This document shows positions 1 through 64,000 of a stretch of DNA of 64,000 nt, piece after piece. Location of the stretch: contig CAYNGD010000003.1 in assembly GCA_964396965.1 (NCBI GenBank), positions 106 through 64,105 of the forward strand, in the 5' to 3' direction. Every line of letters begins with the position of its first letter. Positions within the stretch are counted from its first letter, which is position 1. This DNA comes from an uncultured Dehalococcoidales bacterium. GTDB taxonomy: Bacteria; Chloroflexota; Dehalococcoidia; Dehalococcoidales; BS750m-G39. The notes below the pieces were generated by a model that was given only the letters and a program-made list of their open reading frames with translations, was not told where the DNA came from and did no database searches. The translations under genes were made by a program, and so were the position numbers.

Positions 1-221
1 TGTCTACCCTTCCCATTTTATATCTTTTCCCGCTTAAGGATGACTTAGGGCAAATACGGGCTTCACCTCATCAAATTCAGTAGGTTTACGGATATTCCCC
101 CGTCCCCAGTCCGGGTAATACTTAATATAGCTGCTCTCAAGCCGGGAAACGGCTGGCGTGTAGCGCTGAAAACATGTTTAACGGAAAAAAGCAGTCCTTG
201 GAATAAAAAAGGAGGTTAAAA

Positions 222-617
222 GTGAAACCATTTGGAGAACTCTACAAGACCGCGGACTGGAAGACCGAGAAGCACGTGCCGGTAATCGACTGCCCGGATA
301 AGGTGAAAGCCGGCGAGATGTTCCCGGTCAAGGTTACTCTGGGCAAGGAGATAGCTCACCCCAACACCACCGCGCACCATATCCGCTGGATTTCCATCTA
401 TTTCCACGCGGAGGGAGACAAATTCCCCTATCAGATAGGGCGTTTCGAGTTCAGTGCTCACGGGGAATCAACCGAGGGGCCGGATACCAGCTCCGTCTAT
501 ACTCACCATGAGGCCAGCACATCCATGAAGACCAGCAAGCCCGGCACCCTTTACGCCACCGCCCTGTGCAACATACACGGGCTGTGGAGATCAGAGAAAG
601 AGATAAAGGTCTCCTGA
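222..617 (+). CDS. sor: Superoxide reductase, 1Fe neelaredoxin/desulfoferrodoxin catalytic-domain type
   Basis: EKHVP, HPNTTAHHIRWI and CNIHGLW iron-ligand motifs; SD GGAGG before GTG. Confidence 0.9.
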   Translation: MKPFGELYKTADWKTEKHVPVIDCPDKVKAGEMFPVKVTLGKEIAHPNTTAHHIRWISIYFHAEGDKFPYQIGRFEFSAHGESTEGPDTSSVYTHHEASTSMKTSKPGTLYATALCNIHGLWRSEKEIKVS

Positions 618-644
618 TAGACTACAATAAAAGGAGGTGCAACA

Positions 645-1013
645 ATGCCGGAGTTCGTCAACCCTTTTAGTGGTAAACTACCGGACCGTAAGCTCACTGA
701 GGGGGAGCTGGTGAGGGCTATCAGGCTGAACCTCGCCGCCGAGGAGGAAGCGGTGCACCTGTACATGGCTCATGCCGATGCCACCGACCATCCCTTGGCC
801 AAGAAGGTGCTGATTGACATCGCCAACGAGGAACGGACACACGCCGGGGAGTTTTCCCGGCTGCTTCAAATACTGACCGGCGACGAGGACAAGTGGCTGG
901 CCGAGGGCGCTACCGAGGTGGATGAGATGGCCGCCGAGGCCGCTACATCGGAGCCGACGGAAGCTGCACCATCTGGCGGGGAAGAGCCGACCATCGGCTC
1001 AATGAAAGAGTAA
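645..1013 (+). CDS. Encapsulin-associated ferritin-like protein (EncFtn/Flp) with C-terminal cargo-loading peptide
   Basis: EEEAVHLY...NEERTHAGEF ferroxidase motifs; acidic Ala/Pro linker ending in PTIGSMKE (resembles LTVGSL targeting peptide); directly upstream of encapsulin; SD AAGGAGG. Confidence 0.88.
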   Translation: MPEFVNPFSGKLPDRKLTEGELVRAIRLNLAAEEEAVHLYMAHADATDHPLAKKVLIDIANEERTHAGEFSRLLQILTGDEDKWLAEGATEVDEMAAEAATSEPTEAAPSGGEEPTIGSMKE

Positions 1014-1029
1014 CCGAGAGGAGAAATAG

Positions 1030-1821
1030 ATGACAACTAAATATCTTTCCCGAGAAGATGCCCCCATTGAAGCCGCTAGCTGGGAACTGCTGGACGGCAC
1101 CATGCTTGGAGCGGCCAAGAGCGTTTTGAGCGGGCGCCGCATTCTTGACGTTGACGGCCCCTATGGCCTGGGTCTAAAGGCGGTGCCGTTGAGCGACGCC
1201 GAGGCCGGAGCGGCCCCTGTGGTCAGCCCGCTGATGCCGCTGGCGCTGATAAGCCGGACCTTTACCCTGGCCAAGCGGGACCTGGCCGCCTTTGAAAAAG
1301 ACGGGATAATGCTCGACACCGGCCCGGTGGCCGCCGCCGCCATCGAGTGCGCCGGTGTGGAGGATGAGCTGGTTTTCCGGGGGATAAAGGGCACACCCGG
1401 CCTGCTCACCGCCAAGGGCGCTAGCCAGGTGAAGCTATCGTCCTGGGAGCAGGTCGGCGCCGCCGCGGAGGATATCATTAAGGCGGTAACCGCGCTTGAC
1501 GGCGCCGGTTTTCACGGCCCTTACTGCCTGGCGCTGGCCCCCGGCCGCTACAATACGCTGCTGCGCCGCTACCCGACCGGCAACTTCAGCGAGCTGGAAC
1601 ATGTCAAGACGATGGCAACCGCCGGAGTGGTCAAAGCGCCGGCCCTGGAGAGCGGGGGTCTGTTGCTGGCCTCCGGCCGCCAGTATGCTTCAATCGTGCT
1701 TGGACAGGATATGGCCGTCGGCTTCATCGGCCCTGTTGCCGAGAGGCTTGAGTTCTCTATTTCGGAGAGCCTGACGCCCTATATCCGGCAGCCCAGGGCG
1801 CTCTGCCTGCTCAAAGACTGA
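1030..1821 (+). CDS. Family 1 encapsulin shell protein (linocin M18 / HK97 fold)
   Basis: 263 aa; YLSREDAP start, GRRILDVDGPYGLG, GFHGPYCLAL, IVLGQDMAVGF; follows the cargo gene. Confidence 0.92.
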   Translation: MTTKYLSREDAPIEAASWELLDGTMLGAAKSVLSGRRILDVDGPYGLGLKAVPLSDAEAGAAPVVSPLMPLALISRTFTLAKRDLAAFEKDGIMLDTGPVAAAAIECAGVEDELVFRGIKGTPGLLTAKGASQVKLSSWEQVGAAAEDIIKAVTALDGAGFHGPYCLALAPGRYNTLLRRYPTGNFSELEHVKTMATAGVVKAPALESGGLLLASGRQYASIVLGQDMAVGFIGPVAERLEFSISESLTPYIRQPRALCLLKD

Positions 1822-1918
1822 CATCTGGTTAAGTTCTACTTGCTTAAAGCATCGACCGCCGAGTCTGGCAGGGCGGTTAATGCTGTGTGCAATTTATCCC
1901 CTGTTTTAACCTGGGTCT

Positions 1919-2062
1919 ATCTTCCCATATCCGCCCGCCCAAAGAGGTTTCACCTCTTTACATTTCTATTCCCCGCCCCAAGAGGGGTTAATTCCCCTTC
2001 TCCCCCCCAAGAAGAAATTGATAGAAGTAGCACTTCTGTAGGGTGGGTTTGGGTGGGAAGTA
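1919..2062. repeat. Intergenic inverted-repeat element, copy E1
   Basis: CTTCCCATATCCGCCCGCCC at 1921-1940 and GGGTGGGTTTGGGTGGGAAG at 2041-2060; shares AGGTTTCACCTCTTTAC and CTTCTGTAGGG with copy E5. Confidence 0.8.
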
Positions 2063-2123
2063 AGCCCAAAGCGTTTGAGCACCCCCTATGGCTGTGTTAT
2101 AATTCCATCGTAAGGATAACGTT

Positions 2124-3194
2124 ATGTGGGATAGACTAGACCAGATAGAGAAGCGCTACCAGGAGCTTGACCGCCAGATGGCCCGGCCGGAGCTGGCCAC
2201 CGACCTCAAGCGGCTGCAAACGCTGGCCCAGGAGAAGGCGGAGATTGAAGACCTGGTGATCAAATACTGGGCCTACCGGGCTACCGCCAGGGAGCTGGAG
2301 GAAACAAAAGGGATGCTGGACAGCGCCCTGGACGAAGAGATGGGTCGGATGGTCAGGCAGGAGATAGAGAAGCTGGAGGCGAAGCGGCAGCGCCAGCTTG
2401 ACGGGCTTAAGACCGCCCTGGCACCCAAGGACGCCAACGACGACAAGGATATCATCATGGAGATAAGGGCCGGCACCGGCGGCGACGAGGCCGGTCTCTT
2501 TGCCGCCGACCTCTTCAGAATGTACAGCCGCTATGCTCAGGACAAGGGCTGGGCGGTGGATATAATCGACAGCAACGAGAGCGGCATCGGCGGCTTTAAG
2601 GAGATTATCTTTGAGATAAAGGGGAGGGGCGCTTTCAGCCGCCTCAAGTATGAGAGGGGGGTGCACCGGGTGCAGCGGGTGCCGGTCACCGAGTCCTCGG
2701 GGCGTATCCACACCTCGACGGCCACCGTGGCCGTCCTCCCCGAGGCCGACGAGGTTGATATTGACATCAACCCCGAAGACCTCAGGGTCGACATCTTTCA
2801 CAGCGGCGGGGCGGGGGGCCAGAACGTCAACAAGGTAGCCACCGCCGTCCGCATCACCCACCTGCCCACCGGCATCGTCAGCACCTGCCAGGACGAGCGC
2901 TCCCAGCTCCGGAACCGGAGGAAGGCGATGGCGGTACTCCGCGCCCGCCTGCTGGATATAGAGCGGAGCAGGCAGGAGGAGGCAATAACCCAGCAGCGCC
3001 GCTCCCAGGTGGGAGGTGGCAAGCGCGCCGAGAAGATAAGGACCTATAACTTCCCCCAGGACCGCGTCTCCGACCACCGCCTCGGCCAGAGCTTCCGCAG
3101 CCTGCCCCGCATCCTTGATGGCGACCTCGACCCGCTTATAGATGCCCTGGCCTCAAGCGAGCAGGCCAGACAGATGGAGGAGCAGCCGGCTTGA
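2124..3194 (+). CDS. prfA: Peptide chain release factor 1
   Basis: GGQ motif, PVT anticodon-like tripeptide, EIRAGTGGDEA; upstream of prmC. Confidence 0.97.
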   Translation: MWDRLDQIEKRYQELDRQMARPELATDLKRLQTLAQEKAEIEDLVIKYWAYRATARELEETKGMLDSALDEEMGRMVRQEIEKLEAKRQRQLDGLKTALAPKDANDDKDIIMEIRAGTGGDEAGLFAADLFRMYSRYAQDKGWAVDIIDSNESGIGGFKEIIFEIKGRGAFSRLKYERGVHRVQRVPVTESSGRIHTSTATVAVLPEADEVDIDINPEDLRVDIFHSGGAGGQNVNKVATAVRITHLPTGIVSTCQDERSQLRNRRKAMAVLRARLLDIERSRQEEAITQQRRSQVGGGKRAEKIRTYNFPQDRVSDHRLGQSFRSLPRILDGDLDPLIDALASSEQARQMEEQPA

Positions 3195-4057
3195 CCCTGA
3201 AGCAGGCACTCCGCCGCGCCCGGGAGGTTCTCAGCCAGAACGGCGTTGAGGATGCCCCACTGGAGAGCGAGCTGCTGCTGCGCCATACCCTTAAGATAGA
3301 CCGGGTCCAGCTATATATTGACCTTGAAAAGGAACTGCCCCCCCGGCAGGAGCAGACTTTCCGCCGTTTATTAAAGCGCCGCTTGAACGGCGAGCCGGTG
3401 GCCTATATCACCGGCTACCGCGAGTTCTACGGGCTTGACTTCAGGGTTAACCGTAATGTCCTCATCCCCCGCCCCGAGAGCGAGCTTCTGGTGGAAAAAA
3501 CAATAGCTCTTGCTACAAACCACCCCTTACCGTTAATTGCCGACATCGGTACCGGCAGCGGGGCTATTGCTGTCAGCCTGGCGCTTGGCTTGCCCCGGGC
3601 CAAAATTTACGCCACCGATATCTCTGCCGCCACCCTTAAAATAGCCCGGCTCAACTGCCGCAGACACAGCGTGGCTGACAGGGTGCTTCTTTTAGAGGGC
3701 AACCTGCTGGAGCCGTTACCGGAGCCGGTTGACATTATCGTGGCTAACCTGCCCTACGTCCGTAAATCAGAGTTAAACCCGCAGTCAGAGCCGCCGCTGG
3801 CGCTGGACGGCGGTGCCGACGGGACGGAGATTATAGGAAGGCTCTGTCGGCAGGCGGAGGGCAGGCTTAAACCCGGCGGCTGGCTGCTGCTGGAGATAGG
3901 CCAGGGGCAGGGGGAGACGGTCGGGGATATTTTACATAACATATTACCCGATGGCAAGATAGATGTCTTCCCCGACTTGGCCGGCATCGAACGGGTAGTA
4001 TCCCTTAGCCTATGCACAAGCTCGGCTCAACTTGACAGGCAGTGCCTACACTGTTAA
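3191..4057 (+). CDS. prmC: Release factor glutamine methyltransferase
   Basis: DIGTGSG and ANLPY motifs; 4-bp overlap with prfA. Confidence 0.95.
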   Translation: MTLKQALRRAREVLSQNGVEDAPLESELLLRHTLKIDRVQLYIDLEKELPPRQEQTFRRLLKRRLNGEPVAYITGYREFYGLDFRVNRNVLIPRPESELLVEKTIALATNHPLPLIADIGTGSGAIAVSLALGLPRAKIYATDISAATLKIARLNCRRHSVADRVLLLEGNLLEPLPEPVDIIVANLPYVRKSELNPQSEPPLALDGGADGTEIIGRLCRQAEGRLKPGGWLLLEIGQGQGETVGDILHNILPDGKIDVFPDLAGIERVVSLSLCTSSAQLDRQCLHC

Positions 4058-4114
4058 ATTAGATAGTTAGTTTTCCCTAAATTTTAATGGTTAAACGGGA
4101 GGAATTGAGTCGTC

Positions 4115-4915
4115 ATGAACGTGGTTGTCTGCATCAAACAGGTGATTGACCCCGAGGCACCCCCCGCCAGCTTCAAGATCGACCCCGCCAGTAATAAAGT
4201 GGTGCCGCCGGCGGGGGTCTCGCCGGTGGTTGACCCCTACGCCGAATACGCCGTTGAGGCGGCGCTAAAGCTCAAGGATGCCGTGGGGGGCAAAATCACC
4301 GCCCTCAGCCTGGGCTCGAACCAGCTCCGGGACATTGTCAAGAAACCGCTGGCGATGGGGGCGGACGAGCTTATCCTGTTAGAGGATGAGGCCTTCGACG
4401 GGGGCGATAGCTGGTCAACCGCCTACGCCCTGGCCCTGGCCATCAAGAAGATAGGCGAGTATGATATTATCTTCTGCGGCCGTGAGGCCTCGGACTGGAA
4501 CGCCGGACAGGTGGGCTCGGGGATAGCCGAGATACTGGGGCTGCCCAGTGTCACCCTGGCCGAGAAGATAGACATCGCCGACGGCAAGGCCAAGGTGCAG
4601 CGCAAGACCGACGAGGGCTACGAGGTGGTTGAGGTGTCACTGCCCTGCCTGATTACCGTCAGCAACGAGATTGGCGAGCCCCGCTACCCCACCATAAAGG
4701 GGATTATGGCTGCCAAGAAGAAGGAGGCGGTGGTCTGGAAGCCGGCTGATATCGGTGTTGACCCCGCCAAGATAGGCGCTGGTGGCCGGCATACCAAGCT
4801 GCTCAAACTGTTCCAGCCGGTCAAAGAGGGCAAGTGCGAGATAGTCGAGGCGGAGAGCCCGGAGGAAGCGGCTGTGCTTCTGGCGGTAAAGTTGCGGGAG
4901 GTCAAGGTACTATAA
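4115..4915 (+). CDS. etfB: Electron transfer flavoprotein beta subunit
   Basis: VVCIKQV, LAMGAD, GQVGSGIAEILG, EPRYPTIKGIMAAKKK. Confidence 0.95.
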   Translation: MNVVVCIKQVIDPEAPPASFKIDPASNKVVPPAGVSPVVDPYAEYAVEAALKLKDAVGGKITALSLGSNQLRDIVKKPLAMGADELILLEDEAFDGGDSWSTAYALALAIKKIGEYDIIFCGREASDWNAGQVGSGIAEILGLPSVTLAEKIDIADGKAKVQRKTDEGYEVVEVSLPCLITVSNEIGEPRYPTIKGIMAAKKKEAVVWKPADIGVDPAKIGAGGRHTKLLKLFQPVKEGKCEIVEAESPEEAAVLLAVKLREVKVL

Positions 4916-4970
4916 AAAAATTTCTTAACCAGTATTTAACATTCTTGTGTTATAGGTAAGGAGATAAGTC

Positions 4971-5969
4971 ATGGCTGAAAATAAGGGTGTTATGGTCCTA
5001 GGTGAGACTAAAGAAGGCAAGCTGGCCTCAATCTCTACCGAGCTGCTGGGTGGAGGCCGAAAGTTGGCCGATGACCTGGGAGAGGAGCTGGCGGCGGTGC
5101 TGGTCGGCAGTGGCGTCGGTAATCTGGCTCAGGAAGCCGTTGCCTACGGTGCCGATAAGGTCTACGTCGTGGACGACCCCATTTTAAAAGACTACCAGAC
5201 CGATTCTTACGTTGTGGTCATGGAGAAGGTGGTGGGGCAGGCCATGCCCCAGGTTATAATTATGGGGCAGACCTCTATTGGCCGCGACTTGGCCCCCCGG
5301 CTGGCTTTTCGGCTGAACACGGCAGCGGCTATGGGCTGCCTGGAGCTGGCTATCGACCCACAATCCAAGAAGCTGTTACAGACCAAGCCGGTCTACGGTG
5401 GCAACGCCCTGGCTGTTTTTACCACCGATTCCTTCCCCCAGATAGCTACCGTCCGGCCCAAGGCGATGGCTCCCTTAGCGCCCGACCAGTCCCGAAAGGG
5501 AGAGGTAATTAAGGTTGAGGCTGGTTTAGACCCTTCGGCGCTAAAGGCCAAGGTTTTGGAGAAGGTGCCCGAAGAGGTGGAGGGGATAAAGCTGGAGGAT
5601 GCCGCGGTGGTGGTCAGCGGTGGGCGGGGCATCGGCAGCACCGAAGGCTTCCAGCAGTTAGAGGAACTGGCCAAGCTGTTAAGGGGAGCGGTGGGGGCTA
5701 GCCGCCCCCCCTGCGATAACGGCTGGATGCCCACTGGGGCGCAGGTAGGACTCACCGGCAAGATTGTCACCCCCGACCTGTATATTGCCGTCGCCCTCTC
5801 CGGCTCCAGCCAGCACATGTCCGGCTGTTCCGGCTCAAAGACGATAGTAGCCATAAACAAAGACCCCGAGGCTAATATATTCCGGGAAGCCCGTTTCGGC
5901 GTGGTGGGAGACTGGAAAAAGGTAGTGCCCGCCTTCACCGAAAAACTCAAGGAGCTTCTGGCTAAATAA
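4971..5969 (+). CDS. etfA: Electron transfer flavoprotein alpha subunit
   Basis: VVSGGRG, QVGLTGKIVTPDLYIAVALSG, IVAINKDPEANIF. Confidence 0.95.
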   Translation: MAENKGVMVLGETKEGKLASISTELLGGGRKLADDLGEELAAVLVGSGVGNLAQEAVAYGADKVYVVDDPILKDYQTDSYVVVMEKVVGQAMPQVIIMGQTSIGRDLAPRLAFRLNTAAAMGCLELAIDPQSKKLLQTKPVYGGNALAVFTTDSFPQIATVRPKAMAPLAPDQSRKGEVIKVEAGLDPSALKAKVLEKVPEEVEGIKLEDAAVVVSGGRGIGSTEGFQQLEELAKLLRGAVGASRPPCDNGWMPTGAQVGLTGKIVTPDLYIAVALSGSSQHMSGCSGSKTIVAINKDPEANIFREARFGVVGDWKKVVPAFTEKLKELLAK

Positions 5970-5990
5970 GGCAGTATAAGGAGAGAGACG

Positions 5991-6857
5991 ATGAAGCTGC
6001 GAATATTAGCTGGCCTGTTGCTGGCCATCCTGCTGGTTCTTTCCCCGGCGACAGCGGTACTGGCCCAGAATGAGACCCCGGCCCCAGAAACGATTCAGCT
6101 AACCCCCGACTACTCTAAGCTGGAGGGGACATCCGGGACTAGCTTTCTGTTTAACGTTAGTTTGAACTACCAAGGAGCAGAGGCCCGAACCTTTGACCTG
6201 GTGGCTACCGGACCCAAGGACTGGACGACATATATCACTCCAACCTATCCCGAAACCACACAGATATTGAGCATAACGCTTCAGCCAGTGCCGCCCGGCC
6301 AAACTTATGGTGCAACGAAGGTAGAGGTTCATACCTCTCCCCCCGCCTGGCTTATGCCTGAACCCGGGGACTACCAGATAACCCTGGAAGCAACCTCGGG
6401 TGACGTTAAGGGTAGTGTTCAGCTTACGGCAGTAGTAACTGCCAAGTATACCATGTCGCTATCCACACCCAGTGGGCTCCTTAATACCACGGCTACTGCT
6501 GGGAAGGATAACTACTTCTCGGTGGACGTGGCAAACAATGGCTCGGCTCCTATTGATAATATTACCTTTTCTTCGGATAAACCGAGCGGGTGGACAATTG
6601 ACTTTACTCCGAAAAACATTGATTCCCTAAATACCGGCGACTCTCAAACCATAGATGTCAACATAAAGCCACCGAGCAAGACCATCGCCGGCGACTATCA
6701 GATAACCATCACCGCCAACGGAAAGCAAAGCCAGGATAATATTGCTATCAGGGTTACCGTGCAAACGCCCACCGTCTGGGGATGGGTGGGGGTTGGCATC
6801 ATCGTCGTGGTTATCGCTGGCCTGGTATATATCTTTATGCGCTTCAGCCGACGTTAA
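5991..6857 (+). CDS. Secreted, C-terminally anchored NEW3/Ig-like domain protein
   Basis: Signal peptide, two beta-rich repeats (PSGWTIDFTP), C-terminal TM followed by RFSRR; operon with ABC exporter. Confidence 0.7.
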   Translation: MKLRILAGLLLAILLVLSPATAVLAQNETPAPETIQLTPDYSKLEGTSGTSFLFNVSLNYQGAEARTFDLVATGPKDWTTYITPTYPETTQILSITLQPVPPGQTYGATKVEVHTSPPAWLMPEPGDYQITLEATSGDVKGSVQLTAVVTAKYTMSLSTPSGLLNTTATAGKDNYFSVDVANNGSAPIDNITFSSDKPSGWTIDFTPKNIDSLNTGDSQTIDVNIKPPSKTIAGDYQITITANGKQSQDNIAIRVTVQTPTVWGWVGVGIIVVVIAGLVYIFMRFSRR

Positions 6858-6860
6858 AAG

Positions 6861-7790
6861 ATGGACAAGAAGATAGTCGTAGAGACGCGGGACCTGACCA
6901 AGAGGTACGACGGCACCACTGTAGTTGACAACCTCAACCTCCACGTCGCCGAGAACGAGGTCTTCGGCCTGCTCGGCCCCAACGGTGCTGGCAAGACCAC
7001 CACCATCCTGATGCTGCTTGGGCTTACCGAGCCGGCTTCGGGCAACGCCCGGATATTCGGCTTTGACTCCACCCGGGAGCCACTCAAGGTAAAGCGACTC
7101 ACCGGCTATCTTCCGGAGAGGCTGGGCTTCTACGAAGGCCTTACTGCCCGCGAGAACCTGCGCTTTATCGCCTGGCTGAATAATATGCCCAATGACGAGG
7201 CTGAACGCCAGATTGAGCAGGTGCTGGGGGCGGTGGGACTGGCCGAGGTGGCCGACACCGCCGTGGGCAAGTTCTCCCGTGGGATGAAACAGCGCTTAGG
7301 GATAGCCGACGTACTGGTCAAGAAGCCCCGTCTCGCCATTCTCGACGAGCCCACCGCCGGGCTTGACCCGGCGGGGATTAATCAGATTTTGGACCTTATC
7401 GTCGGCCTGCCCAAGATGGATACCACCGTGATAATGTGCTCCCACCGCCTCTATGAGGTGCAGCGGATATGCCAGAGCATCGCCATACTGGCCAAGGGCA
7501 AGCTGGTGGTGGAGGGTAACCTGGAGGCCTTGGGCCGGGAGGCTTTCACCGGAGGCCGCTACCGGATTGAGGTGGAGACCGACGGGGTCAGCCCCCGGCT
7601 GGTAGAAATAATCGCTAAAATCAATGGGGTTGGGAAGGTGGAGGCGGAGGGCAATTTCCTGCACATAACCACCAATTCTGACCTGCGGGCGGCCATCTCC
7701 AAGGCGGTGGTCAACAGCGGTGTGGCCTTAATCCAGATGAAGGTCATGGAGTTCTCGCTGGACGAGATATACAAGAAGTATTTTCATTAA
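6861..7790 (+). CDS. ABC transporter ATP-binding protein
   Basis: GPNGAGKTT, FSRGMKQR, ILDEPT. Confidence 0.93.
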   Translation: MDKKIVVETRDLTKRYDGTTVVDNLNLHVAENEVFGLLGPNGAGKTTTILMLLGLTEPASGNARIFGFDSTREPLKVKRLTGYLPERLGFYEGLTARENLRFIAWLNNMPNDEAERQIEQVLGAVGLAEVADTAVGKFSRGMKQRLGIADVLVKKPRLAILDEPTAGLDPAGINQILDLIVGLPKMDTTVIMCSHRLYEVQRICQSIAILAKGKLVVEGNLEALGREAFTGGRYRIEVETDGVSPRLVEIIAKINGVGKVEAEGNFLHITTNSDLRAAISKAVVNSGVALIQMKVMEFSLDEIYKKYFH

Positions 7791-7799
7791 GGTTAGCTG

Positions 7800-8690
7800 A
7801 TGGTAAACATAATCAGGAAAGAACTGGCCGACTATTTCAACAGCATAAGGTGCTTCATACTGTTTCTGCTGGTATTCGTGGCCAGCGCGGTAGCCCTTTA
7901 CGCCGCCCATCAGGGTATCCGCGATGCCACCAGCGGAAGCAGCTTTATCTTCACCGGCCTGTTTACCACCGGGACCAACATACCTTCGCTGGTGACCTTT
8001 ATCGCCCTCCTCGTCCCCATCATCGGGATAGCCCTCGGCTTTGACGTTATCAATAGTGAGCGCTCCAACGGCACCCTGAACCGAATCCTGTCCCAGCCTA
8101 TCTACCGGGACAGCGTCATCAACGGCAAGTTTCTGGCCGGCATGGTTACCCTAACTATCATGATGCTGACCGCCATGCTGCTGGTTGGAGGCTACGGCCT
8201 GAGGATGATTGGCGTGCCGCCGGCCGCTGAAGAAATCATCCGGCTCTTTATCTACTTCGTCGCCGTCATTATCTACGGGGCCTTCTGGATGGGCCTGGCC
8301 GTCCTTTTCTCCATCTTGTTCCGCAGCCTGGCCATCTCCCTGCTGTGCCCTTTGGCCGTCTGGATACTGCTGGGCAACCCCGTCTTCAACCCCTACGTCA
8401 GTTTTATCGTGCCCGCCGTAAGCCACTCTATAGGGACGCAACTGATGTTGCTGCGGGTTTCCCCCTACTGGCTCTTCGCCGAGGCCACGGCGGCGCTGCT
8501 TGACCCTATGTTTAGGGGTCTGGGAATACTAACCGTCAGTGATACCACCGGGATGTTGTACAGGCCCCTCTCCCTGCAGCAGAGCCTGATTCTGGTCTGG
8601 CCGCAGCTCACCGCCATCATCTGCCTGACCGTTATCTGCTTTGCCGTGAGCTATGTCGTCTTCATGCGGCAGGAGATAAGGTCTACCTAG
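7800..8690 (+). CDS. ABC-2 type permease
   Basis: Multi-TM; ERSNGTLNRILSQP motif; FMRQEIR end. Confidence 0.88.
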   Translation: MVNIIRKELADYFNSIRCFILFLLVFVASAVALYAAHQGIRDATSGSSFIFTGLFTTGTNIPSLVTFIALLVPIIGIALGFDVINSERSNGTLNRILSQPIYRDSVINGKFLAGMVTLTIMMLTAMLLVGGYGLRMIGVPPAAEEIIRLFIYFVAVIIYGAFWMGLAVLFSILFRSLAISLLCPLAVWILLGNPVFNPYVSFIVPAVSHSIGTQLMLLRVSPYWLFAEATAALLDPMFRGLGILTVSDTTGMLYRPLSLQQSLILVWPQLTAIICLTVICFAVSYVVFMRQEIRST

Positions 8691-10750
8691 GCCTTCTCTT
8701 TTTCCGCCTGTCTCTCGGCGATAATCTTCTGGGCAACGTGGGCCGGCACCTCTTCGTAGTGGCTGAAGACCACCTTGTAGCTGCCCCGCCCCTGGGTTAT
8801 CGATTTCAGGTCGATGGCGTAGCGCAGTATTTCCGCCAGCGGCACCTGGGCTTCGATAATATTGACGCCTCCCCCGGGGTTCATCCCCTGCACCCGCGCC
8901 CGCTTGGTGTTGAGGTCGCCGATGATGTCGCCGGTGAACTCCTCGGGGACGGTGGCGGTGATGTTCATTATCGGCTCTAGCATTATCGGCTGCCCCTCGG
9001 TCATCCCTTTCCTGAGCGCCCCCGCCCCGGCAATCTTGAAGCATATCTCCGAGGAATCAACCGGGTGGAAGCTACCGTCGTAGACGGTTGCCCTGAGGTC
9101 GGTGACCGGGTAGTGCGCCAGCACCCCTTCCTTAAAGGCCTCGTTGACCCCCTTCTCCACCGCCGGTATGTAGTTCCTGGGTATGGCCCCGCCCACCACC
9201 TTATCGGCGAATTCGGTGCCGCTGCCCCTGGGCAGGGGCTCAAGCTCGAGCAGGACATGCCCGTACTGACCGTGCCCGCCCGTCTGCTTCTTGTGCTTGT
9301 ACTCGGCCTTGGCGCCGACGGTTATCGTCTCTTTGTAGGGGACTCTGGGTGTCTCCAGTGTTACCGCCACCCCGAACTTGCGCAGCATCTTTTCCGCCGC
9401 CACCTCCAGGTGTGACTCCCCCATGCCGGAGATAACCGTCTCGCCAGTATCAGTGTCACGGCGCACGTGCAGGGTTGGGTCTTCCTCAACTATCCGGGTT
9501 AAAGCTGACCCCAGCTTGTCCACGTCAGTCTTGGTCTTGGGATGCACCCCCAGGCTGAAGGCCGGCTCGGGGAACTCGATAGGGGCGATTGTTAGCGGCT
9601 TGTCCTGGCTGGTGAGGCTATCGCCAGTGCTGGTCAGGGCCAGCTTGGCCACCGCCCCGATGTCCCCCGCCCCCAGCTGGGGCACCGGCTCCTGGTTCTT
9701 GCCCCTCAATACGAAGAGCTGGCCGATGCGCTCGGCACCCTTGCGGCTGGCGTTCCAGACCTGCGAGTTGCTGCTGATGGCGCCGTTATAGACCCGGAGG
9801 TAGGTCAGCTTGCCCACGTAGGGGTCGGCGCTGGTCTTGAAGACCAGAGTCGCCAGCGGCCCGTCCGGGCTGGGCTCGGTCATCTGTCTGGTGGAATCGC
9901 TTAAGGTGACCACCTTGCCCTCTTTGGGCGAGGGCAGGTAGCCGCAGATGGCGTTAAGAAATAGCTTAAAGCCGATATCTTTCAGTGCCGAGCCGGTGAA
10001 GATGGGCACCAACTTGCTGCCCACCACCGCTTGCCGCAGGCCTCTACTCAGTTCCTCCTGGCTGAGTTCGCCCCCCTCCAGGTACTTCTCGATAAGCTTA
10101 TCATCGGCCTCGGCGGCGGCCTCTATCAGTTTCTCCCGGTAGGATTCGGCCTGCTTTTTGAGCGCTTCGGGCAGCTCGGCCTCTTTCCCCTCGGTGCCGG
10201 TATAGGCCTTCATGGTCAGCAGGTCAACTACACCCTCGAACTTGTCCTGGGCACCGATGGGCAGCTGTGCCGGCAGGCACCTTGGGCCGAACTTGGCCTG
10301 AATCTGCCCCACCGTTTTGTTGAAGTCGGCGTTCTCCCGGTCCATCTTGTTGATGAAGATAAGACGGGGCAGCTTGTCTTTTTCGCAGTAACCCCAGGTT
10401 ATCTCGGTGCCCACCTCGACCCCCGAGGCGGCGCAGACCATGATTATCGCCCCCTCGGCCACCCTCATGCTGGCCTTGACCTCGCCGACGAAGTCGGCAT
10501 AGCCGGGGGTGTCCAGCAGGTTAATCTTGATGTCCTGCCACTGGCAGGGGAGAATGGACAGGTTGATGCTTATCTGGCGCTTCACCTCGTTTTCGTCATA
10601 GTCCGAGGTGGTCGTCCCGTCCTCGGTCTTGCCCAGACGCTTGATGGCGCCGGCGTTAAACAGCATGGCCTCGGCGGCGGTGGTCTTGCCGGCGCCGCTG
10701 TGCGACAGCAGGACGACGTTGCGGATATTCTCCATTCCCTGTTTTGGCAT
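8687..10750 (-). CDS. fusA2: Elongation factor G paralogue (EF-G II type)
   Basis: SHSGAGKTT, RQISI in place of RGITI, DTPG, NKMD, KKQTGGHGQYG; outside the str operon. Confidence 0.9.
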   Translation of the reverse strand: MPKQGMENIRNVVLLSHSGAGKTTAAEAMLFNAGAIKRLGKTEDGTTTSDYDENEVKRQISINLSILPCQWQDIKINLLDTPGYADFVGEVKASMRVAEGAIIMVCAASGVEVGTEITWGYCEKDKLPRLIFINKMDRENADFNKTVGQIQAKFGPRCLPAQLPIGAQDKFEGVVDLLTMKAYTGTEGKEAELPEALKKQAESYREKLIEAAAEADDKLIEKYLEGGELSQEELSRGLRQAVVGSKLVPIFTGSALKDIGFKLFLNAICGYLPSPKEGKVVTLSDSTRQMTEPSPDGPLATLVFKTSADPYVGKLTYLRVYNGAISSNSQVWNASRKGAERIGQLFVLRGKNQEPVPQLGAGDIGAVAKLALTSTGDSLTSQDKPLTIAPIEFPEPAFSLGVHPKTKTDVDKLGSALTRIVEEDPTLHVRRDTDTGETVISGMGESHLEVAAEKMLRKFGVAVTLETPRVPYKETITVGAKAEYKHKKQTGGHGQYGHVLLELEPLPRGSGTEFADKVVGGAIPRNYIPAVEKGVNEAFKEGVLAHYPVTDLRATVYDGSFHPVDSSEICFKIAGAGALRKGMTEGQPIMLEPIMNITATVPEEFTGDIIGDLNTKRARVQGMNPGGGVNIIEAQVPLAEILRYAIDLKSITQGRGSYKVVFSHYEEVPAHVAQKIIAERQAEKEKA

Positions 10751-10822
10751 GGGGGCACCTACTCTCTAAAACTTAATCCAACAAGCTATTATACTCGGCG
10801 GTGGCTGATACGGCAAGTTTGG

Positions 10823-11677
10823 CTAGCGTGCCCGGCGTCGCTTTCTTCTTCCGAAAAGGGAGGGGACGAGCCAGAGGAAGAAGATTACGCCGAAAAAGGG
10901 GAGGGGTATGAAGAAAACGCCCCCACCCCCACCACCATTCCCGCTGCTGCCCTCGGAAACGGCCACCAGGGGCGGCGCCGAAGGCCCCGAGGTTGTTACC
11001 GCTTCCGGGGTTATCTCGTAGGCGGCCAGGTTGACGTCGAGGAAATCCTTGGAGGTCCAGCCCAGCGGGTTGTTCTTGCCGGTGGCCTCGGCCCAGACCC
11101 AGCCCGGCTCGCCGTTAACCTCGAAAAGAATGGGTGCCTTGGTGTAGTCGGGGAGATAGACCAGACAGGCGGTGTGCTCCTCGCCGATGACTATCGCCGA
11201 GCGGTAGCCGGCCCCCTTGTACATCACCGCCAGCAGCACGGTGCTGTCCTCGCAGTCGCCGTAGCCGGCCCGGCCCCCCTCGATAATGGCCGCCATCTCG
11301 TCGGCGTTCTGGGCGAACTCGTCGTGACCGAACTGGTCGATATCGGTGGTGTATTTAACCCGGTCCCTCACGAAGCTGAATATGGCCTCCGCCTGCCGGA
11401 TGGGGTCGGCGTAGTTCTGGGCGAACTGCTCGCCCAGTTGGTAGGCCTGAGCGGCGTTGTCACCCAGGCTCTCGAAGGCAATCACCGGGCGGAAGGTACT
11501 ATCGGAAATCTGGTAGAAGCCGTCGTTGCCGAAGGCGCGGGTGCGGCATATCTCCCAGTCGTCGAAGACATCGCCGTTTTTCTCGGTGAAATGCTGGGAG
11601 GGAGACGCCCAGGCGTAGCCGGCGGAGAGCAGGCTGGCCAGCAGAACCAGGCCGATTATGATGGCGACCCTTTTCAT
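10823..11677 (-). CDS. Secreted transglutaminase-like cysteine protease-fold protein with C-terminal membrane anchor
   Basis: Signal peptide; GDCED, EEHTAC and WAEAT putative triad; Gly-rich linker, TM, RRKRRRAR. Confidence 0.75.
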   Translation of the reverse strand: MKRVAIIIGLVLLASLLSAGYAWASPSQHFTEKNGDVFDDWEICRTRAFGNDGFYQISDSTFRPVIAFESLGDNAAQAYQLGEQFAQNYADPIRQAEAIFSFVRDRVKYTTDIDQFGHDEFAQNADEMAAIIEGGRAGYGDCEDSTVLLAVMYKGAGYRSAIVIGEEHTACLVYLPDYTKAPILFEVNGEPGWVWAEATGKNNPLGWTSKDFLDVNLAAYEITPEAVTTSGPSAPPLVAVSEGSSGNGGGGGGVFFIPLPFFGVIFFLWLVPSLFGRRKRRRAR

Positions 11678-12159
11678 AGCGGCGCAGTCAGGGCGGCGTG
11701 GAGGATGAGGCCGAAGAAGACCAGGTAGCCGAAGACCTGTATCCCCGCCGCCACCGGGCTTTTACTGATGCTGGCGAAGGGTATCCGGGGCGTCAGCTTA
11801 TCTATGATATAGAACATAGCTACCCCGACGAACAGGCTCACCACAAAGCTTATCGCCAGCAGCCCCCAGCTCCTGAAGTCGAAGATGTACCAGACAATGG
11901 GTGCGGTGACGGCGGTGAGGGCGGTAACGGCGCCATGGATGACCAGCCCGATGAGAATGAAGAAGCCACCGATGAACAGTCCGGTGGCCACCGGGTCCTC
12001 GCCGATGAGTTCGCGTTGGGTGATTTGGGGGGTGAGGACGTCGAACACCCGCACCCCGAGGAGGGCCAGCAGCCCGGAGATGAAGGCCAGCAGCACCACC
12101 TTGGCCAGCCATATCAGCACGATTACCCAGAAAGGGGCGACCAGACCGAGCTCATTCAT
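11674..12159 (-). CDS. Four-TM membrane protein (DUF350-like)
   Basis: Two hydrophobic repeats (GEDPVATGLFIGG / SKSPVAAGIQVFG); 4-bp overlap with downstream gene. Confidence 0.6.
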   Translation of the reverse strand: MNELGLVAPFWVIVLIWLAKVVLLAFISGLLALLGVRVFDVLTPQITQRELIGEDPVATGLFIGGFFILIGLVIHGAVTALTAVTAPIVWYIFDFRSWGLLAISFVVSLFVGVAMFYIIDKLTPRIPFASISKSPVAAGIQVFGYLVFFGLILHAALTAPL

Positions 12160-12177
12160 AGCGTCTCCTCCTTGTCG

Positions 12178-12729
12178 TTAGCGGCCTATCAGCAGCGGGG
12201 TGAGGTAGGTCTCGATGGCCGCCGCGGGCAGCATCAGGGCCAGCGCCAGGCCCAGATAGAACAGGTTCTGCCGCAGGCTGGGCAGAAGCAGCCCCCGCTT
12301 TTCCTTTTTGAACAGGGCAATCACCACCATAATGCCGAAGCTGAGCGCCGCCGCCTCCCCGATGAACAGGGCGGGTAGCTCGATGACGCCATGAGGCAGC
12401 AGTCCAGCCAGGACAAAGCCCAGTGACTTCTGCTGCGCGACCATGGTTGACACCAGCCCCAGAATCCAGCCGTTGAGAAACAGGGTGGCCACGGGTATTA
12501 TCGCCAGAATGGGGCTGAAGGCGAAGCTGAAAAGCAGGGTGATAACGTTCTTGATAAAGATAAAGATAAACATGGTGAAGGTGAAGGGGGTCAGGATTCC
12601 CCCCAGTTGCTCCAGGCTGATGAGCTCCTGGGAGAGCAGGCTGGAGATGTTGGCCGGGTCAGCCAGGCCGAAGGCTAGGCCGGCGCCGAACAGGGCGACG
12701 GCGATAACAATCCACCACCGGTATCTCAT
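12178..12729 (-). CDS. Stage II sporulation protein M family membrane protein
   Basis: IFIKNV, LNGWILG, LLPHGVIELPA, AAIETYLTP. Confidence 0.88.
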   Translation of the reverse strand: MRYRWWIVIAVALFGAGLAFGLADPANISSLLSQELISLEQLGGILTPFTFTMFIFIFIKNVITLLFSFAFSPILAIIPVATLFLNGWILGLVSTMVAQQKSLGFVLAGLLPHGVIELPALFIGEAAALSFGIMVVIALFKKEKRGLLLPSLRQNLFYLGLALALMLPAAAIETYLTPLLIGR

Positions 12730-13313
12730 GCTGGCTCAGCCTTTTTGACGCCGAACTTATCGTAGAAGACGATTTCGGCTAGCTCCTTCCTGGGCCTGGG
12801 GTTGGGCGTTTCATCGGGGTAGCCCAGCGGTGTCATCGAGACGACGACAAAGCCCTCGGGCACCCCCAGAATCTCGGCTACCTTAATAGCATCAAAGGCG
12901 CCGATGTGGACCGTGCCCAGCCCCAGGGCGTGGGCGGCCAGCGTCAGGTTCTGCACGGCCAGGGCCACGTCATACATGTACCAGTCGCCCTTATCGGTGA
13001 CCGGCCCCCTTGGCTCTCTGGTGGAGTAGCCCGACTTCCTCAGCTCGGCGCAGGCGACGATGGTCACCGGCGCGGTTCTTAGCGCTTCGGCGCCCCGATT
13101 GGCCTTACCTCTGGTCACCTCAATGGTGGTATCGGCCAGCTTATTCCTTAGCCGGCTGTCCCGCACCACGATAAACCGCCAGCATTGGCTGTTATGCCAG
13201 GACGGCGCCTGGCGGGCGGCTTCCAGGACTAGCTCCAGTGTCTTATCGTCAACCGGCCTGGTCTGATACCGGCGGATGCTTCTCCGGCCCTTAATTGCTT
13301 CCATAATTTCCAT
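12726..13313 (-). CDS. Nitroreductase family protein
   Basis: RRSIRRY, APSWHNSQCWRF, LGLGT, LGYP. Confidence 0.92.
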   Translation of the reverse strand: MEIMEAIKGRRSIRRYQTRPVDDKTLELVLEAARQAPSWHNSQCWRFIVVRDSRLRNKLADTTIEVTRGKANRGAEALRTAPVTIVACAELRKSGYSTREPRGPVTDKGDWYMYDVALAVQNLTLAAHALGLGTVHIGAFDAIKVAEILGVPEGFVVVSMTPLGYPDETPNPRPRKELAEIVFYDKFGVKKAEPA

Positions 13314-13325
13314 ATCGTTCTCCTT

Positions 13326-13967
13326 TTATTCCTCTTCTTCCCAGGCGCCCCTGCCGATTAAAGAGACGAAGCGGCAGCCGCCCAGGTTATCTATCTTGTT
13401 CTTATTCCGGCCCCGGGTAATCTTGCACAGATCCTGGACATAGCGGGAGCCCACCGGAATCACCAGCCTCCCCCCGATGGCCAGCTGGGCGATTAGCTCG
13501 GGCGGCACCTTGGGGGCGGCGGCGGTAGCCATGATGGCGTCATAGGGAGCCTCACGCCGCCAGCCCAGTGTTTCCTCGGCCAAATGCACCTCAATATTTT
13601 TATAGCCCAGCTCAACCAGCAGCTTCTTAGCCCGGTCAGCTAAGGGCTTGACCCGCTCGGTGGTAATCACCCTCTTGGCCAGTTGAGCCAGGATAGCCGC
13701 CTGATAACCGCTGCCGGTGCCTATCTCCAGGACCTTCTCCTGGCCGGTAAGCTCCAGCGCCTGGGTCATCAGGGCGATAATAAACGGCTGGGAGATGGTC
13801 TGCCCGTAGCCGATGGGCAGCGGTTTATCGGCGTAGGCCAGCTGGCGGCTCTCCGGGGGTACGAAGAGTTCCCTGGGGATGGCGCCCATGGCCGCCAGTA
13901 CCTGCTTATTCTTAATCTCGGCGCCAAGTTGCTTGATTAACTCCGCCCTGGCCGCTGCAAAATCCAT
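13326..13967 (-). CDS. pcm: Protein-L-isoaspartate O-methyltransferase
   Basis: QTISQP, LEIGTGSGYQAA, APYDAI; start placed at ATG 13967 (MDFAAARA). Confidence 0.93.
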   Translation of the reverse strand: MDFAAARAELIKQLGAEIKNKQVLAAMGAIPRELFVPPESRQLAYADKPLPIGYGQTISQPFIIALMTQALELTGQEKVLEIGTGSGYQAAILAQLAKRVITTERVKPLADRAKKLLVELGYKNIEVHLAEETLGWRREAPYDAIMATAAAPKVPPELIAQLAIGGRLVIPVGSRYVQDLCKITRGRNKNKIDNLGGCRFVSLIGRGAWEEEE

Positions 13968-13993
13968 AATAGCCGCCCCCACCGGTCCCGGTT

Positions 13994-14287
13994 TCAAGAG
14001 AGAGTCAGGGCCAGAATCACCAGAATAACCACTATTGCCCCGGCCAATATGCCGATCCGGCGCAGCTCGGCGGCTACGTCAGCGGACTGGACCGCCACCG
14101 CCGGGGCCTTCGGTTTTGGCGCTAGTGACGCTGGCTTCCCGGCCATGGGGGTCGGCTTAACCGCCTCGGCCGCTACTGGTGCCTGAACCGCCGGTGCCTG
14201 AACCGCCGGTGCCTTAACCACCGCTGAGGTAAAGGTCTTCCTGCCTTTTCTCTTGCCCCGCTGTCGGCCCCGCCTTGATTTAGGCAT
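13994..14287 (-). CDS. Small hypothetical membrane protein with basic N-terminus and Ala/Pro linker
   Basis: MPKSRRGRQRGKRKGRK start, APAVQ repeats, C-terminal TM; overlaps xerD stop. Confidence 0.7.
   Translation of the reverse strand: MPKSRRGRQRGKRKGRKTFTSAVVKAPAVQAPAVQAPVAAEAVKPTPMAGKPASLAPKPKAPAVAVQSADVAAELRRIGILAGAIVVILVILALTLS
14178..14222. repeat. In-frame 15-bp tandem repeat, 3 copies
   Basis: GGTGCCTGAACCGCC x2 plus GGTGCCTTAACCACC; encodes AVKAP/AVQAP. Confidence 0.85.
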
Positions 14288-15203
14288 CTGCTACCTCCTG
14301 TCTCGCCCTCGGGTGAGATCTTTCATAGGCGCGCCGGACGTGTTCCGTGGTCAGGTGGGTATAGACCTGGGTGGTCGATATATTGGCGTGCCCCAGCAGC
14401 TCCTGCACCGACCTCAGGTCCGCCCCGCCGCTTAACATATGGGTGGCGAAGCTGTGCCTCAGGGTGTGGGGGGTAATCTCCACGCCCAGCTTGGCTGATT
14501 TGGCGTAGCCCTTCAGTATCTGCCACAGCCCCTGCCGGGTCAGCCTCTCGCCGCGCCGGTTGAGGAAGAGGGCCTCTTCCCCACTGCCGGCTTTCAGCCT
14601 AGGGCGGCCCTGGTTCAGGTAGTCTTTAAGCGCGGCTACCGCCTGGCTGTGGATGGGGATGAGCCTTTCCTTGCCCCCCTTACCGAAGCAGCGCACGTAG
14701 CCGCCGCCGGTATCAATATCGTTCAGGTTCAGCGAGACCAGTTCGCTTACCCTCATGCCGCTGGCGTAGAGCAGGTGCAGCATGGCCTTATCCCTCTTGG
14801 CTTCGGGCGTGTCCCTCTTTTCCGTCTCCTCCAGCAGCTGGCGGGCCTGGGTGATTGAGATTGGCTTGGGCAGCGCCCGGCCCACCCTGGGGGAGGGCAC
14901 ATCACGCGTCGGGTTTTCCTTTACCAGCCCCTCCGACGTCAGGAAGTTGAAGAAGGACTTGACCGCGGCCACCTTGCGGGCGACGGTGGTAGCGGCGTAG
15001 CGCCTCTCCTTGAGGTTGGTCAAATAACTCAGGATGGACTGCCGGTCAAAAGCCGTCCAGGGGGTAGTGGCGCCCCCCTTGGCCGATTCTTCCAGAAAGC
15101 CGGTAAACTGGTTCAGGTCATTCTCATAGGCTAGTATGGTGTTCTGGGAAAAGCCCTTTTCCACCTCTAGGTATTTTAGGAATTTATCAATCTCTTCTTT
15201 CAC
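14280..15203 (-). CDS. xerD: Site-specific tyrosine recombinase XerD
   Basis: ASGMRVSEL, GKGGKER, HTLRHSFATH, LLGHANISTTQVY. Confidence 0.92.
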   Translation of the reverse strand: MKEEIDKFLKYLEVEKGFSQNTILAYENDLNQFTGFLEESAKGGATTPWTAFDRQSILSYLTNLKERRYAATTVARKVAAVKSFFNFLTSEGLVKENPTRDVPSPRVGRALPKPISITQARQLLEETEKRDTPEAKRDKAMLHLLYASGMRVSELVSLNLNDIDTGGGYVRCFGKGGKERLIPIHSQAVAALKDYLNQGRPRLKAGSGEEALFLNRRGERLTRQGLWQILKGYAKSAKLGVEITPHTLRHSFATHMLSGGADLRSVQELLGHANISTTQVYTHLTTEHVRRAYERSHPRARQEVADA

Positions 15204-15341
15204 CGTGCCTCCTCGCTGCTAATGGGTTTTAGGTTATTTTAACATATCAATATGTGAGGCTACAAGATTTATGTCTAGTTTTTGAGGGTAAGCCACACCT
15301 AGAGGCCTTATTACAGAGAAGGGGAGGGGGCGATAGGGAGA

Positions 15342-15370
15342 TTGACAAAGCATAAAAGGAAGGCTAGACT
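15342..15370 (+). promoter_or_regulatory. Sigma70-type promoter of GYD gene
   Basis: TTGACA-17-TAGACT. Confidence 0.6.
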
Positions 15371-15414
15371 AAAGCCCCAATATTGGGGGGAGATAAGATA
15401 CTAGGAGGTGTGAC

Positions 15415-15702
15415 ATGGGAACTTATATCATTCTCAGCCGAGTTTCTCCAGAGGCTTTTAGAACTTCAAAGGACCTTAAGCAAGCAGCCGAAACAGTTTT
15501 AGCTAAGCTTAAAAGCGAATGCCCTGGTGTTATTTGGAAGGATAGTTACGCTACTATGGGGCGCTATGACTTTGTGGATACCGTTGTGTCAGATGACCCG
15601 AAGAAGGTTGAGAAAGCAGCAATGATTATCCGTGCTTACGGACATTCGACAACCGAAACATTGCTGGCCACGCCGTGGAAAGAGTTTATAGCCAGCCTTT
15701 AG
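15415..15702 (+). CDS. GYD domain-containing protein
   Basis: YATMGRYDFV motif; SD AGGAGG; AT-richer than neighbours. Confidence 0.85.
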   Translation: MGTYIILSRVSPEAFRTSKDLKQAAETVLAKLKSECPGVIWKDSYATMGRYDFVDTVVSDDPKKVEKAAMIIRAYGHSTTETLLATPWKEFIASL

Positions 15703-15741
15703 CCGCATTGGGAGCGATTTTAACATAATCAGAAAGAAAAT

Positions 15742-16530
15742 TCAGCCAGCGCCCGCCGTTCCTATCAGTTCGGCGATAGTCTTATCGCCGCTTGTTTGGG
15801 GATAGAATTTCAGGCTGGTCCCCCAGTGCGGGTCGGGCCCTATACCGGCCACCGCTTCCCCTATCGTCATCTTTTGTGTACACAGGCTGGTGATGAGCTC
15901 GGCGGTGGCAGGGTCAACGTAGCCCAGGTCAACGCTGCCGTCCCAGCCCAGGTAGGCTGACGCTCCCTTCAGGGTAAAGGCGGCGGCCATATCGGTGTGG
16001 TAGGTACAGGAGCAGCCCATCATGATTATCACCGTGTTGTCGAAGCGCCCCTCCGTCTTTTCCAGGATGAACTTGGAGTTGACGGCGAAGACCAGGGGAA
16101 AGTCCGCCTCTATTTCCGCCGGCAGTAGCTGGTCGTCAAGCTGCTCGCGGACATAGCTGGACTGTTTGTATTCCTCAGCGGTGAACAGGTAGGTGTCCTG
16201 CTTTACCCCCACCACCTCCGAGCCCTCCTCCGCCTTGAGCAGCCCGGCGTGGGCGCGGAAGATTATCAGCTTATAGCCGTATTTGGGCAGCCTTTGGTAG
16301 AGCTTTACGCTGACCTCTTTGCCCGTGTAAACGTCCACCTTGAAGCCGGCGGCTTCGAGTTCGGCGGTGACTTGGTTGATGAAAGCCTGGTTCGGCTCTA
16401 AAACGGCCAGCTGGTCAACGATGGCGGCTTTGGGGCCTGAGTCGGGGTGGGGCTGGGGGCAGCCGGCGACTAGAATCAGCCCCGGCAGGACCAGAGCTAA
16501 CACCGCCAGGGCGATGAAGTAGCGCTTCAC
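15742..16530 (-). CDS. Hypothetical lipoprotein, possible caspase/gingipain-like fold
   Basis: Lipobox LVAGC; IIFRAHAG and IIMMGCS segments; AYLGW. Confidence 0.55.
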   Translation of the reverse strand: MKRYFIALAVLALVLPGLILVAGCPQPHPDSGPKAAIVDQLAVLEPNQAFINQVTAELEAAGFKVDVYTGKEVSVKLYQRLPKYGYKLIIFRAHAGLLKAEEGSEVVGVKQDTYLFTAEEYKQSSYVREQLDDQLLPAEIEADFPLVFAVNSKFILEKTEGRFDNTVIIMMGCSCTYHTDMAAAFTLKGASAYLGWDGSVDLGYVDPATAELITSLCTQKMTIGEAVAGIGPDPHWGTSLKFYPQTSGDKTIAELIGTAGAG

Positions 16531-18098
16531 AGTTTTTTGGGTCTATTGGCTCGCCTTATTAAAATCAAACAGCCGGCAGTTAAAGCCAGGAGGAGGGCGG
16601 CGCTTAAGATGAGCCAGGGCAGCAGCAGGGCTGCCTTATCTACGGGATAGACCGTACCCCCTACCGTTCCGCCAGACGGTGGGGGTGGCGGTGAAGTAGT
16701 CAGATGGAAGGCAACAGCGCCGCCGTTGGCTACCGCCCAGCCGCTGATGGCACCCCACTTGTCGGTGGACATCACCCGCCAGTAATAGTCACCGTCAGGG
16801 AGGGTCTGCCCCTCGCTGCCCGCAGTGTATGTCCCGCTCCCCTCGGCTTGTCCCACGGTGAAGCTGGCTGGCCCCTGGGCGAGCAGCTCCGAGGTGTAGT
16901 AGACTACCGGAGACGAGAAACCGGAGTCATTATCTATCTGGATGGTGTACTGGACGGTATCGTAGGTGTTAGGGTCGCTCTGGGTGAAGGTTAGTTCAGG
17001 GGTATTATCATTAACCGAGCTTCCGTCCACACATTCGGGTGGGCCCAGGTTGGTGGGGGTGTTGGGGGGGGCGTTGGCAAAGTATTCGTCGGCGCCGATG
17101 TCCACAATGGGTGAGGCGGCGTCCTCCCAGATGCGGGGGTCGCCCTCAAAGTCGGTGGTAAGCCAGCCCGGCACGGCGGCGTTGTCCCCGGCGTCAATGC
17201 AGGGGGAGGTGGCTTGGAGGTGGTAGTCGCCGCCGCCGACAAGTTGGGGGTCGGTGGTGAGACCGTTGCTTGATGTGCAGTTGACCAGGGTATTGCTGTA
17301 GATATCGTTGTAGTTAATGGTAAGGGTGGGGGTAAGACAGTATATTCCACTGCCGCTAGTTGCCGAGTTACTGGCAATGATGTTATTGGTAACGGTGGGT
17401 ACGGCTGAGCTGCCATCAACATAGATAGCGCCGCCGTTGCTGCCGGCCGTGTTGCTGACGATGGTGTTATTGATGATGGTGGGTTGGGAGGTGCTGCTGA
17501 TGTAGATGGCGCCGCCGTTGCTGGCGGCCGTGTTGCCAGTGATAATGCAGTTGGCGATGGTTGGGAAGGAGAGAGACCGGCAGCCGATGGCACCGCCGGT
17601 GCCGTAGGAGGTGTTGTTCTCGAAAACGCAATTAATTATCCTTGGTGAGGCGGGATTATTGATAATATAAATCCCGGCACCCCCGCTACCCGCTTCGTTG
17701 CCGGTGAAGATGCAGTTGCTCACCGTCGGCGAGCCGCCGTCGTCGTGCATCCCGCCGCCGAAGCTAGCCGCGCCGCCGGTGATGGTGAAGCCGTCGAGGG
17801 TGGTCGTCGAGTTAATGCTACCGACGTTAACCACCGAGGTAGAGCCGGTGCCCTGAATAGTGGTGGTGGCGGCCCCTGCCCCCAGCACCGATACCCCGTT
17901 TTTCAGGGTGATGTCCTCATTGTAGGTGCCGGCAGCCACATATATAGTATCTCCGGAGGAAGCAGCGGTAATGGCTGCTTGGATGGTGGTATAGTCACCC
18001 GGGACGTTGTAGCTTGCTCCCTGCGCTGGCAGTGCTATCACCAGGCTGAAGCTCAACACCAGCCCCAGGGCGAGCAGGATGCTCAGCAACCGCCTCAT
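16527..18098 (-). CDS. Secreted right-handed beta-helix (pectin lyase-like/DUF1565) surface protein with Ig/Fn3-like domain and C-terminal anchor
   Basis: Signal peptide, VPGDYTTIQAAI, repeated GGAIY/NNTIVSN, SPCIDAG, YYWRV, C-terminal TM with basic tail. Confidence 0.8.
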   Translation of the reverse strand: MRRLLSILLALGLVLSFSLVIALPAQGASYNVPGDYTTIQAAITAASSGDTIYVAAGTYNEDITLKNGVSVLGAGAATTTIQGTGSTSVVNVGSINSTTTLDGFTITGGAASFGGGMHDDGGSPTVSNCIFTGNEAGSGGAGIYIINNPASPRIINCVFENNTSYGTGGAIGCRSLSFPTIANCIITGNTAASNGGAIYISSTSQPTIINNTIVSNTAGSNGGAIYVDGSSAVPTVTNNIIASNSATSGSGIYCLTPTLTINYNDIYSNTLVNCTSSNGLTTDPQLVGGGDYHLQATSPCIDAGDNAAVPGWLTTDFEGDPRIWEDAASPIVDIGADEYFANAPPNTPTNLGPPECVDGSSVNDNTPELTFTQSDPNTYDTVQYTIQIDNDSGFSSPVVYYTSELLAQGPASFTVGQAEGSGTYTAGSEGQTLPDGDYYWRVMSTDKWGAISGWAVANGGAVAFHLTTSPPPPPSGGTVGGTVYPVDKAALLLPWLILSAALLLALTAGCLILIRRANRPKKL

Positions 18099-18228
18099 TT
18101 GAACCCCCCTTGATTTGCTTATGTTCTATGATATACCAAAAGGTGGATTTGTCAAGTTTAGTGAGGAGACATCTGTCAACAGCGGTAGAGCTTTGCCCTT
18201 ATCCTGGGCTGTGCTACAATAAATCTGT

Positions 18229-20046
18229 ATGACGGCGGGCTATATCACCGAGCAGATAAAGGGGCTGCCCTCAAGCCCCGGCGTCTATCTCTTTAAGGAT
18301 GCCAGGGGCAATATCCTCTACGTGGGCAAGGCGGTCAGCCTTAAGCACCGGGTAAGCTCCTATTTCGGCGGCGGGCAGAAGCTCACCCCCAAGATAGGGC
18401 GCATGGTGAGCAAAATCGCTGACCTGGAGTACTTTGTCACCGCCTCGGAGCAGGAGGCGCTCATACTAGAGCTGAACCTGATAAAGCGGCACCGCCCCCG
18501 CTATAACGTACGCCTCAAGGATGACAAGACCTTCCCCTATCTCAAGATAGATCTGGCCGAGGACTGGCCCCGGGTGCACATCACCCGTCGGCTTGAAGAA
18601 AACGGGGGGCGCTACTTTGGCCCCTTTGCCAGCGCCAAATCGATACGCCAGACGCTAAGACTGCTCAAGGGCATCTTCCCCTTTCGCTCCTGCTCAAGGC
18701 CAATCACCGGCACCGATGCTCGCCCCTGCCTTGACTACCACATCGGCAACTGCCTGGCACCCTGCATCGGCGCCGTCAGCCGCCGGGACTACGCCGAGGT
18801 CATCAGGCAGGTCGTCCTCTTTCTGGAGGGGAAGCAGGAGAGGGTGGTCAAGGAGCTTAAGACCCAGATGGAGCGGGCGTCGGAGAACCTGGACTACGAG
18901 AAGGCCGCCCGCCTGAGGGACCAGATTCAGGCGGTGGAGCAGGTGGTCGAGGGACAGCGTATTGCTGCCAGGGTAAAAGGGGAGCAGGACGTCATCGCCT
19001 TTAAGGGAGATAGAGACCAGGCCTACGTGCAGGCCTTCTTTATTCGCGGCGGCAAGCTCATCGGCCGGGAGAGCTTTCTGCTTCAGGGCACCAGCGACGA
19101 GGCGCCGGGGCAGGTAATGTCCGGCTTCATCCAGCAGTTCTACGCCTCCGCCCCGCATATCCCCCCGCTGTTATTGCTCCAGCACCCGGTTGAGGATGCT
19201 GCTATGCTCCAGGACTGGCTTTCCGCCAGACGTGGGGGCCGGGTAAAGATTGAGGTGCCCCGGCGCGGCAGCAAGAAAGAGCTGGTGGGCATCGTGGCCG
19301 AGAACGCCCGGCAGGGACTGGAGCAGCTTAGAATCAAGCAGTTTGCCTCGTCCAAAACGCTATCGGCGGCGCTGGAAGAGATAAAAAAGGAGCTTGATTT
19401 GCCCCGCCTCCCCGCCCGCATCGAGGGCTACGATATATCCGATATTCAGGGGGCTGCTGCCGTGGGCAGCCTGGTCGTCTTCGAGGGGGGCCGGCCCAAA
19501 CCTGCTCATTATAGGCGCTTTAGAATCAAGACCGTAACTGGCGCTGACGACTACGCCATGCTCGGCGAGGTGCTCAAAAGGAGGTTCAAGCGGGCGGGCG
19601 ATGCCTCGGATAGCTGGGCGGTTGTGCCCGACCTGGTCCTCATCGACGGGGGCAAGGGGCAGCTCGGCGCCGCCCTGACCGCCATGAGGGAGGTGGGGGC
19701 TGAGTCTGTACCCGCCGCCGCTCTGGCCAAAGAAAACGAGGAGCTCTTTATCCCCGGCAGCTCAAAGCCCGTAGTTTTACCACACTCCTCACCTGGCTTG
19801 CATCTTTTGCAGCGCCTCCGCGACGAGGCGCACCGCTTCGCCCTGGGCTATCACCAGAGGCTGAGGAAAAAGCAGACCTTCGCTTCGGCGCTGGACGACA
19901 TCCCCGGCATCGGGCCAAAGCGCAAACGGGCCCTGCTCCGCCAGTTCGGCTCGGTCAAGGCCGTAAAAGAGGCTTCAATCAATGAACTGGCCACGGCTAA
20001 GGGCATAACCCGCAGTTTAGCTGCAAAGATAAAGGAGTATTTATAG
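18229..20046 (+). CDS. uvrC: Excinuclease ABC subunit C
   Basis: PGVY...YVGKA GIY-YIG, RYFGPF, IDGGKGQL, RLRDEAHRFA, HhH IPGIGPKR. Confidence 0.97.
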   Translation: MTAGYITEQIKGLPSSPGVYLFKDARGNILYVGKAVSLKHRVSSYFGGGQKLTPKIGRMVSKIADLEYFVTASEQEALILELNLIKRHRPRYNVRLKDDKTFPYLKIDLAEDWPRVHITRRLEENGGRYFGPFASAKSIRQTLRLLKGIFPFRSCSRPITGTDARPCLDYHIGNCLAPCIGAVSRRDYAEVIRQVVLFLEGKQERVVKELKTQMERASENLDYEKAARLRDQIQAVEQVVEGQRIAARVKGEQDVIAFKGDRDQAYVQAFFIRGGKLIGRESFLLQGTSDEAPGQVMSGFIQQFYASAPHIPPLLLLQHPVEDAAMLQDWLSARRGGRVKIEVPRRGSKKELVGIVAENARQGLEQLRIKQFASSKTLSAALEEIKKELDLPRLPARIEGYDISDIQGAAAVGSLVVFEGGRPKPAHYRRFRIKTVTGADDYAMLGEVLKRRFKRAGDASDSWAVVPDLVLIDGGKGQLGAALTAMREVGAESVPAAALAKENEELFIPGSSKPVVLPHSSPGLHLLQRLRDEAHRFALGYHQRLRKKQTFASALDDIPGIGPKRKRALLRQFGSVKAVKEASINELATAKGITRSLAAKIKEYL

Positions 20047-20049
20047 AAT

Positions 20050-21024
20050 ATGCCGGCCAACCTGCCGCCGCAGTACTTTGACGCCGAGAAGAACTTCCGG
20101 GAGGCCAAAGACCCGCTGGAGAAGATAGCCGCCCTGGAGGAGATGCTGGCCATTATGCCCAAGCACAAGGGCACCGACCATCTCCGCGCCGAACTCAGGG
20201 GCCGGATTGCCAAGCTCAGCCAGCTGGCCGCCAAGAAGAGCGGCGCCCGGCGGGCTTCAATGGTCATCGAGAGGGAGGGGGCGGCCCAGGTGGCCGTGGT
20301 CGGCCTGCCCAACGCCGGCAAGTCCCGGCTTATCGCCGCCATCACCAACGCCTCCCCGTCCGTGGCCGAATACCCCTTCACCACCCACAGCGCCACTCCG
20401 GGGATGATGGAGTTCGAGAACATCAAGATACAGCTTATCGATACCCCGCCCCTGGCCCCCCAGACCATCGAGTTCTGGCTGCCGCCCCTGCTCCGGCGGG
20501 CAGACGCCCTGCTGGTCATGGTGGACTTAGGCCGTGACCCGCTGGAACAGATGGAATCCATTATTTCTCAACTGACGAAGATGCGAATACTGATAGAGGA
20601 CGCCGGGGCGGACTCGGAATTCACTATCTGGCACCAGAGGGCGCTTATTATCGGCAGCAAGCTTGACCTTGACGCCGCCGCCCCGAATTTTGAGACGCTC
20701 AGAGGTGAATATGGAGGCCGGTTCCCGGTTATCGCCATCTCCACTGAGCAGGGCACCGGTCTGGAAGAGCTCAAATCCAAAATATATGAGGTTTTGAATA
20801 TCATCCGGGTCTATACCAAGGCACCGGGGCAAAAGCCCGAATTTACCGACCCCATCGTCGTCCCCAGGGGCAGCACCCTGGCCGATGCCGCCGCCGAGGT
20901 GCACAAGGACTTCGCCGCCAATATGAAGTACGCCCGCATCTGGGGCTCGGGCAAGCACGACGGCGTTATGGCCAGGAGAGACCACGTCTTAGAAGACGGC
21001 GATATAATCGAGCTGCACCTTTAG
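20050..21024 (+). CDS. DRG/OBG-family GTPase with TGS domain
   Basis: MPANLPPQY, KHKGTDHL, GLPNAGKS, YPFTT, DTP, IRVYTKAPG, LEDGDIIELH. Confidence 0.9.
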   Translation: MPANLPPQYFDAEKNFREAKDPLEKIAALEEMLAIMPKHKGTDHLRAELRGRIAKLSQLAAKKSGARRASMVIEREGAAQVAVVGLPNAGKSRLIAAITNASPSVAEYPFTTHSATPGMMEFENIKIQLIDTPPLAPQTIEFWLPPLLRRADALLVMVDLGRDPLEQMESIISQLTKMRILIEDAGADSEFTIWHQRALIIGSKLDLDAAAPNFETLRGEYGGRFPVIAISTEQGTGLEELKSKIYEVLNIIRVYTKAPGQKPEFTDPIVVPRGSTLADAAAEVHKDFAANMKYARIWGSGKHDGVMARRDHVLEDGDIIELHL

Positions 21025-22198
21025 TCAGAGCAGCGAGGGCAGCTTCCTGGCCGCCGCCTCCATAGCCCTGGCCTTCTTTATGGCTTCCTCCCGCCGCTTC
21101 TTCACCCGGCGCACCAGTCCGCCAATGATGTCGTAGTAGCCTTTTACCCGCTCGATAGAGCTGAGACCGGAGAGCAGCAGCGTCACCCCCAGCCCCCCCC
21201 CGCCCCCGGGGATAGTCACAGCTCCTTATTACCGCTACCGGCGCCGCACCTTTGAGGAAGCCGCCCAGTTCCTGGAAGAGCTCCGGCCTCATCTCGGCGG
21301 CTGGCGCCGATACCAGGTAAAGCGCTCTGGCGGCATCCTCCGGACGGCAGTCAACCGCCAGCCGGCTCAGGGCTGCCTCCACCGCCGGAATGCCCGCCTG
21401 TCGCTCGGCGGCCCTGCTCCGGAAGCTGCGCCCAAGGCCGAAAAGCCCCCGCGAGGGTAGCGGCGACTGGCCGCAGCCGATGGCGCTCCAGCCGCTGAGC
21501 GTCTGCCTGATATTACCGAAGTCGGCCATGCTCGTTCCAATGTATCTGCTTTTTTCCTCCTCGCCGGCGCAGAGCAGGTCGTAGAAGGGCTCGACCATAA
21601 GCTCGTTGATTTTATCCGGCCTGTCCCTCAGGGCGGCTTCCCGGCTGACATAGCGCTGGTTATCGGCCACTAAGACGGCCTCGGCCACCGAGTGAATAGA
21701 CTTGAGTGATATGGCGGCGTTGTAGGTGAGGTGTTCCTCCTCGGCCTCCTCGTCCCGGAAGGGGAGAACGGCCAGGGCGTAGACCGGCTTGTCCTGGTAG
21801 CAGCCCTTCAAGTCCCGGGCTATTACCGGCATACCGCCAGAGCCGGTGCTGCCGATAACGCTGGCAATGAGCAGGAAGGCATCGGTCTCGAAGAGCCTGC
21901 CGGCGGCCCTTACCGCATCAAGGACTCGGCTGCTGTTTTCCGAGATAATCCCGGCGCCGATTTCGCTCATCCGCACCATCTCTTCACCGTTTGTCCGGGG
22001 GCTTTCGATGAGGATTCGGTGCCGGGGGTCGGGTTTTATAGCCCGCAGGCTTTCCAGGTCGGTCTGGTCAACGTCAACGGCCAAGGCGTCGGTGACTATC
22101 TCCAGCCCCCTTTTGCCCCTGGCTTTTTTGTTCAGACCGGCGAACTCTTGGGCAATCCTTCCCCCGCACCGCCCCACTCCGATGACCAGCAGTTTCAC
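21025..22198 (-). pseudogene. CetZ-like tubulin/FtsZ-family gene, frameshifted at a G9 run (21193-21201)
   Basis: KLLVIGVGRCGGRIA, STGSGG, VLPF, DNQ; CDYPRGRGG continues as LGVTLLLSGLSSIERVKGYY only in another frame; removing one G gives 390 aa ending at TGA 21025. Confidence 0.8.
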
Positions 22199-22401
22199 CC
22201 GACACCCCCTGGCTTTTATGTAGTGACAATTGTATCACAAAGGGCAGAAAAATGCCAGAGGGCATTAGATTTGGTAAGATTTTAGCTGTAATTATTTTAA
22301 GATAGTGTTGACATGATGAGTTAATTATGGCCTTAATCCCGCCGCCGATTAAAAGCTATACAGCCGCAGTCTATGGCGCTATAATGAGGGGGCTATCGTC
22401 C

Positions 22402-22722
22402 ATGGACGCTTCCACCAAGTTACGCAGAATAGAATATCTTCTGGGCACGCTGCTGGGGCTGGTCGTGGCCGACGGCCTCATCAGCCAGTTCCTTATCAAG
22501 AGCGGATTAGGTCAGGAGGGGAACCCCTTCATCAGGGCTGTGGTCACCGAGAACAATTTTCTGGTGGTTAAAATGTGCAGCGCTATTCTCTGCGTCCTGA
22601 TACTGTGGAACATGGCCAGGAGGTCGCCGGGGCTGATATTTATCTTCAGTGCCTGCATCGTTGGGCTTTATACCGCTATTTTGTTCTGGAATATAGCCGT
22701 TTTCTTGGTTTTCAGCACCTAG
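22402..22722 (+). CDS. Small membrane protein (DUF5658-like)
   Basis: ADGLISQFL...QEGNPF; three TMs; start at ATG 22402 after GAGGGGG. Confidence 0.65.
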   Translation: MDASTKLRRIEYLLGTLLGLVVADGLISQFLIKSGLGQEGNPFIRAVVTENNFLVVKMCSAILCVLILWNMARRSPGLIFIFSACIVGLYTAILFWNIAVFLVFST

Positions 22723-22832
22723 GCTAAGCAAATTATTCCGCCTTTGACTTACCCCAACCCCTCCTCCCTTTACCTGCCGGAGGTTTAGTATTAATATTAA
22801 ATTTACAGCGAGTTTCAGGGAAGGAGGACAAA

Positions 22833-23603
22833 ATGGGTCGCGTGGATGGTAAAACAGCCATCATAACCGGCGCCGCCAGGGGGCTGGGTAAGGCGATGGC
22901 CCAGCTGCTGGCCAGGGAGGGGGCCAGGGTTGTAATTGCCGATATCCTTGAGGACGCAGGCGGGGAGACGGCCGAGGGAATAAAGCGCGAAGGGGGCAAG
23001 GCTATCTTTTTGAGGCATGATGTCACCAGCGAGGATAGCTGGAGCAAGCTAATGGGGAAGACCCTGTCCGAATTCGGCAAGCTGGATGTCCTGGTGAACA
23101 ACGCCGGGGTGATGCTGGTCAAGGAGATTGCCGATACCACCCTTGAGGAGTGGCGCCGGCTCATGAGCGTTAACCTGGACGGCGTTTTCCTGGGGACGAA
23201 GCACGCTATCAGGACGATGAGGGAGAGCGGCGGCGGCTCTATTGTTAATATCTCCTCGGCGGCGGGTCTTATCGGTACTGTTGATGACACGGCGGCCTAT
23301 GTGGCCAGTAAGGGCGCGGTTAGGCTGTTTACCAAGGCGGCGGCCCTGGAGTGCTCTAAGAAAGGCCACAACTATAATATACGGGTTAACTCGGTGCACC
23401 CCGGTGTCATCAAAACGGATATGGTAGCCGGTATGATGGCCCACGATGAGGAGTTCAAGAAGAGGCTGGAGTCCACCCATCCCATCGGCTTTCTGGGCGA
23501 GCCGATAGATATTGCTTACATTGTCCTTTATCTGGCCTCGGACGAGTCCAGGCTGGCCACCGCCGACGAGTTTGTTATTGACGGGGGCTGGACGGGGAGC
23601 TAG
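22833..23603 (+). CDS. Short-chain dehydrogenase/reductase (hydroxysteroid/cyclopentanol dehydrogenase-like)
   Basis: TGAARGLG, NNAG, YVASK, RVNSVHPG; SD AGGAGG. Confidence 0.93.
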   Translation: MGRVDGKTAIITGAARGLGKAMAQLLAREGARVVIADILEDAGGETAEGIKREGGKAIFLRHDVTSEDSWSKLMGKTLSEFGKLDVLVNNAGVMLVKEIADTTLEEWRRLMSVNLDGVFLGTKHAIRTMRESGGGSIVNISSAAGLIGTVDDTAAYVASKGAVRLFTKAAALECSKKGHNYNIRVNSVHPGVIKTDMVAGMMAHDEEFKKRLESTHPIGFLGEPIDIAYIVLYLASDESRLATADEFVIDGGWTGS

Positions 23604-23640
23604 CTTTAGGGTAACCCCTTATCCCCCCACCCAATAAAGA

Positions 23641-23662
23641 GAGGGGGCTTTTAAGCCCCCTC
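23641..23662. terminator. Hairpin downstream of SDR gene
   Basis: GAGGGGGCTT-TT-AAGCCCCCTC perfect 10-bp stem; no clear U-tract. Confidence 0.5.
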
Positions 23663-23699
23663 ATAACCCATTTCCCCATCCCGCTTTCATCCCAGCGTT

Positions 23700-23745
23700 T
23701 TGCGTCCCATACCCACCCACCCAAAGTGGCTTTGCCTCTCTTAGA
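23700..23745. repeat. Inverted-repeat element, left half only (E2)
   Basis: CCCATACCCACCCACCC at 23706-23722 followed by AAAGTGGCTTTGCCTCTCTTA; no G-tract partner. Confidence 0.7.
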
Positions 23746-23781
23746 GTCTTTTCACCCCCGAACCCCAGTGCCACCCCTACC

Positions 23782-23809
23782 TTGACACCCAGTATTTCAG
23801 TAGTATAAT
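23782..23809 (+). promoter_or_regulatory. Consensus sigma70 promoter of NYN gene (likely leaderless mRNA)
   Basis: TTGACA-16-TATAAT; ATG 23817 lies 7 nt after the -10 box; no SD. Confidence 0.75.
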
Positions 23810-23816
23810 GCCACCG

Positions 23817-24326
23817 ATGAAGAAACTGCTTTTTAACCAAGCTTTTATTGATGGTACAAACTTATATCTGTCAGCTAAAAATCCAGGATGGGAAATAGAT
23901 TGGTTGTTGTTTAGAGAATATCTGCGGAAGAGGCACAATGTAAGCCATGCTTACTACTTCGTAGGGTACCTAGAGAAATATCGGTACCTTTACGATGAAT
24001 TAAAAGATTATGGCTACATTTTAATCCATAAACCGGTGCTTAAACTACCAGGTGGCGAAATTAAGGGAAATTGTGATGCTGAGTTAGTTTTAAGAGCAAT
24101 GGTTGAGATTAATAATTACAACAAAGCAGTAGTTGTAACAGGTGACGGTGATATAAGCTGTTTGATAGAACATTTGCGTAACATTGACAAGTTCAAGCTT
24201 GTTATAGCGTGCAGGCAAGATAGTTGTTCTTATTTGCTAAGGAAGGCCGCAGGTGGCAATATCATGTTCTTAGATGCTTTGAGGGATAAATTTGAGAAAA
24301 AGCAGAAGGGGCAATTGCAGGATTAG
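23817..24326 (+). CDS. NYN (LabA/DUF88, PIN-like) domain protein
   Basis: AFIDGTNLY, KGNCDAELV, VTGDGD; markedly AT-rich. Confidence 0.88.
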   Translation: MKKLLFNQAFIDGTNLYLSAKNPGWEIDWLLFREYLRKRHNVSHAYYFVGYLEKYRYLYDELKDYGYILIHKPVLKLPGGEIKGNCDAELVLRAMVEINNYNKAVVVTGDGDISCLIEHLRNIDKFKLVIACRQDSCSYLLRKAAGGNIMFLDALRDKFEKKQKGQLQD

Positions 24327-24436
24327 CACCTACAATCCCCCCTTCCATCATGATGCAACTATGTTAGCACATGCATTAGCGTATGTCAAGTTCCTATTGC
24401 CGTTCTACTATGTTCCTTCACACTTACTTTAGTACC

Positions 24437-25831
24437 TCACACTTTCCTCACCCTTCCTTTCGCTTCCCTCGGCTGGTAGCGGCTGGCTGCCTCAACTAAG
24501 AGCGCCAGGCTCATCAGGAAGTCGTCGTGGCCCTGGGAGGGGTCAACGTAGAAGTTCATCGTCTGCGACGCCCGGAACTGGCTCCTGGCCCTCTCTAATT
24601 CCAGCCAGAACTCCTGCTCATCCTCGGAGCCATCGCTCTTATAGACCTTGAGCCGCCCGGAGTTTATCACCGCTAAGAGGTTGAAGCCAAGCTCGGACTT
24701 GGCCTTGGCGGTGAAGGTAAAAGGAGATACCCTGGGGCCGAGCGTCTTCCTCAAAAAAGAGCTTACCGGCTGGCCGATGCCGGTGGCGTCAACCACCACC
24801 CTGCGGCATTTCCAGACGTTCTTAAGTATATCAACCAGCCGGGGATAAAGTTCGGCGTGCTTCTGGCCGGTCCAGCGGTAGTGCTCCACCACCCGAATCC
24901 GTGGCTGTTTCTGGATTTCGTCGCAGATGGAGAAGTCCAGCTCGCCGATGGTGACCACAGTCGAGTCCTGCCTTAATCTGGGGACGGCCAGATAATCGCC
25001 CTCGGCTATTTCGGCCTCACCGGCGATGTCAATTCCGGCGATGTATATCCTGCCAGGCTCGAGCTGGTGCTTCCGGGGGTGCTCTCCCTTTAGCTGGGCG
25101 AGCTGCTGCTGGCTCAAAAAACCGCCGCCCCCCCGGATGGGCAAAAGCCTATACTGGGTCAGGAAGAGGGGGTGGTTCTCGCCTAATCTCTCCCTCTCCC
25201 CTTCGACGTAGGCGCGGTAGTCCGGGTTGTGCTTGGCTATCTCCTGCCAGTCGTAGCGGAAGTGGCGCTTAATGCCGTCCTGTCTTTCCAGCTCCAGGTT
25301 GGCCTGCTTGACCTCCTCCAGCAGGGTAGTGTCGTCCCAGGTAGTGCCGTAATGAACGGTGGTGACATTGGTGGTGGCTCCCATCGGCTTGAACTCCTTG
25401 GTGTACTTGTCTTTGCTCACGTCCTGGGCTTCGTCTATCTCCAGAAGAATATGGGCGGTATTGCCAACTACGTTGGAAGACTCGTCGGCGGAAAGAAATA
25501 TGGCCCGGGCGCTGCCCAGCCGGATAATATAGCCCATCTCCGGTGTCCAGATGCCGCTGAAACCGGCGTCGTTGAGCCTGTCCCTCAGGCGCATCATGGA
25601 GATAACCGTCTGGGGCTTGAAGGTGGGGGCGCACTTTATCAGGTTTTCGGCCCTGGCCATGTAGAGGGTGAGCAGCAGCAGCTCGAGCTGGGCGGAGAGC
25701 TCGTTCTTGCCCCCCTGGCGGGCCATCTCCACCGAGAAGGTGAGCCCCTTTCTATTGAGGACGCTGTCCAGTATCGCCGAGGCCACCTCCCGCTGGTAGG
25801 GGCGGAGCCTGCTTAAAGCATTTGCTGACAT
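24437..25831 (-). CDS. Terminase large subunit-like protein (ATPase + RNase H-like nuclease)
   Basis: LRPYQ, RQGGKN Walker A, LEIDEAQ Walker B, YGTTW, AGIDIAG, VVVDATGIG, HDDFLMS. Confidence 0.85.
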   Translation of the reverse strand: MSANALSRLRPYQREVASAILDSVLNRKGLTFSVEMARQGGKNELSAQLELLLLTLYMARAENLIKCAPTFKPQTVISMMRLRDRLNDAGFSGIWTPEMGYIIRLGSARAIFLSADESSNVVGNTAHILLEIDEAQDVSKDKYTKEFKPMGATTNVTTVHYGTTWDDTTLLEEVKQANLELERQDGIKRHFRYDWQEIAKHNPDYRAYVEGERERLGENHPLFLTQYRLLPIRGGGGFLSQQQLAQLKGEHPRKHQLEPGRIYIAGIDIAGEAEIAEGDYLAVPRLRQDSTVVTIGELDFSICDEIQKQPRIRVVEHYRWTGQKHAELYPRLVDILKNVWKCRRVVVDATGIGQPVSSFLRKTLGPRVSPFTFTAKAKSELGFNLLAVINSGRLKVYKSDGSEDEQEFWLELERARSQFRASQTMNFYVDPSQGHDDFLMSLALLVEAASRYQPREAKGRVRKV

Positions 25832-25846
25832 AAAACTATTGCCCCT

Positions 25847-26095
25847 CCATTTTTAACCGGTATTTTGTTTCCTATACCCGCCCGCCCAAAAGGCTTTTTA
25901 CCCCAAAAAATCTCCGATTTTTCGGGGGCCCCGTGTTCGCCTCTTAGACTTTCTTTCCCCACCCCGCTGAGCAGTGACGATATCCCCTTCCCCCCTCCCT
26001 CTAGGGGGTTAGAGTTTACAATCCCTAGTTTGGGGTGGGGTAATGAAGTGCTAGAAGCACAGCTTATGAGGGTGGGAGGGCGGGAAAAATAACAA
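25847..26095. repeat. Inverted-repeat element E3 (first 143 bp nearly identical to E4)
   Basis: C-tract 25871-25887, G-tract GGGTGGGAGGGCGGG 26070-26084; about 10 mismatches to 26662-26804. Confidence 0.88.
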
Positions 26096-26130
26096 CCGTT
26101 GATAAAGGGTAATGGGGTGGCTAGAACCCC

Positions 26131-26481
26131 CTATTTGGCTAAATTACCGATAACCTTGATGCCGAGCGGGATGGCGATATCCCTGAGTACATTACCGATG
26201 GCTTCCTTCAGTCCCTGCTTCTGCTCTTTGGTGATGTTGTACTTGGCCTTGACCAGGCGGGTAAGGGTGTTGGTAGCCTGCATCAGCAGCCTGATGTTCT
26301 CAGGGTCGTTTTTCAGGAGGGACTTTATCTTGACCCGGAGCAGGGCGATCTCGTCGTCAAAGCCCTCGACGCCGCTGGCCAGCTCAAAGTCGAGCTGCTC
26401 TGCCTCGTCGAGAACTTTGGAGTAGAAGCTTCGTTTTTTACCCTTTGGGGCGTCTTTTTTTGGCCTTGCCTTTTCCGACAT
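26131..26481 (-). CDS. Putative terminase small subunit
   Basis: 116-aa helical protein (FYSKVL, DDEIALLRVKIKSLL) directly upstream of terL-like gene. Confidence 0.55.
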   Translation of the reverse strand: MSEKARPKKDAPKGKKRSFYSKVLDEAEQLDFELASGVEGFDDEIALLRVKIKSLLKNDPENIRLLMQATNTLTRLVKAKYNITKEQKQGLKEAIGNVLRDIAIPLGIKVIGNLAK

Positions 26482-26584
26482 TAGGCCTGTCTCCGTTCTT
26501 CAGCACTTTAGCGCTCGCCAGCACGATGGTGTGGGCGGCCAGGTCCCACCGCTTGAGTTCTACGGCCAGTCGCAGTAGCCTCAT
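26438..26584 (-). CDS. Small basic hypothetical protein (48 aa), first gene of ter operon
   Basis: SD GGGGAGGG before ATG 26584; MRLLRLAVELKRWDLAAHTIVLAS; overlaps putative terS start. Confidence 0.55.
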   Translation of the reverse strand: MRLLRLAVELKRWDLAAHTIVLASAKVLKNGDRPNVGKGKAKKRRPKG

Positions 26585-26612
26585 CGTCCCTCCCCTTTCT
26601 GTATTTAATATT

Positions 26613-26626
26613 AGCACATATGTTCT
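26613..26626 (-). promoter_or_regulatory. Putative LexA (SOS) box
   Basis: AGAAC-ATAT-GTGCT on minus strand, one mismatch to AGAAC-N4-GTTCT, 29 nt upstream of the operon's first ATG. Confidence 0.55.
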
Positions 26627-26661
26627 ATTATGGCTAGAAGCATTTGTCACAATCCCCACCC

Positions 26662-26902
26662 CCATTTTTAACCGGTGTTTTGTTTCCCATACCCACCCGC
26701 CCAAAAGGTTTTTTACCCCAAAAAATCTCCGATTTTTCGGGGGCCCTGTGTTCGCCTCTTATACTTTCTTTCCTCACCCCGCTAAACAGTGACGACATCC
26801 CCTTTTCTCCTACCCCAAAGGGGAGAAATTATCCTCGTTCCCCTTTTCAAGAGAATTTTAAAGGCGCAGCCTTTGAGGGTGGGAGGGTGGGAAGAAAAAC
26901 GA
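26662..26902. repeat. Inverted-repeat element E4
   Basis: CCCATACCCACCCGCCC 26686-26702; AAAGGCGCAGCCTTTGA then GGGTGGGAGGGTGGG 26877-26891 and AAGAAAAAC. Confidence 0.88.
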
Positions 26903-26974
26903 CTTCCGGCAGAGATAAAGGGATTTTTAAATAAATTGCTATTATAGCCTGAGAGTTATAGAATAAACGAGTAA

Positions 26975-27670
26975 ATGAACGTTGCCAGGCAGCTGTATGA
27001 GCTTCAGGAACTGGACCTGGAGATTGAGTCTGACGAGCAGACGCTGAGGCAGGTCGCCAGCCAGCTCGGCGAGAGCCAGGCGGTAGTCAGAGCTAAGGCG
27101 AAGCTGGAATCCGAGCAGCAGCGCCTTGAGGAGTTAAAGCACCAGCAGCGCACCGCAGAGTGGGAGATAGACGACATCACCAATAAGATTACCGCCGCCG
27201 AGGAGTCCCTCTTCAGCGGCCGCATCAAGAACCCCAAGGAGCTTTCCGGCCTCCAGCACGAGGTCGAGGCGCTTAAAGCCCGGCGCGCTCGGCTTGAGGA
27301 AACAGCGCTGGAGGTGATTGACAGGGTCGAGCAGGCCGAGGCTGGCCTGGCCGAGATGCAGGGCCAGCTGGAAGGCCTGACCGCTGACTGGCGACGCCAG
27401 CAGAAGCAGCTGGCCGTAGAGCAGGCCCGGCTTGAAGCCGTTATCGCTGAGCTTAAGCAGAAACGGCAGCTGCTTTCAGGGCAGATTGAGCCCCAGGCGG
27501 TTGAGCTGTATCAGGCCCTGAAAGATAGCAAGGGGAGGGCGGTAGCCAGGGTGGAGCAGGGGATATGCCGCGGCTGCCGGATATCGCTGCCCATCACCGA
27601 CCTGCAGCGGGCCAGGGGCAATAACCTGGTGCACTGCAGCAGCTGCGGGCGCATCCTCTTCCTGCCTTGA
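26975..27670 (+). CDS. Coiled-coil protein with C4-type zinc ribbon (DUF164 family)
   Basis: LYELQELD, coiled coil, CRGCRI and CSSCGRIL. Confidence 0.9.
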   Translation: MNVARQLYELQELDLEIESDEQTLRQVASQLGESQAVVRAKAKLESEQQRLEELKHQQRTAEWEIDDITNKITAAEESLFSGRIKNPKELSGLQHEVEALKARRARLEETALEVIDRVEQAEAGLAEMQGQLEGLTADWRRQQKQLAVEQARLEAVIAELKQKRQLLSGQIEPQAVELYQALKDSKGRAVARVEQGICRGCRISLPITDLQRARGNNLVHCSSCGRILFLP

Positions 27671-27678
27671 GGGAGCCG

Positions 27679-28080
27679 ATGACGCCGAAAAAGTTAGTAA
27701 TCTATACCGACGGCGCCTCATCGGGCAACCCGGGGCCGGCCTCTATCGGTGCCGTTATTCAGGACGGGCAGGGCAGGGTCATCAGCCGTATCTCCCGGCG
27801 CATCGGCCACGCTACCAATAACCAGGCGGAGTACCGGGCCATAATCGCTTCACTGGAGGAGGCCGCCCGGCTCGGTGCCGAAGAAGTTGACATAAAGTCA
27901 GACTCGGAGCTGGTGGTGAAGCAGCTAAAAGGCCGCTACCGGGTAAAGAAAGCTACTTTAAGGCCGCTCTACCAGGAGGTGGTCCGGCTTGCCGGCTCAC
28001 TTGGGGCCTTCAGTATAACCCACATCCCCCGTGAGCAAAATGTAGAAGCCGACAGGCTGGCCAACCAGGCGCTGGGTTGA
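27679..28080 (+). CDS. rnhA: Ribonuclease HI family protein
   Basis: YTDGASSGNPG, TNNQAEY, SDSELVV, REQNVEADRLAN. Confidence 0.92.
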   Translation: MTPKKLVIYTDGASSGNPGPASIGAVIQDGQGRVISRISRRIGHATNNQAEYRAIIASLEEAARLGAEEVDIKSDSELVVKQLKGRYRVKKATLRPLYQEVVRLAGSLGAFSITHIPREQNVEADRLANQALG

Positions 28081-28112
28081 CTAACCACCGCCGTCATACT
28101 ACACTGTAACCA

Positions 28113-28461
28113 GGTCAAGTAAACTGGGTGACCGCCCCATTTTTGGGGAGGAAAGTCCGAGCTCCACCGGGCAGGATGCTGGCTAACGGCCAGGGGGGGC
28201 GACCCTACGGAGAGTGCCACAGAAACACACCGCCTCCTTCTGGGGGTAAGGGTGAAATGGTGAGGTAAGAGCTCACCGGCGGCTGGGTGACCGGTCGGCT
28301 GGGTAAACCCCATCCGGAGCAAGGCCAAATAGAGGGACACAGGGACGCCCGGCCTGTCCCCGGGTTGGCCGCTTGACCCTGGTGGTAACATCAGGGCTAG
28401 ATAGATGGTCACCGCCCCGATTCGTCGGGGTACAGAACTCGGCTTACAGGTTTACTTGGCC
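28113..28461 (+). ncRNA. rnpB: RNase P RNA (bacterial type A)
   Basis: GAGGAAAGTCC, AGTGCCACAGAAA, AAACCCC, GAGCAAGGCCAAATA, ACAGAACTCGGCTTA; 5'/3' ends pair (GGTCAAGTAAAC / GTTTACTTGGCC). Confidence 0.96.
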
Positions 28462-28558
28462 TTTTGACTTTTGGCACTTTTTGGCAACTAAGGTCATTAG
28501 TGATGCACCCTGTGCAAGGAAGTGCGCCAACTGTGCCGGTTCTGTTCGGTGTTGCCAT
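28409..28558 (-). pseudogene. N-terminal fragment of split integrase-like gene, int(N)
   Basis: AAGGAGG (28567-28573), 8 nt, ATG 28558; 41 codons run through the att core, then stop antisense within rnpB; frame matches the fragment beyond attR. Confidence 0.6.
28436..28462 (+). repeat. attL: 27-bp direct repeat (3' end of rnpB)
   Basis: AACTCGGCTTACAGGTTTACTTGGCCT, identical to 39320-39346. Confidence 0.93.
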
Positions 28559-28997
28559 CGTCTTGCCCTCCTTTTCATCATCTTCGCTTATGATTATAGA
28601 TTTGTCAATAGCCTCGTGTCTGAATGGGACAGATGGATAGCTTTAGTTCGACTTCAATAGGCCAATAGAAAGCAAAGGGGGGTCGGTACAACTATTTCTG
28701 ATCAAATAACTGTCTCTGATTATATGCCATAACTCTCACCTAATGCAGGCTCACTTCGCGGCTGGTTAAACAAAACAATGTTTTGTGACCTGTTTAGCCT
28801 TATATACTTAACTTAGTTGCACCATCTGGACTTTTGGTCAATCAATAGGCATTAATATGCCAAACGAAACAGATTGTCAGTACAATACTTCCTTGCTTGT
28901 TTTCCCCAGCAAGGAAATCTCTTGCCCAACCTATAGCTTGACATGGCAGGCATTTCGTTTATAGTATAGCAAAGACATTCAATTTTGGGATGGACAC

Positions 28998-29411
28998 ATG
29001 GTCAAGCCGAAAACGGCCAAGCCAGGAAATAAACCCTCTCGAAGCCGGGAAGCAGGCTACAGCATAAGAGGCCGCATCTGGGTTGAGAAAGACGGTGAAC
29101 TGTATTTGGGGTGGGGCCGAGTGATACTTTTGGAGCGATTGGATGAGATGGGGTCAATTGCCGCTGCCGCTCGTTCCATGGGGCTAACCTATCGCAATGC
29201 TTGGTTGTGGATAGAGTCCATGAACCGCTTGGCTCCTTCCCCTTTGGTTGAGAAGACAATCGGTGGGGGCGGCGGCGGTCATACCAAACTGACAGAGGAA
29301 GGGCATAAAGCCGTCGCCCTATACAAAGAGTTGCACCTCCATTTAGAGAAACTCTTGGAGCAAGAAGCCCTATACATTAACCACGAAAGTGGTGTCCCCG
29401 TATCCCCTTAA
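28998..29411 (+). CDS. ModE-like winged-helix regulator (DNA-binding domain only)
   Basis: GRIWVE, LGWGRVILL, GSIAAAARSMGLTYRNAW, GGGGGGHTKLT; no TOBE domains. Confidence 0.85.
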   Translation: MVKPKTAKPGNKPSRSREAGYSIRGRIWVEKDGELYLGWGRVILLERLDEMGSIAAAARSMGLTYRNAWLWIESMNRLAPSPLVEKTIGGGGGGHTKLTEEGHKAVALYKELHLHLEKLLEQEALYINHESGVPVSP

Positions 29412-29481
29412 CCTAATAATACTAGCTAAGAACCTTTCAAGGCACGTATCAGCTTTATTTAGCAGTTAAGCCGGATCCCAC

Positions 29482-29510
29482 TTGACAAGTCGCTATACCT
29501 TCTGTAATAT
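29482..29510 (+). promoter_or_regulatory. Sigma70 promoter of ABC uptake operon
   Basis: TTGACA-17-TAATAT. Confidence 0.65.
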
Positions 29511-29524
29511 ACACATAATTTAAA

Positions 29525-29546
29525 CTATATCTCCGCAGATATAGCG
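29525..29546. promoter_or_regulatory. ModE-box-like palindrome
   Basis: CTATATCT-CCGC-AGATATAGCG; related CGCTATAC...ATATAC at 29491-29512 overlaps the promoter. Confidence 0.55.
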
Positions 29547-29589
29547 CCTCAGAACTTTGCCGAGAATAAAACGAAGGAGGTCAATTAAT

Positions 29590-30675
29590 TTGAAAACCAA
29601 GGTCTTGACTATTTTTGCGGTTCTGATTCTAGTAGTTGCTCTAATAGCCAGTTTGACCGGTTGTCAGAGCACGGGCGCTCACAATGCTCCGGCAACACCC
29701 GCGCCTACCACCAGAACCATCACCGATATGTATGGCCGCCAGATCACCGTGCCCACCACGATTAATCGCGTGCTGGGCACCAGCCCGATAGAAATGGAGC
29801 TGGTCTATATGCTTGCCCCGGACAAGCTGGTCGGGCTGGCCGTCGAAGTTAAAGGCCAGCCCCCGCTGGTGCCGGAGAAGTACAGCAGCCTACCTGTAAT
29901 AGGGGGCTGGTTCGGCACCCAGACCGGCAACTACGAGACCTTCATCGCCGCTAAACCGGACATCATCCTAGAGGGCTTCGAATCCAGTATTGCCGAAAGG
30001 CAGGAGAAGTTCGGCTCCATCCCAGTGGTGGGCGTCAACGCCGGTGATTATCTAACGAACTACGAAAACGAGGTGCGCTTCCTGGGGGATCTGCTGGGGG
30101 TACAGGCGCAGGCCCAAAGCCTTATCACCTACTACAAGGATGCCATGCAGTATGTCGAAAACGTTGTTTCCGGTATCCCGGATAATGCCAGGGTAAAAGT
30201 GTACTATGCCGAAGGCAAGGATGGTTTCAGTACCGACCCCTCTGTTTCGATGCATACCAAGTTGCTGGAGTTCTGCGGCGGCGAGAACGTGGCCAAGGTT
30301 ACTTTAATACCGGGTTACGGCATGGCCGAGACATCCCTAGAGCAAATCGCACTGTGGGACCCGGACATGATTATCATCGGCCGCAGCAGTCAGGCAACAC
30401 TGTATCAAACGATTATGACCGACTCCAAATGGAGCCAGCTTAAAGCAGTGAAAAACAAGCAGGTCTTCCTTCGGCCGGATAACCCCCTCTCCTGGTTCGA
30501 TGGCCCGCCGGGGCCGTGCCAGATTATCGGCCTGTACTGGATGGTGCACACGCTGTATCCCGATAAAACTAAAGATTTGGACCTGGGGGCCAAGGTTAAA
30601 GAGTTCTACGCCAAATTTTTGCACTATCAACTGACCGATGCCGAGGTGGCCGGGCTGTTAGCCAATCCAAGCTAA
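29590..30675 (+). CDS. ABC transporter substrate-binding lipoprotein (class III, BtuF/FhuD/MolA-like)
   Basis: TTG start after AAGGAGG; lipobox LTGC; TITDMYGRQITVP, KPDIIL, WDPDMIII. Confidence 0.88.
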   Translation: MKTKVLTIFAVLILVVALIASLTGCQSTGAHNAPATPAPTTRTITDMYGRQITVPTTINRVLGTSPIEMELVYMLAPDKLVGLAVEVKGQPPLVPEKYSSLPVIGGWFGTQTGNYETFIAAKPDIILEGFESSIAERQEKFGSIPVVGVNAGDYLTNYENEVRFLGDLLGVQAQAQSLITYYKDAMQYVENVVSGIPDNARVKVYYAEGKDGFSTDPSVSMHTKLLEFCGGENVAKVTLIPGYGMAETSLEQIALWDPDMIIIGRSSQATLYQTIMTDSKWSQLKAVKNKQVFLRPDNPLSWFDGPPGPCQIIGLYWMVHTLYPDKTKDLDLGAKVKEFYAKFLHYQLTDAEVAGLLANPS

Positions 30676-30679
30676 AAAA

Positions 30680-31759
30680 ATGGTTACTGTGGAAAAGGTA
30701 AAGCCGGGCGCGAAGAACTCAAGCTCCGTCCAGGCAAAGAGACTGGGACTGGGCGGGGTATCTACCGGCGTTATTCTGGCCGGTATACTGGCAGTGCTTT
30801 TCATCCTCTCGTTCGCTATTGGCAGATACCCCGTCTCCCCCGTGGATGTGGTCAAGATACTGGTTTCTCATATTCTGCCTCTGCAGCATACTTGGCCCGA
30901 TATACTGAATACGATAGTGATACAGATAAGACTGCCGAGAATACTGGCGGCGATACTGGTAGGCGCCAGCCTAGCGCTGGCTGGCGCCTCCTTTCAGGGA
31001 CTCTTTCGCAACCCGCTGGTGTCTCCAGATATTCTGGGAGTCAGCACGGGCGCCGGCTTCGGCGCCGCCGTGGCTATCCTGCTCTCCTGGAACATGGTCA
31101 TGATACAGGTAGCCGCCTTCATCAGCGCTTTGGTGGCCGTGGGCGTTTCCTACGGCGTGAGCAAGATGGTCAAAGGTAACACTACACTGACCCTCATTCT
31201 GGCGGGCATGGCTATCGGCTCTCTCTTCGGTGCCTTACTTTCTCTGGTGAAATACGTCGCCGACCCCACCAACCAGTTGCCCACCATCACCTACTGGCTC
31301 ATGGGCAGTCTGGCTTCGGTAAGTACACGTGACCTGCTTTTCGCCGCTATCCCGATGCTGGTGGGTATCGCTGTGCTCATCCTTATCCGCTGGCGCTTCA
31401 ACGTGTTGGCGATGGGTGAGGAAGAAGCCATGGCACTGGGAGTAGAAACCAGCCGGCTGCGTGCCATAATCATCGTCTGCTGCACCATGATTACGGCCTC
31501 CTCGGTATGTATCAGCGGCACCATCGGCTGGGTGGGGCTGGTTATTCCCCATATCGGCCGCATGCTGGTAGGGCCGAACCACAGAAGACTCCTCCCCGTG
31601 AGTCTGCTGTTGGGAGCGGCTTACCTCCTGCTGATTGACAATATCTGCCGGGTAGTGGCCAGTGTGGAGATTCCGATAGGGATTCTCACGGCGATTGTCG
31701 GCGTGCCGTTCTTTATTTACCTGCTCAACAGGAGCGGAAGGGGGTGGGCATGGAGCTAA
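30680..31759 (+). CDS. FecCD/BtuC-family ABC permease
   Basis: IRLPRI, FRNPLVSPDILGVS, GTIGWVGLVIPH. Confidence 0.92.
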   Translation: MVTVEKVKPGAKNSSSVQAKRLGLGGVSTGVILAGILAVLFILSFAIGRYPVSPVDVVKILVSHILPLQHTWPDILNTIVIQIRLPRILAAILVGASLALAGASFQGLFRNPLVSPDILGVSTGAGFGAAVAILLSWNMVMIQVAAFISALVAVGVSYGVSKMVKGNTTLTLILAGMAIGSLFGALLSLVKYVADPTNQLPTITYWLMGSLASVSTRDLLFAAIPMLVGIAVLILIRWRFNVLAMGEEEAMALGVETSRLRAIIIVCCTMITASSVCISGTIGWVGLVIPHIGRMLVGPNHRRLLPVSLLLGAAYLLLIDNICRVVASVEIPIGILTAIVGVPFFIYLLNRSGRGWAWS

Positions 31760-32592
31760 TAGTAAATAATGCCGAATTCCACTATGATGCCATCGGAAAC
31801 AGCGGTTTTAAGAACATCAACTTCTCCCTGGAAGATGGCGAGGTAATGTCCATTCTCGGCCCCAATGGTTGCGGCAAGACGACCCTGCTGAAGTGCCTCA
31901 ACAACTTGATTAGACTCGGTAAAGGGAGCATAGCGGTGGATAATCAGGATGTATCGCGTCTGCCCAGAGCCGAGATAGCCAGGTCTATCGGCTATGTGCC
32001 GCAGATGCACCAGCCTGTCTTCCCCTTTACTGTCCTGGATACCGTGCTGGTGGGTAGAGCGCCTCACCTTGGGCTGCTGGCTTCCCCGAAACCGGAGGAT
32101 GTTAAAATTGCCGAACAATCCTTGGACATTATGGGCATTTATCATCTTAGGGATAGACCTTATACCCAGATAAGCGGCGGTGAGAGGCAACTGGTTATCT
32201 TTGCCCGGGTGTTGGCCCAGCAGCCGGCACTTCTCCTTCTGGATGAACCCACCTCGCACCTGGACTTTGGCAATCAGATACGCGTTTTGCACTTGGTGGA
32301 GGAGCTGGCGGCCACCGGCCTTCCTATCATCATGACTACCCACTTCCCTGACCACGCCTTTCTTATGTCCAGCAAGGTGGCTATCATGAAAAATGGTGAG
32401 TTCTTGGACTTTGGCCCGCCTGATGAAGTTATTACCGATGCCAATCTGGAGAAGGCCTACGGCATCAAGGTTAAGGTGCTGGATGTGGATGGCGCTATTA
32501 ACCGAAGAATATGCCTGCCCCTCAAGAGCGACCTTAACTCTATCTCAAACTTAAATATTCTATTGGAGAGACTGTATGGACGAAAACTTTGA
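31750..32592 (+). CDS. ABC transporter ATP-binding protein (FepC/BtuD-like)
   Basis: GPNGCGKTT, ISGGERQ, LLDEPT. Confidence 0.92.
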   Translation: MELIVNNAEFHYDAIGNSGFKNINFSLEDGEVMSILGPNGCGKTTLLKCLNNLIRLGKGSIAVDNQDVSRLPRAEIARSIGYVPQMHQPVFPFTVLDTVLVGRAPHLGLLASPKPEDVKIAEQSLDIMGIYHLRDRPYTQISGGERQLVIFARVLAQQPALLLLDEPTSHLDFGNQIRVLHLVEELAATGLPIIMTTHFPDHAFLMSSKVAIMKNGEFLDFGPPDEVITDANLEKAYGIKVKVLDVDGAINRRICLPLKSDLNSISNLNILLERLYGRKL

Positions 32593-33115
32593 TTTTCTTC
32601 TGCAAAAAGCCAAGGCTTTTCACGGTGATGTCTGTGCCGGTATAGTCCTGGGCACACGATTGACCATAGCCGGCATGAAGGCTCTGGGTATGGACCCCAC
32701 AAAGCGTAACCGCGACCTTATCGTTTTTGTGGAGATTGACCGCTGTATGTCAGACGCAGTGCAGGCCATTACGGGCTGTTCACTGGGGCACCGCACCCTG
32801 AAGTATATTAACTACGGCAGGTTTGCTGCCACTTTCTATGACATGAGTAGAAACCGGGCAGTGCGTGTCTCCCGACGTAATCTACCTATGGGTAATGAAG
32901 ACCTTGTTGAAGCATACACAAACGCTCCAGAAGAGGAGTTGATCAAACTGGAGGAGGTTAAAGTCAGCCTGGATAGTCATGACCTGCCGGGCAGGCCACA
33001 ATCGATGGAGGAGTGCAGCCATTGTGGCGAGCTTATCTTTGATAGTAGAGGGGTCAATGCGGATGGTAAGCTCTTGTGCCGGGCCTGTGCCAGTGGTGCT
33101 TATTATAGCCATTAA
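32576..33115 (+). CDS. FmdE family protein with C-terminal zinc finger
   Basis: FHGDVCAG, EIDRCMSDAVQ, CSLGHRTL, CSHCGE...CRAC. Confidence 0.88.
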   Translation: MDENFDFLLQKAKAFHGDVCAGIVLGTRLTIAGMKALGMDPTKRNRDLIVFVEIDRCMSDAVQAITGCSLGHRTLKYINYGRFAATFYDMSRNRAVRVSRRNLPMGNEDLVEAYTNAPEEELIKLEEVKVSLDSHDLPGRPQSMEECSHCGELIFDSRGVNADGKLLCRACASGAYYSH

Positions 33116-33143
33116 CCAAAGAGCCAGATAAGGAGGCAAAAAC

Positions 33144-33890
33144 ATGATGAAGCTAATAGACGACCTTATTTCAGCAGTACGTCATAATGCCGCTTCGGCT
33201 AAGGATGTGCGAGTGGGGGTCTCTTGGACCGGGGTATGGGGCAAGTACTGCGGGCTTTCCAAGACCTACGGTGTACCTTTTGTCCATGGCAACTACACCC
33301 GTGATATGGGCCACTTGACCGAAAAGACCACCCTGGAACTGGCGGAGTACGCCAAGTCCTGGAACCTGATTGAGGCCAGCATCGGGGTAGCCGCCATCAA
33401 TTCGATGATTAAGGCTAAAGGGGCAGTCAACATCAACGCACGGGAAATCATCCTGCGTAAGGGGCAGGGCAAACGGATAGCGATGTCGGGTGCCTTTCCC
33501 TTTACCCCGGAACTCAAAAAGCTGGCCAAGCAGTTGTGGGTGATGGAACTGGACCAGAGTCAGCTTAATCCAGCCCAAGGCATCATCACTGAAACTGCTG
33601 CTGAATACATCATTCCAGAGTGCGACATAGTGATTATCACCGGCTCCACACTCATCAATAAATCCATGGAAAGACTGCTGGAACTGGCCCGGTTAGCTAA
33701 AGCCTATACTGTTGTTCTCGGCCCCAGCACTCCACTGAGTGAAGTTCTTTTTGACTATGGCGCTCACTTGGTAGCAGGCGCTGAAGTCGTCCAGCCTGAA
33801 GCGGTGCTCAAGAAGCTAAGCCAGAGCGGGGGCATGCTGGATACCAAGGTCTGCCCGGGCGAAATTGCATTTAAGGTTCTGGAAAGATGA
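33144..33890 (+). CDS. DUF364 family protein (Rossmann-like, putative metal chelation)
   Basis: ASIGVAAINS, IITGSTLIN, LGPSTPL. Confidence 0.85.
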   Translation: MMKLIDDLISAVRHNAASAKDVRVGVSWTGVWGKYCGLSKTYGVPFVHGNYTRDMGHLTEKTTLELAEYAKSWNLIEASIGVAAINSMIKAKGAVNINAREIILRKGQGKRIAMSGAFPFTPELKKLAKQLWVMELDQSQLNPAQGIITETAAEYIIPECDIVIITGSTLINKSMERLLELARLAKAYTVVLGPSTPLSEVLFDYGAHLVAGAEVVQPEAVLKKLSQSGGMLDTKVCPGEIAFKVLER

Positions 33891-34537
33891 ACTACCAGAC
33901 CGACCCTCAGCGGATGAACCTGATTGCCAAACTCGCCTTTGCCCCGATATACCCCTATTTAGCCCAGCAGATAAGGGACAAGTTCGGCATAACCAATGGA
34001 ATATGCGTTGACCTTGGTTCGGGCCCGGCCTCACTGGCTATCGCCATAGCCCGCATCACCGATTTAACCATCTATTCCTTGGACATCCAGCCTGAGATGA
34101 TCAGTGTTGCTCGGCAGAATATCGCCGAAGCCGGGTTTTCTTCCCGTATACGCGCCGTAACTGCCGATGTGTGTCGGATGCCCTTTGAAGATAATTCGGT
34201 TGACCTGATGGTTAGCCGCGGCTCTATTTTCTTCTGGGAAGACCGGGTAACGGCTTTCCGGGAAATATACCGTGTCCTCCGGCCCGGCGGGGTAGCCTAC
34301 TGCGGCGGCAGCCTTGGTGACGATACCACGCGGGCGCAGGTAATAGCCGCCTTCAATACCATTGCTGAACTCCAACCATATAAGGAAGATTGGCAGCACA
34401 CAGTCAGCCGCAATATGAATAAGCTGACCTTGGAAACCATGCTCGAAGAACTGGGGCAGGCTGGCGTGCCGGGCACCGTGGAAAAAGAAAACGGAGGTAT
34501 CTGGGCACAGATAATCAAACTGAATAACGAGGCGTAA
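33887..34537 (+). CDS. Class I SAM-dependent methyltransferase
   Basis: VDLGSGPA, DVCRMPF, SRGSIFFW, VLRPGG. Confidence 0.88.
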   Translation: MNYQTDPQRMNLIAKLAFAPIYPYLAQQIRDKFGITNGICVDLGSGPASLAIAIARITDLTIYSLDIQPEMISVARQNIAEAGFSSRIRAVTADVCRMPFEDNSVDLMVSRGSIFFWEDRVTAFREIYRVLRPGGVAYCGGSLGDDTTRAQVIAAFNTIAELQPYKEDWQHTVSRNMNKLTLETMLEELGQAGVPGTVEKENGGIWAQIIKLNNEA

Positions 34538-34775
34538 TAATGGGCAACAGCGATATAACTCCGGGAAGCAGCCCGAGGAATATAGACTGGGCACTGGTAT
34601 GGTGGAACAAATGTCTTGAATAGGTCTAGTCTCCGCACCCCACAACTATTGGCGGTCCTAATTACCAAGAAGTCTTGTTCTGGTTCAGACCCAAGATAGT
34701 CCTAAGAATAGGATACGAGGTCTAACTTGACTTTTAAAGCTGTTTGCAGTAGTTCTTATAAGTATTCAGGAAAAG

Positions 34776-35558
34776 ATGAAAATAAAGCAAGCTTTTGATA
34801 TTCACACTGGTGAAGTGATAAGTCTCGTAGGTGGCGGTGGCAAAACGGCTCTGATGTTTGCCATAGCCCGTGAAATGGTTCTGGACAAGAACCGAATTAT
34901 TACCACGACCACCACCAAAATCTTCGAACCCTTACCTTCTCAGACACAAAAACTTCTTGTGGAGAAAAATGAGGTGAAACTGCTAAAGTTGCTGCTCCAG
35001 CAAATTGATAATTACACTCATATCACCTTAGCCAGTGAAAAACTAGGTTCGGGAAAGTTAAATGGCATCAACCCAGAGCTGGTGACAAAGCTAGCCGGAA
35101 TTGAGAAAATATCTTGCATTATTATTGAAGCAGACGGAGCAGCACACAAATCGCTGAAAGCACCAAACGCAACGGAGCCGGTAATGCCAGATAATACCTC
35201 CCTGGTCATACCAGTCGTGGGCGTTGATGCCTTGGGTTGCCGCTTGACTAAAGAAGAGGTTTTTAGACCAGAAATTGCTGCCGAGTTACTCGGAGTGCCC
35301 ATTGGCGAGGTTATGACAGCCGAGTTGATTGCTCGCTTGATAACTCACCCCCGGGGTATAACCAAAGGAAGCCCGGAAGGGGCAAGGATTATCCCGTTTA
35401 TAAATAAAATGGATTTAAATGAAGGTTTGTCAAAGGGAAGAATCATGGCAAATATGATTTTGGCAATGGGTCATTCTCAAATAAAGTACGTCGTGCTAGG
35501 TCAAGCTCAATCACCAAACCCTGTGACAGAAGTCATTCGGGAGAAAAATCATGGCTGA
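34776..35558 (+). CDS. yqeC: YqeC-family selenium/molybdenum hydroxylase accessory protein
   Basis: SLVGGGGKT, TTTTKI, EADGA..K.LKAP..TEPV.P. Confidence 0.87.
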   Translation: MKIKQAFDIHTGEVISLVGGGGKTALMFAIAREMVLDKNRIITTTTTKIFEPLPSQTQKLLVEKNEVKLLKLLLQQIDNYTHITLASEKLGSGKLNGINPELVTKLAGIEKISCIIIEADGAAHKSLKAPNATEPVMPDNTSLVIPVVGVDALGCRLTKEEVFRPEIAAELLGVPIGEVMTAELIARLITHPRGITKGSPEGARIIPFINKMDLNEGLSKGRIMANMILAMGHSQIKYVVLGQAQSPNPVTEVIREKNHG

Positions 35559-35818
35559 TATCTATGCCGATTGTCCTTAAAGACATTGCTGCTTCACTGT
35601 ACCTGCAAGTCTCAAGTACGCTCCTGACATTAAACAACAGTGATTTTAAAATTATCCCCTCTGAGGAGAGACTCCAACATAATGGAATCGCGTTCAAAGC
35701 CGATTACTTATAAGACTGAACATTACGCTATCTTGTGTCGGGGGGTTTTGGGCGTGTGAGGGCAGGCTACGTGCCGAAGTATATCATTGCTTATTCTCTC
35801 TCCGCAGTCTTTAGCAGG

Positions 35819-35848
35819 TTGACAAATACCTATTGCATAAAATATAAT
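35819..35848 (+). promoter_or_regulatory. Sigma70 promoter of Fur-family gene
   Basis: TTGACA-18-TATAAT. Confidence 0.65.
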
Positions 35849-35864
35849 TGCAACTAGGTGCAAT
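35847..35864. promoter_or_regulatory. Putative Fur-family operator, copy 1
   Basis: ATTGCAACTAGGTGCAAT, one mismatch to the palindrome at 36315. Confidence 0.75.
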
Positions 35865-35868
35865 AACC

Positions 35869-36282
35869 ATGAGCTGCTTGGAAACATTAAGAGAAAAAGA
35901 CCTGAAGCTAACTCCCCAGAGAAGACTGATAATAGACATTATTAACGATGCTCATTCACATCTTACGGGAGAAAATATTATCGACTATGTACAGAGCAAG
36001 ATGCCAAGAGTAAATAAGTCTACCATTTACCGCACTCTGGATATCTTGGAACAAGCCGGATGCGTTTTTAAGAGTAAATACGGCAATCATTTCATCTACC
36101 ATCACGCTGAAGAAGGCCATCATCATCACCTGGTTTGCCGGAGGTGCGGTAAAACCGTGGAATGTTCGGAAAATCTCTTCAGTCAGGTTGAGCAGTCTGT
36201 GGCGGAAAAATATGGCTTCCAGGTTAGTTTCAGACATATCGTGATGAATGGTCTTTGTGGTAACTGTAAAAATCAAGGTTAG
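35869..36282 (+). CDS. Fur-family metal-sensing regulator (Zur/Nur-like)
   Basis: LTPQRRLI, STIYRTL, HHHHLVCRRCG, GLCGNC. Confidence 0.9.
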   Translation: MSCLETLREKDLKLTPQRRLIIDIINDAHSHLTGENIIDYVQSKMPRVNKSTIYRTLDILEQAGCVFKSKYGNHFIYHHAEEGHHHHLVCRRCGKTVECSENLFSQVEQSVAEKYGFQVSFRHIVMNGLCGNCKNQG

Positions 36283-36314
36283 CTGAAGGGTACAGATTAT
36301 TTTTTTGCTCTTGT

Positions 36315-36332
36315 ATTGCAACTAGTTGCAAT
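36315..36332. promoter_or_regulatory. Putative Fur-family operator, copy 2 (perfect palindrome)
   Basis: ATTGCAACT-AGTTGCAAT upstream of the cbiM SD. Confidence 0.8.
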
Positions 36333-36359
36333 TAGAATAAGGAGGTAAAGGAGTATCAG

Positions 36360-37391
36360 ATGCACATACCTGATGGTTATTTGAGTCCGGCCACATGTGG
36401 AACTATGTACGCCGTCTCCGTACCTTTCTGGTATCTAGCCGTTAATCGTGTCCGCAAGTTTCTTACCACCCGCACTGTACCGGTGCTGGCCCTTTTCGCC
36501 GCTTTCTCCTTTGTTTTAATGATGTTCAATGTCCCTATACCCGGGGGAACGACCGCGCATGCGGTGGGTGCAACGCTTCTGGCCATCGTACTGGGTCCCT
36601 GGTCCGCTGTGTTGGGTGTTTCGGTAGCGCTGGGAATTCAGGCATTATTTTTCGGCGATGGTGGCCTGCTCACCTTTGGTGCTAACTGCTTTAACATGGC
36701 TATCGTCATGCCGCTGGTAGGATATTTTATTTATAAAGTAATATCGAGCAATTCGGAGGCTGGTTCGCCCCGCCGTGTGCTGGGGGCAGTCATAGGGAGC
36801 TATGTAGGTATAGTCGCCGCTGCTGCTGCAGCCGGAATTGAGCTCGGTATTCAGCCTGCCCTATTTCACGCTGCCAATGGCACCCCGCTCTATTCTCCAT
36901 ACAGTCTGGGCGTGGCTCTGCCGGCGATGCTAATTGCACACCTGGCTGTGGCAGGTCCAATTGAAGCCGCGGTAACGGGTGGGGTAGTCGCCTATTTGCA
37001 ACGATCTCATACCAGCCTTATTAAGGCAGATAGTTCGAGGAAGAAAGAGGGCAAACTCTGGGTTCTCTGGGGGGCTCTCGGGGTGTTAGCCTTGGCTGCT
37101 CCGCTAGGACTCCTAGCATCCGGTACTGCTTGGGGTGAGTGGGGAGTAGATGAACTTCAGAAGATGGGCCTAGGCTTCATACCCCAGGGGCTGCAGAAAT
37201 TGGCAGGCTGGTGGCCAGCTCCGCTGCCAGACTATGGCTTCCCGAGAATGGGAGCAGTCATCGGCTATATCCTGTCTGCTGTGGTAGGCATGGCTCTGGT
37301 GGCTTTCCTCCTCTGGATGCTTGGCCGGTGGCTCAGTCGCAAGAACTTATCCAAGCCAAGGCTGTCCCCCAAAGAGGAACCGGAAGGGTGA
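36360..37391 (+). CDS. cbiM: Ni/Co ECF transporter substrate component CbiM/NikM fused to PDGLE domain
   Basis: MHIPDGYL, GGTTAH, FGDGG, WGEW, PLPDY. Confidence 0.92.
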   Translation: MHIPDGYLSPATCGTMYAVSVPFWYLAVNRVRKFLTTRTVPVLALFAAFSFVLMMFNVPIPGGTTAHAVGATLLAIVLGPWSAVLGVSVALGIQALFFGDGGLLTFGANCFNMAIVMPLVGYFIYKVISSNSEAGSPRRVLGAVIGSYVGIVAAAAAAGIELGIQPALFHAANGTPLYSPYSLGVALPAMLIAHLAVAGPIEAAVTGGVVAYLQRSHTSLIKADSSRKKEGKLWVLWGALGVLALAAPLGLLASGTAWGEWGVDELQKMGLGFIPQGLQKLAGWWPAPLPDYGFPRMGAVIGYILSAVVGMALVAFLLWMLGRWLSRKNLSKPRLSPKEEPEG

Positions 37392-38206
37392 AAGGCGAAG
37401 GTTTTCTTACCAAGAACATCTCCAGTTTAACCCACACCCTGGAATCTATAATTTCGACCGAAGATTTGTGCCGCGCTCCGGGATTACTCCAGGGCTTAGA
37501 CTCAAGGGTTAAAGTGGTGACCTTCCTGCTTTTCATTGTCATGGTTGGCCTGGCACGGAGTCTATCGGCACTGGCGATAATATTTGTCCTGATCTTGACT
37601 TTGAGTTTCCTCTCTAAAGTGCCGCTGGTGTTTTTCCTCAAGCGTGTTCTCATCTTCATCCCTATCTTTACCGCGGTGATTGCCCTGCCGGCTCTCTTTA
37701 TCACACCGGGCTCACCTCTGGTAGCCCTTGCCGGTAAGATAATCATTACTGAGCAAGGCGCCCGCACTGCCGGGCTCCTGTTCCTTAGAGTAACGGACTC
37801 ACTGTCTTTTGGGGTGCTCCTCATTCTGACTACACCCTGGGCCAGCATACTCGTGGCATTACGTTGGCTTCGTATACCATCGCTACTCGTAGACATCCTG
37901 GGCATGACTTACCGTTATATATTTCTCTTATTGCATACTACCAATTCTATGTTCCTAGCGCGCCGAAGCCGCACCATAGGGAGCTTCTCCAGCGGAGAAA
38001 ACCGACGATGGCTGATTAGGGCCTTAACCACAACGATGGCCAAGTCACAATACCTTAGCGAGGAAGTATATCTCGCTATGCTTTCCCGGGGTTACCAGGG
38101 AGAAACACGTGTCTTGAATGACTTTAGAATAAGGCGCCGGGATTTATTATGGGTAGCCTTTGCCTTGATTGCCGCATCTATCTTATTCTGGGGTAACTAT
38201 CTATGA
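37388..38206 (+). CDS. cbiQ: ECF transporter transmembrane component CbiQ/NikQ
   Basis: LQGLDSRVK, MTYRYIFLL, AMLSRGY; GTG start overlaps cbiM stop. Confidence 0.9.
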   Translation: MKGEGFLTKNISSLTHTLESIISTEDLCRAPGLLQGLDSRVKVVTFLLFIVMVGLARSLSALAIIFVLILTLSFLSKVPLVFFLKRVLIFIPIFTAVIALPALFITPGSPLVALAGKIIITEQGARTAGLLFLRVTDSLSFGVLLILTTPWASILVALRWLRIPSLLVDILGMTYRYIFLLLHTTNSMFLARRSRTIGSFSSGENRRWLIRALTTTMAKSQYLSEEVYLAMLSRGYQGETRVLNDFRIRRRDLLWVAFALIAASILFWGNYL

Positions 38207-39027
38207 GCATATTTGACACAGGGCATATTTTCGAGGCAAAGAACCTGAGCTATGATTATCCAGGAAATGTTCCGGCTTTGAGACAGGTCAACTTTACCAC
38301 TGGAGCGGGAGAATTGATAGCCCTGGTAGGAGTGAATGGCTCTGGGAAGAGCACTCTACTCAAGCTACTGGACGGACTTATATTTCCCACAGACGGAGAG
38401 GTGCTGGCTTTTGGGCATCCTCTTTCCGAAGAGACATTAAAAGACGGGACTTTTGTTGCAGAATTTCGCCGCAAAGTCGGGCTGGTGTTTCAGGACCCGG
38501 ATGTGCAGCTCTTTTCTTCCACGGTCTGGGACGAAGTAACCTTCGGCCCACTTCAGTTGGGAATTCCCAAGGAGGAAGTAGTATCCAGAGGTCTGGAAGC
38601 CCTCAAACTGCTCAACATCGCTCATCTTCGAGAGCGTCCCCCGTATCTTCTCTCTGGTGGGGAGAAAAAGAAGGTCTCCCTGGCTTCCGTGCTTTCATTG
38701 CATCCCCAGGTTCTCCTCCTTGACGAGCCTACTACTGGCCTGGATCCGCAGAGTCAGGGAAATCTTATTGATTTCCTGTTTCAATGGGCCGATGAGGGAA
38801 GGAGCGTGGTTTTCAGTACTCAAGACCTAGATATTGTGGAGGAGATTGCTACCCGTGTGATTGTCATGGGAGCCGAACATAACATTCTGGCTGACGGTAA
38901 GCCGGAAGAATTCCTGTCTGATCCAGATTTTCTCCTTCGGACTAACCTTGTCCATGAACACTCACACAGGCATAGGGAACTCGTACACCGCCACCCACAC
39001 CTGCACGAGCACCAGCACCAGCACTAA
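38203..39027 (+). CDS. cbiO: ECF transporter ATPase CbiO/NikO with His-rich tail
   Basis: GVNGSGKST, LSGGEKK, LLDEPT, HEHSHRH...HRHPHLHEHQHQH. Confidence 0.92.
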   Translation: MSIFDTGHIFEAKNLSYDYPGNVPALRQVNFTTGAGELIALVGVNGSGKSTLLKLLDGLIFPTDGEVLAFGHPLSEETLKDGTFVAEFRRKVGLVFQDPDVQLFSSTVWDEVTFGPLQLGIPKEEVVSRGLEALKLLNIAHLRERPPYLLSGGEKKKVSLASVLSLHPQVLLLDEPTTGLDPQSQGNLIDFLFQWADEGRSVVFSTQDLDIVEEIATRVIVMGAEHNILADGKPEEFLSDPDFLLRTNLVHEHSHRHRELVHRHPHLHEHQHQH

Positions 39028-39083
39028 GGAATATTACCAGAACGGAACCAACGATATAGATGTACTTAGTTATTGCCTGGCCT

Positions 39084-39319
39084 TCATGAATTCTCCACAC
39101 GTGATCTGCCCCCCAGCCATTTTTGATAGCCGGTGATAATCTGCTGATAGCGCTCGATAGTTTTGGGGTCCCGGTCGCTTTGCGCTAGCTCCTGTGATAT
39201 AATTCGAAAGGGTCTGCCATATCAAGGCAATTGTAGTGCATGCCAGCTGGCATACTGTGCACAAGCTGAAAAGCGATACTTTTGGCAATTGCCTGAATTT
39301 GGCTTTCGGTTAGTCTTGT
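39084..39319 (-). pseudogene. Decayed integrase-like fragment, int(C), N-terminal SAM-like domain
   Basis: TRLTESQIQAIAKSIAF...DPFELYH, 1-nt deletion, then QELAQSDRDPKTIERYQQIITGYQKWLGGR; catalytic domain absent. Confidence 0.6.
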
Positions 39320-39346
39320 AACTCGGCTTACAGGTTTACTTGGCCT
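39320..39346 (+). repeat. attR: displaced copy of rnpB 3' end
   Basis: AACTCGGCTTACAGGTTTACTTGGCCT, identical to 28436-28462. Confidence 0.93.
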
Positions 39347-39490
39347 GACTTTAAGGCAAAGAACTCTCTCCCGCCTCTACTTTTCTTTTATTGCGCCTAC
39401 CGTAGTGTCAACATCATTGACAATATTCATCAATATGATTTAAACTATTAACAATTAGTCTATAGTTAATATAATGTTGGGGAAAAGGGA

Positions 39491-39949
39491 ATGATAATGG
39501 ACAAAGCAGAGTCAATTAAGGGAATTGTTGAACTGCAGCGGCAGGCAGGTCGGATTCTGGGGCAGTATGCCGCCAGTGTCTGGCTTGATTCGGGCCTTAC
39601 CCTGGCCCAGCTCAGAAGCCTGTTCTTGATTACTAAAAAGGGAACTACCAACTTTAGGAAGCTGGCAGAAGCTTTGGGAGTCACCCCCGCCGGCGTTACC
39701 CGCATTGTTGACCGCCTGGTGGAGCAGGGGCTGGTCAGCCGGAGGGAGGACCCCAGTGACCGCCGCATGATGGTATTGCAGCCAACGGTTAAGGGGCAAA
39801 CCATCATAGCTAACCTCAGGGAGAGCGGCATAAATCAAATGACCCGGATACTGACGCTTCTCAGCCTGGAAGAGCTTGATGCTCTGTCTCAAGGGCTTTC
39901 CGCGTTTATAAGGGCGGCCAAAACCTACCAGGGAGAGACTCATCCATGA
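39491..39949 (+). CDS. MarR family regulator
   Basis: LTLAQLRSL, VTRIVDRLVEQGLVSRREDPSDRR. Confidence 0.92.
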   Translation: MIMDKAESIKGIVELQRQAGRILGQYAASVWLDSGLTLAQLRSLFLITKKGTTNFRKLAEALGVTPAGVTRIVDRLVEQGLVSRREDPSDRRMMVLQPTVKGQTIIANLRESGINQMTRILTLLSLEELDALSQGLSAFIRAAKTYQGETHP

Positions 39950-40950
39950 ATATGATTGAAGTGGAGGGGCTGACCAAGCGCTTTGGTGAATTCACGGCGG
40001 TGGATCATGTCTCTTTTCAGGTTGAAAAGAGCGAGATACTCGGCTTCCTCGGCCCCAATGGAGCCGGCAAATCGACAACATTACGCATGCTCTGCACCCT
40101 GCTGCGGCCAACAGAAGGCAGCGCCAGGGTAGCCGGTTTTGATATCGCCAGTGAACCGGACAAGGTGAGAGGACACATCGGGCTGGTGGCTGAGAAGCTC
40201 ATCCTTTACGACCAGCTGACCGCTGAGGAGAACCTTACCCTTTTCGGCAGGCTGAACAACCTGCCCGAAGCGCAAATCAGACAGGGAATAGATAAGTGGC
40301 TTGGCCGTCTCCATATGGAGGCATGGCGCAAGTATAAGGTAGGGGCATTTTCAACAGGCATGAAGCAGCGGATAAACGTTGCCCGCGCCCTTCTCCATCA
40401 CCCCGACGTCCTCTTCCTTGACGAGCCTACCCTGGGACTCGACCCGCAGACGACCAGGGCCATTCACGAATTTATTATCGAACTGGGCCAGGAAGGCATC
40501 ACCACCGTGCTCACCACTCATGACATGGTTGAAGCCGGGGCTCTCTGTCATCGCATCGCCATTATTGACCGGGCCAAGATAGTTGCCCTTGATACCACCG
40601 GTAATTTGAAGCGGCTGGTCTCTAACGGCGATACGACGGTAGTTGATATGGAAATCTCCAACCTTAGCCAGTCGATGCTCTCTCAGATGAAGGATGTGGA
40701 GGCGGTTGTCTCCGTAGCGCAAACTGATTCGTACCGGGTGAGAATCAACATCAAGGGTAGCGATGCGGTCGGCCGGATTGTGAGCGCTGTCGTCGCTGGT
40801 GGGGGTAATATCCGGGCGATAAACACGGCGGAACCGAGCCTGCAGGATGTCTTCCTGTATCTTACCGGGCGTGAGATGCGCGACCAGGCGACTGAGAGGG
40901 TTCCTTCAGTTCGGGGACGCCGCTGGCGAAGAACCTCAAGAGTGAGATAA
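39946..40950 (+). CDS. ABC exporter ATP-binding protein (DrrA-like)
   Basis: GPNGAGKST, FSTGMKQR, LDEPTLGLDP, PSLQDVFLYLTG. Confidence 0.92.
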   Translation: MNMIEVEGLTKRFGEFTAVDHVSFQVEKSEILGFLGPNGAGKSTTLRMLCTLLRPTEGSARVAGFDIASEPDKVRGHIGLVAEKLILYDQLTAEENLTLFGRLNNLPEAQIRQGIDKWLGRLHMEAWRKYKVGAFSTGMKQRINVARALLHHPDVLFLDEPTLGLDPQTTRAIHEFIIELGQEGITTVLTTHDMVEAGALCHRIAIIDRAKIVALDTTGNLKRLVSNGDTTVVDMEISNLSQSMLSQMKDVEAVVSVAQTDSYRVRINIKGSDAVGRIVSAVVAGGGNIRAINTAEPSLQDVFLYLTGREMRDQATERVPSVRGRRWRRTSRVR

Positions 40951-40958
40951 TAAAGAAG

Positions 40959-42155
40959 GTGATTGGTATGCTTGGTGATTTCAGAAGGGTGGTCATGCAT
41001 AGCCTCCGCCTCGGAATTAAAGACCTTTTGGTCTTCGCCCGTGACCGGATGATGCTTATCTCCTTTATAATCATGCCTATCTTCATGATGATAATGATGG
41101 GCTTTATCTTCCCGTCACAGAACGTTTTGAAGAATGCCCCGTTGGGCATCGTCAATCTCGACGAGGGCCCGCTCGGTGCCCAGATAAATTCGGCAGTCCA
41201 GCAGCTAAACCGGCAGCAGAGTGAACGGATGTTCGCCATAACCTATCTCCGCAGCAAGGGCATGGCCATAGAACAGATAAAGGAGCAGATGATAAATGGC
41301 GCCATAATTATCCCTGCCGACTTCTCGGCCAAGATAGCCGATGGCGAGCAGGCCTCGGTTATTATCATCACCGACCAGTCCAACCCCCAGGTATCGGCGG
41401 GTATCACCGGGGTACTGGACGCGCTCATGTCCACCACGGCCAGCCAGCTGGCCGCCAAGAACGTAGCCGCCCTGGTGCCGGGTGTGAGCGACCCGCAGTC
41501 GCTGGTTATGCCGTTTACGGTAGAGACCGAGGGCACCGTTCCGGGCAAGCCCAACTATTTCGAGTTCATCGCTCCCGGCCTGATGGCAATGGTCATCATG
41601 TTTGCCGCTATGACCGGCCTGGCGGCTTCCATATCGAGAGAACGCGAACTGGGTACCCTGGATGGCATCCTGTCAGCTCCCATTAGCCGGCTTTCTATCG
41701 TGCTGGGCAAGAGCTTCGCCCAGGTGGTGCGCGGACTGCTGCAGGCCATGCTCGCCCTGATTCTGGCTATAGTGCTCTTTGGTGTCGTCGTTCACGGCAG
41801 CTACGCCCTGCTGTTTTTACTACTGTTGCTGACCGTATTCTCTTTTATCGGCATCGGCATCATAATATCGGCGCTGGCTTCGGAACAGGAGACCGCCATG
41901 ACGATAATGATGACCATCACCTTTCCCATGCTCTTTCTTTCCGGTGCCCTCTTTCCCATTCAACAGATGCCGACCGCTGTCCAGGCTGTTTCTAAGTTTC
42001 TGCCGCTGACCTATGCGGTTAACGCCCTGCGCAAGTGCATCGTGCTCGGCACCGGCATCACCGGGATGATGACGGAGGTCTGGGTGATGCTCGGTTTCGG
42101 CATTGTTTTTACGGTGATCGCAATACCTGTGTTCAATCGGATTATTAGCCGGTAA
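40959..42155 (+). CDS. ABC-2 type permease
   Basis: ERELGTLDGIL, PMLFLSGALFPI, PLTYAVNALR. Confidence 0.9.
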   Translation: MIGMLGDFRRVVMHSLRLGIKDLLVFARDRMMLISFIIMPIFMMIMMGFIFPSQNVLKNAPLGIVNLDEGPLGAQINSAVQQLNRQQSERMFAITYLRSKGMAIEQIKEQMINGAIIIPADFSAKIADGEQASVIIITDQSNPQVSAGITGVLDALMSTTASQLAAKNVAALVPGVSDPQSLVMPFTVETEGTVPGKPNYFEFIAPGLMAMVIMFAAMTGLAASISRERELGTLDGILSAPISRLSIVLGKSFAQVVRGLLQAMLALILAIVLFGVVVHGSYALLFLLLLLTVFSFIGIGIIISALASEQETAMTIMMTITFPMLFLSGALFPIQQMPTAVQAVSKFLPLTYAVNALRKCIVLGTGITGMMTEVWVMLGFGIVFTVIAIPVFNRIISR

Positions 42156-42190
42156 CAGACTCAAGGCATAACAGTTGGAGGAACTAACCG

Positions 42191-43573
42191 ATGAAGAAAT
42201 TGTATTTCTGGCTGTCAATCATTTTGGCAATAACGCTGTTTGTGGGGACAGCCGCCCCGGCATCGGCCCGAGTCAAGGGGGAGCCTGACCTGCAGGCAAC
42301 GGTGGTCGGGAGTGGTGAGTTTCCGGTAGGGCAGGTGGGAGTGTTACAGATAATGCTCCAGAACAACGGGACTTTCTCCGGCGGGACGGAAGACCCGGAT
42401 GACCAGGTGATGGCGCTCGGCTACACCAATGCCTTGGGCGTTACCCTGGCACCGCCCTGCACCACCGCTATCAGTGTCACCGCTACTTTGGAATCGACCA
42501 GTCCATCAATTAAAGTCCTGAGCGGGCCCACGGCGGTTGGGACCCTGCCCCGCGGGATGACCACAGTGCAGCCAGTAACCTTTCAACTCCAGGTGGCTAA
42601 GAACGCCCAACCCGGGACCTACTCTCTCCAGGTGGAACTTAAATATCAGTACCTGCAAAACGTTAACTGGCTCAATCCGATACAGCTCGTCCCCGCCGGG
42701 CTGACGAGCTCATCCTACCAGCCTGAGTTTGCCTTCTACTGGGGGAACAAAGAACAGCAGGTGGAGATACCGATAACGGTTGTCGGCACCTATTTCTCGG
42801 TAGCGGTCACCCAGACAGAGGGCGTCAGGGTGGGGACAACCGGCGTTATAACGCTGGATATTCAGAACAGCGGGGGCGACGAGGCAGATGGGGTCACCGC
42901 TGAGGTAGTCCCCGGAGTCAATTTTTCTCCCCTCGGCCCGGCTAGTTTTCTGGGGGATATTCCCCGTGGTAGTTCGGTCACTACTCAATTTAAGGTGTCG
43001 GTCTCACCGAAGGCGATTGCCAAGGACTGTCCTCTGGATATCCTGATTAAGTATAAAGATGAGAAAAACATCCCCAGGCAGCTGCCGCTGACTGTCGGCG
43101 TGCCGGTGAAAGAAGAGGTGAAATTTGAGCTAGAGCCTACCAGGGTTGATGGTGGCAATCTTACCCCCGGGGCCGAAAAAATAATCGAAATTCCCATTGT
43201 TAATGCCAGCGATTCTGAGGTCAAGGATGCCACGGCCCGAATCAACATTGTCGACCCGTTTTCCACCGCCCCGTTTTCGACTACCGATGATACCGCCTAT
43301 ATCGGGACGCTCCAGCCGGGAGAAAGCGGCACGGCCAAGTTCAGGATAACCGTTGACACTGATGCCGTAGCCAAGGCATACACGCTGGAGGTGGAGGTCA
43401 AATACTGGGACTCTTTGGATAATTCCTATATCTCCCAGCCGATGAGGGCAGTGGTAACTGTGCAGCCGTCTTCTGGACTCTCGGTAACAACTATCGTTGT
43501 CATTTCCCTGGCGGCTGTGGTTGTCATCGGCATCATCTTCTACCTTATAAGAAGGGGCAGGAAAGCGGCGTGA
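42191..43573 (+). CDS. Secreted COG1361-like (S-layer-associated) Ig-repeat protein with C-terminal anchor
   Basis: Signal peptide, PGTYSLQVELKY, IGTLQPGES, C-terminal TM followed by RRGRK. Confidence 0.72.
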   Translation: MKKLYFWLSIILAITLFVGTAAPASARVKGEPDLQATVVGSGEFPVGQVGVLQIMLQNNGTFSGGTEDPDDQVMALGYTNALGVTLAPPCTTAISVTATLESTSPSIKVLSGPTAVGTLPRGMTTVQPVTFQLQVAKNAQPGTYSLQVELKYQYLQNVNWLNPIQLVPAGLTSSSYQPEFAFYWGNKEQQVEIPITVVGTYFSVAVTQTEGVRVGTTGVITLDIQNSGGDEADGVTAEVVPGVNFSPLGPASFLGDIPRGSSVTTQFKVSVSPKAIAKDCPLDILIKYKDEKNIPRQLPLTVGVPVKEEVKFELEPTRVDGGNLTPGAEKIIEIPIVNASDSEVKDATARINIVDPFSTAPFSTTDDTAYIGTLQPGESGTAKFRITVDTDAVAKAYTLEVEVKYWDSLDNSYISQPMRAVVTVQPSSGLSVTTIVVISLAAVVVIGIIFYLIRRGRKAA

Positions 43574-43669
43574 CCCTTAGCTGATGTCACTTTTGCTTGT
43601 TGCCGAATTTCCCCCTCTCGGCTATGATAACCCTGTCTGCCCAAGCGACTTTCAAGGAGAGTGAGTCTG

Positions 43670-44797
43670 ATGTCAGAAAAAAGCAAAACGATAGTAATTA
43701 TCCTGCTGGTAGCCGCCGTCGTGGTCTTGTCCTTCGGTACCGGCTGGCTTGTGGGCAGGCGGAGCTCACCCTATCAGGGGCTGGGAATTGTCGGGCAGGC
43801 GTGGAATATCATCTTTCAGGACTACGTGGACAAGGACCATCTTGATGCCGAGGCGCTGGCGCAGGGGGCGGTAAAGGGAATGGTAGCGGCGCTGGACGAC
43901 CCCTACACCACCTACCTTGACCCGGCCGCCTACGAACTGAGCCAGAAGGGGCTGGAGGGGAAATTTGAGGGCATCGGCGCCTATGTGGCTTCTGAGAACG
44001 GTCAGGTGGTGGTCATCGCCCCGGTGGCCGGTTCGCCGGCGGACGAGGCCGGCATCAGGGCCGGCGATGTGATTCTGGCGGTCGATGGCAAGTCCACCGC
44101 CGATATGAGTCTGACCGACGTGGTGCTCAGCGTCCAGGGCCCCAAGGGGACGACGGTCACCCTTTCCATCCTTCACCAGGGTGAGACCGAGCCGGTTCTG
44201 ATGAAGATAGTCAGGGCTGAGATTGAGGTGCCCAGTGTCCGCTTTGAGATGAAGGATGACATCGCCTACATCAAAATCACCAATTTTTCCGAGCGTACTG
44301 CCGAAGAGCTGGCGCCGGTGATGGAGGAGGTAAAACAGCAGGCCTCGGGCATCGTCCTTGACCTGCGTAGCAATCCCGGCGGCCTGCTGGACTCGGTGGT
44401 TGGCGTCGCCAGCTTTTTCCTTAATGAGGGGGTGGTGCTCGATGTTGTTGATAATGAAGGCAACCATCAGACCTACTCGGTTAAGCCCGGCCTGGCCACC
44501 GACCTGTCTATGGTGGTCCTGGTGGACGAGTCCAGCGCCAGCGGCAGCGAGGTGCTGGCCGGGGCCTTGCAGGACTACGGGCGGGCGGTTATCGCCGGTC
44601 AGAAGACCTACGGCAAGGGCAGCGCCAACACTATGTATCCGCTTGAAGATGGCTCGGCGCTGTACATCACCTACGCCCGCTGGTACACTCCCAAGGGCCG
44701 CCTGATAGAGGGCAAGGGGATACAGCCGGACTATGAGCTTGACCTGGAGAACGTTGATGCCGTCCAGTGGGCGGTGGATTATCTTCATAGCCACTAA
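43670..44797 (+). CDS. ctpA: S41 C-terminal processing peptidase
   Basis: DPYTTY, PDZ GIGA, LDLRSNPGG, SASGSE, TYGKGS. Confidence 0.93.
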   Translation: MSEKSKTIVIILLVAAVVVLSFGTGWLVGRRSSPYQGLGIVGQAWNIIFQDYVDKDHLDAEALAQGAVKGMVAALDDPYTTYLDPAAYELSQKGLEGKFEGIGAYVASENGQVVVIAPVAGSPADEAGIRAGDVILAVDGKSTADMSLTDVVLSVQGPKGTTVTLSILHQGETEPVLMKIVRAEIEVPSVRFEMKDDIAYIKITNFSERTAEELAPVMEEVKQQASGIVLDLRSNPGGLLDSVVGVASFFLNEGVVLDVVDNEGNHQTYSVKPGLATDLSMVVLVDESSASGSEVLAGALQDYGRAVIAGQKTYGKGSANTMYPLEDGSALYITYARWYTPKGRLIEGKGIQPDYELDLENVDAVQWAVDYLHSH

Positions 44798-44879
44798 TCC
44801 CCCACCCCGTTTTATGTCTTTTCCCGCCCGCCACCCTTTAAGGTAACGGGCTAAAGCCATTTTCACCCCGCCCACCCGC

Positions 44880-45085
44880 GTTTATTTTCCCATACCCTCC
44901 CTCCCAAAAAGGTTTCACCTCTTTACGTCACTTAACCCCCACCCCCTGAAGGGGACATTGATGGAAGTACAACTTCTGTAGGGAAGGGGGGTGGGAAGTA
45001 ATACAATCGCCAAAAATGGGAGTGGGGGGCAAGAAGTTTAAAGGCGTAGCCTTTGAGGGCGGGTTGGGTGGGAAGAAAAAACAAT
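44880..45085. repeat. Inverted-repeat element E5 (between convergent ctpA and elp3)
   Basis: CCCATACCCTCCCTCCC 44889-44905; internal GGGAAGGGGGGTGGG 44981-44995; AAAGGCGTAGCCTTTGA then GGGCGGGTTGGGTGGG 45057-45072. Confidence 0.85.
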
Positions 45086-45116
45086 TATTAACAAGGTGGG
45101 GGTAAAGTAGGTGGGG

Positions 45117-46478
45117 TCACCTAACCCCCGCCGGCTTCAGCTCCCTGACCATGTAGTCCCCTTGTAAACTATAGCCGAACTCGCTGCGGTAGTACTCCCT
45201 GGCGCCGATGCCGCTGAGGATTTTCATCTGCGGCAGCTTAAACTCCTGGCTGGTTATCCTCTCCGCCTCCAGCAGCAGCGCTTTGCCCAGCCCCTTATGC
45301 TGGGCGGCTCCCTCTTGCTGCGTGTTGAGGGGGACCTCCGGCCCGTAGATGTGCAGCTCACGTATCACCGCCGAGGCTTCTTGAACCCGCAGCCGCAGCA
45401 GGCCGAAGAGTGTTTCTGCCTTATCCTCGAAAGAGAGGAAGATTTCTTTACCACCTGATGCCTGGTAGTCCATTCTCACCAGCTTCGGCTCGCCTATCTC
45501 TCGCCCCTCCCGCGCCCGGTGGCCGTACTCCCGGCAGCGGATACACTTACACTCAATCCCCCTCTGCTTCATCCGCTGCCTGACCACCCCCCTCAGCGAG
45601 TCCTTGCAGCCGGCGGTGATGAACTTGGACGGTATGTCCCGCAGCACCCGCGATATGCGGACATATTTGGGCACAATAGACTTTATCGCCACCATCAGGT
45701 TGACCATGGTGCTTATCTCGTAGGGCTGGTAGCGGCCTTCTTTGTACCATCTCTCCAGTTCGGTGCCCTCGACCACCATGGTCGGGTAGAGCTTTAAACC
45801 ATCCGGCCTGAAGCGCTCATCCTCAAAAAGCAACCTAGATAGCTCCAAATCGTGCTCCAGGTTAGAGCCGGGCAGCCCCGGCATCCAGTGGTAGTGCACC
45901 TTAAAGCCGTTTTCCCGCAGAAGGGCGGTGGCCCGCACCACATCCTCGACACCGTGCCCCCGCCGGGTCAGGCGGTAGATCTGGTCGTCTAAAGTCTGCA
46001 CGCCCAGCTCCACCCGGGTGGCGCCGAACTCAAGCATCCGCTCTATCTCCTCCGGCCCGCACCAGTCCGGCCTGGTCTCAATGCACATCCCGGTGCAGCG
46101 GTGCTGGGCCGTCTCGTTGAGCTTTTTGGCCTCGGCCAGGTCGGCTGATTCCCGTCCGTTTAAGCCCTCCAGGCAGTCCTTGATGAAGCGGAACTGGTAG
46201 TCTTGAGGGTAGGCCAGGAAGGTGCCCCCCATCACAATCAGCTCGATTTTATCGGTGGGGTGGCCCATCTCGCTGAGGGCTTTCAAGCGAAGTTTTACCT
46301 GTTTTTTAGCGTCATAGTCGCACCTTATCGCCCTTAAGACCGCCGGCGACTCCGGGGTATAGCTCTGGGGTGTTGACGGGTAGGTGGGACAGAAGACGCA
46401 CTGCCCCGGGCATTTGAGGGGCCGGGTCATCACCGCCACCGGCGTCACCCCGGATATAGTCCTTGCAAATTTCTTCAT
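45117..46478 (-). CDS. elp3: Elp3 tRNA U34 carboxymethyltransferase (radical SAM + KAT)
   Basis: ISGVTPVAVMT, CPGQCVFC, MGGTF, ETRPD, DGLKLYP, RELHIYG, QHKGLG, SGIGAREYY. Confidence 0.95.
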   Translation of the reverse strand: MKKFARTISGVTPVAVMTRPLKCPGQCVFCPTYPSTPQSYTPESPAVLRAIRCDYDAKKQVKLRLKALSEMGHPTDKIELIVMGGTFLAYPQDYQFRFIKDCLEGLNGRESADLAEAKKLNETAQHRCTGMCIETRPDWCGPEEIERMLEFGATRVELGVQTLDDQIYRLTRRGHGVEDVVRATALLRENGFKVHYHWMPGLPGSNLEHDLELSRLLFEDERFRPDGLKLYPTMVVEGTELERWYKEGRYQPYEISTMVNLMVAIKSIVPKYVRISRVLRDIPSKFITAGCKDSLRGVVRQRMKQRGIECKCIRCREYGHRAREGREIGEPKLVRMDYQASGGKEIFLSFEDKAETLFGLLRLRVQEASAVIRELHIYGPEVPLNTQQEGAAQHKGLGKALLLEAERITSQEFKLPQMKILSGIGAREYYRSEFGYSLQGDYMVRELKPAGVR

Positions 46479-46559
46479 GGTGTGCCATAAACAGTGTAGC
46501 AGATTTAATTTGTAAACAGAAACAGGGCATTTGAGGGAATGCCTCGCCCATATTATATC

Positions 46560-46708
46560 TATTCCCTCCCGGCCACCCTTATGTGGAAGGGGTTACGCTC
46601 CACCCATTAAGGGGGTGTAGTGTCTCCTATCTTGGGGTGGGGCAGCAAGTTTTAGAAGCGAAGCTTATACGGGTGGGTGGGTATGGGAAACAAAACATAG
46701 GTTAAAAA
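46560..46708. repeat. Inverted-repeat element E6 (between divergent elp3 and methyltransferase)
   Basis: GGGTGGGTGGGTATGGGAAACAAAAC 46671-46696 is nearly the reverse complement of the E4 left end; left arm degenerate. Confidence 0.78.
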
Positions 46709-47371
46709 ATGAGGAAAAGCGCAACCAATAATAGATACATCTTTGACCAGATAGCCCCCAGTTGGTACAACTTCCGGCACTGGTCAATCTTCAGCGCCGA
46801 GCTTGAGCGACTGGCCAAACGCTGGCAGAGGGGCAGGCTGCTCAACCTGGGCTGTGCCCACGGCCCCGATTTCCTGCCCTTCAAAGACGGCTTCAAGCTC
46901 TACGGGGTGGACTTCTCCGCCGAGATGCTGAGGTTCGCCCAAAAATACGCTAAGAAATTCAGCTTTGATGTTGAGCTGGCGCTGGCTGATATCCGCTGCC
47001 TCCCCTACCCCGATGAGAGCTTCGACTGGGCGATAGCGGTGGCCACCTATCACCATCTGAGGAGTGGGGAGCACCAGGCCGCTTTAACTGAACTGAGGCG
47101 GGTCTTGAAACCCGGCGGCGAGGCCTTTATCACGGTCTGGAACCGCGGCCAGCCCCGCTTCTGGTTCAAGCCCAGAGAGGTGGAAATCCCCTGGCGCAAG
47201 AAGGGAGGAACTCTCTACCGCCGTTACTACCTCTTCACCTATAATGAGCTGGAAAGGCTGGCCAGGCAAGCCGGATTTGAGGTGATTAAATCTTTCCCGG
47301 AGAACGCCTACCGCTTTCCGGTGAAGCTATTCTCCCGGAATGTCCGCCTGTTAATAAAGAAGCCGGCCTAG
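46709..47371 (+). CDS. Class I SAM methyltransferase resembling Trm9/ALKBH8 tRNA mcm5U34 methyltransferase
   Basis: FDQIAPSW, LNLGC, AIAVATYHH, LKPGGEAFITVW, IPW, RRYYLFTYNEL; next to elp3. Confidence 0.75.
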   Translation: MRKSATNNRYIFDQIAPSWYNFRHWSIFSAELERLAKRWQRGRLLNLGCAHGPDFLPFKDGFKLYGVDFSAEMLRFAQKYAKKFSFDVELALADIRCLPYPDESFDWAIAVATYHHLRSGEHQAALTELRRVLKPGGEAFITVWNRGQPRFWFKPREVEIPWRKKGGTLYRRYYLFTYNELERLARQAGFEVIKSFPENAYRFPVKLFSRNVRLLIKKPA

Positions 47372-47853
47372 CTTTGGGTGGGCCGGGTAAAGATGGTCAG
47401 CTCGCCGCGTTTGAAGCCCAGCTTCTGGAAATAGTTCTGAAGCTCCCACTCACGCTCATCGAGGACGGCGCGGACAGTGTTGACCTCACGGTCGCGGCAG
47501 CGCTTGATTAGGGCGTTGACCAGTTTGGCGGCGATGCCCCTTTTCTGGTAGTCGGGGTCAACAATGAGCATGTAGATGAGGCCCACCTGGTCAACCGGTA
47601 TGCCCACGTAGGCCAGCCCGCTCCAGATAAAGCCAACCGGTTTGCCATCGGCTTCGGCGACCAGGCTCAGGTCGAGCGGGCCGCCCGGCTTGGTTAGGGC
47701 TACCTCCTCATAGGTCATGGCCCCCCGGTAGCTCAGGCGGCTCCGCTTAACGCCGGGTATCTTCTCCTCCCTGATTTTGCTGTAGATAGCTATAATGGAA
47801 TCAATATCTCCCCGCTCCATGGGTCTGATGGTGACTTCGCCTTTGCTAACCAT
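47368..47853 (-). CDS. GNAT family acetyltransferase
   Basis: SLVAEADGKPVGF, VDPDYQKRGIAAKL. Confidence 0.85.
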   Translation of the reverse strand: MVSKGEVTIRPMERGDIDSIIAIYSKIREEKIPGVKRSRLSYRGAMTYEEVALTKPGGPLDLSLVAEADGKPVGFIWSGLAYVGIPVDQVGLIYMLIVDPDYQKRGIAAKLVNALIKRCRDREVNTVRAVLDEREWELQNYFQKLGFKRGELTIFTRPTQS

Positions 47854-47929
47854 GATAATCACCCCCTTGCTCACGGTGGGATAGAACTGCATTATAGCAA
47901 CTTATCCCCTTTTGCCCAAATTAGAGTTC

Positions 47930-48125
47930 GTTTATCGTCCCATACCCTCCCGCCCACAAGGGTTATACCCTTTTCACATTTCTTTACCCCGCCCCCCATA
48001 GGAGAGGTGTCAGTCCTTTTCCCGTGATGGAGAGAAATTATGCCTTTTTCTGGGGAAAATTATCCCACCTATTTTTAGGGGTGTTAAAGAAGTGAAACCT
48101 CTATAGGGTGGGAGGGTGGGTAGCC
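47930..48125. repeat. Inverted-repeat element E7 (between tandem GNAT genes)
   Basis: CCCATACCCTCCCGCCC 47939-47955; GGGTGGGAGGGTGGG 48106-48120; internal GAGAAATTA. Confidence 0.85.
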
Positions 48126-48163
48126 AAACTCACTCTAAAAAACAGGCGGTAAGGTTCCCCGGG

Positions 48164-48640
48164 CTAGGGGGTTGGTGGGCCTTTTTTCAGCCTCTTGGTG
48201 TAGTCAACCAGCTTGCCCCGGCGGAAACCAAGCTGCTCGAACAGGCTCTGTAGCTGGTTATCCCCTTCCTCAATCATTATCCGTACCGAGTTGAGATTTT
48301 TCTCCCGGCAGGTCTCCACCAGGGCGTTGACCATCTGGGTGGCGACGCCCTGCCGCCAGTAGTCTGGTTCGACGCCCAGGATGTGAATCATGCCCACTTC
48401 GTCAAAAGGTTCCCCGAAGTAGGCACGGCGGGCCAGCAGAAAGCCCTGCACCTCGCCGTTGACCTCAGCGACGAAGCTCAGGTCGGGGATTTTGCCCAGG
48501 TCTCCGATAATCAAATCGGTATAGGTGGCCGCCCTCCGTACCCCGGTGATTTTGCTGTCAATGGCTAAAACCCGGTCGATGTCCATGGATTCCATGGGGC
48601 GGACCCTTATCTTAAGTTTTCCTTTTTCGGTATCAATCAC
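48164..48640 (-). CDS. GNAT family acetyltransferase (paralogue of 47368-47853)
   Basis: SFVAEVNGEVQGF, VEPDYWRQGVATQM. Confidence 0.85.
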   Translation of the reverse strand: MIDTEKGKLKIRVRPMESMDIDRVLAIDSKITGVRRAATYTDLIIGDLGKIPDLSFVAEVNGEVQGFLLARRAYFGEPFDEVGMIHILGVEPDYWRQGVATQMVNALVETCREKNLNSVRIMIEEGDNQLQSLFEQLGFRRGKLVDYTKRLKKGPPTP

Positions 48641-48726
48641 GGCCTCTCTCCTTCCTCAGATTAAGGGGATACTTTGGCGTCCGCATCGTATTATCCGCCT
48701 TTTCCGGTTTTTGTCAATACCTTATT

Positions 48727-49398
48727 TCACTGTCGGCAGGTTCCGGGGGCAATTCCGGCGGTAATTCCCCATCTACGGCTATGTTCCCTCTTCAGCTGCC
48801 GGAGGTTGTTCCGGACCGGGATTGAGGCGATATTATCCAGGGTCATCAGCACCCCGTCCTCACGGTTGTCGGTGTAATAGCCACGGCGCAGCCCCACCTG
48901 AGCGAAGCCGTATTTGGTATAGAGGCTCTGGGCGGTGGTGTTGGAGGCACGCACCTCCAGCGTCACCAGGTGGGCGCCCAGCTCCAGGGACAGCTCTATC
49001 AGTGAGATGAGCAGCATCTCGCCTATCCCCTGGCGGCGATAGCTCTCCCGCACGGCGATGTTGGTTATGTGGGCTTCCCCGGCCATCAGCCACAGACCGG
49101 CAAAGCCTAGGAGGTACTCCCTGGCCGGAGGGGGTTCGCTATCGGAGTGGTTAGAACGGAGCCTCAGCTTGGTCAGAAGCCCGGAGAGGCCTTTCCGAGG
49201 GGTGGGGCTCGGCGCCGGCGGTTGGTATTTCTTTTTCTCGTCGCCGACCACGATGTAGTGGGCCAGGCTGTTTTTGAGTTCACGCTGGTAGTTGGGCGGC
49301 GGCCACATGGTGGGGAAGGCTTCGTGGTCAATCTCATTGACCTGGGGAAGGTCTTCCTGGTACATCAAGCGTATATTGAGCGACGAGTTTTTAGCCAT
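48727..49398 (-). CDS. rimI: Ribosomal protein alanine N-acetyltransferase
   Basis: EAHITNIAV, RRQGIG, LEVRASN, RRGYYTDNREDG; ~35-aa Pro-rich insert. Confidence 0.88.
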   Translation of the reverse strand: MAKNSSLNIRLMYQEDLPQVNEIDHEAFPTMWPPPNYQRELKNSLAHYIVVGDEKKKYQPPAPSPTPRKGLSGLLTKLRLRSNHSDSEPPPAREYLLGFAGLWLMAGEAHITNIAVRESYRRQGIGEMLLISLIELSLELGAHLVTLEVRASNTTAQSLYTKYGFAQVGLRRGYYTDNREDGVLMTLDNIASIPVRNNLRQLKREHSRRWGITAGIAPGTCRQ

Positions 49399-49466
49399 TA
49401 GAGTCTGATTACGGGGTTATTTTAGCACAACTCGTCTCTAACTTCCTACTACCCCGCTCCTGCCAT

Positions 49467-51878
49467 CTAGGCGTTACTCCTGATATGCCTCCCGTAATAG
49501 CCACAGTGTTCCCGGTCAAATATCCGTTGCGCCAGAAGCTTCACCAGGTCCTGTATCAGGAACATGCTCAGACAGTAGCCCCAGACAATCCCGGCATAGG
49601 TCCAGCCCATCGGGCTCATCAGGAAGCCGTAGACGGCGATGAAGGTGGCGACTATCTGGGTGCCAATCACCGCCTCCAGCAGAATCATGGCCGGTTTGAT
49701 TGTCCAGAAATTTCTCCGGGTACGGGCGGCAAACAAGGTTAGATGGCCGCCTATGGACAGGTTCAGGTACACCATCGTCCGGACCACATCCGGGCTGAGA
49801 TGAAAAATGCTGTTCCCTAGGTAGAAGATGCCGAAGGACCGGATCATGGCAAAGGCCCCCAGGACGGTGGCTATGCCGAGCACCATCCGCATGTTCCAGA
49901 CTTCGGGCTTATCGGAATAGCGGACGTTATCGTAGGCGATGGACAGAATGGCGCCGTCGTTTAAGATTGCCAGCAGGACTATCATTATCGCCGTCACCGG
50001 ATATACCCTGAAGAGAATTATGGCTATGGTCAGGAATCCCAGCAGGGCCACCGTCTCGGCGATACGATAGATAGCGTAGTTGAGCATGCGCTGGAATATC
50101 TTGCGGGCCTCCTTGATGGCGTCGATAATCACGGAAAGGCCCGGGGTCAGCAGCACGATGCTGGCGGCGGCCCGGGCGGCATCAGTGGCTCCGGCCACGG
50201 CGATGCCGGCATCGGCCTTCTTTAGGGCCGGGGCATCATTCACTCCGTCGCCGGTCATGCCCACGATGTGCCCCCGCTGCTGGAGGGCATCGACGATGTG
50301 GTACTTGTGCTCGGGAAAGACCTGGGCAAAGCCGTCGGCCTGCTCGATGGCGTCGGCCAGCTGGCCGGCCTGGTGGGCTTTGGTTTCTTCAAACAGGCTG
50401 GCGTCCAGGATGTTCGTCCCCAGCCCCAGCTGGCGCCCGATTTCCTTGGCGATAGCCACCTGGTCCCCGGTGACCATCTTGACCTCCAGCCCCATCTTTC
50501 TGGTGGTATCGACGGTCTCCTTGGAATCCTCGCGCAGCGGGTCGAAGAGCGGGATTATACCGATAAACTGCCATTTATTCTGGCCATCGGTACGGGCCAC
50601 CCCCAGGGAGCGGAAGCCCCGGGAAGCGAACTCTTTGACCGCCTTATCAACCTCTTCTTTAATCTTAGCCGCATCGGGGTCCAGCGCCAGGATGACCTGG
50701 GGTGCACCCTTGGTAACCCTGGAGGTCTTCCCGTCTGCCCCCTTCACCTCGGCCTCGGTGCGCTTGTGGACGGGGTCAAAGGGCTGGAAGTGGGCTATCT
50801 GGTAGGACTTGAGCACTTTAGTGTCTTTAATTCCGCTCAGCACGGCCAGGTCAATCGGGTCCTGGTCCTCCTCGCGGGAGGCCAGCGCCCCGGCCAGAAT
50901 TACCTCTTCCCCTTTAACATTATTTACAGTGAAAGGCTCTCCCGGGGTCAGTTTGCTCTGGGTGAGGGTGCCCGTCTTATCGGAGCAGAGGACATCGATA
51001 CCAGCTACCTCCTCAACCGCCGTCAGCTTGGTGACAATCGCCTGCTTGGCCGCCAGTATCTTGGCGCCCAGGGCCATGGTCACCGATAGAACAGCGGGCA
51101 TCGCCACTGGGACGGCGGCTATGGTCAGCACCAGCACGAACTGAAGCACCTGGAGCAGCTGGTCGTGGCGGGAGAGGGCTATGCCTATTATCAGGACGGC
51201 CAGTGCCGCAGCGATAATGAGCAGGTAATCGGCAATCTTGACGACCGCCTGCTGGAGATGGCTTCTCGTCTCGGCCGATTTGACCAGTTCGGCGGTCTTG
51301 CCGTAGTAGGTGTCTTTAGCCGTGGCGTAGACTACGGCATCGATTTCGCCCTGCTTCAGGATAGAGCCGGAGAAGACGGCGTCACCGGACTTGTGCTCCA
51401 CCGGCAGGGACTCTCCGGTCAGGGCGGACTGGTCGACCTGCACCGGGTCTCCCTCCAGCAGCTTGGTGTCGGCGGGTATGATGTCGCCGATGCGCAGCCG
51501 CACCAGGTCGCCGGGGACCAGCTCGCGGGCGGGGATGCTCTTCCACTCCCCGTCTCGCTTGACCCTGGCCTTGAGGGCCAGCTGTTTCTTGAGGGCGGCG
51601 ATGGCACTGTCGGCCTGATATTCCTCTCGGAAGCCTACCACGGCGTTCATGACCAGCAGCGCTAGAATAACGCCGACGTCGGGCCAGTGGCGCAGCACCC
51701 CCGACAGTATAGCTGCCAACATAATCATGATGGGGATGGGACCCCAGAAATAGGAGAGGAACTTCAGGATAGGACTGACCCTTTCCTCTTTGATCTCGTT
51801 GTAGCCGTATTTTTCCAGCCGTTCCTGCGCCTCGGCCGTCTTCAGGCCGTCAGCCGAGGTGCCGAGGCGCTTCATCAC
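49467..51878 (-). CDS. P3A-type plasma-membrane H+-ATPase (PMA1-like)
   Basis: TGES, VPVAMPAV, DKTGTLT, KGAPQ, TGDGVNDAPAL, ILNDGAIL; frame open upstream to about 51950. Confidence 0.92.
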   Translation of the reverse strand: MMKRLGTSADGLKTAEAQERLEKYGYNEIKEERVSPILKFLSYFWGPIPIMIMLAAILSGVLRHWPDVGVILALLVMNAVVGFREEYQADSAIAALKKQLALKARVKRDGEWKSIPARELVPGDLVRLRIGDIIPADTKLLEGDPVQVDQSALTGESLPVEHKSGDAVFSGSILKQGEIDAVVYATAKDTYYGKTAELVKSAETRSHLQQAVVKIADYLLIIAAALAVLIIGIALSRHDQLLQVLQFVLVLTIAAVPVAMPAVLSVTMALGAKILAAKQAIVTKLTAVEEVAGIDVLCSDKTGTLTQSKLTPGEPFTVNNVKGEEVILAGALASREEDQDPIDLAVLSGIKDTKVLKSYQIAHFQPFDPVHKRTEAEVKGADGKTSRVTKGAPQVILALDPDAAKIKEEVDKAVKEFASRGFRSLGVARTDGQNKWQFIGIIPLFDPLREDSKETVDTTRKMGLEVKMVTGDQVAIAKEIGRQLGLGTNILDASLFEETKAHQAGQLADAIEQADGFAQVFPEHKYHIVDALQQRGHIVGMTGDGVNDAPALKKADAGIAVAGATDAARAAASIVLLTPGLSVIIDAIKEARKIFQRMLNYAIYRIAETVALLGFLTIAIILFRVYPVTAIMIVLLAILNDGAILSIAYDNVRYSDKPEVWNMRMVLGIATVLGAFAMIRSFGIFYLGNSIFHLSPDVVRTMVYLNLSIGGHLTLFAARTRRNFWTIKPAMILLEAVIGTQIVATFIAVYGFLMSPMGWTYAGIVWGYCLSMFLIQDLVKLLAQRIFDREHCGYYGRHIRSNA

Positions 51879-52169
51879 CTCGGCGGTGGGCAGCTCTTTC
51901 AGAGATTCGGCTGTATTGGATGTCTCGGCTTGCGGTCGTTTACTCGTCGCAGGGCTCCTTTCTCCTCCTGGGTTAGCTAGTTACATAATAGCATAATAGG
52001 GTCACCGGCAGTACTTGGCTATCCGTAAATTTACTTAATAAATTTATAAATCGCCCGTAATTCCGCTAGCCAAAGTCAGTATTATGGGCAACACCCCGGC
52101 GCCGGATGTGATAAAATGCAATTAGGGTGAACTGGCGATAGAACGCCCCCCTGTCTCGAGGTAAGCACT

Positions 52170-54683
52170 ATGTCATCTTTCTCTTATCAGGCCCTGCCCG
52201 AAGGTCTGGGCAAGCTGTCTGAGCTGGCGCTCGACCTTCGCTGGACCTGGAGCCACGAAGGTGACCGGCTCTGGAGCGCCATCGACCCCGAGGTCTGGGA
52301 CAGGACTCAGAACCCCTGGCTGATGTTGCAGATTGTCTCACGCGTTGAGCTGCAGAGATTTCTCCGGGACCGGGTGTTTATGGGGGAACTGCGCTACCTG
52401 CAGCAGTCGCGGAAGGAATACCTGGAGAATCCCGGCTGGTTCCGGCAGCACTACCCCGATAAAACGCTGAACACGGTTGCCTACTTCAGTATGGAGTTCG
52501 GCCTGGCCGAGGCCCTCCCGCTCTATGCCGGCGGGCTGGGGATACTGGCCGGTGGCTATCTCAAGACCGCCAGCGACCTGCAGGTGCCGATGGTCGGCAT
52601 CGGCCTGCTCTACCAGGAGGGCTATTTCCGGCAGATGGTTGATAATAACGGCTGGCAGATAGAGGCCTACCCCTATAACGACCCGACCAGCCTGCCGATT
52701 AGGCCGGTTACCGATGCCGGCGGCGGCTGGCTGCGGCTATCCCTGGAGCTGCCGGGGCGCACCCTCTGGCTGAGGGTATGGCAGGCGCAGGTGGGTGGGG
52801 TGATGCTCTACCTGCTGGACAGCAACGACCCGCTTAACAGCGCCACTGACCGGGGTATCACCAACAAGCTGTATGATGACCGGCCGGAGATACGTTTGAT
52901 ACAGGAGATGATACTGGGCATGGGGGGGTGGCGGGTGGTGAACGCCCTGGGCCTGCCGGTGGAACTATGTCATCTGAATGAAGGGCACGCCGCCTTTCTG
53001 GTGCTGGAGCGGGCCCGTTCTTATATGGAGCAGACCAAGGAGTCTTGGGCGGTAGCACTGTGCGCCACGCGCGCCGGCAATATCTTTACCACCCATACGC
53101 CGGTGGCGGCTGGCTTCGATAGCTTTCCCCCGCAGCTGATTGCCCACTATTTCCGGGACTACTCGCGGGCGATGGGCGCTTCTCCTGAGCAGATTTTAGC
53201 CCTGGGCCGAAAGGACCCGGCTAACCCCGATGAACCATTTAACATGGCCTATCTGGCTACGCGCGGCAGTGGCTGTGTCAACGGTGTCAGCCAGCTGCAT
53301 GCCAGGGTGAGCCGGCGTATCTTCCAGCCCCTGTATAACCGATGGCCTGAACCGGAGGTTCCGGTAGGCCATATCACCAACGGCGTGCACGTACCCTCCT
53401 GGGACTCGCAGTTTACCGATGAGCTGTGGACCAGGGCCGGCGGCAAAGAGCGCTGGCTTCACGAGATGGAGGACCTGGCCGAACAGATTCAACAGCTCTC
53501 GGATGCGGAGCTGTGGACATTCCGCACCGGCCAGTGCCGGAACCTGATAGACTTCGTGCGCCGGCGGCTGGCTTATCAGCTCAACCAGCACGGGGCAGAC
53601 AGTGAGAAAATAAAGGAAGCACGCCGGGTGCTGGATACCGATGCCCTGATTTTGGGCTTTGCCCGGCGCTTCACTTTGTACAAACGGCCCAACCTGCTGT
53701 TAACCGACCCGGCCCGGCTTGAAGCTATCATCAATAATCCGAGCTACCCCCTTCAGCTGGTGGTGGCGGGCAAGGCCCACCCCGACGATGTCGAGGGGAA
53801 GCGCCTGGTGCAGCAGTTCGTGACCTTCGCCGGCAGGCCCGGCGTCCGCCACCGGGTCGCTTTTATCGAGGACTATGACATGGCCATCGCCCAGGAACTG
53901 GTGCAGGGGGTGGACCTCTGGCTGAACACGCCGCGGCGGCCCTGGGAGGCCTGCGGCACCAGCGGCATGAAGGTGCTGGTCAATGGCGGGCTCAATTTCT
54001 CGGAACTGGACGGCTGGTGGGCGGAGGCCTACAGCCCGGAGGTGGGGTGGGCCCTCGGCGACGGTAAGGAATATCCTGAACCAGGGTGGGATATAACCGA
54101 GGCTAATCAACTCTACGACATCTTGGAGCAGGAAATTATCCCCGAGTTCTACAACCGGGATAAGGACGGTGTTCCGGCGGGGTGGGTGGTGCGGATGCGG
54201 GCCAGCATGGCCAGGCTGGCCCCTAGTTTCAGCAGCAACCGGATGCTGCGCCAGTACGTGGAAGAGGTCTACCTGCCGATGACGAATCGGTTCCGGCAGC
54301 GCCAGCGCGACGGCGCACGCCTGGCCAGGGAGCTCAGCCGGTGGCAAAACCAGCTTGAGCAGAACTGGCCCGCTGTCCACTTCGGCGAGTTGGAGGTACA
54401 CCTGGAGGACAAGCGGTGGGAGTTCGGGGTAAAGGTCTATCTGGGCAAGGTTTCCCCGTCTTCGGTCAGCGTGGAACTCTATGCCAATCCCCGGGACGGA
54501 GAGGAGGCGGTGCGCATACCTATGGCGCGCGGCCAGAAAATCGGCGAGGCACAAAACGGCTATATCTATGTGGGAGAAGCCGAGGCCAGCCGCCCCGCCG
54601 CCGATTTCACTCCCCGCATCATACCGGCCCACCCTTCCCTGCTCGTTCCGCTGGAAGACTCACACATCCTGTGGCAGAAGTGA
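52170..54683 (+). CDS. glgP: Alpha-glucan (glycogen/maltodextrin) phosphorylase
   Basis: YFSMEFG, YAGGLG, HLNEGH, EACGTSGMK (PLP lysine), DGWW. Confidence 0.94.
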   Translation: MSSFSYQALPEGLGKLSELALDLRWTWSHEGDRLWSAIDPEVWDRTQNPWLMLQIVSRVELQRFLRDRVFMGELRYLQQSRKEYLENPGWFRQHYPDKTLNTVAYFSMEFGLAEALPLYAGGLGILAGGYLKTASDLQVPMVGIGLLYQEGYFRQMVDNNGWQIEAYPYNDPTSLPIRPVTDAGGGWLRLSLELPGRTLWLRVWQAQVGGVMLYLLDSNDPLNSATDRGITNKLYDDRPEIRLIQEMILGMGGWRVVNALGLPVELCHLNEGHAAFLVLERARSYMEQTKESWAVALCATRAGNIFTTHTPVAAGFDSFPPQLIAHYFRDYSRAMGASPEQILALGRKDPANPDEPFNMAYLATRGSGCVNGVSQLHARVSRRIFQPLYNRWPEPEVPVGHITNGVHVPSWDSQFTDELWTRAGGKERWLHEMEDLAEQIQQLSDAELWTFRTGQCRNLIDFVRRRLAYQLNQHGADSEKIKEARRVLDTDALILGFARRFTLYKRPNLLLTDPARLEAIINNPSYPLQLVVAGKAHPDDVEGKRLVQQFVTFAGRPGVRHRVAFIEDYDMAIAQELVQGVDLWLNTPRRPWEACGTSGMKVLVNGGLNFSELDGWWAEAYSPEVGWALGDGKEYPEPGWDITEANQLYDILEQEIIPEFYNRDKDGVPAGWVVRMRASMARLAPSFSSNRMLRQYVEEVYLPMTNRFRQRQRDGARLARELSRWQNQLEQNWPAVHFGELEVHLEDKRWEFGVKVYLGKVSPSSVSVELYANPRDGEEAVRIPMARGQKIGEAQNGYIYVGEAEASRPAADFTPRIIPAHPSLLVPLEDSHILWQK

Positions 54684-54795
54684 TCGTTTGTCTTCAAACG
54701 GACATCCTACTGAGTTATGAAACTATCTTTTTAACGTCTGCTTCGTTATACTATATGCACCAGGATAACATGTCCGTAAATTCGGGGGTTGTCAG

Positions 54796-55338
54796 GTGCA
54801 AGACGAGGAGAGCCTGGTACGCCGGGCGCAGCAGAATGACCAGGAAGCTTTCGCTCAGCTGTACGAGGAGTATTTCGACAGGATTTATCGCTATATAACC
54901 CTCAAGATAGGGGATGCGGTGGAGGCAGAAGACTTGACTCAGCAGGTCTTTCTAAATTCGCTGCGGTCCATCTCTTCCTTCAGGTGGAAGGGGAGGCCCT
55001 TCTCCGCCTGGCTCTACCGTATTGCCCACAACCAGGTGGTTGACCATTTGAGGAAGAAAAGGAGGAGCGACCTACCGCTGGAGGAGACGCTGACCGACGG
55101 TGGCGAAGACCCCCAGCTGCACGCCGAGCGCCGGCTGGATATCGAGCGGGTGCTGGCGGCGGCCCAGAGGCTGACCGAGGCCCAGCGCGAGGTGATCTCC
55201 CTCCGTTTTACCAGTCAGCTTTCCGTCGCCCAGGTGGCCGAGATTATGGGAAAAAGCCAGGGGGCGGTAAAGGCGCTGCAGCACAGCGGCATCGTCGCCC
55301 TGCGCCGGGCGCTGATGGTGACCGAGAATGAAGAATAA
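54796..55338 (+). CDS. ECF RNA polymerase sigma factor
   Basis: AEDLTQQVF, FSAWLYRIAHN, region 4 QVAEIMGKSQGAVK. Confidence 0.92.
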   Translation: MQDEESLVRRAQQNDQEAFAQLYEEYFDRIYRYITLKIGDAVEAEDLTQQVFLNSLRSISSFRWKGRPFSAWLYRIAHNQVVDHLRKKRRSDLPLEETLTDGGEDPQLHAERRLDIERVLAAAQRLTEAQREVISLRFTSQLSVAQVAEIMGKSQGAVKALQHSGIVALRRALMVTENEE

Positions 55339-56200
55339 AGAGTTTGATAATATCTTAAACGATTGTCTGGAGCGGCTGCTGATAAAAGGCGAGAGCCTGG
55401 AGCAGTGCCTGGAACATTATCCTGAGCAGGCCGCCGAGCTAAAGCCCCTGCTGGAGACAGCTCTGGCGGCCAGGGAGGCGGCGGACATAAAGCCCCGCCC
55501 CGATTTCAGGGCCAGGGCCAGCTACCAGTTCCGCTCGGCGCTTAAAGAGAGGACGGCTGGCCGGGAACGCCCCTCCTGGGGCTGGTTCCCGCGCTGGGCG
55601 ATGGTGGTGGCGGTGGTTCTGGTGCTGGTGTTGGCCTGTGGAAGCACGGTGTTCGCCGCCAGCAGCAGCATGCCCGATAGCCCTCTATATCCGGTAAAAC
55701 TGGCCACCGAGCAGGTACAGTTTAGCCTAACTTTTTCGCAGATGGGCAAGGCCAGGCTCTGTGCCGAGCTGGCTGACAAACGGGTGGCCGAGATAGCCTA
55801 CATGGCGGATAAGGGCGACACCGGGCAGGTGGAGCTGACCACCCAGCGCCTCGATGACAGGCTGGCGTTACTGGTGGTTCTGGTTGGGGGTAGTGAAGGG
55901 GCTAGCGGAGTACTTATGGCACCGTCGCCGGCGGCAACCGCCCCGCCGCCAACAGCAGCACCAAAGCCGCCGGTAGTGGCGCCTCCGGCGGAGAAGGGGT
56001 GGGGAGGCAACGAAAATGCCCAGGATACTAGTCAGGTCCAGCTGAGGGATAGGCTGGCCTATGACGCCGCTCATAACCAGGCGGTGCTGGACGCGGCGCT
56101 GGACAAAGCACCGGAGCAGGCCAAGCCAGCCCTGCGCCGGGCGATTATGGTATCAGAAGACGGCTATGCTGAAGCCCTTGTGGCCCTGGAGCAGTCGTAG
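55328..56200 (+). CDS. Putative anti-sigma factor (DUF5667 domain)
   Basis: N-terminal CLE..YP..A.ELKPLL, TM, SMPDSPLYPVKLATE; overlaps sigma gene. Confidence 0.75.
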   Translation: MKNKEFDNILNDCLERLLIKGESLEQCLEHYPEQAAELKPLLETALAAREAADIKPRPDFRARASYQFRSALKERTAGRERPSWGWFPRWAMVVAVVLVLVLACGSTVFAASSSMPDSPLYPVKLATEQVQFSLTFSQMGKARLCAELADKRVAEIAYMADKGDTGQVELTTQRLDDRLALLVVLVGGSEGASGVLMAPSPAATAPPPTAAPKPPVVAPPAEKGWGGNENAQDTSQVQLRDRLAYDAAHNQAVLDAALDKAPEQAKPALRRAIMVSEDGYAEALVALEQS

Positions 56201-56290
56201 CCTTTTTGAATTTCCCTTAAGTCGCCGCTAACCATCCGGCAGCTTTTTCGTTATATATAGTCGGGATAAGCAATTTTGAGGAGGTAATCT

Positions 56291-57040
56291 ATGAAAAAGT
56301 ACTGGTTGGCGGCGATTGGTCTGGTACTTTTGCTGGCGGTGGTCGGTTTCAGCGGTTGCGGCAGCAGCCCGACCACCATCGGCACGGTGGGCGTAAACAG
56401 CCAGCAGACCGGAATCTGGGTCAGCGGTGAGGGCAAGGTCAGCGTCACCCCGGATATCGTCACGCTTTCGCTGGGCATCCAGGCCCAGGCGGCCACGGTG
56501 GCCGAGGCCCAATCTCAGGCGGCTACGGCCATGAGTGCGGTGATGACGGCACTGACCGATAACGGTGTGGCTGATAAGGATATCCAGACCCAGCATTTCA
56601 GCATTAACCAGGTGACCAGGTGGGATAATACCAAAAACGAAGAGATTGTCATCGGCTACCAGGTGACTAACATGGTCACCGCCAAGATAAGGAATGTGGA
56701 GAACGCCGGTCCCATTATTGATGCCGTGGCCACCGCCGGCGGCGACTACACCCGCATCAATAACATCAGCTTCTCGGTGGATGACCCCACCCCCTACTAT
56801 GAGCAGGCGCGCCAGAAGGCGATGGCTGACGCCACGGCCAAGGCCGAGCAGCTGGCCGAGCTGGCCGGGGTTACACTGGGCAAGCCGACCTATATCTCCG
56901 AAGGCAGCGTAACCCCCCCGGTTATCTATCGGGACACCGGGGTGGCAGCCGTACCGGCACCAACACCCACCACGCCAGTCAGCGTGGGAGAGATAGAGCT
57001 CACCCTTGACGTCCAGGTGGCCTACGCCATCACCGGCTGA
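56291..57040 (+). CDS. SIMPL (DUF541) domain protein, probable lipoprotein
   Basis: FSGC, VSGEGKVSVTPD, RQKAMADATAKA, LGKPTYISE. Confidence 0.88.
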   Translation: MKKYWLAAIGLVLLLAVVGFSGCGSSPTTIGTVGVNSQQTGIWVSGEGKVSVTPDIVTLSLGIQAQAATVAEAQSQAATAMSAVMTALTDNGVADKDIQTQHFSINQVTRWDNTKNEEIVIGYQVTNMVTAKIRNVENAGPIIDAVATAGGDYTRINNISFSVDDPTPYYEQARQKAMADATAKAEQLAELAGVTLGKPTYISEGSVTPPVIYRDTGVAAVPAPTPTTPVSVGEIELTLDVQVAYAITG

Positions 57041-57062
57041 TTGCTGTCCTGAGCTGGTATCA

Positions 57063-57089
57063 AAGGGGGGTCTTTTAGAGGCCCCCCTT
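57063..57089. terminator. Hairpin between convergent SIMPL and queH genes, possible terminator
   Basis: AAGGGGGGTC-TTTTAGA-GGCCCCCCTT followed by ATTTT; right arm touches the queH stop codon. Confidence 0.55.
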
Positions 57090-57630
57090 ATTTTATGGTG
57101 AAGTTGGCGTAGCGCTCCCACTCGCTGTAAACGCAGCCGCAGTACTGCTGGCGGTAGAGCTCCAGGGGCTTGGTGATATGGCGGCTGTCCGAGTAGCGCT
57201 TGCGCAGGTCGGCGTAGAGGAAGTCAACCCCGCTTTCTCTGGCTATTTCTTCGCTGACCTCTCTAATCAGCTCGTGCTTCTGCTGGGGGCTGATGAGCAG
57301 GCTGGTGGTGAAGGCGTCAAAGCCCTTCTCTCCGGCGATTTCGGCCGTCTTGGAAAGCCTCAGCCTAAAGCAATACTGGCAGCGCTCGGCCTCATGCCCC
57401 ACCACCCCCCGGAAGTAGTCAATGATGTCGTAGACGCTGGTCATTATCAGCGGCAGGCCCATCTTTTCGGCCAGGGACTGCATTGCCTCAAGGCGGTGCA
57501 GGTGCTCGGTGTAGGGGTGGATGTTGGGGTTGTACCAGAGGGCGCTGACGTCATATCCCTGCCCCCGCCAGTATTCGAGGGTGTAGGCGGCGCAGTGGGC
57601 ACAGCAGCAGTGGACGAGGAGTTTTTTCAT
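57088..57630 (-). CDS. queH: Epoxyqueuosine reductase QueH
   Basis: HCCCAHC, YNPNIHP, RCQYCFRLRL, YRQQYCGC. Confidence 0.93.
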   Translation of the reverse strand: MKKLLVHCCCAHCAAYTLEYWRGQGYDVSALWYNPNIHPYTEHLHRLEAMQSLAEKMGLPLIMTSVYDIIDYFRGVVGHEAERCQYCFRLRLSKTAEIAGEKGFDAFTTSLLISPQQKHELIREVSEEIARESGVDFLYADLRKRYSDSRHITKPLELYRQQYCGCVYSEWERYANFTIK

Positions 57631-57632
57631 TT

Positions 57633-57842
57633 CTATTCCTCCTGGTACTCAAAAACCTCTTCTAGGGATACCCCGAAGGCCCGGGCAATCCTGAAGGCCA
57701 GCTCAATGGACGGCACATACTTGCCCTGCTCCAGGGCGATGATGGTCTGGCGCGTGCAGCCGGCGCGCTGGGCCAGCTCCTCCTGGGTCATCTCGCCGTG
57801 GTCGAAGCGCAGCCGGCGTATCTGGTTGTTTATCCTAGCCAT
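57633..57842 (-). CDS. XRE-family HTH regulator
   Basis: [26 protein letters not shown]. Confidence 0.9.
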
Positions 57843-58272
57843 ACCTGTTGGCTCTCCAGTAGCCGATAGCTATGCCCAGGCACTGCGCCAGCGTGCTGAC
57901 AATCAGGATGGACATGAATATTACGTAGAGATAGACGGCGGGTATGAGGCCGGTGTCCTGGTAGACCTCGTTGAGGGCGATGACCCAGGCCACCAGCGTG
58001 AAGATGACCGCCAGCCACTGGATGCGGGGCGCCCGTTCTACTATTCGGATGTCTCTTTCATCGACAATCTTTGGGTTACGTAACGGGATGTTGACGATGA
58101 CGCCATTGACGATGAGCGCCCCGATAAGTAGGGCGTCTATGATTAACCTGAAGGTCTGGTCGGCATCGAAGGTCCGGATGCCCCCCATCAGGACGAAGAC
58201 CAGCACGAAGGCGATAGCGAAAGCCAGCCCCACCCCCAGACCCCACCAGGCCCTTTTCTGCAACGGTGCCAT
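57835..58272 (-). CDS. Membrane protein (DUF2178-like) paired with XRE regulator
   Basis: Four TMs, IVDERD motif; SD GGAGG before ATG 58272. Confidence 0.7.
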
Positions 58273-58387
58273 ATTTCCTCCCTTCTCAGGTAATCTATAC
58301 AATACATATTGTAATGTATAAAATACTAAATGTCAAATATTTTTTACATCAGTTTGCAGAAACTCTCCCCCTTTCTAAATAGTGTTT

Positions 58388-58715
58388 AGCTTCCCATACC
58401 CGCCCGCCCAAAAAGGCTCCGCCTCTTTACCATCTCTTTACCCCCGCCCCCCAGAGGAGAGAAATTAACTTCCCTTTTCACTTAGAAAGGAGGGATTGAT
58501 GCCCCTTATTCCCCCACCCACTAACGAAAAATAGACTCCCAGACCTCGTAAAGCGGGGAATTGAGGGCGCTAACTCCTGTTGGGTGGGTTGGGGTGGTAA
58601 AAAGAACAACTGTTAAAGATGGGTGAGGGGGAATAAGAGAATTTTAGAGGCGAAGCCTTTGAGGTGGGTCAGGGTGGGAAGAAAAACGACTTAAGAATGG
58701 GTGGGTGGTTGGGGG
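58388..58715. repeat. Inverted-repeat element E8 (downstream of ruvB)
   Basis: CCCATACCCGCCCGCCC 58393-58409; G-tracts at 58582-58597, 58663-58678 and 58699-58715; AGAGGCGAAGCCTTTGA; GAGAAATTA. Confidence 0.85.
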
Positions 58716-58716
58716 A

Positions 58717-59751
58717 CTAAAGCAAAGTTCCCTGCGGGGTTCTTTTATTGTAGGGCAGGTCAAGGTGCTTGTAGGCCAGCTCGGTGGCTAGCCTTCCCCG
58801 CGGCGTCCGCTCCAGAAAGCCGAGCTGGAGCAGGTAGGGCTCATAGACGTCCATGATGGTGTCGGCCTCCTCGCTGATTGAGGCGGCGATGGTATCCAGC
58901 CCCACCGGCCCCCCGTTGAACTTCTCAATGATGGTGCGCAGCAGCTTGTGGTCTATCTCGTCCAGGCCGATTTTGTCCACCTCTAGTTTGGACAGCGCTT
59001 CGATGGCCACCTCTTTAGTGGCCACGCCGTCGGCAATCACCTGGGCGTAGTCACGCACCCGCTTTAAGAGCCGGTTGGCCACGCGGGGGGTACCCCGGGC
59101 GCGGCGGGCTATCTCCTTGAGTCCCTCCTTTTCCGCCTTCACTTGGAGGATTTTGGCCGAGCGCTGGAGTATCTTCTCTACCGCCTCCTGGTCGTAGAAG
59201 TCGAGGCGGTAGACCGCCCCGAACCTGTCCCTCAGGGGCGGGGAGAGCAGGGCGAAGCGGGTGGTGGCGCCGATGAGGGTGAAGGGGGGCAGGTTCAGCC
59301 GCAGGCTGCGGGCGCCGGGCCCTTTGCCGATAACGATGTCCAGGGCGAAGTCCTCCATAGCCGGGTATAAGACCTCTTCCACCGCCCGGTTGAGGCGGTG
59401 GATTTCGTCGATGAAGAGGATATCGTGGCGGCGCAGGTTGGTCAGGATGGCGGCCAGGTCTCCGGTGCGCTCCACCGCCGGGCCGGAGGTAATCCTGATG
59501 TTGACCCCCATCTCGGCGGCGATGATGTAGGCCAGGGTGGTCTTGCCCAGCCCCGGCGGGCCGTAGAGCAGGACGTGGTCGAGCGCCTCCTCCCTGCCTC
59601 TGGCGGCGGCGATGGCAATCCTGATGTTGTCCTTGATTTTGTCCTGCCCGATGAAGTCGTCAAAGCGCCGGGGGCGGAGGCTGGTGTCCAGGGTGACGTC
59701 CTCGGTAGCGGGCTTGCCGGAGATGATGCGCTCTGTTTTGCTCTCTCCCAT
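58717..59751 (-). CDS. ruvB: Holliday junction branch migration helicase RuvB
   Basis: [38 protein letters not shown]. Confidence 0.97.
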
Positions 59752-59793
59752 AATTTAGTCTATTATAGCACATCACCGCCGGATAAAAGAGAA

Positions 59794-59822
59794 AGCCGCC
59801 CTCTTTTTTATCAGGGGCGGCT
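59794..59822 (-). terminator. Rho-independent terminator after rpoC
   Basis: AGCCGCCCCT...AGGGCGGCT stem followed by TTCTCTTTT on the minus strand. Confidence 0.7.
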
Positions 59823-59846
59823 CTTATAGGTCTATATCGCCGGGTT

Positions 59847-62800
59847 CTAGTCTTCGCTCTCCTCTTGCTCCTCTGGCTCAACTGTGTCCAGTGGTCCCTC
59901 GGTGGTCATTCCCTGCATCTCCTCGGCGGTCAGTTTCAGCGTCTCGTCGGGCATCTCAAGGGGGGCAAAGCCCAGCCTCTCCCTGGCCCGGGGCATCTCC
60001 CCGGTTACCCAGCTCGGCATCTCCTCAGCTTCCTCAACCAGCGGGGGTGGCTCCTCGGGGAGGGGGTAGCGGGCGGGGATAAGCTTGCCGATAATCACGT
60101 TCTCCTTGAGCCCTACCAGCCGGTCAATCTCGCCCCTGACGGCGGCCTCGGTGAGCACCCGGGTGGTCTCCTGGAATGAGGCCGCTGCCAGCCAGCTATC
60201 GGTGTTCAGCGAGGCCCTGGTTATGCCCATCAATACCGCATGGGCGGTGGCTGGCTCGCCGCCTTCGGCCAGAACCTTGGCGTTGATATCCTCGTAACGG
60301 AAGATGTCAATCAGCTCGCCGGGGACTAAATCGGTGTCGCCCGATGAGTCGATGCGTACTTTAGAGAGCATCCGGTGGACGATGACCTCGATGTGCTTGT
60401 CGTTGATGGTCACCCCCTGGGAACGATAGACCTTCTGCACCTCGTTCACCAGGTACTGCTGGGTGGCCTCCTTGCCCAGGATGCGCAGGATGTCCTGCGG
60501 GTTGATTGAGCCCTCGGTGAGCTGCTGGCCCGCCTTCACCTTTTCCCCGCTCTGGACGCGGATGTGGGCACTGGCGGGGATGGTGTACTCCTGCTGCTCC
60601 TCCTCCATATAGCTGATGAAGAGCTTGTTGTCCTCGGTGACCACCTCACCCGCCACCGATGCGGTGATTGGCTTGGCCTCGGTGGCCAGGGCCACCGCCT
60701 CCCCGGCATCTTTAGCCGGAGCCGGCGGGCTGGCCAGTTCAGCGCCGATATCCACCCACTGGCCGTTTTTGACCATAAGCTGCCAGCCCTCGGGCACGGG
60801 GTATTCATCGCGGTAAATCTCGGCGCTGGTGATTCTGATTAATTTGCCCTCGTCGCTCTCGATGACCTCGGCGGTGCCGTCTATCTCCGAGATAACGGCC
60901 TGCCCCTTGGGCGGTCTGGCCTCGAAAAGCTCCTCCACTCTGGGCAGACCGCTGGTGATGTCAAGGCCGACCACGCCGCCGGTGTGGAAAGTGCGCAGGG
61001 TGAGCTGGGTGCCCGGCTCGCCGATGCTCTGGGCGGCGATGATGCCGACGGCGGTATCGGGGTCAATCAGGTGCCTCCTGGCCAGGTCGCGCCCGTAGCA
61101 GCGCTGGCAGGCGCCGTGACGGGAGCGGCAGCTCAGGGGCGAGCGGACATAGACCTTGGTTATGCCGGCGGCGATAATCTCGTTGGCCTTCTGCTCGTCA
61201 ATCTCCTCGTTGCGGTCAACGATGACCTTCTTGGTCTTGGGCTTGACTATTTTGGCCGCCGCCAGCCGGCCGATGATGCGCTCGGCAAGCGACGGTAACA
61301 GTTCTTTTTCCAGCGGCTCGGATATCCAGACGCCCTCGGTGGTGCCGCAGTCCTCTTCGCGGGTGATGACGTCCTGGGCAACATCAATGAGGCGGCGGGT
61401 AAGATAGCCCGAGTCAGAAGTCCGCAGCGCCGTGTCGGCCAGCCCTTTACGAGCGCCGTGGGTAGAGATAAAATACTCCAGCACGCTCAGGCCCTCGCGC
61501 AGCCCGCTCTTTATGGGGAAGTCAATGATTTTGCCGGCGGGGTCGGTCATCAGCCCCCGCATACCGGCCATCTGCCTTATCTGGGAGATGTTGCCCTTGG
61601 CCCCCGATGTTGCCATCATGTAGACGCCGCCGTAGCGGTCCAGGGTCTGGGAGATGATGTCGGTGATGCGGTCGGTGGTCTCCATCCAGATGCTGATGGT
61701 GTTGTTGTACTTTTCGTCCTCGGTAATCAGGCCCTTGTTGTACTGGCTTTCGATAATGGAGACCCTCTCGCTGGCCTCCTCCAGCAGCTTGGGCTTGCTC
61801 GGCGGGACCTGGATATCGCCCATAGCGATGGTCGTCCCCGATTTGGTGGCGTAGGTAAAGCCCAGATGCTTGATGGCATCCACCACCCTGGAGGTGTCTT
61901 CGGCGCTCAAGAGCTTATAGCAGTCGGTCACTATCTGCTTTAATATTCCTTTGTCTATTGACTCGTTATAGAAGCCGAGCTCGGCGGGCAGGACATCGTT
62001 GAAGATAATGCGCCCCACGCTGGTCTTGAGCCTCTGGCCGTCTTCCTGCTGCTTCCTGACCTCAATCTCAGCCCTGAGGTCAACGCGCCCCAGCTCGTAG
62101 GCCAGCTTGGCCTCTTCAAAGCTGCCGAAGATTGTCCCCTCGCCCCGAGCGCCGGGGATGACGCTGGTCAGATAGTAGCAGCCCAGCACCATGTCCAGGG
62201 TGGGGGTCACTATCGGCTCGCCGGAGCTGGGCAGCAGCATGTTCTGGCTGCTCAGCATAATCTTCCTGGCTTCGGCGACGGCGGCCCGTGATAGTGGGAC
62301 GTGAATGGCCATCTGGTCGCCATCGAAATCGGCGTTGAAGGCGGAGCAGACCAGGGGGTGTATCTGGATGGCGCTGCCGTCGATGAGCACCGGCTCGAAG
62401 GCCTGTATGCTTAAGCGGTGCAGGGTGGGGGCGCGGTTGAGCAGCACCGGCCTTTCTTTGACCACCTCCTCCAGTATGGCGAAGACCTCGGGCTTGTTCC
62501 TCTCCACCAGGCGGCGGGCGCTCTTGATGTTGTGGGCCAGCCCCTGCTCCACCAGGCGGCGCATGATGAAGGGCTTGAAAAGCTCCACCGCCATCCGCCG
62601 GGGCAGACCGCACTGATAGAGCTTCAGTTCCGGCCCGACCACGATAACCGAGCGTCCGCTGTAGTCAACCCGCTTGCCCAGCAAATTCTGGCGGAAGCGC
62701 CCCTGCTTGCCCCTGAGCATATCGGATAGTGATTTTAATTTATGGTTGCCGCTTATTGAGACGGCCCTTCCCCTCCTCCCGTTGTCAACCAGGGAATCGA

Positions 62801-63875
62801 CCGCTTCCTGTAACATTCTCTTCTCGTTGCGGATGATAATCTCCGGCGCACCTATCTCCAGCAGGTGGCGCAGGCGGTTGTTGCGGTTGATGACCCTCCG
62901 GTAGAGGTCGTTGAGGTCGCTGGTGGCGAACCGGCCACCATCGAGCTGAACCATGGGCCTCAGGTCGGGGGGCAGCACCGGCAGCACGGTGAGTATCATC
63001 CACTCTGGCTTGTTGCCGCTGCGGCGGAAGGCCTCCACCACCTGAAGCTGCTTGGCCGCCCGGCGGCGGCGCTGGCCGGAGGCGGAGCGTGTCTCCTGGA
63101 GCAGCCGGTTGCGGATTTCATCTAAATTAAGGTACTTTAGCAGTTGCAATATAGCCTCGGCGCCCATTCCGGCCTCAAAGACCTGGCCGTACCTCTGTTT
63201 CAATTCGTAGTACTGGTTCTCGGTGAGCAGGGCGAGCTTGCGCAGGTCCTGCAGCAGCTCTATGTCTGAGGCCAGCTTCTCCTGACACCGGGTTTTCTCC
63301 TCGGCGAAGTCTCCCCGCACCTTGTTTACCTCCTCCACCGTCGCCCCGGCCTGCTCCATCTCGCTGACTTGAGCCTCCAGTGCGCTCTCCTTTTCGGCTA
63401 TCTTCTGGGTGCTGGTCTCTTTCAGCTGCTCGATGGCCTGCTGGCGTGCCTCTTCGTCAATTGAGGTGATGATATAGTGGGAGAAGTAGAGGACCCGCTC
63501 CAGACTCCGCGGCGAAAGGTCTAAGAGCAGGCCCATCCGGCTGGGTATCCCCTTGGCGAACCAGATATGGCTCACCGGGCAGGCCAGCTCGATGTGTCCC
63601 ATGCGCTCCCGGCGCACTTTGGCCCGGGCCACCTCGACGCCGCACTTATCGCAGATAATCCCCTTGTAGCGTATCCTTTTGTACTTGCCGCAGTAGCATT
63701 CAAAATCTTTAGTTGGACCAAAGATCCTCTCGCAGAAAAGCCCGTCCCGCTCCGGTTTGAGGGTGCGGTAGTTGATAGTCTCGGGCTTGGTTACCTCTCC
63801 GTAGGACCAGCTTCTTATCTGTTCCGGGGAGGCCAGTGATATACGTATAGCGTCGAAATCGTTAACCTCAAGCAT
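59847..63875 (-). CDS. rpoC: RNA polymerase beta' subunit
   Basis: NADFDGDQM catalytic motif, N-terminal Zn ribbon, [15 protein letters not shown]. Confidence 0.98.
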
Positions 63876-64000
63876 CTTCTTTTTCTTCCTCTGGTTCGGT
63901 TGAACCCTCTTCTATTTTCTCAACAGCTTCAGCCTCAGCCTTGGGGGCTTCTTTAGTTTCTTCGGCGACCGCTGTCTCGGCCTCAGCCTTGGGGGCTTCT
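63868..64000 (-). CDS. rpoB: 3' end of upstream gene, probably rpoB (partial; acidic repeat tail)
   Basis: Open frame [46 protein letters not shown] overlapping rpoC start; identity inferred from position only. Confidence 0.6.
63932..64000. repeat. 21-bp direct repeat with 48-bp period in coding tail
   Basis: GCCTCAGCCTTGGGGGCTTCT at 63932-63952 and 63980-64000. Confidence 0.8.

Follow-up and report, generated by a model that had tools for sequence, protein, structure and literature searches.

A lineage-specific family of intergenic inverted-arm repeats in Dehalococcoidales, probably non-autonomous and REP/REPIN/ERIC-like

The window analysed here, a 64,000-nt stretch of DNA from an uncultured Dehalococcoidales bacterium, carries a dispersed repeat at each of the eight non-coding sites named in the original prediction, although the boundaries given there held only in part. 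Copy A (1897-2072, plus strand), a simple element with a left arm at 1897-1969 and a right arm at 2007-2072, separates the encapsulin gene from the prfA promoter and has a predicted fold of -56.8 kcal/mol (z -4.6). The copy placed at 23700 (copy B, 23677-23752, plus strand) consists of a left arm alone, preceded by C-run modules from about 23615 onward; a right arm was looked for and not found. Copy C, placed at 25847, is a clean insertion of about 323 nt spanning 25808-26130 when judged from an empty-site comparison (plus strand; arms 25841-26108); it sits at the junction of a terminase-like gene with a 116-aa gene, and the 165 nt on its left side reproduce, at 89% identity, the neighbouring copy D (26655-26911, plus strand), a full element in the spacer between the 116-aa gene and a CT398-like gene. 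Copy E, placed at 44880, starts at 44798 with a second left-arm type (T2) and is a nested compound (44798-45116, plus strand) comprising a T2-type left arm (44798-44878), a standard left arm (44878-44933), an inner right arm (44954-45024) and an outer right arm (45036-45099), its right edge containing the Elp3 stop codon. Copy F (46540-46713, minus strand) occupies the divergent Elp3/methyltransferase spacer and consists of a T2-type arm (46540-46600) and a minus-strand L-type arm (46644-46713), and copy G (47921-48153, plus strand) is a full element flanked by two GNAT genes. Copy H (58362-58714, plus strand; placed at 58388) is again nested, with a left arm (58362-58438), an inner right arm (58564-58622) and an outer right arm (58633-58698) followed by a G-run flank; its predicted fold is -124 kcal/mol (z -5.6). 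Finally, a T2-type arm-like fragment is cut by the window edge (1-33, plus strand), positions 7-33 of which match 44801-44827 and 46542-46568.

The elements cover 2.9% of the window and are present in eight of its ten native intergenic gaps of at least 200 nt and in none of five island gaps, there being, as predicted for the rnpB island, no copy within the low-GC island at 28478-43590. An excess over chance was evident from the left-arm pattern, which gave 10 matches with up to two mismatches against 0.21 expected, and from nhmmer profiles that drew exclusively on copies of other genomes and gave 25 matches in the window and none in 20 dinucleotide shuffles; the copies thus outnumber those of a composition-matched shuffle. 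Species-representative genomes of at least 12 Dehalococcoidales species carry the family, as do 120 stretches of metagenomic DNA. Identity between copies of one genome is mostly 70-90% and reaches about 95% at most, and recent bursts are therefore not evident. A search with the 4227 covariance models of Rfam returned only RNase P at the gathering threshold and nothing within the elements at E<=1, no match to the family was obtained by blastn of phage and plasmid collections or in the IMG/VR viral collection, and a literature search found no paper describing these repeats, in agreement with the earlier view that they belong to no named family.

The repeated unit is an arm of about 75 nt, two of which, in inverted orientation, flank a variable and nested interior; the imperfect inverted repeat originally proposed is real, but its arms are longer than the 40 bp suggested. 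A C-run forms the outer part of each arm, which further comprises a TTTTAAC linker, a core of four tracts of the form TTCCCA(TA)CCCNCCCNCCC and a small covarying hairpin; with its two arms inverted, an element is C-rich 5' then G-rich 3' read from either strand and is predicted to be capable of folding into a long imperfect hairpin (z -1.2 to -5.6 among the window copies). Conservation is maximal in the subterminal core and hairpin, extends beyond TCCCATA by about 33 nt and beyond GGGAA by about 30 nt before falling to zero, and is lowest, within the arm, at the termini. The right flank reads (G/C)(T/C)TAAAAA with little information at GTT. Pairing in the arm hairpin exceeds that in controls (5.31 of 6 pairs vs 4.33 +/- 0.13) and is preserved by GC<->AT swaps at four positions; G.T and A.C mismatches are about equally frequent (18 vs 13), and there is therefore no strand preference. 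Among right-type arms, 29 of 91 contain GTAGGG; none of 73 left-type arms does. Interiors range from about 60 to more than 300 nt and are built of modules bounded by CCCCNCCCC runs and laid out as nested inverted pairs; the shared internal modules AGGTTTCACCTCTTTAC, CTTCTGTAGGG and GAGAAATTA reported earlier are present. Arm clusters comprised 38 with two arms and, away from locus edges, 37 solo arms.

Four-tract arms, nesting, co-orientation of neighbours and foreign gene cargo are all features beyond those in the original prediction. A canonical G-quadruplex motif (G3+ N1-7 x4; four G3 tracts with short loops) is carried, as a motif, by 11 element arms in the window and by 147 of 164 arms overall, a count biased by the choice of seeds with that pattern. 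The loops between tracts vary freely, and between partner arms the tract spacers show no covariation (29 of 40 pairable vs a shuffle mean of 32.4). In positionally orthologous copies, the G/C tracts were 129/129 identical and the remainder 58% identical, a comparison with an ascertainment bias toward intact cores; loops, spacers and interiors diverge between such copies.

Comparison with relatives whose neighbouring Elp3 protein is about 90% identical demonstrated empty sites at gene junctions that are filled in the window. The site of copy C is empty in L091 and L094 (GGAGC|CTATTT) with junction homology of no more than 3 nt, and copy D has an orthologue in L091. At the site of copy E, the called 3' ends of Elp3 and S41 overlap in L089, L091, L093, L094 and L096 (aligned for L089 and L091 only). 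The site of copy F is empty in L089, L093 and L096 and holds other interiors in L091, L094 and L095. Copy G is present in full in L091 and mostly deleted in L089, its right arm or flank being kept in L089, L093 and L095. Further afield, L059 and L067 form a filled/empty pair differing by 300 nt, and a 1-kb spacer in L156 corresponds to one of 3 nt in L168. Within intergenic DNA, elements are gained and lost, nest into each other (as is evident in copies E and H) and are copied in part. With 88 of 91 copies intergenic and presence/absence at orthologous sites, the earlier description of a MITE/REP/ERIC-like lineage element holds.

Of the signs of insertion raised in that description, empty-site alleles were thus found, but target duplications were not consistent. 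Local alignment of the 80-nt outer flanks of 35 full elements gave scores for direct repeats that were the same as those of mismatched controls, and no fixed flanking motif was seen beside the elements. Sites E and F are bordered by imperfect duplications of 15-20 nt and the L059 insert by imperfect direct repeats, and the junctions at copy C and L156/L168 are clean (0-3 nt).

Adjacent elements are strongly co-oriented (76:14 overall; 50:4 and 26:10). Orientation is independent of flanking gene direction (40 '++' vs 46 '--'), which argues for a polarity at the level of DNA, and gave no signal with masked GC skew (37 loci agree, 39 disagree), coding-strand-corrected GC3 skew (59 vs 57) or the majority coding strand (40 vs 36). 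Local duplication could account for the co-orientation of neighbours.

As had been stated, no cognate transposase was in view among the approximately 44 window ORFs scanned, a set with a minority of the island ORFs (30.7-43.6 kb) and all but four of those elsewhere, and the sole recombinase among them was an XerD/XerC equivalog scoring below the integron-integrase cut-off. No ORF with HUH/Y1 (RAYT-like) motifs was detected in these ORFs or in about 1.2 Mb of related Dehalococcoidales loci, a sample of genome fragments in which a single-copy enzyme gene might easily escape notice. The same loci yielded no left/right arm pair enclosing a transposase and no parent IS with the same termini; where arm pairs enclosed ORFs, these were ordinary or cargo genes, and the genome-derived loci held no repeated ORF families beyond syntenic orthologues. 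The HUH/Y1 regular expression matched only a RAYT, in an unrelated Thiogranum sequence hit by chance.

On balance, we favour, with moderate confidence, the view that this is a lineage-specific family of non-autonomous, hairpin-forming palindromic repeats of REP/REPIN/ERIC type, probably moved as a folded single strand. Copying would involve a single strand, folded as a hairpin and/or G-quadruplex, and a trans-acting enzyme that recognises this fold, instead of cut-and-paste by a DDE enzyme at the termini. Recognition of structure over termini is suggested because conservation peaks subterminally, the hairpin covaries, direct repeats in the flanks compared do not exceed background, solo arms are frequent and neighbours are co-oriented. 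Once inserted, elements may space out genes that were tightly packed or overlapping and may provide start or stop codons, and the element centre may act as a landing place for foreign gene cassettes.

The closest parallel is with REP/REPIN sequences mobilized by RAYT transposases, which consist of short palindromic units, inverted doublets forming long hairpins and decayed singletons (Bertels & Rainey, PMC3116915; PMC3337134), and for which G-tetraplex-prone REP DNA has been proposed as the RAYT recognition element (PMC4690160). The family described here likewise contains inverted doublets forming a hairpin together with singletons, and is intergenic, lineage-specific, long-persisting, present in many copies per genome and conserved in structure. 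It differs in having arms of about 75 nt rather than units of 20-40 nt, no conserved GTAG/CGTC tag, four full G3 tracts in each arm, a modular, nested interior able to hold genes, no RAYT in the genome fragments searched and no large set of identical master copies. Other systems also invite comparison. The ERIC/IRU and Correia (NEMIS) elements of proteobacteria are intergenic imperfect palindromes of 100-160 bp with size variants due to internal insertions, some copies being positionally conserved between species, and can alter expression of neighbouring genes; to our knowledge, their mobilising enzyme has not been identified. The present elements resemble them in palindromic form, intergenic location, size variants and positional conservation of some copies, but are unrelated in sequence, with cores made of G tracts, modules bordered by C-runs and strongly co-oriented neighbours, and neither the TA target duplication nor the IHF site of Correia elements was seen. 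BOX elements of Streptococcus and BIMEs of E. coli are similarly mosaics in which a small set of module types recurs in varying number and order, although here the modules are bounded by CCCCNCCCC runs and form nested inverted pairs. Some right arms, such as GGGCGGGTTGGGTGGG at 45057-45072, are almost identical to the G3-N-G3-NN-G3-N-G3 motif of the Neisseria gonorrhoeae pilE G4, which triggers recombination; the pilE motif occupies one locus and has an sRNA promoter of its own, whereas this is a dispersed family with one motif per strand. The IS200/IS605-derived PATE have left-end and right-end subterminal hairpins in the same orientation, insert 3' of a fixed tetra- or pentanucleotide and show replication-tied orientation; the arms here are inverted rather than direct, no fixed flanking motif was seen, and the elements are strongly co-oriented, with no GC-skew link found.

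Alternatively, the elements may not be selfish but host-selected structures, their hairpins and G-quadruplex/i-motif-prone arms acting in place as bidirectional insulators, transcript 3'-end stabilisers or protein-binding sites, as described for REP/BIME, with copy number shifting through ordinary duplication and deletion. We consider this unlikely, but the invariance of the G/C tracts fits an in-place functional constraint as well as it does a transposition constraint, even if the comparison is biased toward intact cores. The free variation of tract loops, the concentration in the elements of 11 of the 18 canonical G4 motifs of the window and a C-rich-then-G-rich order on both strands, which would make any effect independent of orientation, also favour it, as does positional persistence over long divergence: an element lies upstream of prfA at the same place in L036, where gene identity is 72%, and the right arm of site G is conserved across five genomes. 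Against it, the close relatives L089, L094 and L096 manage without arms in 9-17 kb of synteny, where genes abut or overlap. Moreover, the T-rich 5' and A-rich 3' setting is the reverse of that of an intrinsic terminator, and two regions of about 3.6 kb holding six copies showed no excess of promoter- or terminator-like sequences over shuffles, on which basis an intrinsic terminator or promoter reading was rejected.

The cargo raises a further possibility. Six low-GC foreign gene sets (GC 0.38-0.48 vs 0.56-0.61) lie in or beside elements and include a type II R-M system, AbiV, NYN, RNase H, a 456-aa ORF and an 85-aa ORF. One of these directly adjoins copy B (23782-24326, plus strand; GC 0.38 vs 0.57), starts with a perfect sigma70-type promoter (TTGACA-16-TATAAT, 23782-23809), encodes an NYN-domain protein (23808-24326) and is absent from the corresponding site in L091 and L094. 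Such sets might be promoter-bearing cassettes, circular or otherwise incoming, that integrate at a central C-run core so that the two arms become cassette borders, in functional analogy to integron attC/attI sites of unrelated sequence. In line with this, a single orthologous locus holds between the same arms an intact element (L002), an R-M system (L117) or the 456-aa ORF (L183/L100), with L018 having the same left arm and then different sequence until the contig end; the cargo of L117, L183 and L156 sits between a CCCCNCCCC module and another C-run; cargo reads from left arm to right arm in all five cases with clear orientation; a near-consensus sigma70 promoter starts three cargos; and neighbouring elements are co-oriented. 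We nevertheless regard a cassette system as rather improbable, as the cases are few, housekeeping genes in either orientation flank most elements, XerD/XerC is the only recombinase seen in the window and identical cargo was not observed at two different loci. Spacers may catch foreign DNA simply as the sole non-essential DNA, and cargo could be swapped by homologous recombination through flanking arms or genes.

Integron attC sites combine conserved R'' (RYYYAAC) and R' (GTTRRRY) boxes with an IntI integrase. The repeats share with them imperfect inversion, greater conservation of structure than of sequence, co-oriented copies with accessory genes adjoining in one direction, and outer boxes (TTTTAAC ... 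AAAAA) loosely like R''/R'. The attC reading itself was rejected because GTT is poorly conserved and no IntI was found among the scanned window ORFs; the copies are also dispersed among housekeeping genes rather than arrayed, and the cargo brings its own promoter. A combined view, in which arms are recognised as G-quadruplex/i-motif structures and the centre is a dedicated integration site for promoter-bearing defence cassettes swapped at C-run cores, is doubtful; if true, Dehalococcoidales would possess a cassette platform with integron-like working and a different build.

Less probable again is a MITE of the classic type, derived by deletion from a DDE IS and moved by cut-and-paste through terminal inverted repeats. 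Long inverted arms, intergenic sites, insertion polymorphism, nesting and the imperfect direct repeats at sites E and F and the L059 insert would suit such an origin, but target duplication is not regular, the arm termini are the least conserved part, solo arms are many and no arm pair encloses a transposase in the 1.2 Mb of loci. Small structured RNA genes or cis-regulatory RNA motifs, the other alternative originally offered, are very improbable despite stable predicted folds and a covarying arm hairpin, given the lack of an Rfam match, orientation unrelated to flanking genes, G.T mismatches no more favoured than A.C, variable interior size and no promoter or terminator of their own in the two scanned regions.

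Dehalococcoidales genomes are small and tightly packed, and here one repeat family, lacking in close relatives, builds most of the long intergenic spacers in the clade; it is therefore a main source of intergenic change between them. Its effects reach into genes, as the start codon of the terminase-like gene is newly supplied by an element and the family coincides with altered stop codons and C-terminal residues of the S41 protease and Elp3 genes. Since most strong G4 motifs of the window belong to the family, it offers a natural bacterial test system for G4-guided DNA mobility or recombination. It is plausible that these repeats cause contig breaks in MAGs of this group. Finally, the family marks entry points of defence genes (R-M, AbiV, NYN), which helps in the annotation of MAGs and in finding accessory genes.

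The eight non-coding sites at which the original prediction placed a dispersed inverted-repeat family were read directly, and the described arms are present at each of them (copies A, 1897-2072; B, 23677-23752; C, 25808-26130; D, 26655-26911; E, 44798-45116; F, 46540-46713; G, 47921-48153; H, 58362-58714). The left-arm pattern TTCCCAYMCCCNCCCNCCC matches the window 10 times with at most two mismatches, compared with 0.21 matches expected from shuffles. Left- and right-arm profiles built only from copies in other genomes gave 25 window matches and none in 20 dinucleotide-preserving shuffles, which answers the doubt whether copies exceed what composition alone would yield. The predicted placement also held: 88 of 91 elements are intergenic, eight of the ten native window gaps of at least 200 nt hold an element, and none of the five such gaps in the low-GC island does. 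This island, an insertion of ~15.1 kb (28478-43590) immediately 3' of rnpB, encodes ABC transporter and binding proteins, has CTTTTG at each border and contains no repeat elements; in the related locus L091 the S41 protease promoter region directly follows rnpB. The arms had been drawn too short, as an alignment of ~60 copies places conservation well past them, with information reaching zero ~33 nt beyond the core on the left and ~30 nt beyond it on the right.

In this alignment the left side opens with a C-run (CCCCNCCCC), followed by TTTTAAC and, after a linker rich in T, by TTCCCA(TA)CCCNCCCNCCC, AAAAGG and a 5-7-bp hairpin; the right side mirrors it in inverted form, its hairpin leading into GGGYGGGN1-3GGGTGGGAAG, then an A-rich linker and finally a G-run. 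This inverted arrangement makes each strand C-rich at its start and G-rich at its end. The core-to-core distance varies from ~60 to >260 nt across copies; the shortest copies are one single hairpin, and longer ones gain extra small hairpins and C-run/G-run modules or an entire second element, as is nested inside copies E and H. A second left-arm type (T2) has TTTTCCCGCCCGCCGCCCTTAA and then a GGGCTAAAGCCC hairpin, and is partnered by the same right arm. Solo arms are frequent (37 clusters away from locus edges), and for some of these the partner may be an arm type outside those modelled. Predicted folds are stable (-41 to -124 kcal/mol, z -1.2 to -5.6). Several of these genomes carry a further palindromic module, GGGGTGTTTAAGAGGGGC-loop-GCCCCTCTTCT, often followed by CCCCTTCCCCTTGAGGGGAAGGGG, which sometimes shares one spacer with the main family (window 23630-23662; L059 2150-2230; L067 1160-1240; L094 1830-1990; L095 5700-5990; L023 2920-3040).

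At least six versions of the small hairpin beside the right core exist, among them GAAGT/ACTTC, GAGGC/GCCTC, GAGGT/ACCTC and GGGGC/GCCCC. In the arm hairpin 5.31 of 6 pairs are formed, compared with 4.33 +/- 0.13 in a control in which 3' halves were swapped among copies, and GC and AT pairs exchange at four positions. Neither strand is favoured, because G.T mismatches (18) are roughly as frequent as A.C mismatches (13). Single bases between C or G triplets are freely variable, and complementarity of these spacers between the two arms is absent (29/40 pairable; shuffle mean 32.4). The constant feature of each arm lies on its G-rich strand, where short pyrimidine loops join four G3 tracts; by its sequence this reads as a canonical short-loop G-quadruplex motif, and 11 of the 18 canonical G4 motifs in the window fall in elements, which cover 2.9% of its length. 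Between positionally orthologous copies 129 of 129 tract positions are identical, compared with 58% of other aligned positions, a test that is biased, since the cores served to recognise the copies. One rival explanation, less probable than the main reading, is a structural role selected by the host, which the retained tracts would fit.

Gain and loss of elements at orthologous sites was apparent in filled-versus-empty comparisons among relatives with ~90% Elp3 identity. At site C, the window has a 323-nt insert precisely at the junction of the 116-aa gene's stop with the terminase-like gene, whose start now falls within the insert; L091 and L094 have the empty form, GGAGC/CTATTT, with at most 3 nt common at the junction. 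Partial local copying is seen here, since the left 165 nt of copy C are an 89% copy of its neighbour D. The terminase-large-subunit-like gene (Terminase_6C in relatives) and its 116-aa and 48-aa ORFs keep their order beside housekeeping genes in at least five relatives (window 24437-26590; L091 12311-14133; also L094, where the terminase-like gene is split, L095 and L096), and the cluster looks like a fixed phage remnant. At site E, the called 3' ends of the convergent Elp3 and S41 protease genes (window 44797/45117; L089 9331-9368) overlap by 17-113 nt in five relatives, of which L089 and L091 only were aligned. The window has 319 nt between these genes, and both end differently, with the insertion coinciding with altered C-terminal residues and stop codons. 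Site F is empty in L089, L093 and L096 and filled, with differing interiors, in the window, L091, L094 and L095; at site G the right arm or flank is kept in five genomes and L089 has lost the rest. Further cases are a filled/empty pair of 300 nt (L059 and L067) and a 1-kb insert in L156 where L168 has a 3-nt spacer, and no arms were found in L089, L094 and L096 across 9-17 kb of synteny. Copies within a genome are mostly 70-90% identical (maximum ~95%), which suggests an old family that turns over slowly and not a recent burst. In relatives, though not in the window, element remnants at sites G and E are flanked by or enclose small ORFs without Pfam matches, which encode a protein of 154-156 aa and a multi-pass membrane protein of 142 aa (L091 5451-5921; L095 3726-4190 and 7721-8149). 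Upstream of prfA in L036, an apparent tRNA 3' end (GGTTCGAGTCCTACTCGGGGAGCCA; 4300-4345) precedes the element, where the window has an encapsulin gene instead.

Some elements carry genes. Five left-then-right arm pairs are 0.75-2.8 kb apart, and four enclose low-GC genes: a type II restriction-modification (R-M) pair of N6_N4 methylase and MvaI/BcnI endonuclease (L117), AbiV (L156), a 456-aa ORF (L183/L100), and RNase H with a 94-aa ORF (L172). The genes within the fifth (L156, 4431-7214) look ordinary, and this pair may consist of two solo arms. Directly after solo arm B, the window has a sigma70-type promoter (12/12) and an NYN-domain gene of GC 0.38; in L091 a 380-nt insert that contains an 85-aa ORF sits at the apex of copy F. 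At one orthologous locus, L002 has an intact element of 200 nt, L117 the R-M pair and L183 the 456-aa ORF; L018 has the same left arm there, followed by different sequence up to the contig end. The cargo of L117, L183 and L156 sits between the CCCCNCCCC module downstream of the left hairpin and a C-run upstream of the right one; in all five cases with clear orientation, cargo reads from left arm to right arm. This small sample suggests that foreign cassettes enter preferentially at the element centre, or exchange through homology that the arms provide. A cassette-recombination site is another, less probable, rival explanation of the elements.

Direct repeats flanking 35 full elements were not above control. 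Imperfect 15-20-nt duplications of the gene end occur at sites E and F, and could be a survival condition for insertion into overlapping or abutting genes, not the mark of a mechanism. A DDE-type MITE is a further, less probable rival; the inverted arms and the filled and empty sites count for it, the lack of regular target duplications against it. An RNA gene is the least likely explanation, stable folds notwithstanding, and mismatches favour neither strand. Independent neighbouring elements share orientation far more often than they oppose it (26:10 in genome loci; 50:4 in metagenome loci among the matches listed). Orientation was unrelated to flanking gene direction (tandem '++' 40, '--' 46 in total), coding strand (40:36), GC skew (37:39) or corrected GC3 skew (59:57), the skew tests having little power on stretches of 8-12 kb. 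This co-orientation fits replication-strand-specific insertion as well as local copying in the same sense.

The evidence is best fitted by a family of non-autonomous palindromic repeats of the REP/REPIN/ERIC kind, in line with the original reading of a MITE/REP/ERIC-like intergenic repeat without visible transposase. We infer that the elements would move as folded single strands that an enzyme acting in trans recognises, for four reasons: conservation is concentrated in subterminal, structural parts, no regular target duplications occur, there are many solo arms, and neighbouring elements have a common polarity. No such enzyme was found: among the roughly 44 window ORFs scanned the only recombinase is XerD/XerC, and the sampled loci contained no HUH-type ORF. 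Some REP single strands form G-tetraplexes, which have been proposed as RAYT recognition elements (PMC4690160), and by analogy the four-tract arms are plausible as a recognition feature.

When one genome per species was scanned, 12 Dehalococcoidales assemblies contained the left core. Of these, three carry the label Deltaproteobacteria, and one of the three (JAUVYB) is syntenic with the window, sharing gene order and 83% Elp3 identity; all three of these MAGs carry the family (JAUVYB01, at L008, L028, L045 and others; JAUWGI01; JABMRW01), and their labels look wrong. The remaining matches are isolated, and those that could be assessed fall within genes of unrelated phyla. The match in L055, a Thiogranum MAG, is a chance one; its contig encodes a typical RAYT-like protein (HVHLLV ... 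YIELNP; ORF ~204-917) with no relation to the Dehalococcoidales family. A metagenome scan gave at least 120 stretches, mostly from two JGI sample series, with at least 177 elements in 756 kb among the matches listed, and the family was absent from IMG/VR, phages and plasmids as searched. Genomes differ in their content of the family: those of the window, Ga0315548 and JAUVYB are rich in elements, and Ga0568886, Ga0568889 and ERZ25039515 are poor in them. The window itself is from a Dehalococcoidales bacterium; its genes include Elp3, prfA, RuvB, RpoC and rnpB, and the closest of the relatives found share its gene order, with Elp3 identities of 78-91%. It also encodes a beta-helix/PMP-repeat protein (16527-18098, reverse strand) with an internal tandem array (17338-17652, period 81-84 nt).

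The family matched no named one, as originally supposed: an Rfam search gave no match and we found no paper that describes it. Dispersed palindromic intergenic repeats without visible transposase are of a kind already known, and this family itself is undescribed as far as these tools show. It differs from known palindromic repeat families in its long arms, with two full predicted G-quadruplex motifs per element, in modular nesting bounded by C-runs, and in its strong co-orientation and gene cargo.

Follow-up and report, generated by a model that had tools for sequence, protein, structure and literature searches.

Intergenic clusters of G-tract motifs

The window, meaning the whole 64,000-nt stretch of DNA analysed here, comes from an uncultured Dehalococcoidales bacterium and holds eight intergenic repeat clusters (E1 to E8) flanked by housekeeping genes, with no transposase found nearby. 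A regex scan recovered all eleven four-tract motifs listed in the initial annotation, each at its given position and with exactly the quoted sequence: canonical (G3+N1-3)x4 motifs on the forward strand at 2041, 26070, 26877, 45057, 46671 and 48106, and the C-strand version at 23706, 26686, 44889, 47939 and 58393. The sole further canonical locus in the window is a poly-C run at 21186 within a coding region; the other 11 of the 12 fall inside the eight clusters. Three additional end modules each have a single broken tract, at 1924 (CCCATATCC), 25871 (CCTATACCC) and 58661 (GGTGGGTCAGGGTGGG). The clusters and their modules are as follows.

13-33, forward: remnant of a decayed C-type module, CCATTTTATATCTTTTCCCGC; tract block mostly lost; type C model in nhmmer, E = 7e-4
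1822-2072, forward: cluster E1, nhmmer end-module matches; fills the intergenic spacer that follows the stop at 1821
1913-1967, forward: E1 A module; C block 1924-1940, one tract broken to TCC
2013-2068, reverse: E1 B module; G4 motif 2041-2057 on the forward strand
23641-23748, forward: cluster E2; GC hairpin module GAGGGGGCTTAAAAGCCCCCTC at 23641-23662; no B partner
23695-23748: E2 A module; C block 23706-23722
25832-26130, forward: cluster E3, end-module matches
25860-25914: E3 A module; first tract broken to CCT
26046-26095, reverse: E3 B module; G4 motif 26070-26084
26654-26936, forward: cluster E4, a precisely bounded 283-nt insert; outer C block 26654-26663
26674-26729: E4 A module; C block 26686-26702
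26850-26902, reverse: E4 B module; G4 motif 26877-26891
44807-45081, forward: cluster E5, a four-module mosaic; nhmmer matches
44807-44874, forward: E5 C module, CCCGCCCGCCACCC
44878-44932, forward: E5 A module; C block 44889-44905
44954-45005, reverse: E5 first B module, GGGAAGGGGGGTGGG
45033-45081, reverse: E5 second B module; G4 motif 45057-45072
46548-46697, no strand assigned: cluster E6, a C module paired with an inverted A module
46548-46610, forward: E6 C module, CCCTCCCGGCCACCC
46644-46697, reverse: E6 A module; G4 motif 46671-46687 on the forward strand
47923-48131, forward: cluster E7, end-module matches
47928-47983: E7 A module; C block 47939-47955
48081-48131, reverse: E7 B module; G4 motif 48106-48120
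58362-58713, forward: cluster E8, following the ruvB stop and preceding the next promoter
58382-58437: E8 A module; C block 58393-58409
58572-58609: E8 weak internal G block
58636-58689, reverse: E8 B module; one tract broken, GGTGGGTCAGGGTGGG

E3 and E4 are 89% identical over 165 nt, and the DNA fold of E1 has a z-score of -3.9. The motifs had been described as element ends facing their own complement. The tracts are in fact subterminal: conserved sequence runs on outward through GTTTTTCTT, about 5 nt, TTTTTAA and a C4-5NC4-5 block, and in the only insert mapped precisely (26654-26936), the start lies 32 nt beyond the C tracts. The complementarity holds only loosely, the arms in the window matching at 59-65% over 30 nt.

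G- and C-runs might simply be common in a 57% GC genome, and the G4Hunter comparison suggested with the initial annotation does give only a modest excess (82 regions at or above 1.5 versus 56.6 +/- 6.9 simulated), discriminating poorly. Canonical loci number 12 in the window, whereas 300 first-order Markov simulations gave 1.1 on average and never more than 5; for the left-end pattern CCCATACCCNCCCNCCCAAA, 9 matches at up to 3 mismatches turn up where 0.16 are expected, and the motifs belong to a repeat family with at least 153 aligned copies. An origin by chance or composition, to which we give practically no credence, is refuted on these three counts, and the G-quadruplex-type motifs are confirmed as real and far from chance.

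Module anatomy and tract constraint

The repeating unit is a module of about 55-75 nt that comprises a leader (GTTTT(N)4-5TT on the C-rich strand), four C3/G3 tracts, an A/T-rich linker of 4-7 nt and a short hairpin with a 4-8 bp covarying stem and usually a 3-nt loop, after which come a T-rich tail and, in many cases, a C4-5NC4-5 block. Read on the C-rich strand, the tract block is C3-ATA-C3-N-C3-R-C3 in type A (loops 3-1-1), C3-A-C3-N1-3-C3-R-C3 in type B (loops 1-(1-3)-1) and C3-R-C3-R-CC-R-C3 in type C, whose conserved 3-3-2-3 arrangement CCCRCCCRCCRCCC contains no canonical G4 motif. The hairpin was found in 75 of 76 A modules and 63 of 67 B modules, with a score of at least 10 in 93-94% of modules versus 22-27% of shuffles. 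Double changes in the stem occupy 77 cells versus 30.7 +/- 6.6 in shuffles; the loop-closing pair is C:G in 39 modules and U:A in 32, and other pairs switch between A:U and G:C. A search for known RNA families found no match for the repeat family.

Modules combine as mosaics into elements of 120-400 bp, most commonly one A and one B module in inverted arrangement, such that either strand of the element has a C-rich 5′ arm and the G4 motif in its 3′ arm. Exactly one A module is present in 40 of 44 pairs, and A+A never occurs; across the family at large, G-tract modules frequently lack a canonical C-tract partner.

For tract constancy we used 53 B modules ascertained through the neighbouring hairpin, independently of the tracts themselves. 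All four tracts are kept in 46 of them, with 5 substitutions among 636 tract bases (0.8%) plus 2 half-deletions, whereas the three loops vary in their letters (33%, 37% and 11% of copies) and the central one ranges from 1 to 3 nt, bearing out the proposal that loop bases vary and tracts are mostly kept. The accompanying claim of selection on structure fared less evenly: the tracts are indeed kept and the loops free, but type C is non-canonical, a tract is broken in 13-18% of A/B modules and nothing indicates that such copies are removed, and other core positions (GAAGAAAT, GTTT and the linker A) are as conserved as the tracts, so tract constraint alone does not mean quadruplex constraint.

Nor is the pattern a product of pairing between arms, the alternative raised in the initial annotation. 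Complementarity averages 64% over 39 pairs at a median inter-arm distance of about 106 nt; the two arms agree in their loop letters in only 15 and 17 of 44 pairs; overall agreement shows no excess (1178 versus 1270 +/- 21 for shuffled partners); and tract breaks on one arm are not compensated on the other. Since the arms do not covary, arm pairing does not explain the tract pattern. Given this complementarity and distance, and what is established about cruciform extrusion, the cruciform that had been envisaged is implausible. The tracts are shown to be core positions that a copy lineage must keep to persist, the loops being free.

Distribution, gain and loss of copies

Altogether, the window and 86 further loci yielded 153 end modules, 15 of them in the window, these copy-number and composition figures being biased because the loci were gathered by pattern matches. 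Type C is abundant (37 regex copies, 59 HMM matches). All hosts are MAGs of the Dehalococcoidales lineage; many module copies lie at MAG contig ends, and read depth over modules is 15-50 times that of the flanks.

Comparison with relatives reveals alternative alleles. E4 has a clean empty allele in marsh-metagenome relatives (runs X3 and X4), in which 26650/26653 is joined to 26934/26936 and the AAT that flanks the insert on both sides (26651-26653 and 26934-26936) occurs once; this single case of a target-site duplication could be microhomology. At E1, a relative in run X6 has 76 nt replacing 1822-2072; at E3, 25810 is joined to 26147 with 14 nt between in run X4; at E6, relatives in X3 skip 46505/46522-46739. 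E7 has three alternatives: a near-empty allele (47922 joined to 48126, 9 nt between), one retaining just the B module (22 nt between 47922 and 48086) and one with an 89-nt spacer. The site orthologous to E8, downstream of ruvB, holds just about 55 nt of unrelated spacer in L091 and L094, and orthologous sites in L083 have rearranged versions. Modules were present at none of 80 ruvB loci of relatives (63-87% amino acid identity), and none were found in the viral contigs searched. Copies are shown to be gained and lost as units at intergenic sites, and the family occurs in only a single clade of uncultured Dehalococcoidales, where it is multi-copy with filled and empty alleles. The modules lack sharply defined termini, and at some "empty" sites the outer blocks are still present, so some of the variation could stem from recombination or deletion between copies, not transposition.

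Related systems and candidate explanations

The REP, REPIN and BIME repeats of Enterobacteria and Pseudomonas are mobilised by single-copy RAYT transposases (PMC3116915, PMC3337134). Like these, the modules are short extragenic units built around a small hairpin with compensatory stem changes, form mosaic clusters with other motifs, number tens to hundreds of copies with clade-restricted inheritance and have no transposase beside them; as in BIME Y/Z, two distinct unit types occur in inverted pairs. Unlike REP, they lack the hallmark GTAG, are longer, pair at greater distances (spacers of about 45-200 nt), reside in Chloroflexota and each bear a four-tract C3/G3 block. We know of no described REP with such a block. 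No RAYT was found in the sequence covered.

Other small repeats share part of this design. The Correia element (NEMIS) of Neisseria and the enterobacterial ERIC are likewise small, non-coding and intergenic, with imperfect terminal inverted repeats and presence/absence polymorphism, and can adjoin promoters and gene ends, but they are fixed units, whereas here the organisation is a modular mosaic, the arms are only about 64% alike and of distinct A and B types, no parent IS was found, and target duplication is not consistent, a single AAT case contrasting with the regular TA of Correia. Pneumococcal BOX (boxA-boxB-boxC) is similarly modular and intergenic, with variable module number and predicted stable secondary structure; its sequence is unrelated and has no G-tract block. 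PATEs derived from IS200/IS605 also have left and right ends that differ from each other, with a hairpin lying subterminally in each and without long perfect inverted repeats, and single-stranded DNA action is plausible for both; in our case the ends are inverted, neither TnpA nor TnpB was found, and a conserved cleavage tetranucleotide is not established.

Two comparisons concern the G tracts themselves. Xanthomonas and Nostoc carry G4-forming heptamer simple-sequence repeats (PMC4692102), which are similarly G4-capable sequences enriched as repeats in particular bacterial lineages, but are tandem, unlike these dispersed, structured modules of about 60 nt with exactly four tracts. The pilE recombination G-quadruplex of Neisseria is d(GGGTGGGTTGGGTGGG) (PMC10094033), and the 16-nt motif at 45057 does, as had been pointed out, differ from it by one loop base; copies L211 and L173 carry the same loops, and the same parallel short-loop class is predicted in vitro. 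The pilE site, however, is single-copy and tied to a dedicated sRNA promoter and pilin gene conversion, whereas here the motif lies beside a hairpin in a multi-copy repeat module and there is no cassette system like that of pilin; the two are alike in sequence but not as systems.

What keeps the tracts can be read in several ways. The periodic CCCN/GGGN block may be a single- or double-stranded binding site, read as C or G triplets by the mobilising enzyme or by a host DNA- or RNA-binding protein, with G4 competence an unselected by-product. Conservation of the whole module core beyond the tracts favours this, as do the C-strand loops, nearly always purines and suggestive of a (CCCR)n code, the retention of CCCR periodicity in type C with loss of the canonical G4 form, and the distinct, oriented A and B end types, comparable to transposon left and right ends or BIME Y/Z units; but the 1-3 nt central spacing of B and the ATA insertion of A fit poorly with rigid recognition, no protein emerged as a candidate, and we regard this as a real possibility short of an expectation. 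Alternatively, and somewhat doubtfully in our estimate, the four G3 tracts are kept because the folded quadruplex, in ssDNA or RNA, is functional, either as part of the structure an enzyme recognises beside the hairpin or as a hairpin/G4 switch exploited by the host, with effects on replication, recombination or transcripts. Two module types with differing loop layouts retain four tracts, the contrast between tract and loop substitution and the variable central loop length fit a quadruplex, G-strand loops are mostly single pyrimidines, G4 potential survives in variants whose tracts have merged into G7 or G9 runs, and neither arm covariation nor break compensation is seen. The covarying neighbouring hairpin also implies that the module acts single-stranded, where a G4 could form, and with the ViennaRNA G4 term the quadruplex enters the MFE of 9 of 14 element strands (gain 0-13 kcal/mol). 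Against it stand the conserved non-canonical type C, the tolerated broken tracts, the equally conserved other core positions, competition for pairing from the nearby C-rich arm or block, and the lack of orientation bias relative to genes or local GC skew. Only in the model is it energetically plausible for single-stranded nucleic acid to alternate between hairpin and G4. The switch proposed in the initial annotation is partly supported and unproven.

A role in RNA is unlikely. Modules could serve as bidirectional terminators, insulators, Rho-loading (rut-like) sites or 3′ stabilisers, RNA polymerase from either side transcribing a C-rich, G-poor arm and then the hairpin and U-rich tail; both strands do present this order, E8 separates the ruvB stop from the promoter that follows, and E2 separates a gene end from a consensus promoter downstream (23782-23809). 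The stems are short and A/T-rich, however, and no end-module hairpin was called in a terminator scan; spacers with modules show no excess between convergent genes (10% versus 14%), and copies are dispensable in close relatives. Placement thus lends no support to the termination role suggested earlier; between divergent genes, such spacers are somewhat enriched (28% versus 17%).

We found neither a mobilising enzyme nor an autonomous parent element, with no multi-copy ORF in 439 kb and no Y1 transposase signal in 716 kb. Covarying stems, oriented A/B asymmetry, the absence of a multi-copy ORF and vertical, clade-restricted inheritance suggest that the copies most likely move in trans, through an enzyme whose single-copy gene lies elsewhere. 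This enzyme would act on single-stranded DNA and recognise the small hairpin, in the manner of REP/REPIN and the RAYT transposase or of hairpin-ended IS200/IS605 derivatives. G3N1-3 motifs form very stable parallel quadruplexes when single-stranded; with the tracts kept as core, each A or B module carries a sequence predicted to fold as a G4 in that state. The selected feature may be this fold, the C-rich strand or simple recognition of the sequence. The motifs are probably core parts of lineage-specific, non-coding, modular interspersed repeats, REP/BIME- or MITE-like, high-copy and intergenic, forming a small mosaic repeat family that was previously undescribed.

Repeat modules and their tract layouts

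A direct scan of the window recovered all eleven G4 motifs of the initial annotation exactly as quoted there, with the (G3+N1-3)x4 form on the plus strand at 2041, 26070, 26877, 45057, 46671 and 48106, and its C-strand version at 23706, 26686, 44889, 47939 and 58393. A canonical PQS consists of four runs of at least 3 G with loops of 1-7 nt, and these 11 sites within the repeat modules have that form with loops of only 1-3 nt. The window holds 12 canonical PQS loci. Across 300 first-order Markov simulations the average was 1.1 and the highest count 5. The left-end pattern CCCATACCCNCCCNCCCAAA gave 9 matches at up to 3 mismatches against 0.16 expected. G4Hunter, which had been proposed as an enrichment check, is a weak discriminator (82 regions versus 56.6 +/- 6.9), being too unspecific at 57% GC. 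The sole canonical C-tract motif outside the repeats, at 21186-21207, is a CCCCCAGCCCCCCCCCGCCCCC run within ORF 20966..22198 on the minus strand, where it would encode a glycine-rich stretch.

All eleven motifs fall in eight intergenic clusters (E1 to E8) of one repeated sequence. These elements contain no ORF and are multi-copy (at least 153 modules): a profile of the ends identified 15 end modules in the window, and the total came to 153 once 86 loci of other genomes (L numbers), fetched by pattern, were added. On the C-rich strand, a module runs from GTTTT(N)4-5TT through four C3 tracts, a 4-nt linker and a small hairpin, usually of 4-8 bp with a 3-nt loop, to a T-rich tail; the outer part often includes a C4-5NC4-5 block, beyond which lie a TTTTTAA box and a further C block. 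Since module parts extend around them, the tracts are subterminal and are not the element ends that they had been taken for. Their layout distinguishes three module types.

Module types of the repeat family
Type A: C3-ATA-C3-N-C3-R-C3, then AAAA; ~25-nt tract sequence GGGCGGGCGGGTATGGG
Type B: C3-A-C3-N(1-3)-C3-R-C3, then TACA, TCAA or TATA (TCAT also occurs as linker); ~25-nt tract sequences GGGTGGGAGGGTGGG and GGGTGGGTCAGGGTGGG
Type C: GTTTTATATCTTTT-CCCRCCCRCCRCCC-TTTAAGG-[GGGCTAAAGCCC]-TTTTTA-CCCCACCCC; ~25-nt tract sequence GGGYGGYGGGYGGG
Type C in the window: 44807-44874; 46548-46610; decayed remnant at 13-33

Type C modules, with 37 copies found by regex and 59 by profile, do not have the PQS form, as their third "tract" is a conserved CC in a non-canonical 3-3-2-3 block. 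Inverted pairs span 119-401 bp, with a mode near 125-140 bp, and exactly one A module was present in 40 of 44 pairs while A+A occurred in none of the 44. C+A, C+B and tandem arrangements were also seen, and the clusters are mosaics, E5 being C-A-B-B and E6 a C module plus an inverted A. Among B modules gathered through their hairpin, the left partner is often not A but type C or a different hairpin module. Further recurrent hairpin modules, for example CCCCCTCTCC..GGAGAGGGGG and AAAGAGGGGCnnnGCCCCTCTTAAAC, join the mosaics; such modules were noted at window positions 23641-23662, at 3540-3640 of locus L088, and in L169, L172, L182, L190 and L196. They also lie downstream of ruvB in L088, a sister lineage without C3-tract modules, so the hairpin modules may be older than the tract block.

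Conservation of tracts, loops and hairpins

To avoid tract-based ascertainment, we gathered B modules (n=53) via the hairpin on the other side of the tracts. Tracts were intact in 46 of the 53, which thus retain the PQS form, with 5 substitutions among 636 tract bases (0.8%) and 2 half-deletions; the three loops read T31/C15, A29/T6/TCA4 plus others, and T41/C4, and the nine bases following the tracts vary by 4-61% per site. The claim that tracts are kept while loop bases vary, made from the window sequence, is thereby borne out. Among the 84 modules that the seed pattern had not retrieved, C makes up 94-99% of tract columns, a range that leaves out the second tract because the ATA indel blurs the alignment there, whereas two loop columns read A42/T37/G18 and A47/G48. 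Four tracts with 1-3 nt loops, again a PQS, were kept in 82% of 76 non-seed modules, and each of the rest had one substitution, except for two copies cut at contig ends.

Pairing between the arms does not account for this pattern. Loop letters match between arms in 15 of 44 and 17 of 44 pairs, the total arm agreement of 1178 is lower than that of shuffled partners (1270 +/- 21), and broken tracts at 1924, 25871 and 58661 face intact partners. The missing arm agreement, taken with the tract and loop data, does not give the sequence outcome that the initial annotation had named as fatal to its reading, namely substitutions explained fully by arm pairing together with frequent tract breaks. As conserved as the tracts are GAAGAAAT before the B hairpin, GTTT, and the A after tract 1. 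These comparisons establish that the tracts are under long-term constraint as part of a constrained module core in which the loops are free; a constraint acting specifically on a quadruplex would go beyond what they establish.

The hairpin was found in 75 of 76 A and 63 of 67 B modules (138 of 143 together), with a score of at least 10 in 93-94% of modules compared with 22-27% of shuffles. Its loop-closing pair is C:G in 39 modules and U:A in 32, and double compensatory changes filled 77 cells versus 30.7 +/- 6.6 in shuffles, a count that is mildly circular because the sequences were picked by a hairpin finder, yet almost no module failed that filter. Such covarying stems suggest that the modules would act in single-stranded form. 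The arms, by comparison, are 64% complementary over 30 nt and lie a median of ~106 nt apart, and cruciform extrusion in duplex DNA is unfavourable for poorly complementary, distant arms, making a cruciform implausible for these elements. A choice between hairpin and G4 could be possible solely in single-stranded DNA or RNA, where ViennaRNA with a G4 term placed a quadruplex in the minimum free energy structure of 9 out of 14 element strands, the gain being 0-13 kcal/mol, and the two states are close in energy in the model. The motif observation is confirmed, and the proposed switch between hairpin or cruciform and G4 is partly supported: its cruciform part is disfavoured, and a single-stranded hairpin/G4 alternation would be plausible in the energy model.

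Distribution, placement and turnover

The window RuvB is 87% identical to RuvB of Dehalococcoidales MAGs, and window DNA is 80-85% identical to contigs of MAGs CSMAG_1231, CSMAG_2238 and bin.571 (loci L006, L007, L020-L023, L027, L029, L078, L083 and others), which have the repeat family in common with it. Given this identity and the same repeats, the "Deltaproteobacteria" labels of the three MAGs are probably wrong. The source of the window is a sediment metagenome, and relatives occur in marsh metagenomes. Among the sequences searched, modules were confined to this clade: no pattern match outside Dehalococcoidales fits the module profile, none of 80 ruvB loci of relatives (63-87% amino acid identity) has a module, and a complete scan for the B hairpin returned 57 stretches, from the same few MAGs plus four chance matches. 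A phage origin was rejected, as no viral contig searched contained a module. Read depth on modules is 15-50x that of the flanks, and many copies lie at MAG contig ends, B copies within ~30 nt of the end being found in L170, L177, L181, L183, L197, L203, L206, L209, L210, L212 and others; the family evidently causes short-read assemblies of this clade to break.

Filled and empty alleles differ from site to site. At E4, the allele of marsh relatives joins 26650/26653 straight to 26934/26936, and the 283-nt insert in the window (26654-26936) has AAT on each side where the empty allele has a single AAT. This is the one clean candidate for a target-site duplication; other sites are not clean, and global pairwise alignments of filled versus empty MAG sites were mostly too messy to define termini. 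In place of E1 one relative has 76 nt, in place of E3 another has 14 nt, and E7 exists as near-empty, B-only, 89-nt spacer and full alleles. Downstream of ruvB, at the position of E8 (58362-58713) in the window, loci L091 and L094 contain an unrelated spacer of ~55 nt, and the promoter beside E8 is conserved in both. At sites shared with L083 and L078, elements are rearranged rather than point-mutated, so substitution counts from orthologous copies are not usable.

Other features of the window
17338-17652, minus strand: four diverged tandem copies of a ~81-84-nt unit within 523-aa ORF 16527..18098, which suggests that the predicted product is a repeat-containing protein
23782-23809, plus strand: perfect sigma-70 consensus TTGACA-16-TATAAT (12/12), directly after a partnerless A module and just ahead of an NYN-domain gene (ORF start 23808)
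26131-26481, minus strand: 116-aa ORF between E3 and E4, visibly far better conserved than the adjoining repeats in the L083 alignment and thus a predicted real small gene between two repeat clusters
28466-43605: ~15-kb lower-GC block (46-55%) without a repeat module, starting just after the RNase P RNA gene (28116-28462); L083 joins 28465 straight to 43606, and the block resembles either an inserted island or a segment lost from that relative; it encodes metal/cobalamin-type uptake (periplasmic binding protein, FecCD permease, ABC ATPase, CbiM, Fur, FmdE-like, YqeC)
57088..57630, minus strand: predicted gene
57633..57842, minus strand: small protein, XRE-type HTH regulator-like as judged by eye from its sequence
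57835..58302, minus strand: predicted gene for a membrane protein
57178..58083, plus strand: ORF, probably spurious, as homology with relatives and ORF content favour the three minus-strand genes
58336-58308, minus strand: promoter-like TTGACA-17-TACAAT, conserved with ~60 nt around it in repeat-less L091 and L094; E8 ends ~25 nt upstream of its -35 box

The genes flanking modules are housekeeping genes, and no transposase was seen near the clusters. Module-bearing spacers are 62% co-directional, 28% divergent and 10% convergent, compared with 69%, 17% and 14% of module-free spacers; modules therefore neither avoid promoter regions nor favour 3' ends. A consensus scan for Rho-independent terminators, which consist of a G+C-rich stem and a T run, flagged none of the end-module hairpins, and with no enrichment between convergent genes, the proposed action on termination found no support, nor did a terminator or insulator role in general. 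Seven of the eight window clusters share one orientation, and an orientation set by replication was rejected because, across loci, cluster direction is not associated with the local GC skew. Against Rfam 15, only RNase P reached its gathering score in the window, two clusters gave no credible match at E up to 5, and no tRNA was found. None of the RNA sequencing runs searched contained the region. Integron attC sites and CRISPR were discarded as candidates: the modules have no cassette or array organisation, their neighbours are housekeeping genes, and their end polarity is the reverse of that of attC.

Probable nature of the family and possible role of the G3 block

The best-supported reading is that of REP/BIME-like or MITE-like non-autonomous mosaic repeats. 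As in REP, REPIN and BIME sequences, the repeated unit is a short imperfect palindrome with conserved structure (138 of 143 modules, with compensatory changes), and inverted two-type doublets, mosaics and an extragenic multi-copy distribution are common to both; unlike them, this family has no GT[AG]G at the 5' foot of the hairpin, its linkers being AAAA (A), TACA/TCAA/TATA/TCAT (B) and TTTAAGG (C), and no demonstrated RAYT. With MITEs it shares small size, absence of coding capacity, multiple copies and presence/absence polymorphism, but no parent IS and no consistent target duplication was found for it, and its arms, while having a ~75-nt architecture in common, agree at just 64% of the 30 nt compared and belong to distinct A and B types. 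A pilE-type G4 is a single site that precedes an expressed antigen gene, has an sRNA promoter next to it and is accompanied by silent donor cassettes. The present motif occurs in many copies located between housekeeping genes, with no cassette system seen, so that sequence alone is in common; there the likeness noted at the outset is confirmed, the pilE motif d(GGGTGGGTTGGGTGGG) and the motif at 45057 being one loop base apart (PMC10094033).

An autonomous element was rejected because the genes lying between widely spaced inverted ends are housekeeping or toxin-antitoxin-like ones rather than transposases. No multi-copy ORF was found in 439 kb, where all-vs-all clustering of 574 ORFs grouped only ABC ATPases, enoyl-CoA hydratases and orthologues; no parent IS with the same ends was found within the incompletely sampled loci; and tblastn of 716 kb, a few percent of the genomes concerned, with two Y1 queries gave no Y1/RAYT match below E = 0.5, which is a weak test. 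Mobilisation in trans by an enzyme encoded in single copy would be consistent with the oriented A/B asymmetry, the restriction to one clade and the absence of a nearby or multi-copy transposase; REPINs and RAYTs provide the precedent (PMC3116915, PMC3337134).

What such an enzyme, or the host, would read in the tract block can be weighed against these data. A (CCCR)n code read as sequence, with G4 competence as a by-product, is a tentative possibility, and slightly more doubtful is that the G4, or a C-strand structure, belongs to the feature being recognised or used; the non-tract letters as conserved as the tracts and the non-canonical type C block stand beside the former, the free loops and the near-equal modelled energies beside the latter. 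The specific proposal that a folded G4 beside the hairpin is recognised by the mobilising enzyme, or that the host uses a bistable hairpin/G4 device between genes, appears unlikely. An RNA-level host role of the modules is the least probable of these, and neither placement nor the terminator scan supports it. If the folded-G4 proposal were true, the family would be the first among bacterial mobile repeats to depend on G4 for propagation or function, and its hundreds of natural copies would be a mutational record of tracts kept and loops free.

To our knowledge, evidence for selection on bacterial G4 motifs is thin and mostly concerns single loci. We found no account of such repeats in Dehalococcoidia, nor of G4-bearing bacterial MITEs, the nearest published case being a G4 heptamer of Xanthomonas and Nostoc that is repeated in tandem (PMC4692102). 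The present modules, by comparison, are interspersed bacterial repeats that bear a conserved four-tract G3 block. The family adds a REP/BIME-like mosaic system to Chloroflexota, for which none seems to be on record, accounts for MAG breaks at module sites in the clade, and offers possible strain-typing markers for sediment and marsh metagenomes. One repeat family gives dozens to hundreds of independent copies in which four G3 tracts are retained as loop letters and the length of one loop drift, with opposite-arm pairing demonstrably not the explanation, so that selection of a bacterial G4 motif as a structure becomes directly testable with simple biophysics.

Follow-up and report, generated by a model that had tools for sequence, protein, structure and literature searches.

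A conserved phage terminase operon in Dehalococcoidales, candidate packaging module of a split, gene transfer agent-like element

Results

Organization of the terminase locus

The window, a 64-kb stretch of DNA from an uncultured Dehalococcoidales bacterium, had been described in an earlier note as holding a small ORF, a terS-like gene and a terL-like gene on one strand. All three ORFs were confirmed at their coordinates on the minus strand, and the locus comprises the following features.

22833-23603, plus strand: SDR gene, downstream flank, in the place where a head operon would be expected
23808-24326, plus strand: NYN gene, foreign and of low GC, downstream flank
24437-25831, minus strand: large terminase (TerL), 464 aa (ORF list; PHROG matches, AlphaFold2 model and Foldseek)
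25838-26096, no strand: MITE-like palindromic repeat, copy A, between terS and terL
26131-26481, minus strand: TerS-like small terminase, 116 aa, predicted all-helical (ORF list; position and orthologues)
26438-26584, minus strand: conserved ORF of 48 aa that opens the operon and overlaps terS in the +1 frame, with its ATG at 26584
26608-26650, minus strand: conserved putative promoter and operator (alignment of 53 upstream regions), with GTGACAA at 26650-26644, a -35-like TAGCCA at 26636-26631 and an extended -10, TGC-TAATAT, at 26616-26608
26627-26612, minus strand: 16-bp near-palindromic, LexA-box-like operator TAGAACATATGTGCTA, overlapping the spacer and the extended -10
26653-26903, no strand: second copy (B) of the MITE-like repeat, immediately upstream of the conserved promoter
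26975-27670, plus strand: CT398-like coiled-coil/Zn-ribbon protein (Pfam PF24481 and PF02591)
27667-28080, plus strand: RNase H, host flank
28116-28462, plus strand: RNase P RNA, rnpB (Rfam RF00010, 311 bits)

The 464-aa TerL frame is uninterrupted, and its GC of 0.59 and GC3 of 0.79 are comparable to those of UvrC and Obg of the window, bearing out the absence of stops and the host-like GC remarked on earlier. The flanks are also as first described, with the NYN gene on one side, CT398, RNase H and rnpB on the other, and no phage integrase; the sole tyrosine recombinase of the window (14280-15203) passes the equivalog cutoff for XerD. The window holds no replication or early phage genes and no tail genes, and tblastn (E≤1) across its 64 kb recovered none of the HTH, portal, scaffold, capsid, adaptor and 667-aa proteins of this phage family. 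The NYN gene has PADLOC matches, and its position beside TerL is not conserved in relatives. We discarded a link to the encapsulin of the window, an ordinary family-1 encapsulin at 1030-1821 that lies 23 kb away and is accompanied by no portal; that nothing connects it with the terminase operon had been noted before.

Copies A and B of the MITE-like repeat are direct repeats (89% identity over 165 nt), and end fragments of the repeat are scattered in the window and in other loci. Copy A folds into a long hairpin (z = -3.7), and a comparison of the intergenic repeats with Rfam returned no match. In relatives such as L004 and L001, terS and terL overlap by about 55–60 nt and TerL is 12–14 aa longer than that of the window; the MITE-like insertion has broken this overlap in the window, and may impair the coupling of the two genes.

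TerL is a phage large terminase by predicted fold and motifs

No Pfam, NCBIfam or PADLOC model matched the window TerL, and a sequence search against the PDB was uninformative. The protein does match TerL families of PHROG (phrog_5909 at 9e-9 and phrog_38 at 8e-6), and PF17289 is present in many of its homologues. Comparison of its AlphaFold2 model (pLDDT 93.1) with solved full-length TerLs using Foldseek gave HK97 (6Z6D) as the best match at 1.5e-15, followed by D6E (5OE8), Sf6 gp2 (4IEI) and T4 gp17 (3CPE), with E values of 1e-15 to 1e-13 and a probability of 1.00. A model unlike TerL had been named in the earlier note as grounds for giving up the assignment; the match to solved large terminases at about 1e-15 speaks for it instead. 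The window TerL shares with these proteins the fold of an ATPase joined to an RNase H-like nuclease, but is only 10–16% identical to them. The closest TerL of a cultured phage, that of Bacillus phage vB_BboS-125, is 32% identical.

Motif columns were read from an alignment of 59 TerL sequences with identities down to 32%. The N-terminal ATPase domain, which aligns with the ATPase domains of P74-26 and T4 in Foldseek, has a Walker A, RQGGKN, at residues 38–43 (R38, Q39, G41 and K42) and a Walker B at D133-E134. The C-terminal RNase H-like nuclease domain superposes on those of G20c and P74-26 with TM scores of 0.73–0.79 (target-normalised) and has D268, D348 and D436/D437, each at least 90% conserved. 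The motifs claimed at the outset were therefore found in part as expected: Walker B, G162-T163 and the acidic residues of the nuclease are conserved columns, but the Walker A departs from the solved TerLs in having Asn43 where a Ser or Thr follows the Lys. This Asn runs through the whole TerL family, integrase-bearing phage relatives included. By its predicted fold and its motifs, the product of 24437-25831 is a phage large terminase.

The TerS-like gene and the 48-aa ORF

A TerS orthologue lies directly upstream of TerL in 82 of 85 loci. The window copy has no family match in Pfam, NCBIfam, PADLOC or PHROG searches, and among 35 orthologues phrog_1889 is matched by 29 (best 4.9e-11) and phrog_509 by 27. 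These matches span only approximately positions 76–138 of TerS profiles that are 238–276 positions long. No recognisable N-terminal DNA-binding domain was found in TerS, and a search against HTH families was without a match. An N-terminal motif, GNQNARKHG, is found in most orthologues and is missing from the window and L004 copies, so that the window terS lacks the motif that yields the TerS profile matches in its orthologues. A single-sequence structure model of TerS is helical and of low confidence (pLDDT 56), and a profile search against the PDB was uninformative. Both the loss of this motif in the window and the MITE-like insertion that breaks the terS-terL overlap count against the reading that we prefer below.

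The N-terminal 28 aa of the 48-aa ORF (MRLLRLAVExxRWDLAAHTIVLA) are near-invariant across more than 55 species, and Pfam, PHROG, NCBIfam and PADLOC searches with this ORF were without a match. We entertained and dropped a programmed frameshift that would fuse the ORF to terS, a conserved slippery run being absent.

A head operon in relatives and split loci

Many relatives have a podophage-like head operon 0–10 kb downstream of TerL at the same chromosomal position, in the order Mor-like HTH, portal (PF05133, 1.8e-28), scaffold, capsid (phrog_212, 6e-69), SU10-type adaptor (1.4e-9), 667-aa protein and 70-aa protein; it is complete at L248 and L251/L252, for example. The terminase operon had been called an orphan, which is correct for the window, where portal, capsid and tail genes are absent, but not for the site, since sister loci have the complete head operon there with a common operator. 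In relatives as much as 10 kb of host genes lies between the two operons, and along the TerL tree (neighbour-joining, without support values, as are all our trees) the distance grows from +0–3 kb at the base to +8–10 kb in derived lineages.

A nearby head operon is missing at approximately 40–45% of TerL loci, and a similar share of head operons has no nearby TerL. L246, L116, L159 and L163 are intact, operator-bearing head operons without TerL over 7.7 kb upstream and 10 kb downstream; that of L246 is on a 307-kb contig, and L140 and L117 have the same context. Given such intact head operons with no TerL nearby, split loci clearly exist.

The window clade (the window, L004 on Ga0315548_1000017, L006 in JAUVYB01, L007 in JABMRW01 and L250 on Ga0315543_1001256) has no head operon within 10–24 kb of TerL, and an adjacent head operon is also missing from several other lineages, among them L043 on the closed chromosome CP070842.1. 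A search for capsid and adaptor homologues on contigs of the window clade, made through the longest contig recorded per homologue, returned no match for that clade; its sole match, of P0402 to the contig of P0089, reflects the ordinary +7.7-kb arrangement. No genome of the window clade was seen with a head operon, and the two halves of a split element were seen in different genomes only, which we also count against our preferred reading. At the sister locus L249, the orthologous SDR gene (79% identity) is followed by an Ig protein and then by HTH-portal-capsid, whereas in the window DUF5658 and a CetZ-like gene come after SDR, placing the breakpoint just beyond SDR.

Head operons also decay in some lineages. 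The capsid gene is deleted in L001, L054 and L072, and a recombinase has been inserted in L009; outright loss of the head operon is thus conceivable, a further point against the preferred reading.

The two operons share a putative operator

The conserved promoter and operator lie 27 nt upstream of the ATG of the small ORF. The -35 and -10 hexamers listed above are putative assignments, based on conservation in the alignment; a generic promoter and terminator scan did not call this promoter and found terminators no more common than chance. In 53 of 61 loci the 16-bp box also precedes the HTH-portal operon, and when up to two mismatches are allowed it is found, in 1.65 Mb of gathered locus DNA, almost only at these two positions. 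The window copy is a perfect match. By this conserved putative operator the terminase and head operons are linked.

The bare pattern GAAC-N4-GT[TG]C was rejected as a signal because it is unspecific: the window has four matches, against about four expected by chance from our own base-composition estimate, which leaves the conserved 16-mer as the only informative signal. The palindrome across the -10, similar to GAAC-N4-GTTC, is reminiscent of the Gram-positive LexA (Cheo) box, and suggests a repressor of both operons, most likely LexA. Neither lexA nor recA occurs in the gathered locus DNA.

The operon is conserved at a fixed site under purifying selection

TerL has more than 3,800 homologues, and at least 266 genomes at species level carry the operon, with Dehalococcoidia accounting for all of the best 80. 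The divergent CT398/RNase H flank is arranged in the same way in most of 85 related loci, and the CT398/RNase H/rnpB flank marks the ancestral site; on the right, the ancestral flank is a block of FAD-dependent protein, S21 and YqeY genes. Mean pairwise identities are 75% for TerL, 78% for capsid and 69.5% for portal, compared with 60% for RNase H and 51% for CT398; TerL distances track host-flank distances (Spearman 0.5–0.6), and TerL dS is close to the dS of the flanking genes when the same genome pairs are compared.

The dN/dS of TerL ranges from 0.07 to 0.20, which is strong purifying selection; it is 0.11–0.15 for the window TerL against L004, L006 and L007, and 0.11–0.20 at dS 0.27–0.62 within the window clade, where no head operon is nearby. 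For head-adjacent pairs (n=103) the median is 0.122, for non-adjacent pairs (n=49) it is 0.144, and there is no relaxed selection on TerL away from the head operon. Of 85 loci, 84 have an intact TerL, including all five members of the window clade; an in-frame stop is found in L063, which has no adjacent head operon.

Among the 165 loci of the initial set, collected around TerL or the capsid gene, none has an integrase or early phage genes, compared with 36 of 80 sister contigs from IMG/VR. Synteny, the conservation of TerL, a dN/dS of about 0.1 and the similar dS together indicate old vertical inheritance of the operon under purifying selection. The refutation envisaged in the earlier note, with orthologues always in complete, sporadic prophages and this copy decaying, does not describe these loci: their site is fixed, their occurrence is not sporadic, and integrase and early genes are never present.

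Discussion

A proposed split, domesticated phage element

Of the three options offered in the earlier note, a split system resembling a gene transfer agent (GTA) fits best. The operon is intact, host-like, integrase-free and under purifying selection, and split loci occur in relatives. On a slight balance of probability, we interpret the small ORF, terS and terL as an operon that packages DNA for a domesticated, GTA-like phage element whose head operon persists at another locus. In the history that we propose, a small temperate podophage of approximately 17–23 kb would have been captured beside CT398/RNase H/rnpB in the ancestor of a large Dehalococcoidales clade, and would then have lost its integrase and early genes. 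Two late operons would have been left, small ORF-TerS-TerL and Mor-like HTH-portal-scaffold-capsid-adaptor-667-aa-70-aa, each behind the same operator-bearing promoter and kept off by a repressor that is most likely LexA. Upon induction, procapsids would be built from the head operon, and TerS and TerL would cleave cellular DNA and translocate it through the portal; particle formation and gene transfer are both predicted functions. In the window clade, a rearrangement just beyond SDR would have parted the packaging operon from the head operon, which would lie at another locus and still be served by the terminase.

It is also conceivable, though in our judgement unlikely, that the head operon has been lost and that TerS-TerL now acts as a stand-alone, SOS-type-regulated nuclease or translocase on cellular or invading DNA. 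All five clade members lack a head operon within 10–24 kb and yet retain their low dN/dS at appreciable dS, the operator is kept, and TerL is intact in L001, L054 and L072 despite a capsid-deleted local head operon. However, those deletions may have arisen recently or be made up for at another place in the genome, and the occurrence of TerL-less split head operons at a matching frequency is a simpler explanation. The active-site and family-invariant residues are identical to those of integrase-bearing phages and so give no sign of neofunctionalisation, and we found no known case of a TerS/TerL pair with a function of its own. If this alternative were true, a viral packaging motor would have been exapted for a capsid-independent host function.

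We hold it improbable that the operon is a slowly decaying remnant, its head operon gone and its terminase genes functionless but undisrupted so far. The insertion that parts terS from terL and removes their overlap, the missing N-terminal motif behind the TerS profile matches, the in-frame stop in L063 and the decay of head genes in several lineages all point this way. Nevertheless, a 1.4-kb TerL ORF has stayed intact in all five clade members despite a dS of 0.27–0.62, its dN/dS is no higher than in head-adjacent lineages, its codon composition is host-like, and even the non-coding operator is perfect in the window.

There is little to recommend the view that TerS-TerL works in trans on the procapsids or genomes of co-resident related podophages, either as a help to them or as a defence that sabotages them: integrase-bearing relatives with 73–77% TerL identity do exist, some with the same operator, and a foreign NYN nuclease gene with PADLOC matches adjoins TerL, but that gene is not conserved at its position, and linkage to an own head operon is the ancestral and still common state. 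Least credible of all is an active prophage part or a PICI-like satellite using helper capsids, despite close integrase-bearing phages (L167 and L169, with TerL 73–77% identical to that of the window, and L189, with an integrase matching phrog_216 at 5e-38) and chromosomal copies flagged as viral by IMG/VR, because the window and the 165 gathered loci have no integrase, replication or early genes (XerD being the only tyrosine recombinase of the window), the housekeeping flanks are at the conserved position across scores of species, the operons of relatives have as much as 10 kb of host genes between them, TerL dS equals that of the host flank, and the lineage, unlike satellites, has its own portal, scaffold and capsid. 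The capsid-hijacking satellite suggested earlier is set aside on the same evidence.

Comparison with known systems

The split, GTA-like element that we favour resembles the RcGTA-type agents of Rhodobacter capsulatus and other Alphaproteobacteria in having chromosomal phage structural and packaging genes without integration or replication genes, in its vertical inheritance under purifying selection over a large clade, and in the possibility of multiple loci under common regulation. Its short TerS without a recognisable N-terminal DNA-binding domain is a further likeness, this being a feature of GTA-type TerS (PMC6854486); here, however, the short TerS is also found in mobile phage relatives and is no mark of domestication. 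The element differs in its independent origin in Chloroflexota, in a parent that was podophage-like (with an SU10-type adaptor and neither tail tube nor tape measure observed) rather than siphovirus-like, and in a LexA-box-like operator and Mor-like HTH in place of CtrA/GafA. It also differs in being known from its genes alone, of which the window itself holds only the terminase operon.

PBSX, a defective Bacillus prophage, is DNA-damage inducible and packages host DNA. Prophages of the PBSX type are likewise chromosomal, non-infectious, phage-derived particle systems conserved in a host lineage, particles being a predicted product in our case. The genes of PBSX form a single contiguous, myovirus-like cluster that includes a repressor and lysis genes of its own, whereas the element described here is podophage-like and often split, with a predicted SOS control.

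The small temperate podophage-like genomes of IMG/VR (for example L167, L169 and L189; 13–23 kb) have the same gene set and order, a TerS of about 120 aa, a TerL 58–77% identical to that of the window, a capsid at 77% in L167 and L169 and, in some, the same operator. In contrast to the chromosomal loci, they have a tyrosine integrase, a replication-like protein, a nucleotidyltransferase-like protein and RusA, their portal directly follows TerL with no Mor-like HTH between, and the CT398/RNase H flank is absent.

To our knowledge, GTAs and similar domesticated phages have been described in few lineages only, and we found no description of one in Chloroflexota in the searchable literature. Dehalococcoidales are abundant, mostly uncultured bacteria of sediments and the subsurface, and podophage-derived packaging and head genes have apparently been kept for very long across hundreds of their species. 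If particles are made, they would provide a route of gene exchange in these communities and an independent case of phage taming. The loci form a natural series, from integrase-bearing phage to contiguous domesticated cluster, split loci and terminase-only locus, with a simple common operator, which makes questions of GTA origin and regulation directly testable. The chromosomal loci are meanwhile listed as viral contigs by virus-prediction pipelines, and so inflate virus counts.

An intact terminase operon

The operon is real, intact and under selection. It comprises three genes on the minus strand of the window:

26438-26584, minus strand: small ORF, 48 aa as best read, ATG at 26584 (ORF call)
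26131-26481, minus strand: TerS-like gene, 116 aa, overlapping the small ORF in the +1 frame
24437-25831, minus strand: TerL gene, 464 aa, separated from the TerS-like gene by a 299-nt gap

The 464-aa protein matched no Pfam, NCBIfam or PADLOC model, and a sequence search with it found no solved structure. TerL PHROGs matched it at 9e-9 and 8e-6, and an AlphaFold2 model (pLDDT 93.1), built from a 59-sequence alignment with identity down to 32%, matched the large terminases of HK97, D6E, Sf6 and T4 over both domains (E 1e-15 to 1e-13), the opposite of the structural mismatch that the earlier note named as a refutation. Conserved columns of the same alignment include Walker A (RQxGKNE), Walker B (DE), the GT motif and the nuclease acidic residues D268, D348 and D436/437. 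The claim that TerL keeps its motifs therefore holds for Walker B, the GT motif and the nuclease, but not for a canonical Walker A (residues 38-44), in which Asn replaces the usual Ser/Thr after the Lys; this variant is common to the whole TerL family, from integrase-bearing phages through chromosomal copies. The host-like composition was also confirmed, with GC (0.59) and GC3 (0.79) resembling those of UvrC and Obg in the same window.

The 116-aa protein had no family match of its own, and 29 of its 35 orthologues matched TerS phrog_1889 (best 4.9e-11). These matches span only the central part of TerS profiles that are far longer, so the protein lacks the N-terminal DNA-binding domain found in classical TerS; the GNQNARKHG motif is absent from TerS of the window and of the related locus L004 (L-numbers denote loci or contigs gathered for comparison). 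The 48-aa product matches no known family. Its first 28 residues (MRLLRLAVExxRWDLAAHTIVLA) are near-invariant in more than 55 species and some phage relatives, its basic tail is encoded in the overlap with terS, and it may be a partner of TerS.

A tblastn-level check (E ≤ 1) found no homologues of the element's portal, scaffold, capsid, adaptor or tail-like genes in the 64-kb window, where XerD is the sole tyrosine recombinase. ORF calls, PHROG and fold matches and this search thus agree with the initial description of three minus-strand ORFs with an intact TerL, no head genes and no phage integrase.

Vertical descent under purifying selection

More than 3,800 TerL homologues are on record in the protein database; the best 120 are 78-92% identical and nearly equal in length. 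A scan of one genome per species found a TerL relative encoded in 266 genomes; the best 80 were all Dehalococcoidia or Dehalococcoidales MAGs (69-88% identity). The synteny comparison suggested in the earlier note returned the same arrangement in nearly every locus with enough flank, with RNase H and a CT398-like gene on one strand and small ORF-terS-terL divergent from them. Mean pairwise identity is 75% for TerL, 62% for TerS, 60% for RNase H and 51% for CT398.

Host-flank distances correlate with TerL distances (Spearman 0.5-0.6), and in close pairs TerL dS matches that of flanking genes: 0.54 against 0.34 and 0.50 for the window and L004, and 0.62 against 0.75 and 1.10 for the window and L006. 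TerL dN/dS in close pairs, likewise a suggested comparison, is 0.07-0.20. The similar dS and low dN/dS indicate that TerL owes its conservation to purifying selection throughout a long common history rather than to recent transfer. Of 85 loci, 84 have an intact TerL; the sole disrupted copy has a single in-frame stop (L063:10001-11365).

A head operon in related loci

Many related loci carry a second operon 0-10 kb downstream of terL, with genes in this order:

Cys-rich HTH protein, weak Mor and late-activator matches
portal (PF05133 at 1.8e-28; phrog_64 at 4e-39)
scaffold-like protein, coiled-coil
HK97-type capsid protein, 306 aa (phrog_212 at 6e-69)
several small proteins
SU10-type adaptor (PF24175 at 1.4e-9)
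667-aa protein, weak tail match
70-aa protein

Complete head operons occur in L067, L248 and L251/L252; that of L252 is followed by genes for an FAD-dependent protein, ribosomal protein S21 and YqeY, a block that is the ancestral right flank. Capsid and portal are conserved on a par with TerL (mean pairwise identity 78% and 69.5%; dN/dS 0.04-0.13), and a metagenome scan identified at least 579 capsid loci, of which the best 80, at 83-90% identity to the query, were kept. Neither a tail tube nor a tape-measure gene was observed, and the particle predicted from the genes would be short-tailed. Some copies are decaying: the capsid gene is missing from L001, L054 and L072, a recombinase has inserted in the head operon of L009, and a '430-aa portal' (L001:14722-16014) is the portal N-terminus fused to the C-terminus of the 667-aa protein, because a deletion took out the scaffold, capsid and adaptor genes.

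A shared operator

Directly upstream of the small ORF, 70 nt of strongly conserved sequence contain GTGACAA, a -35-like TAGCCA and a 16-bp near-palindrome, TAGAACATATGTGCTA, which overlaps the promoter spacer and extended -10. Upstream of the HTH-portal operon no other word is as over-represented as this 16-mer, which 53 of 61 loci carry there. A scan of 1.65 Mb of DNA, allowing up to two mismatches, placed it upstream of the small ORF/terS in 72 loci and of the HTH gene in 61; nearly all remaining matches were the same sites on the opposite strand. The window copy (26612-26627) is perfect, the rest of its clade (L004, L006, L007 and L250) keeps the operator with 0-1 changes, and it is also kept by split head operons and present in some phage relatives. 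Within the consensus palindrome TAGAAC-ATAT-GTTCTA lies the Gram-positive LexA (Cheo) box GAAC-N4-GTTC, a type of box that Dehalococcoides LexA reportedly binds. The position over the -10 would suit a repressor, and LexA may control both operons. A perfect palindrome of the Cheo-box pattern, GAACGGATGTTC, also occurs at 41223-41234, within ORF 40959-42155, and probably arose by chance, as the window is expected to contain about four matches to the loose pattern.

Packaging and head genes, adjacent or apart

In basal lineages of the TerL tree the head operon lies at +0-3 kb, in a derived clade 8-10 kb of host-like genes separate it from terL, and in several clades there is none within 10 kb. 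In the window's clade (TerL 84-93% identical among its five members) terL is always followed by variable genes, an SDR gene, DUF5658 and, further on, a CetZ-like gene. The sister-clade locus L249 instead has the orthologous SDR (79% identical), then an Ig-like protein and a complete head operon, which places the breakpoint just past the SDR. Loci without an adjacent head operon show no relaxation of selection on TerL (median dN/dS 0.144, n=49, versus 0.122, n=103, with an adjacent one).

Intact, operator-bearing head operons that lack a TerL gene in the 7.7 kb upstream and the 10 kb downstream were found at several loci: beside DnaJ and GpsA in L246 (a 307-kb contig) and, in the same context, L140 and L117; beside enolase and GAPDH in L163, L132 and L131; and in L116 and L159. 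A head operon is missing from the vicinity of some 40-45% of TerL loci, and TerL from that of a similar proportion of head operons, as a split-locus system predicts.

Judged from its genes, the operon belongs to a clade-wide domesticated phage element that would work like a gene transfer agent (GTA) or a PBSX-like defective prophage. The element's genes are solely structural and packaging ones, it occupies one fixed site on the chromosome and has long been inherited vertically, and its two operons are under common regulation at loci able to drift apart. We lean towards the window holding the packaging half of a still-functional split system. Among the possibilities raised in the earlier note, a split GTA-like system now leads, as separate head operons exist without TerL; a capsid-hijacking satellite is not favoured and seems extremely improbable. 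Capsid-independent exaptation of the terminase would accommodate a selected TerL in a window free of head genes, but it is unlikely beside those TerL-less head operons. That the operon is a remnant not yet broken would also account for the missing head genes; we find this quite improbable. A literature search found no description of such an element in Chloroflexota.

Phage relatives and origin

Relatives occur on 484 IMG/VR contigs. Three of these UViGs (L166, L168 and L170) are arranged like the chromosomal loci, their HTH gene separating terL from the portal gene, and cluster with those loci in the TerL tree; L166 and L170 carry the shared operator. Although catalogued as viral, these contigs appear to represent the element's chromosomal form, which has no integrase, so that virus catalogues count host loci as viruses. 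The others are contiguous TerS-TerL-portal-scaffold-capsid-adaptor genomes of 13-23 kb. One, L189 (17.2 kb, apparently circularly permuted), encodes a tyrosine integrase (phrog_216 at 5e-38) and a RusA-like resolvase; L167 and L169, with TerL 73-77% identical to that of the window, encode an integrase, a replication-like protein and a nucleotidyltransferase-like protein immediately upstream of terS. The window's terminase could conceivably be supplied in trans to such phages, a very improbable role.

Homologues of these integrase and early genes were present in 36 of 80 IMG/VR loci and absent from all 165 loci initially collected around TerL or the capsid gene. The orthologues are thus not always complete, sporadic prophages, the outcome that the earlier note had set against domestication, and they occupy a fixed site; an active prophage or satellite, despite the integrase-bearing relatives, is among the least probable accounts. 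A neighbour-joining TerL tree without support values puts those integrase-bearing genomes at the base of the CT398-flanked clade or outside it. The simplest history would be that a small temperate podophage was captured once, lost its mobility and early genes and was inherited vertically from then on.

Insertions and neighbouring genes

The window also contains copies of a MITE-like palindromic element of about 250 nt:

26653-26903: copy upstream of the promoter
25838-26096: copy between terS and terL
1898-1950, 23673-23725, 45032-45080, 46671-46714, 58367-58418, 58635-58692: end fragments

The two near-full copies, one on either side of terS, share 89% identity over 165 nt. The element has G-rich/C-rich ends (CCCACCC...GGGTGGG), folds into a long hairpin (z = -3.7) and found no match in Rfam; end fragments are also scattered through related loci. 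Relatives without the insertion have a terS-terL overlap of about 55-60 nt and a TerL with 12-14 additional residues; the inserted copy stops 13 nt short of the TerL ATG and contributes a GGAGG-like sequence there.

The NYN-domain gene adjoining terL (23808-24326, plus strand; GC 0.38, GC3 0.40 versus 0.57 for the window) matches the PADLOC NYN/LabA-like and HEC-09 models. It is not conserved at this position in relatives, and unrelated NYN genes occupy the terL-to-head spacer in L009 and L251; it is probably a recent arrival, possibly defence-related, in a variable spacer or hotspot. RNase P RNA adjoins RNase H in the window. Genes for a CtpB-like protease, a radical SAM protein and a methyltransferase are found roughly 0.5-1 kb past RNase H in L004, L250 and L251 and at 43670-47362 in the window, indicating that some 15 kb (about 28500-43600), carrying ABC-transporter genes, was inserted beside rnpB.

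Unrelated to the terminase operon, a gene for a family-1 encapsulin shell protein lies at 1030-1821 (plus strand; NF041155 at 2.4e-64), preceded by two small ORFs (222-617 and 645-1013) that may encode cargo. A tubulin-superfamily gene lies at 20966-22198 (minus strand), and its L250 orthologue matches PF00091 Tubulin and PF21011 CetZ_C. CetZ-like genes are present in several Dehalococcoidales loci (L006, L007, L043, L163 and L250) and may merit attention, the family being, to our knowledge, mainly archaeal.
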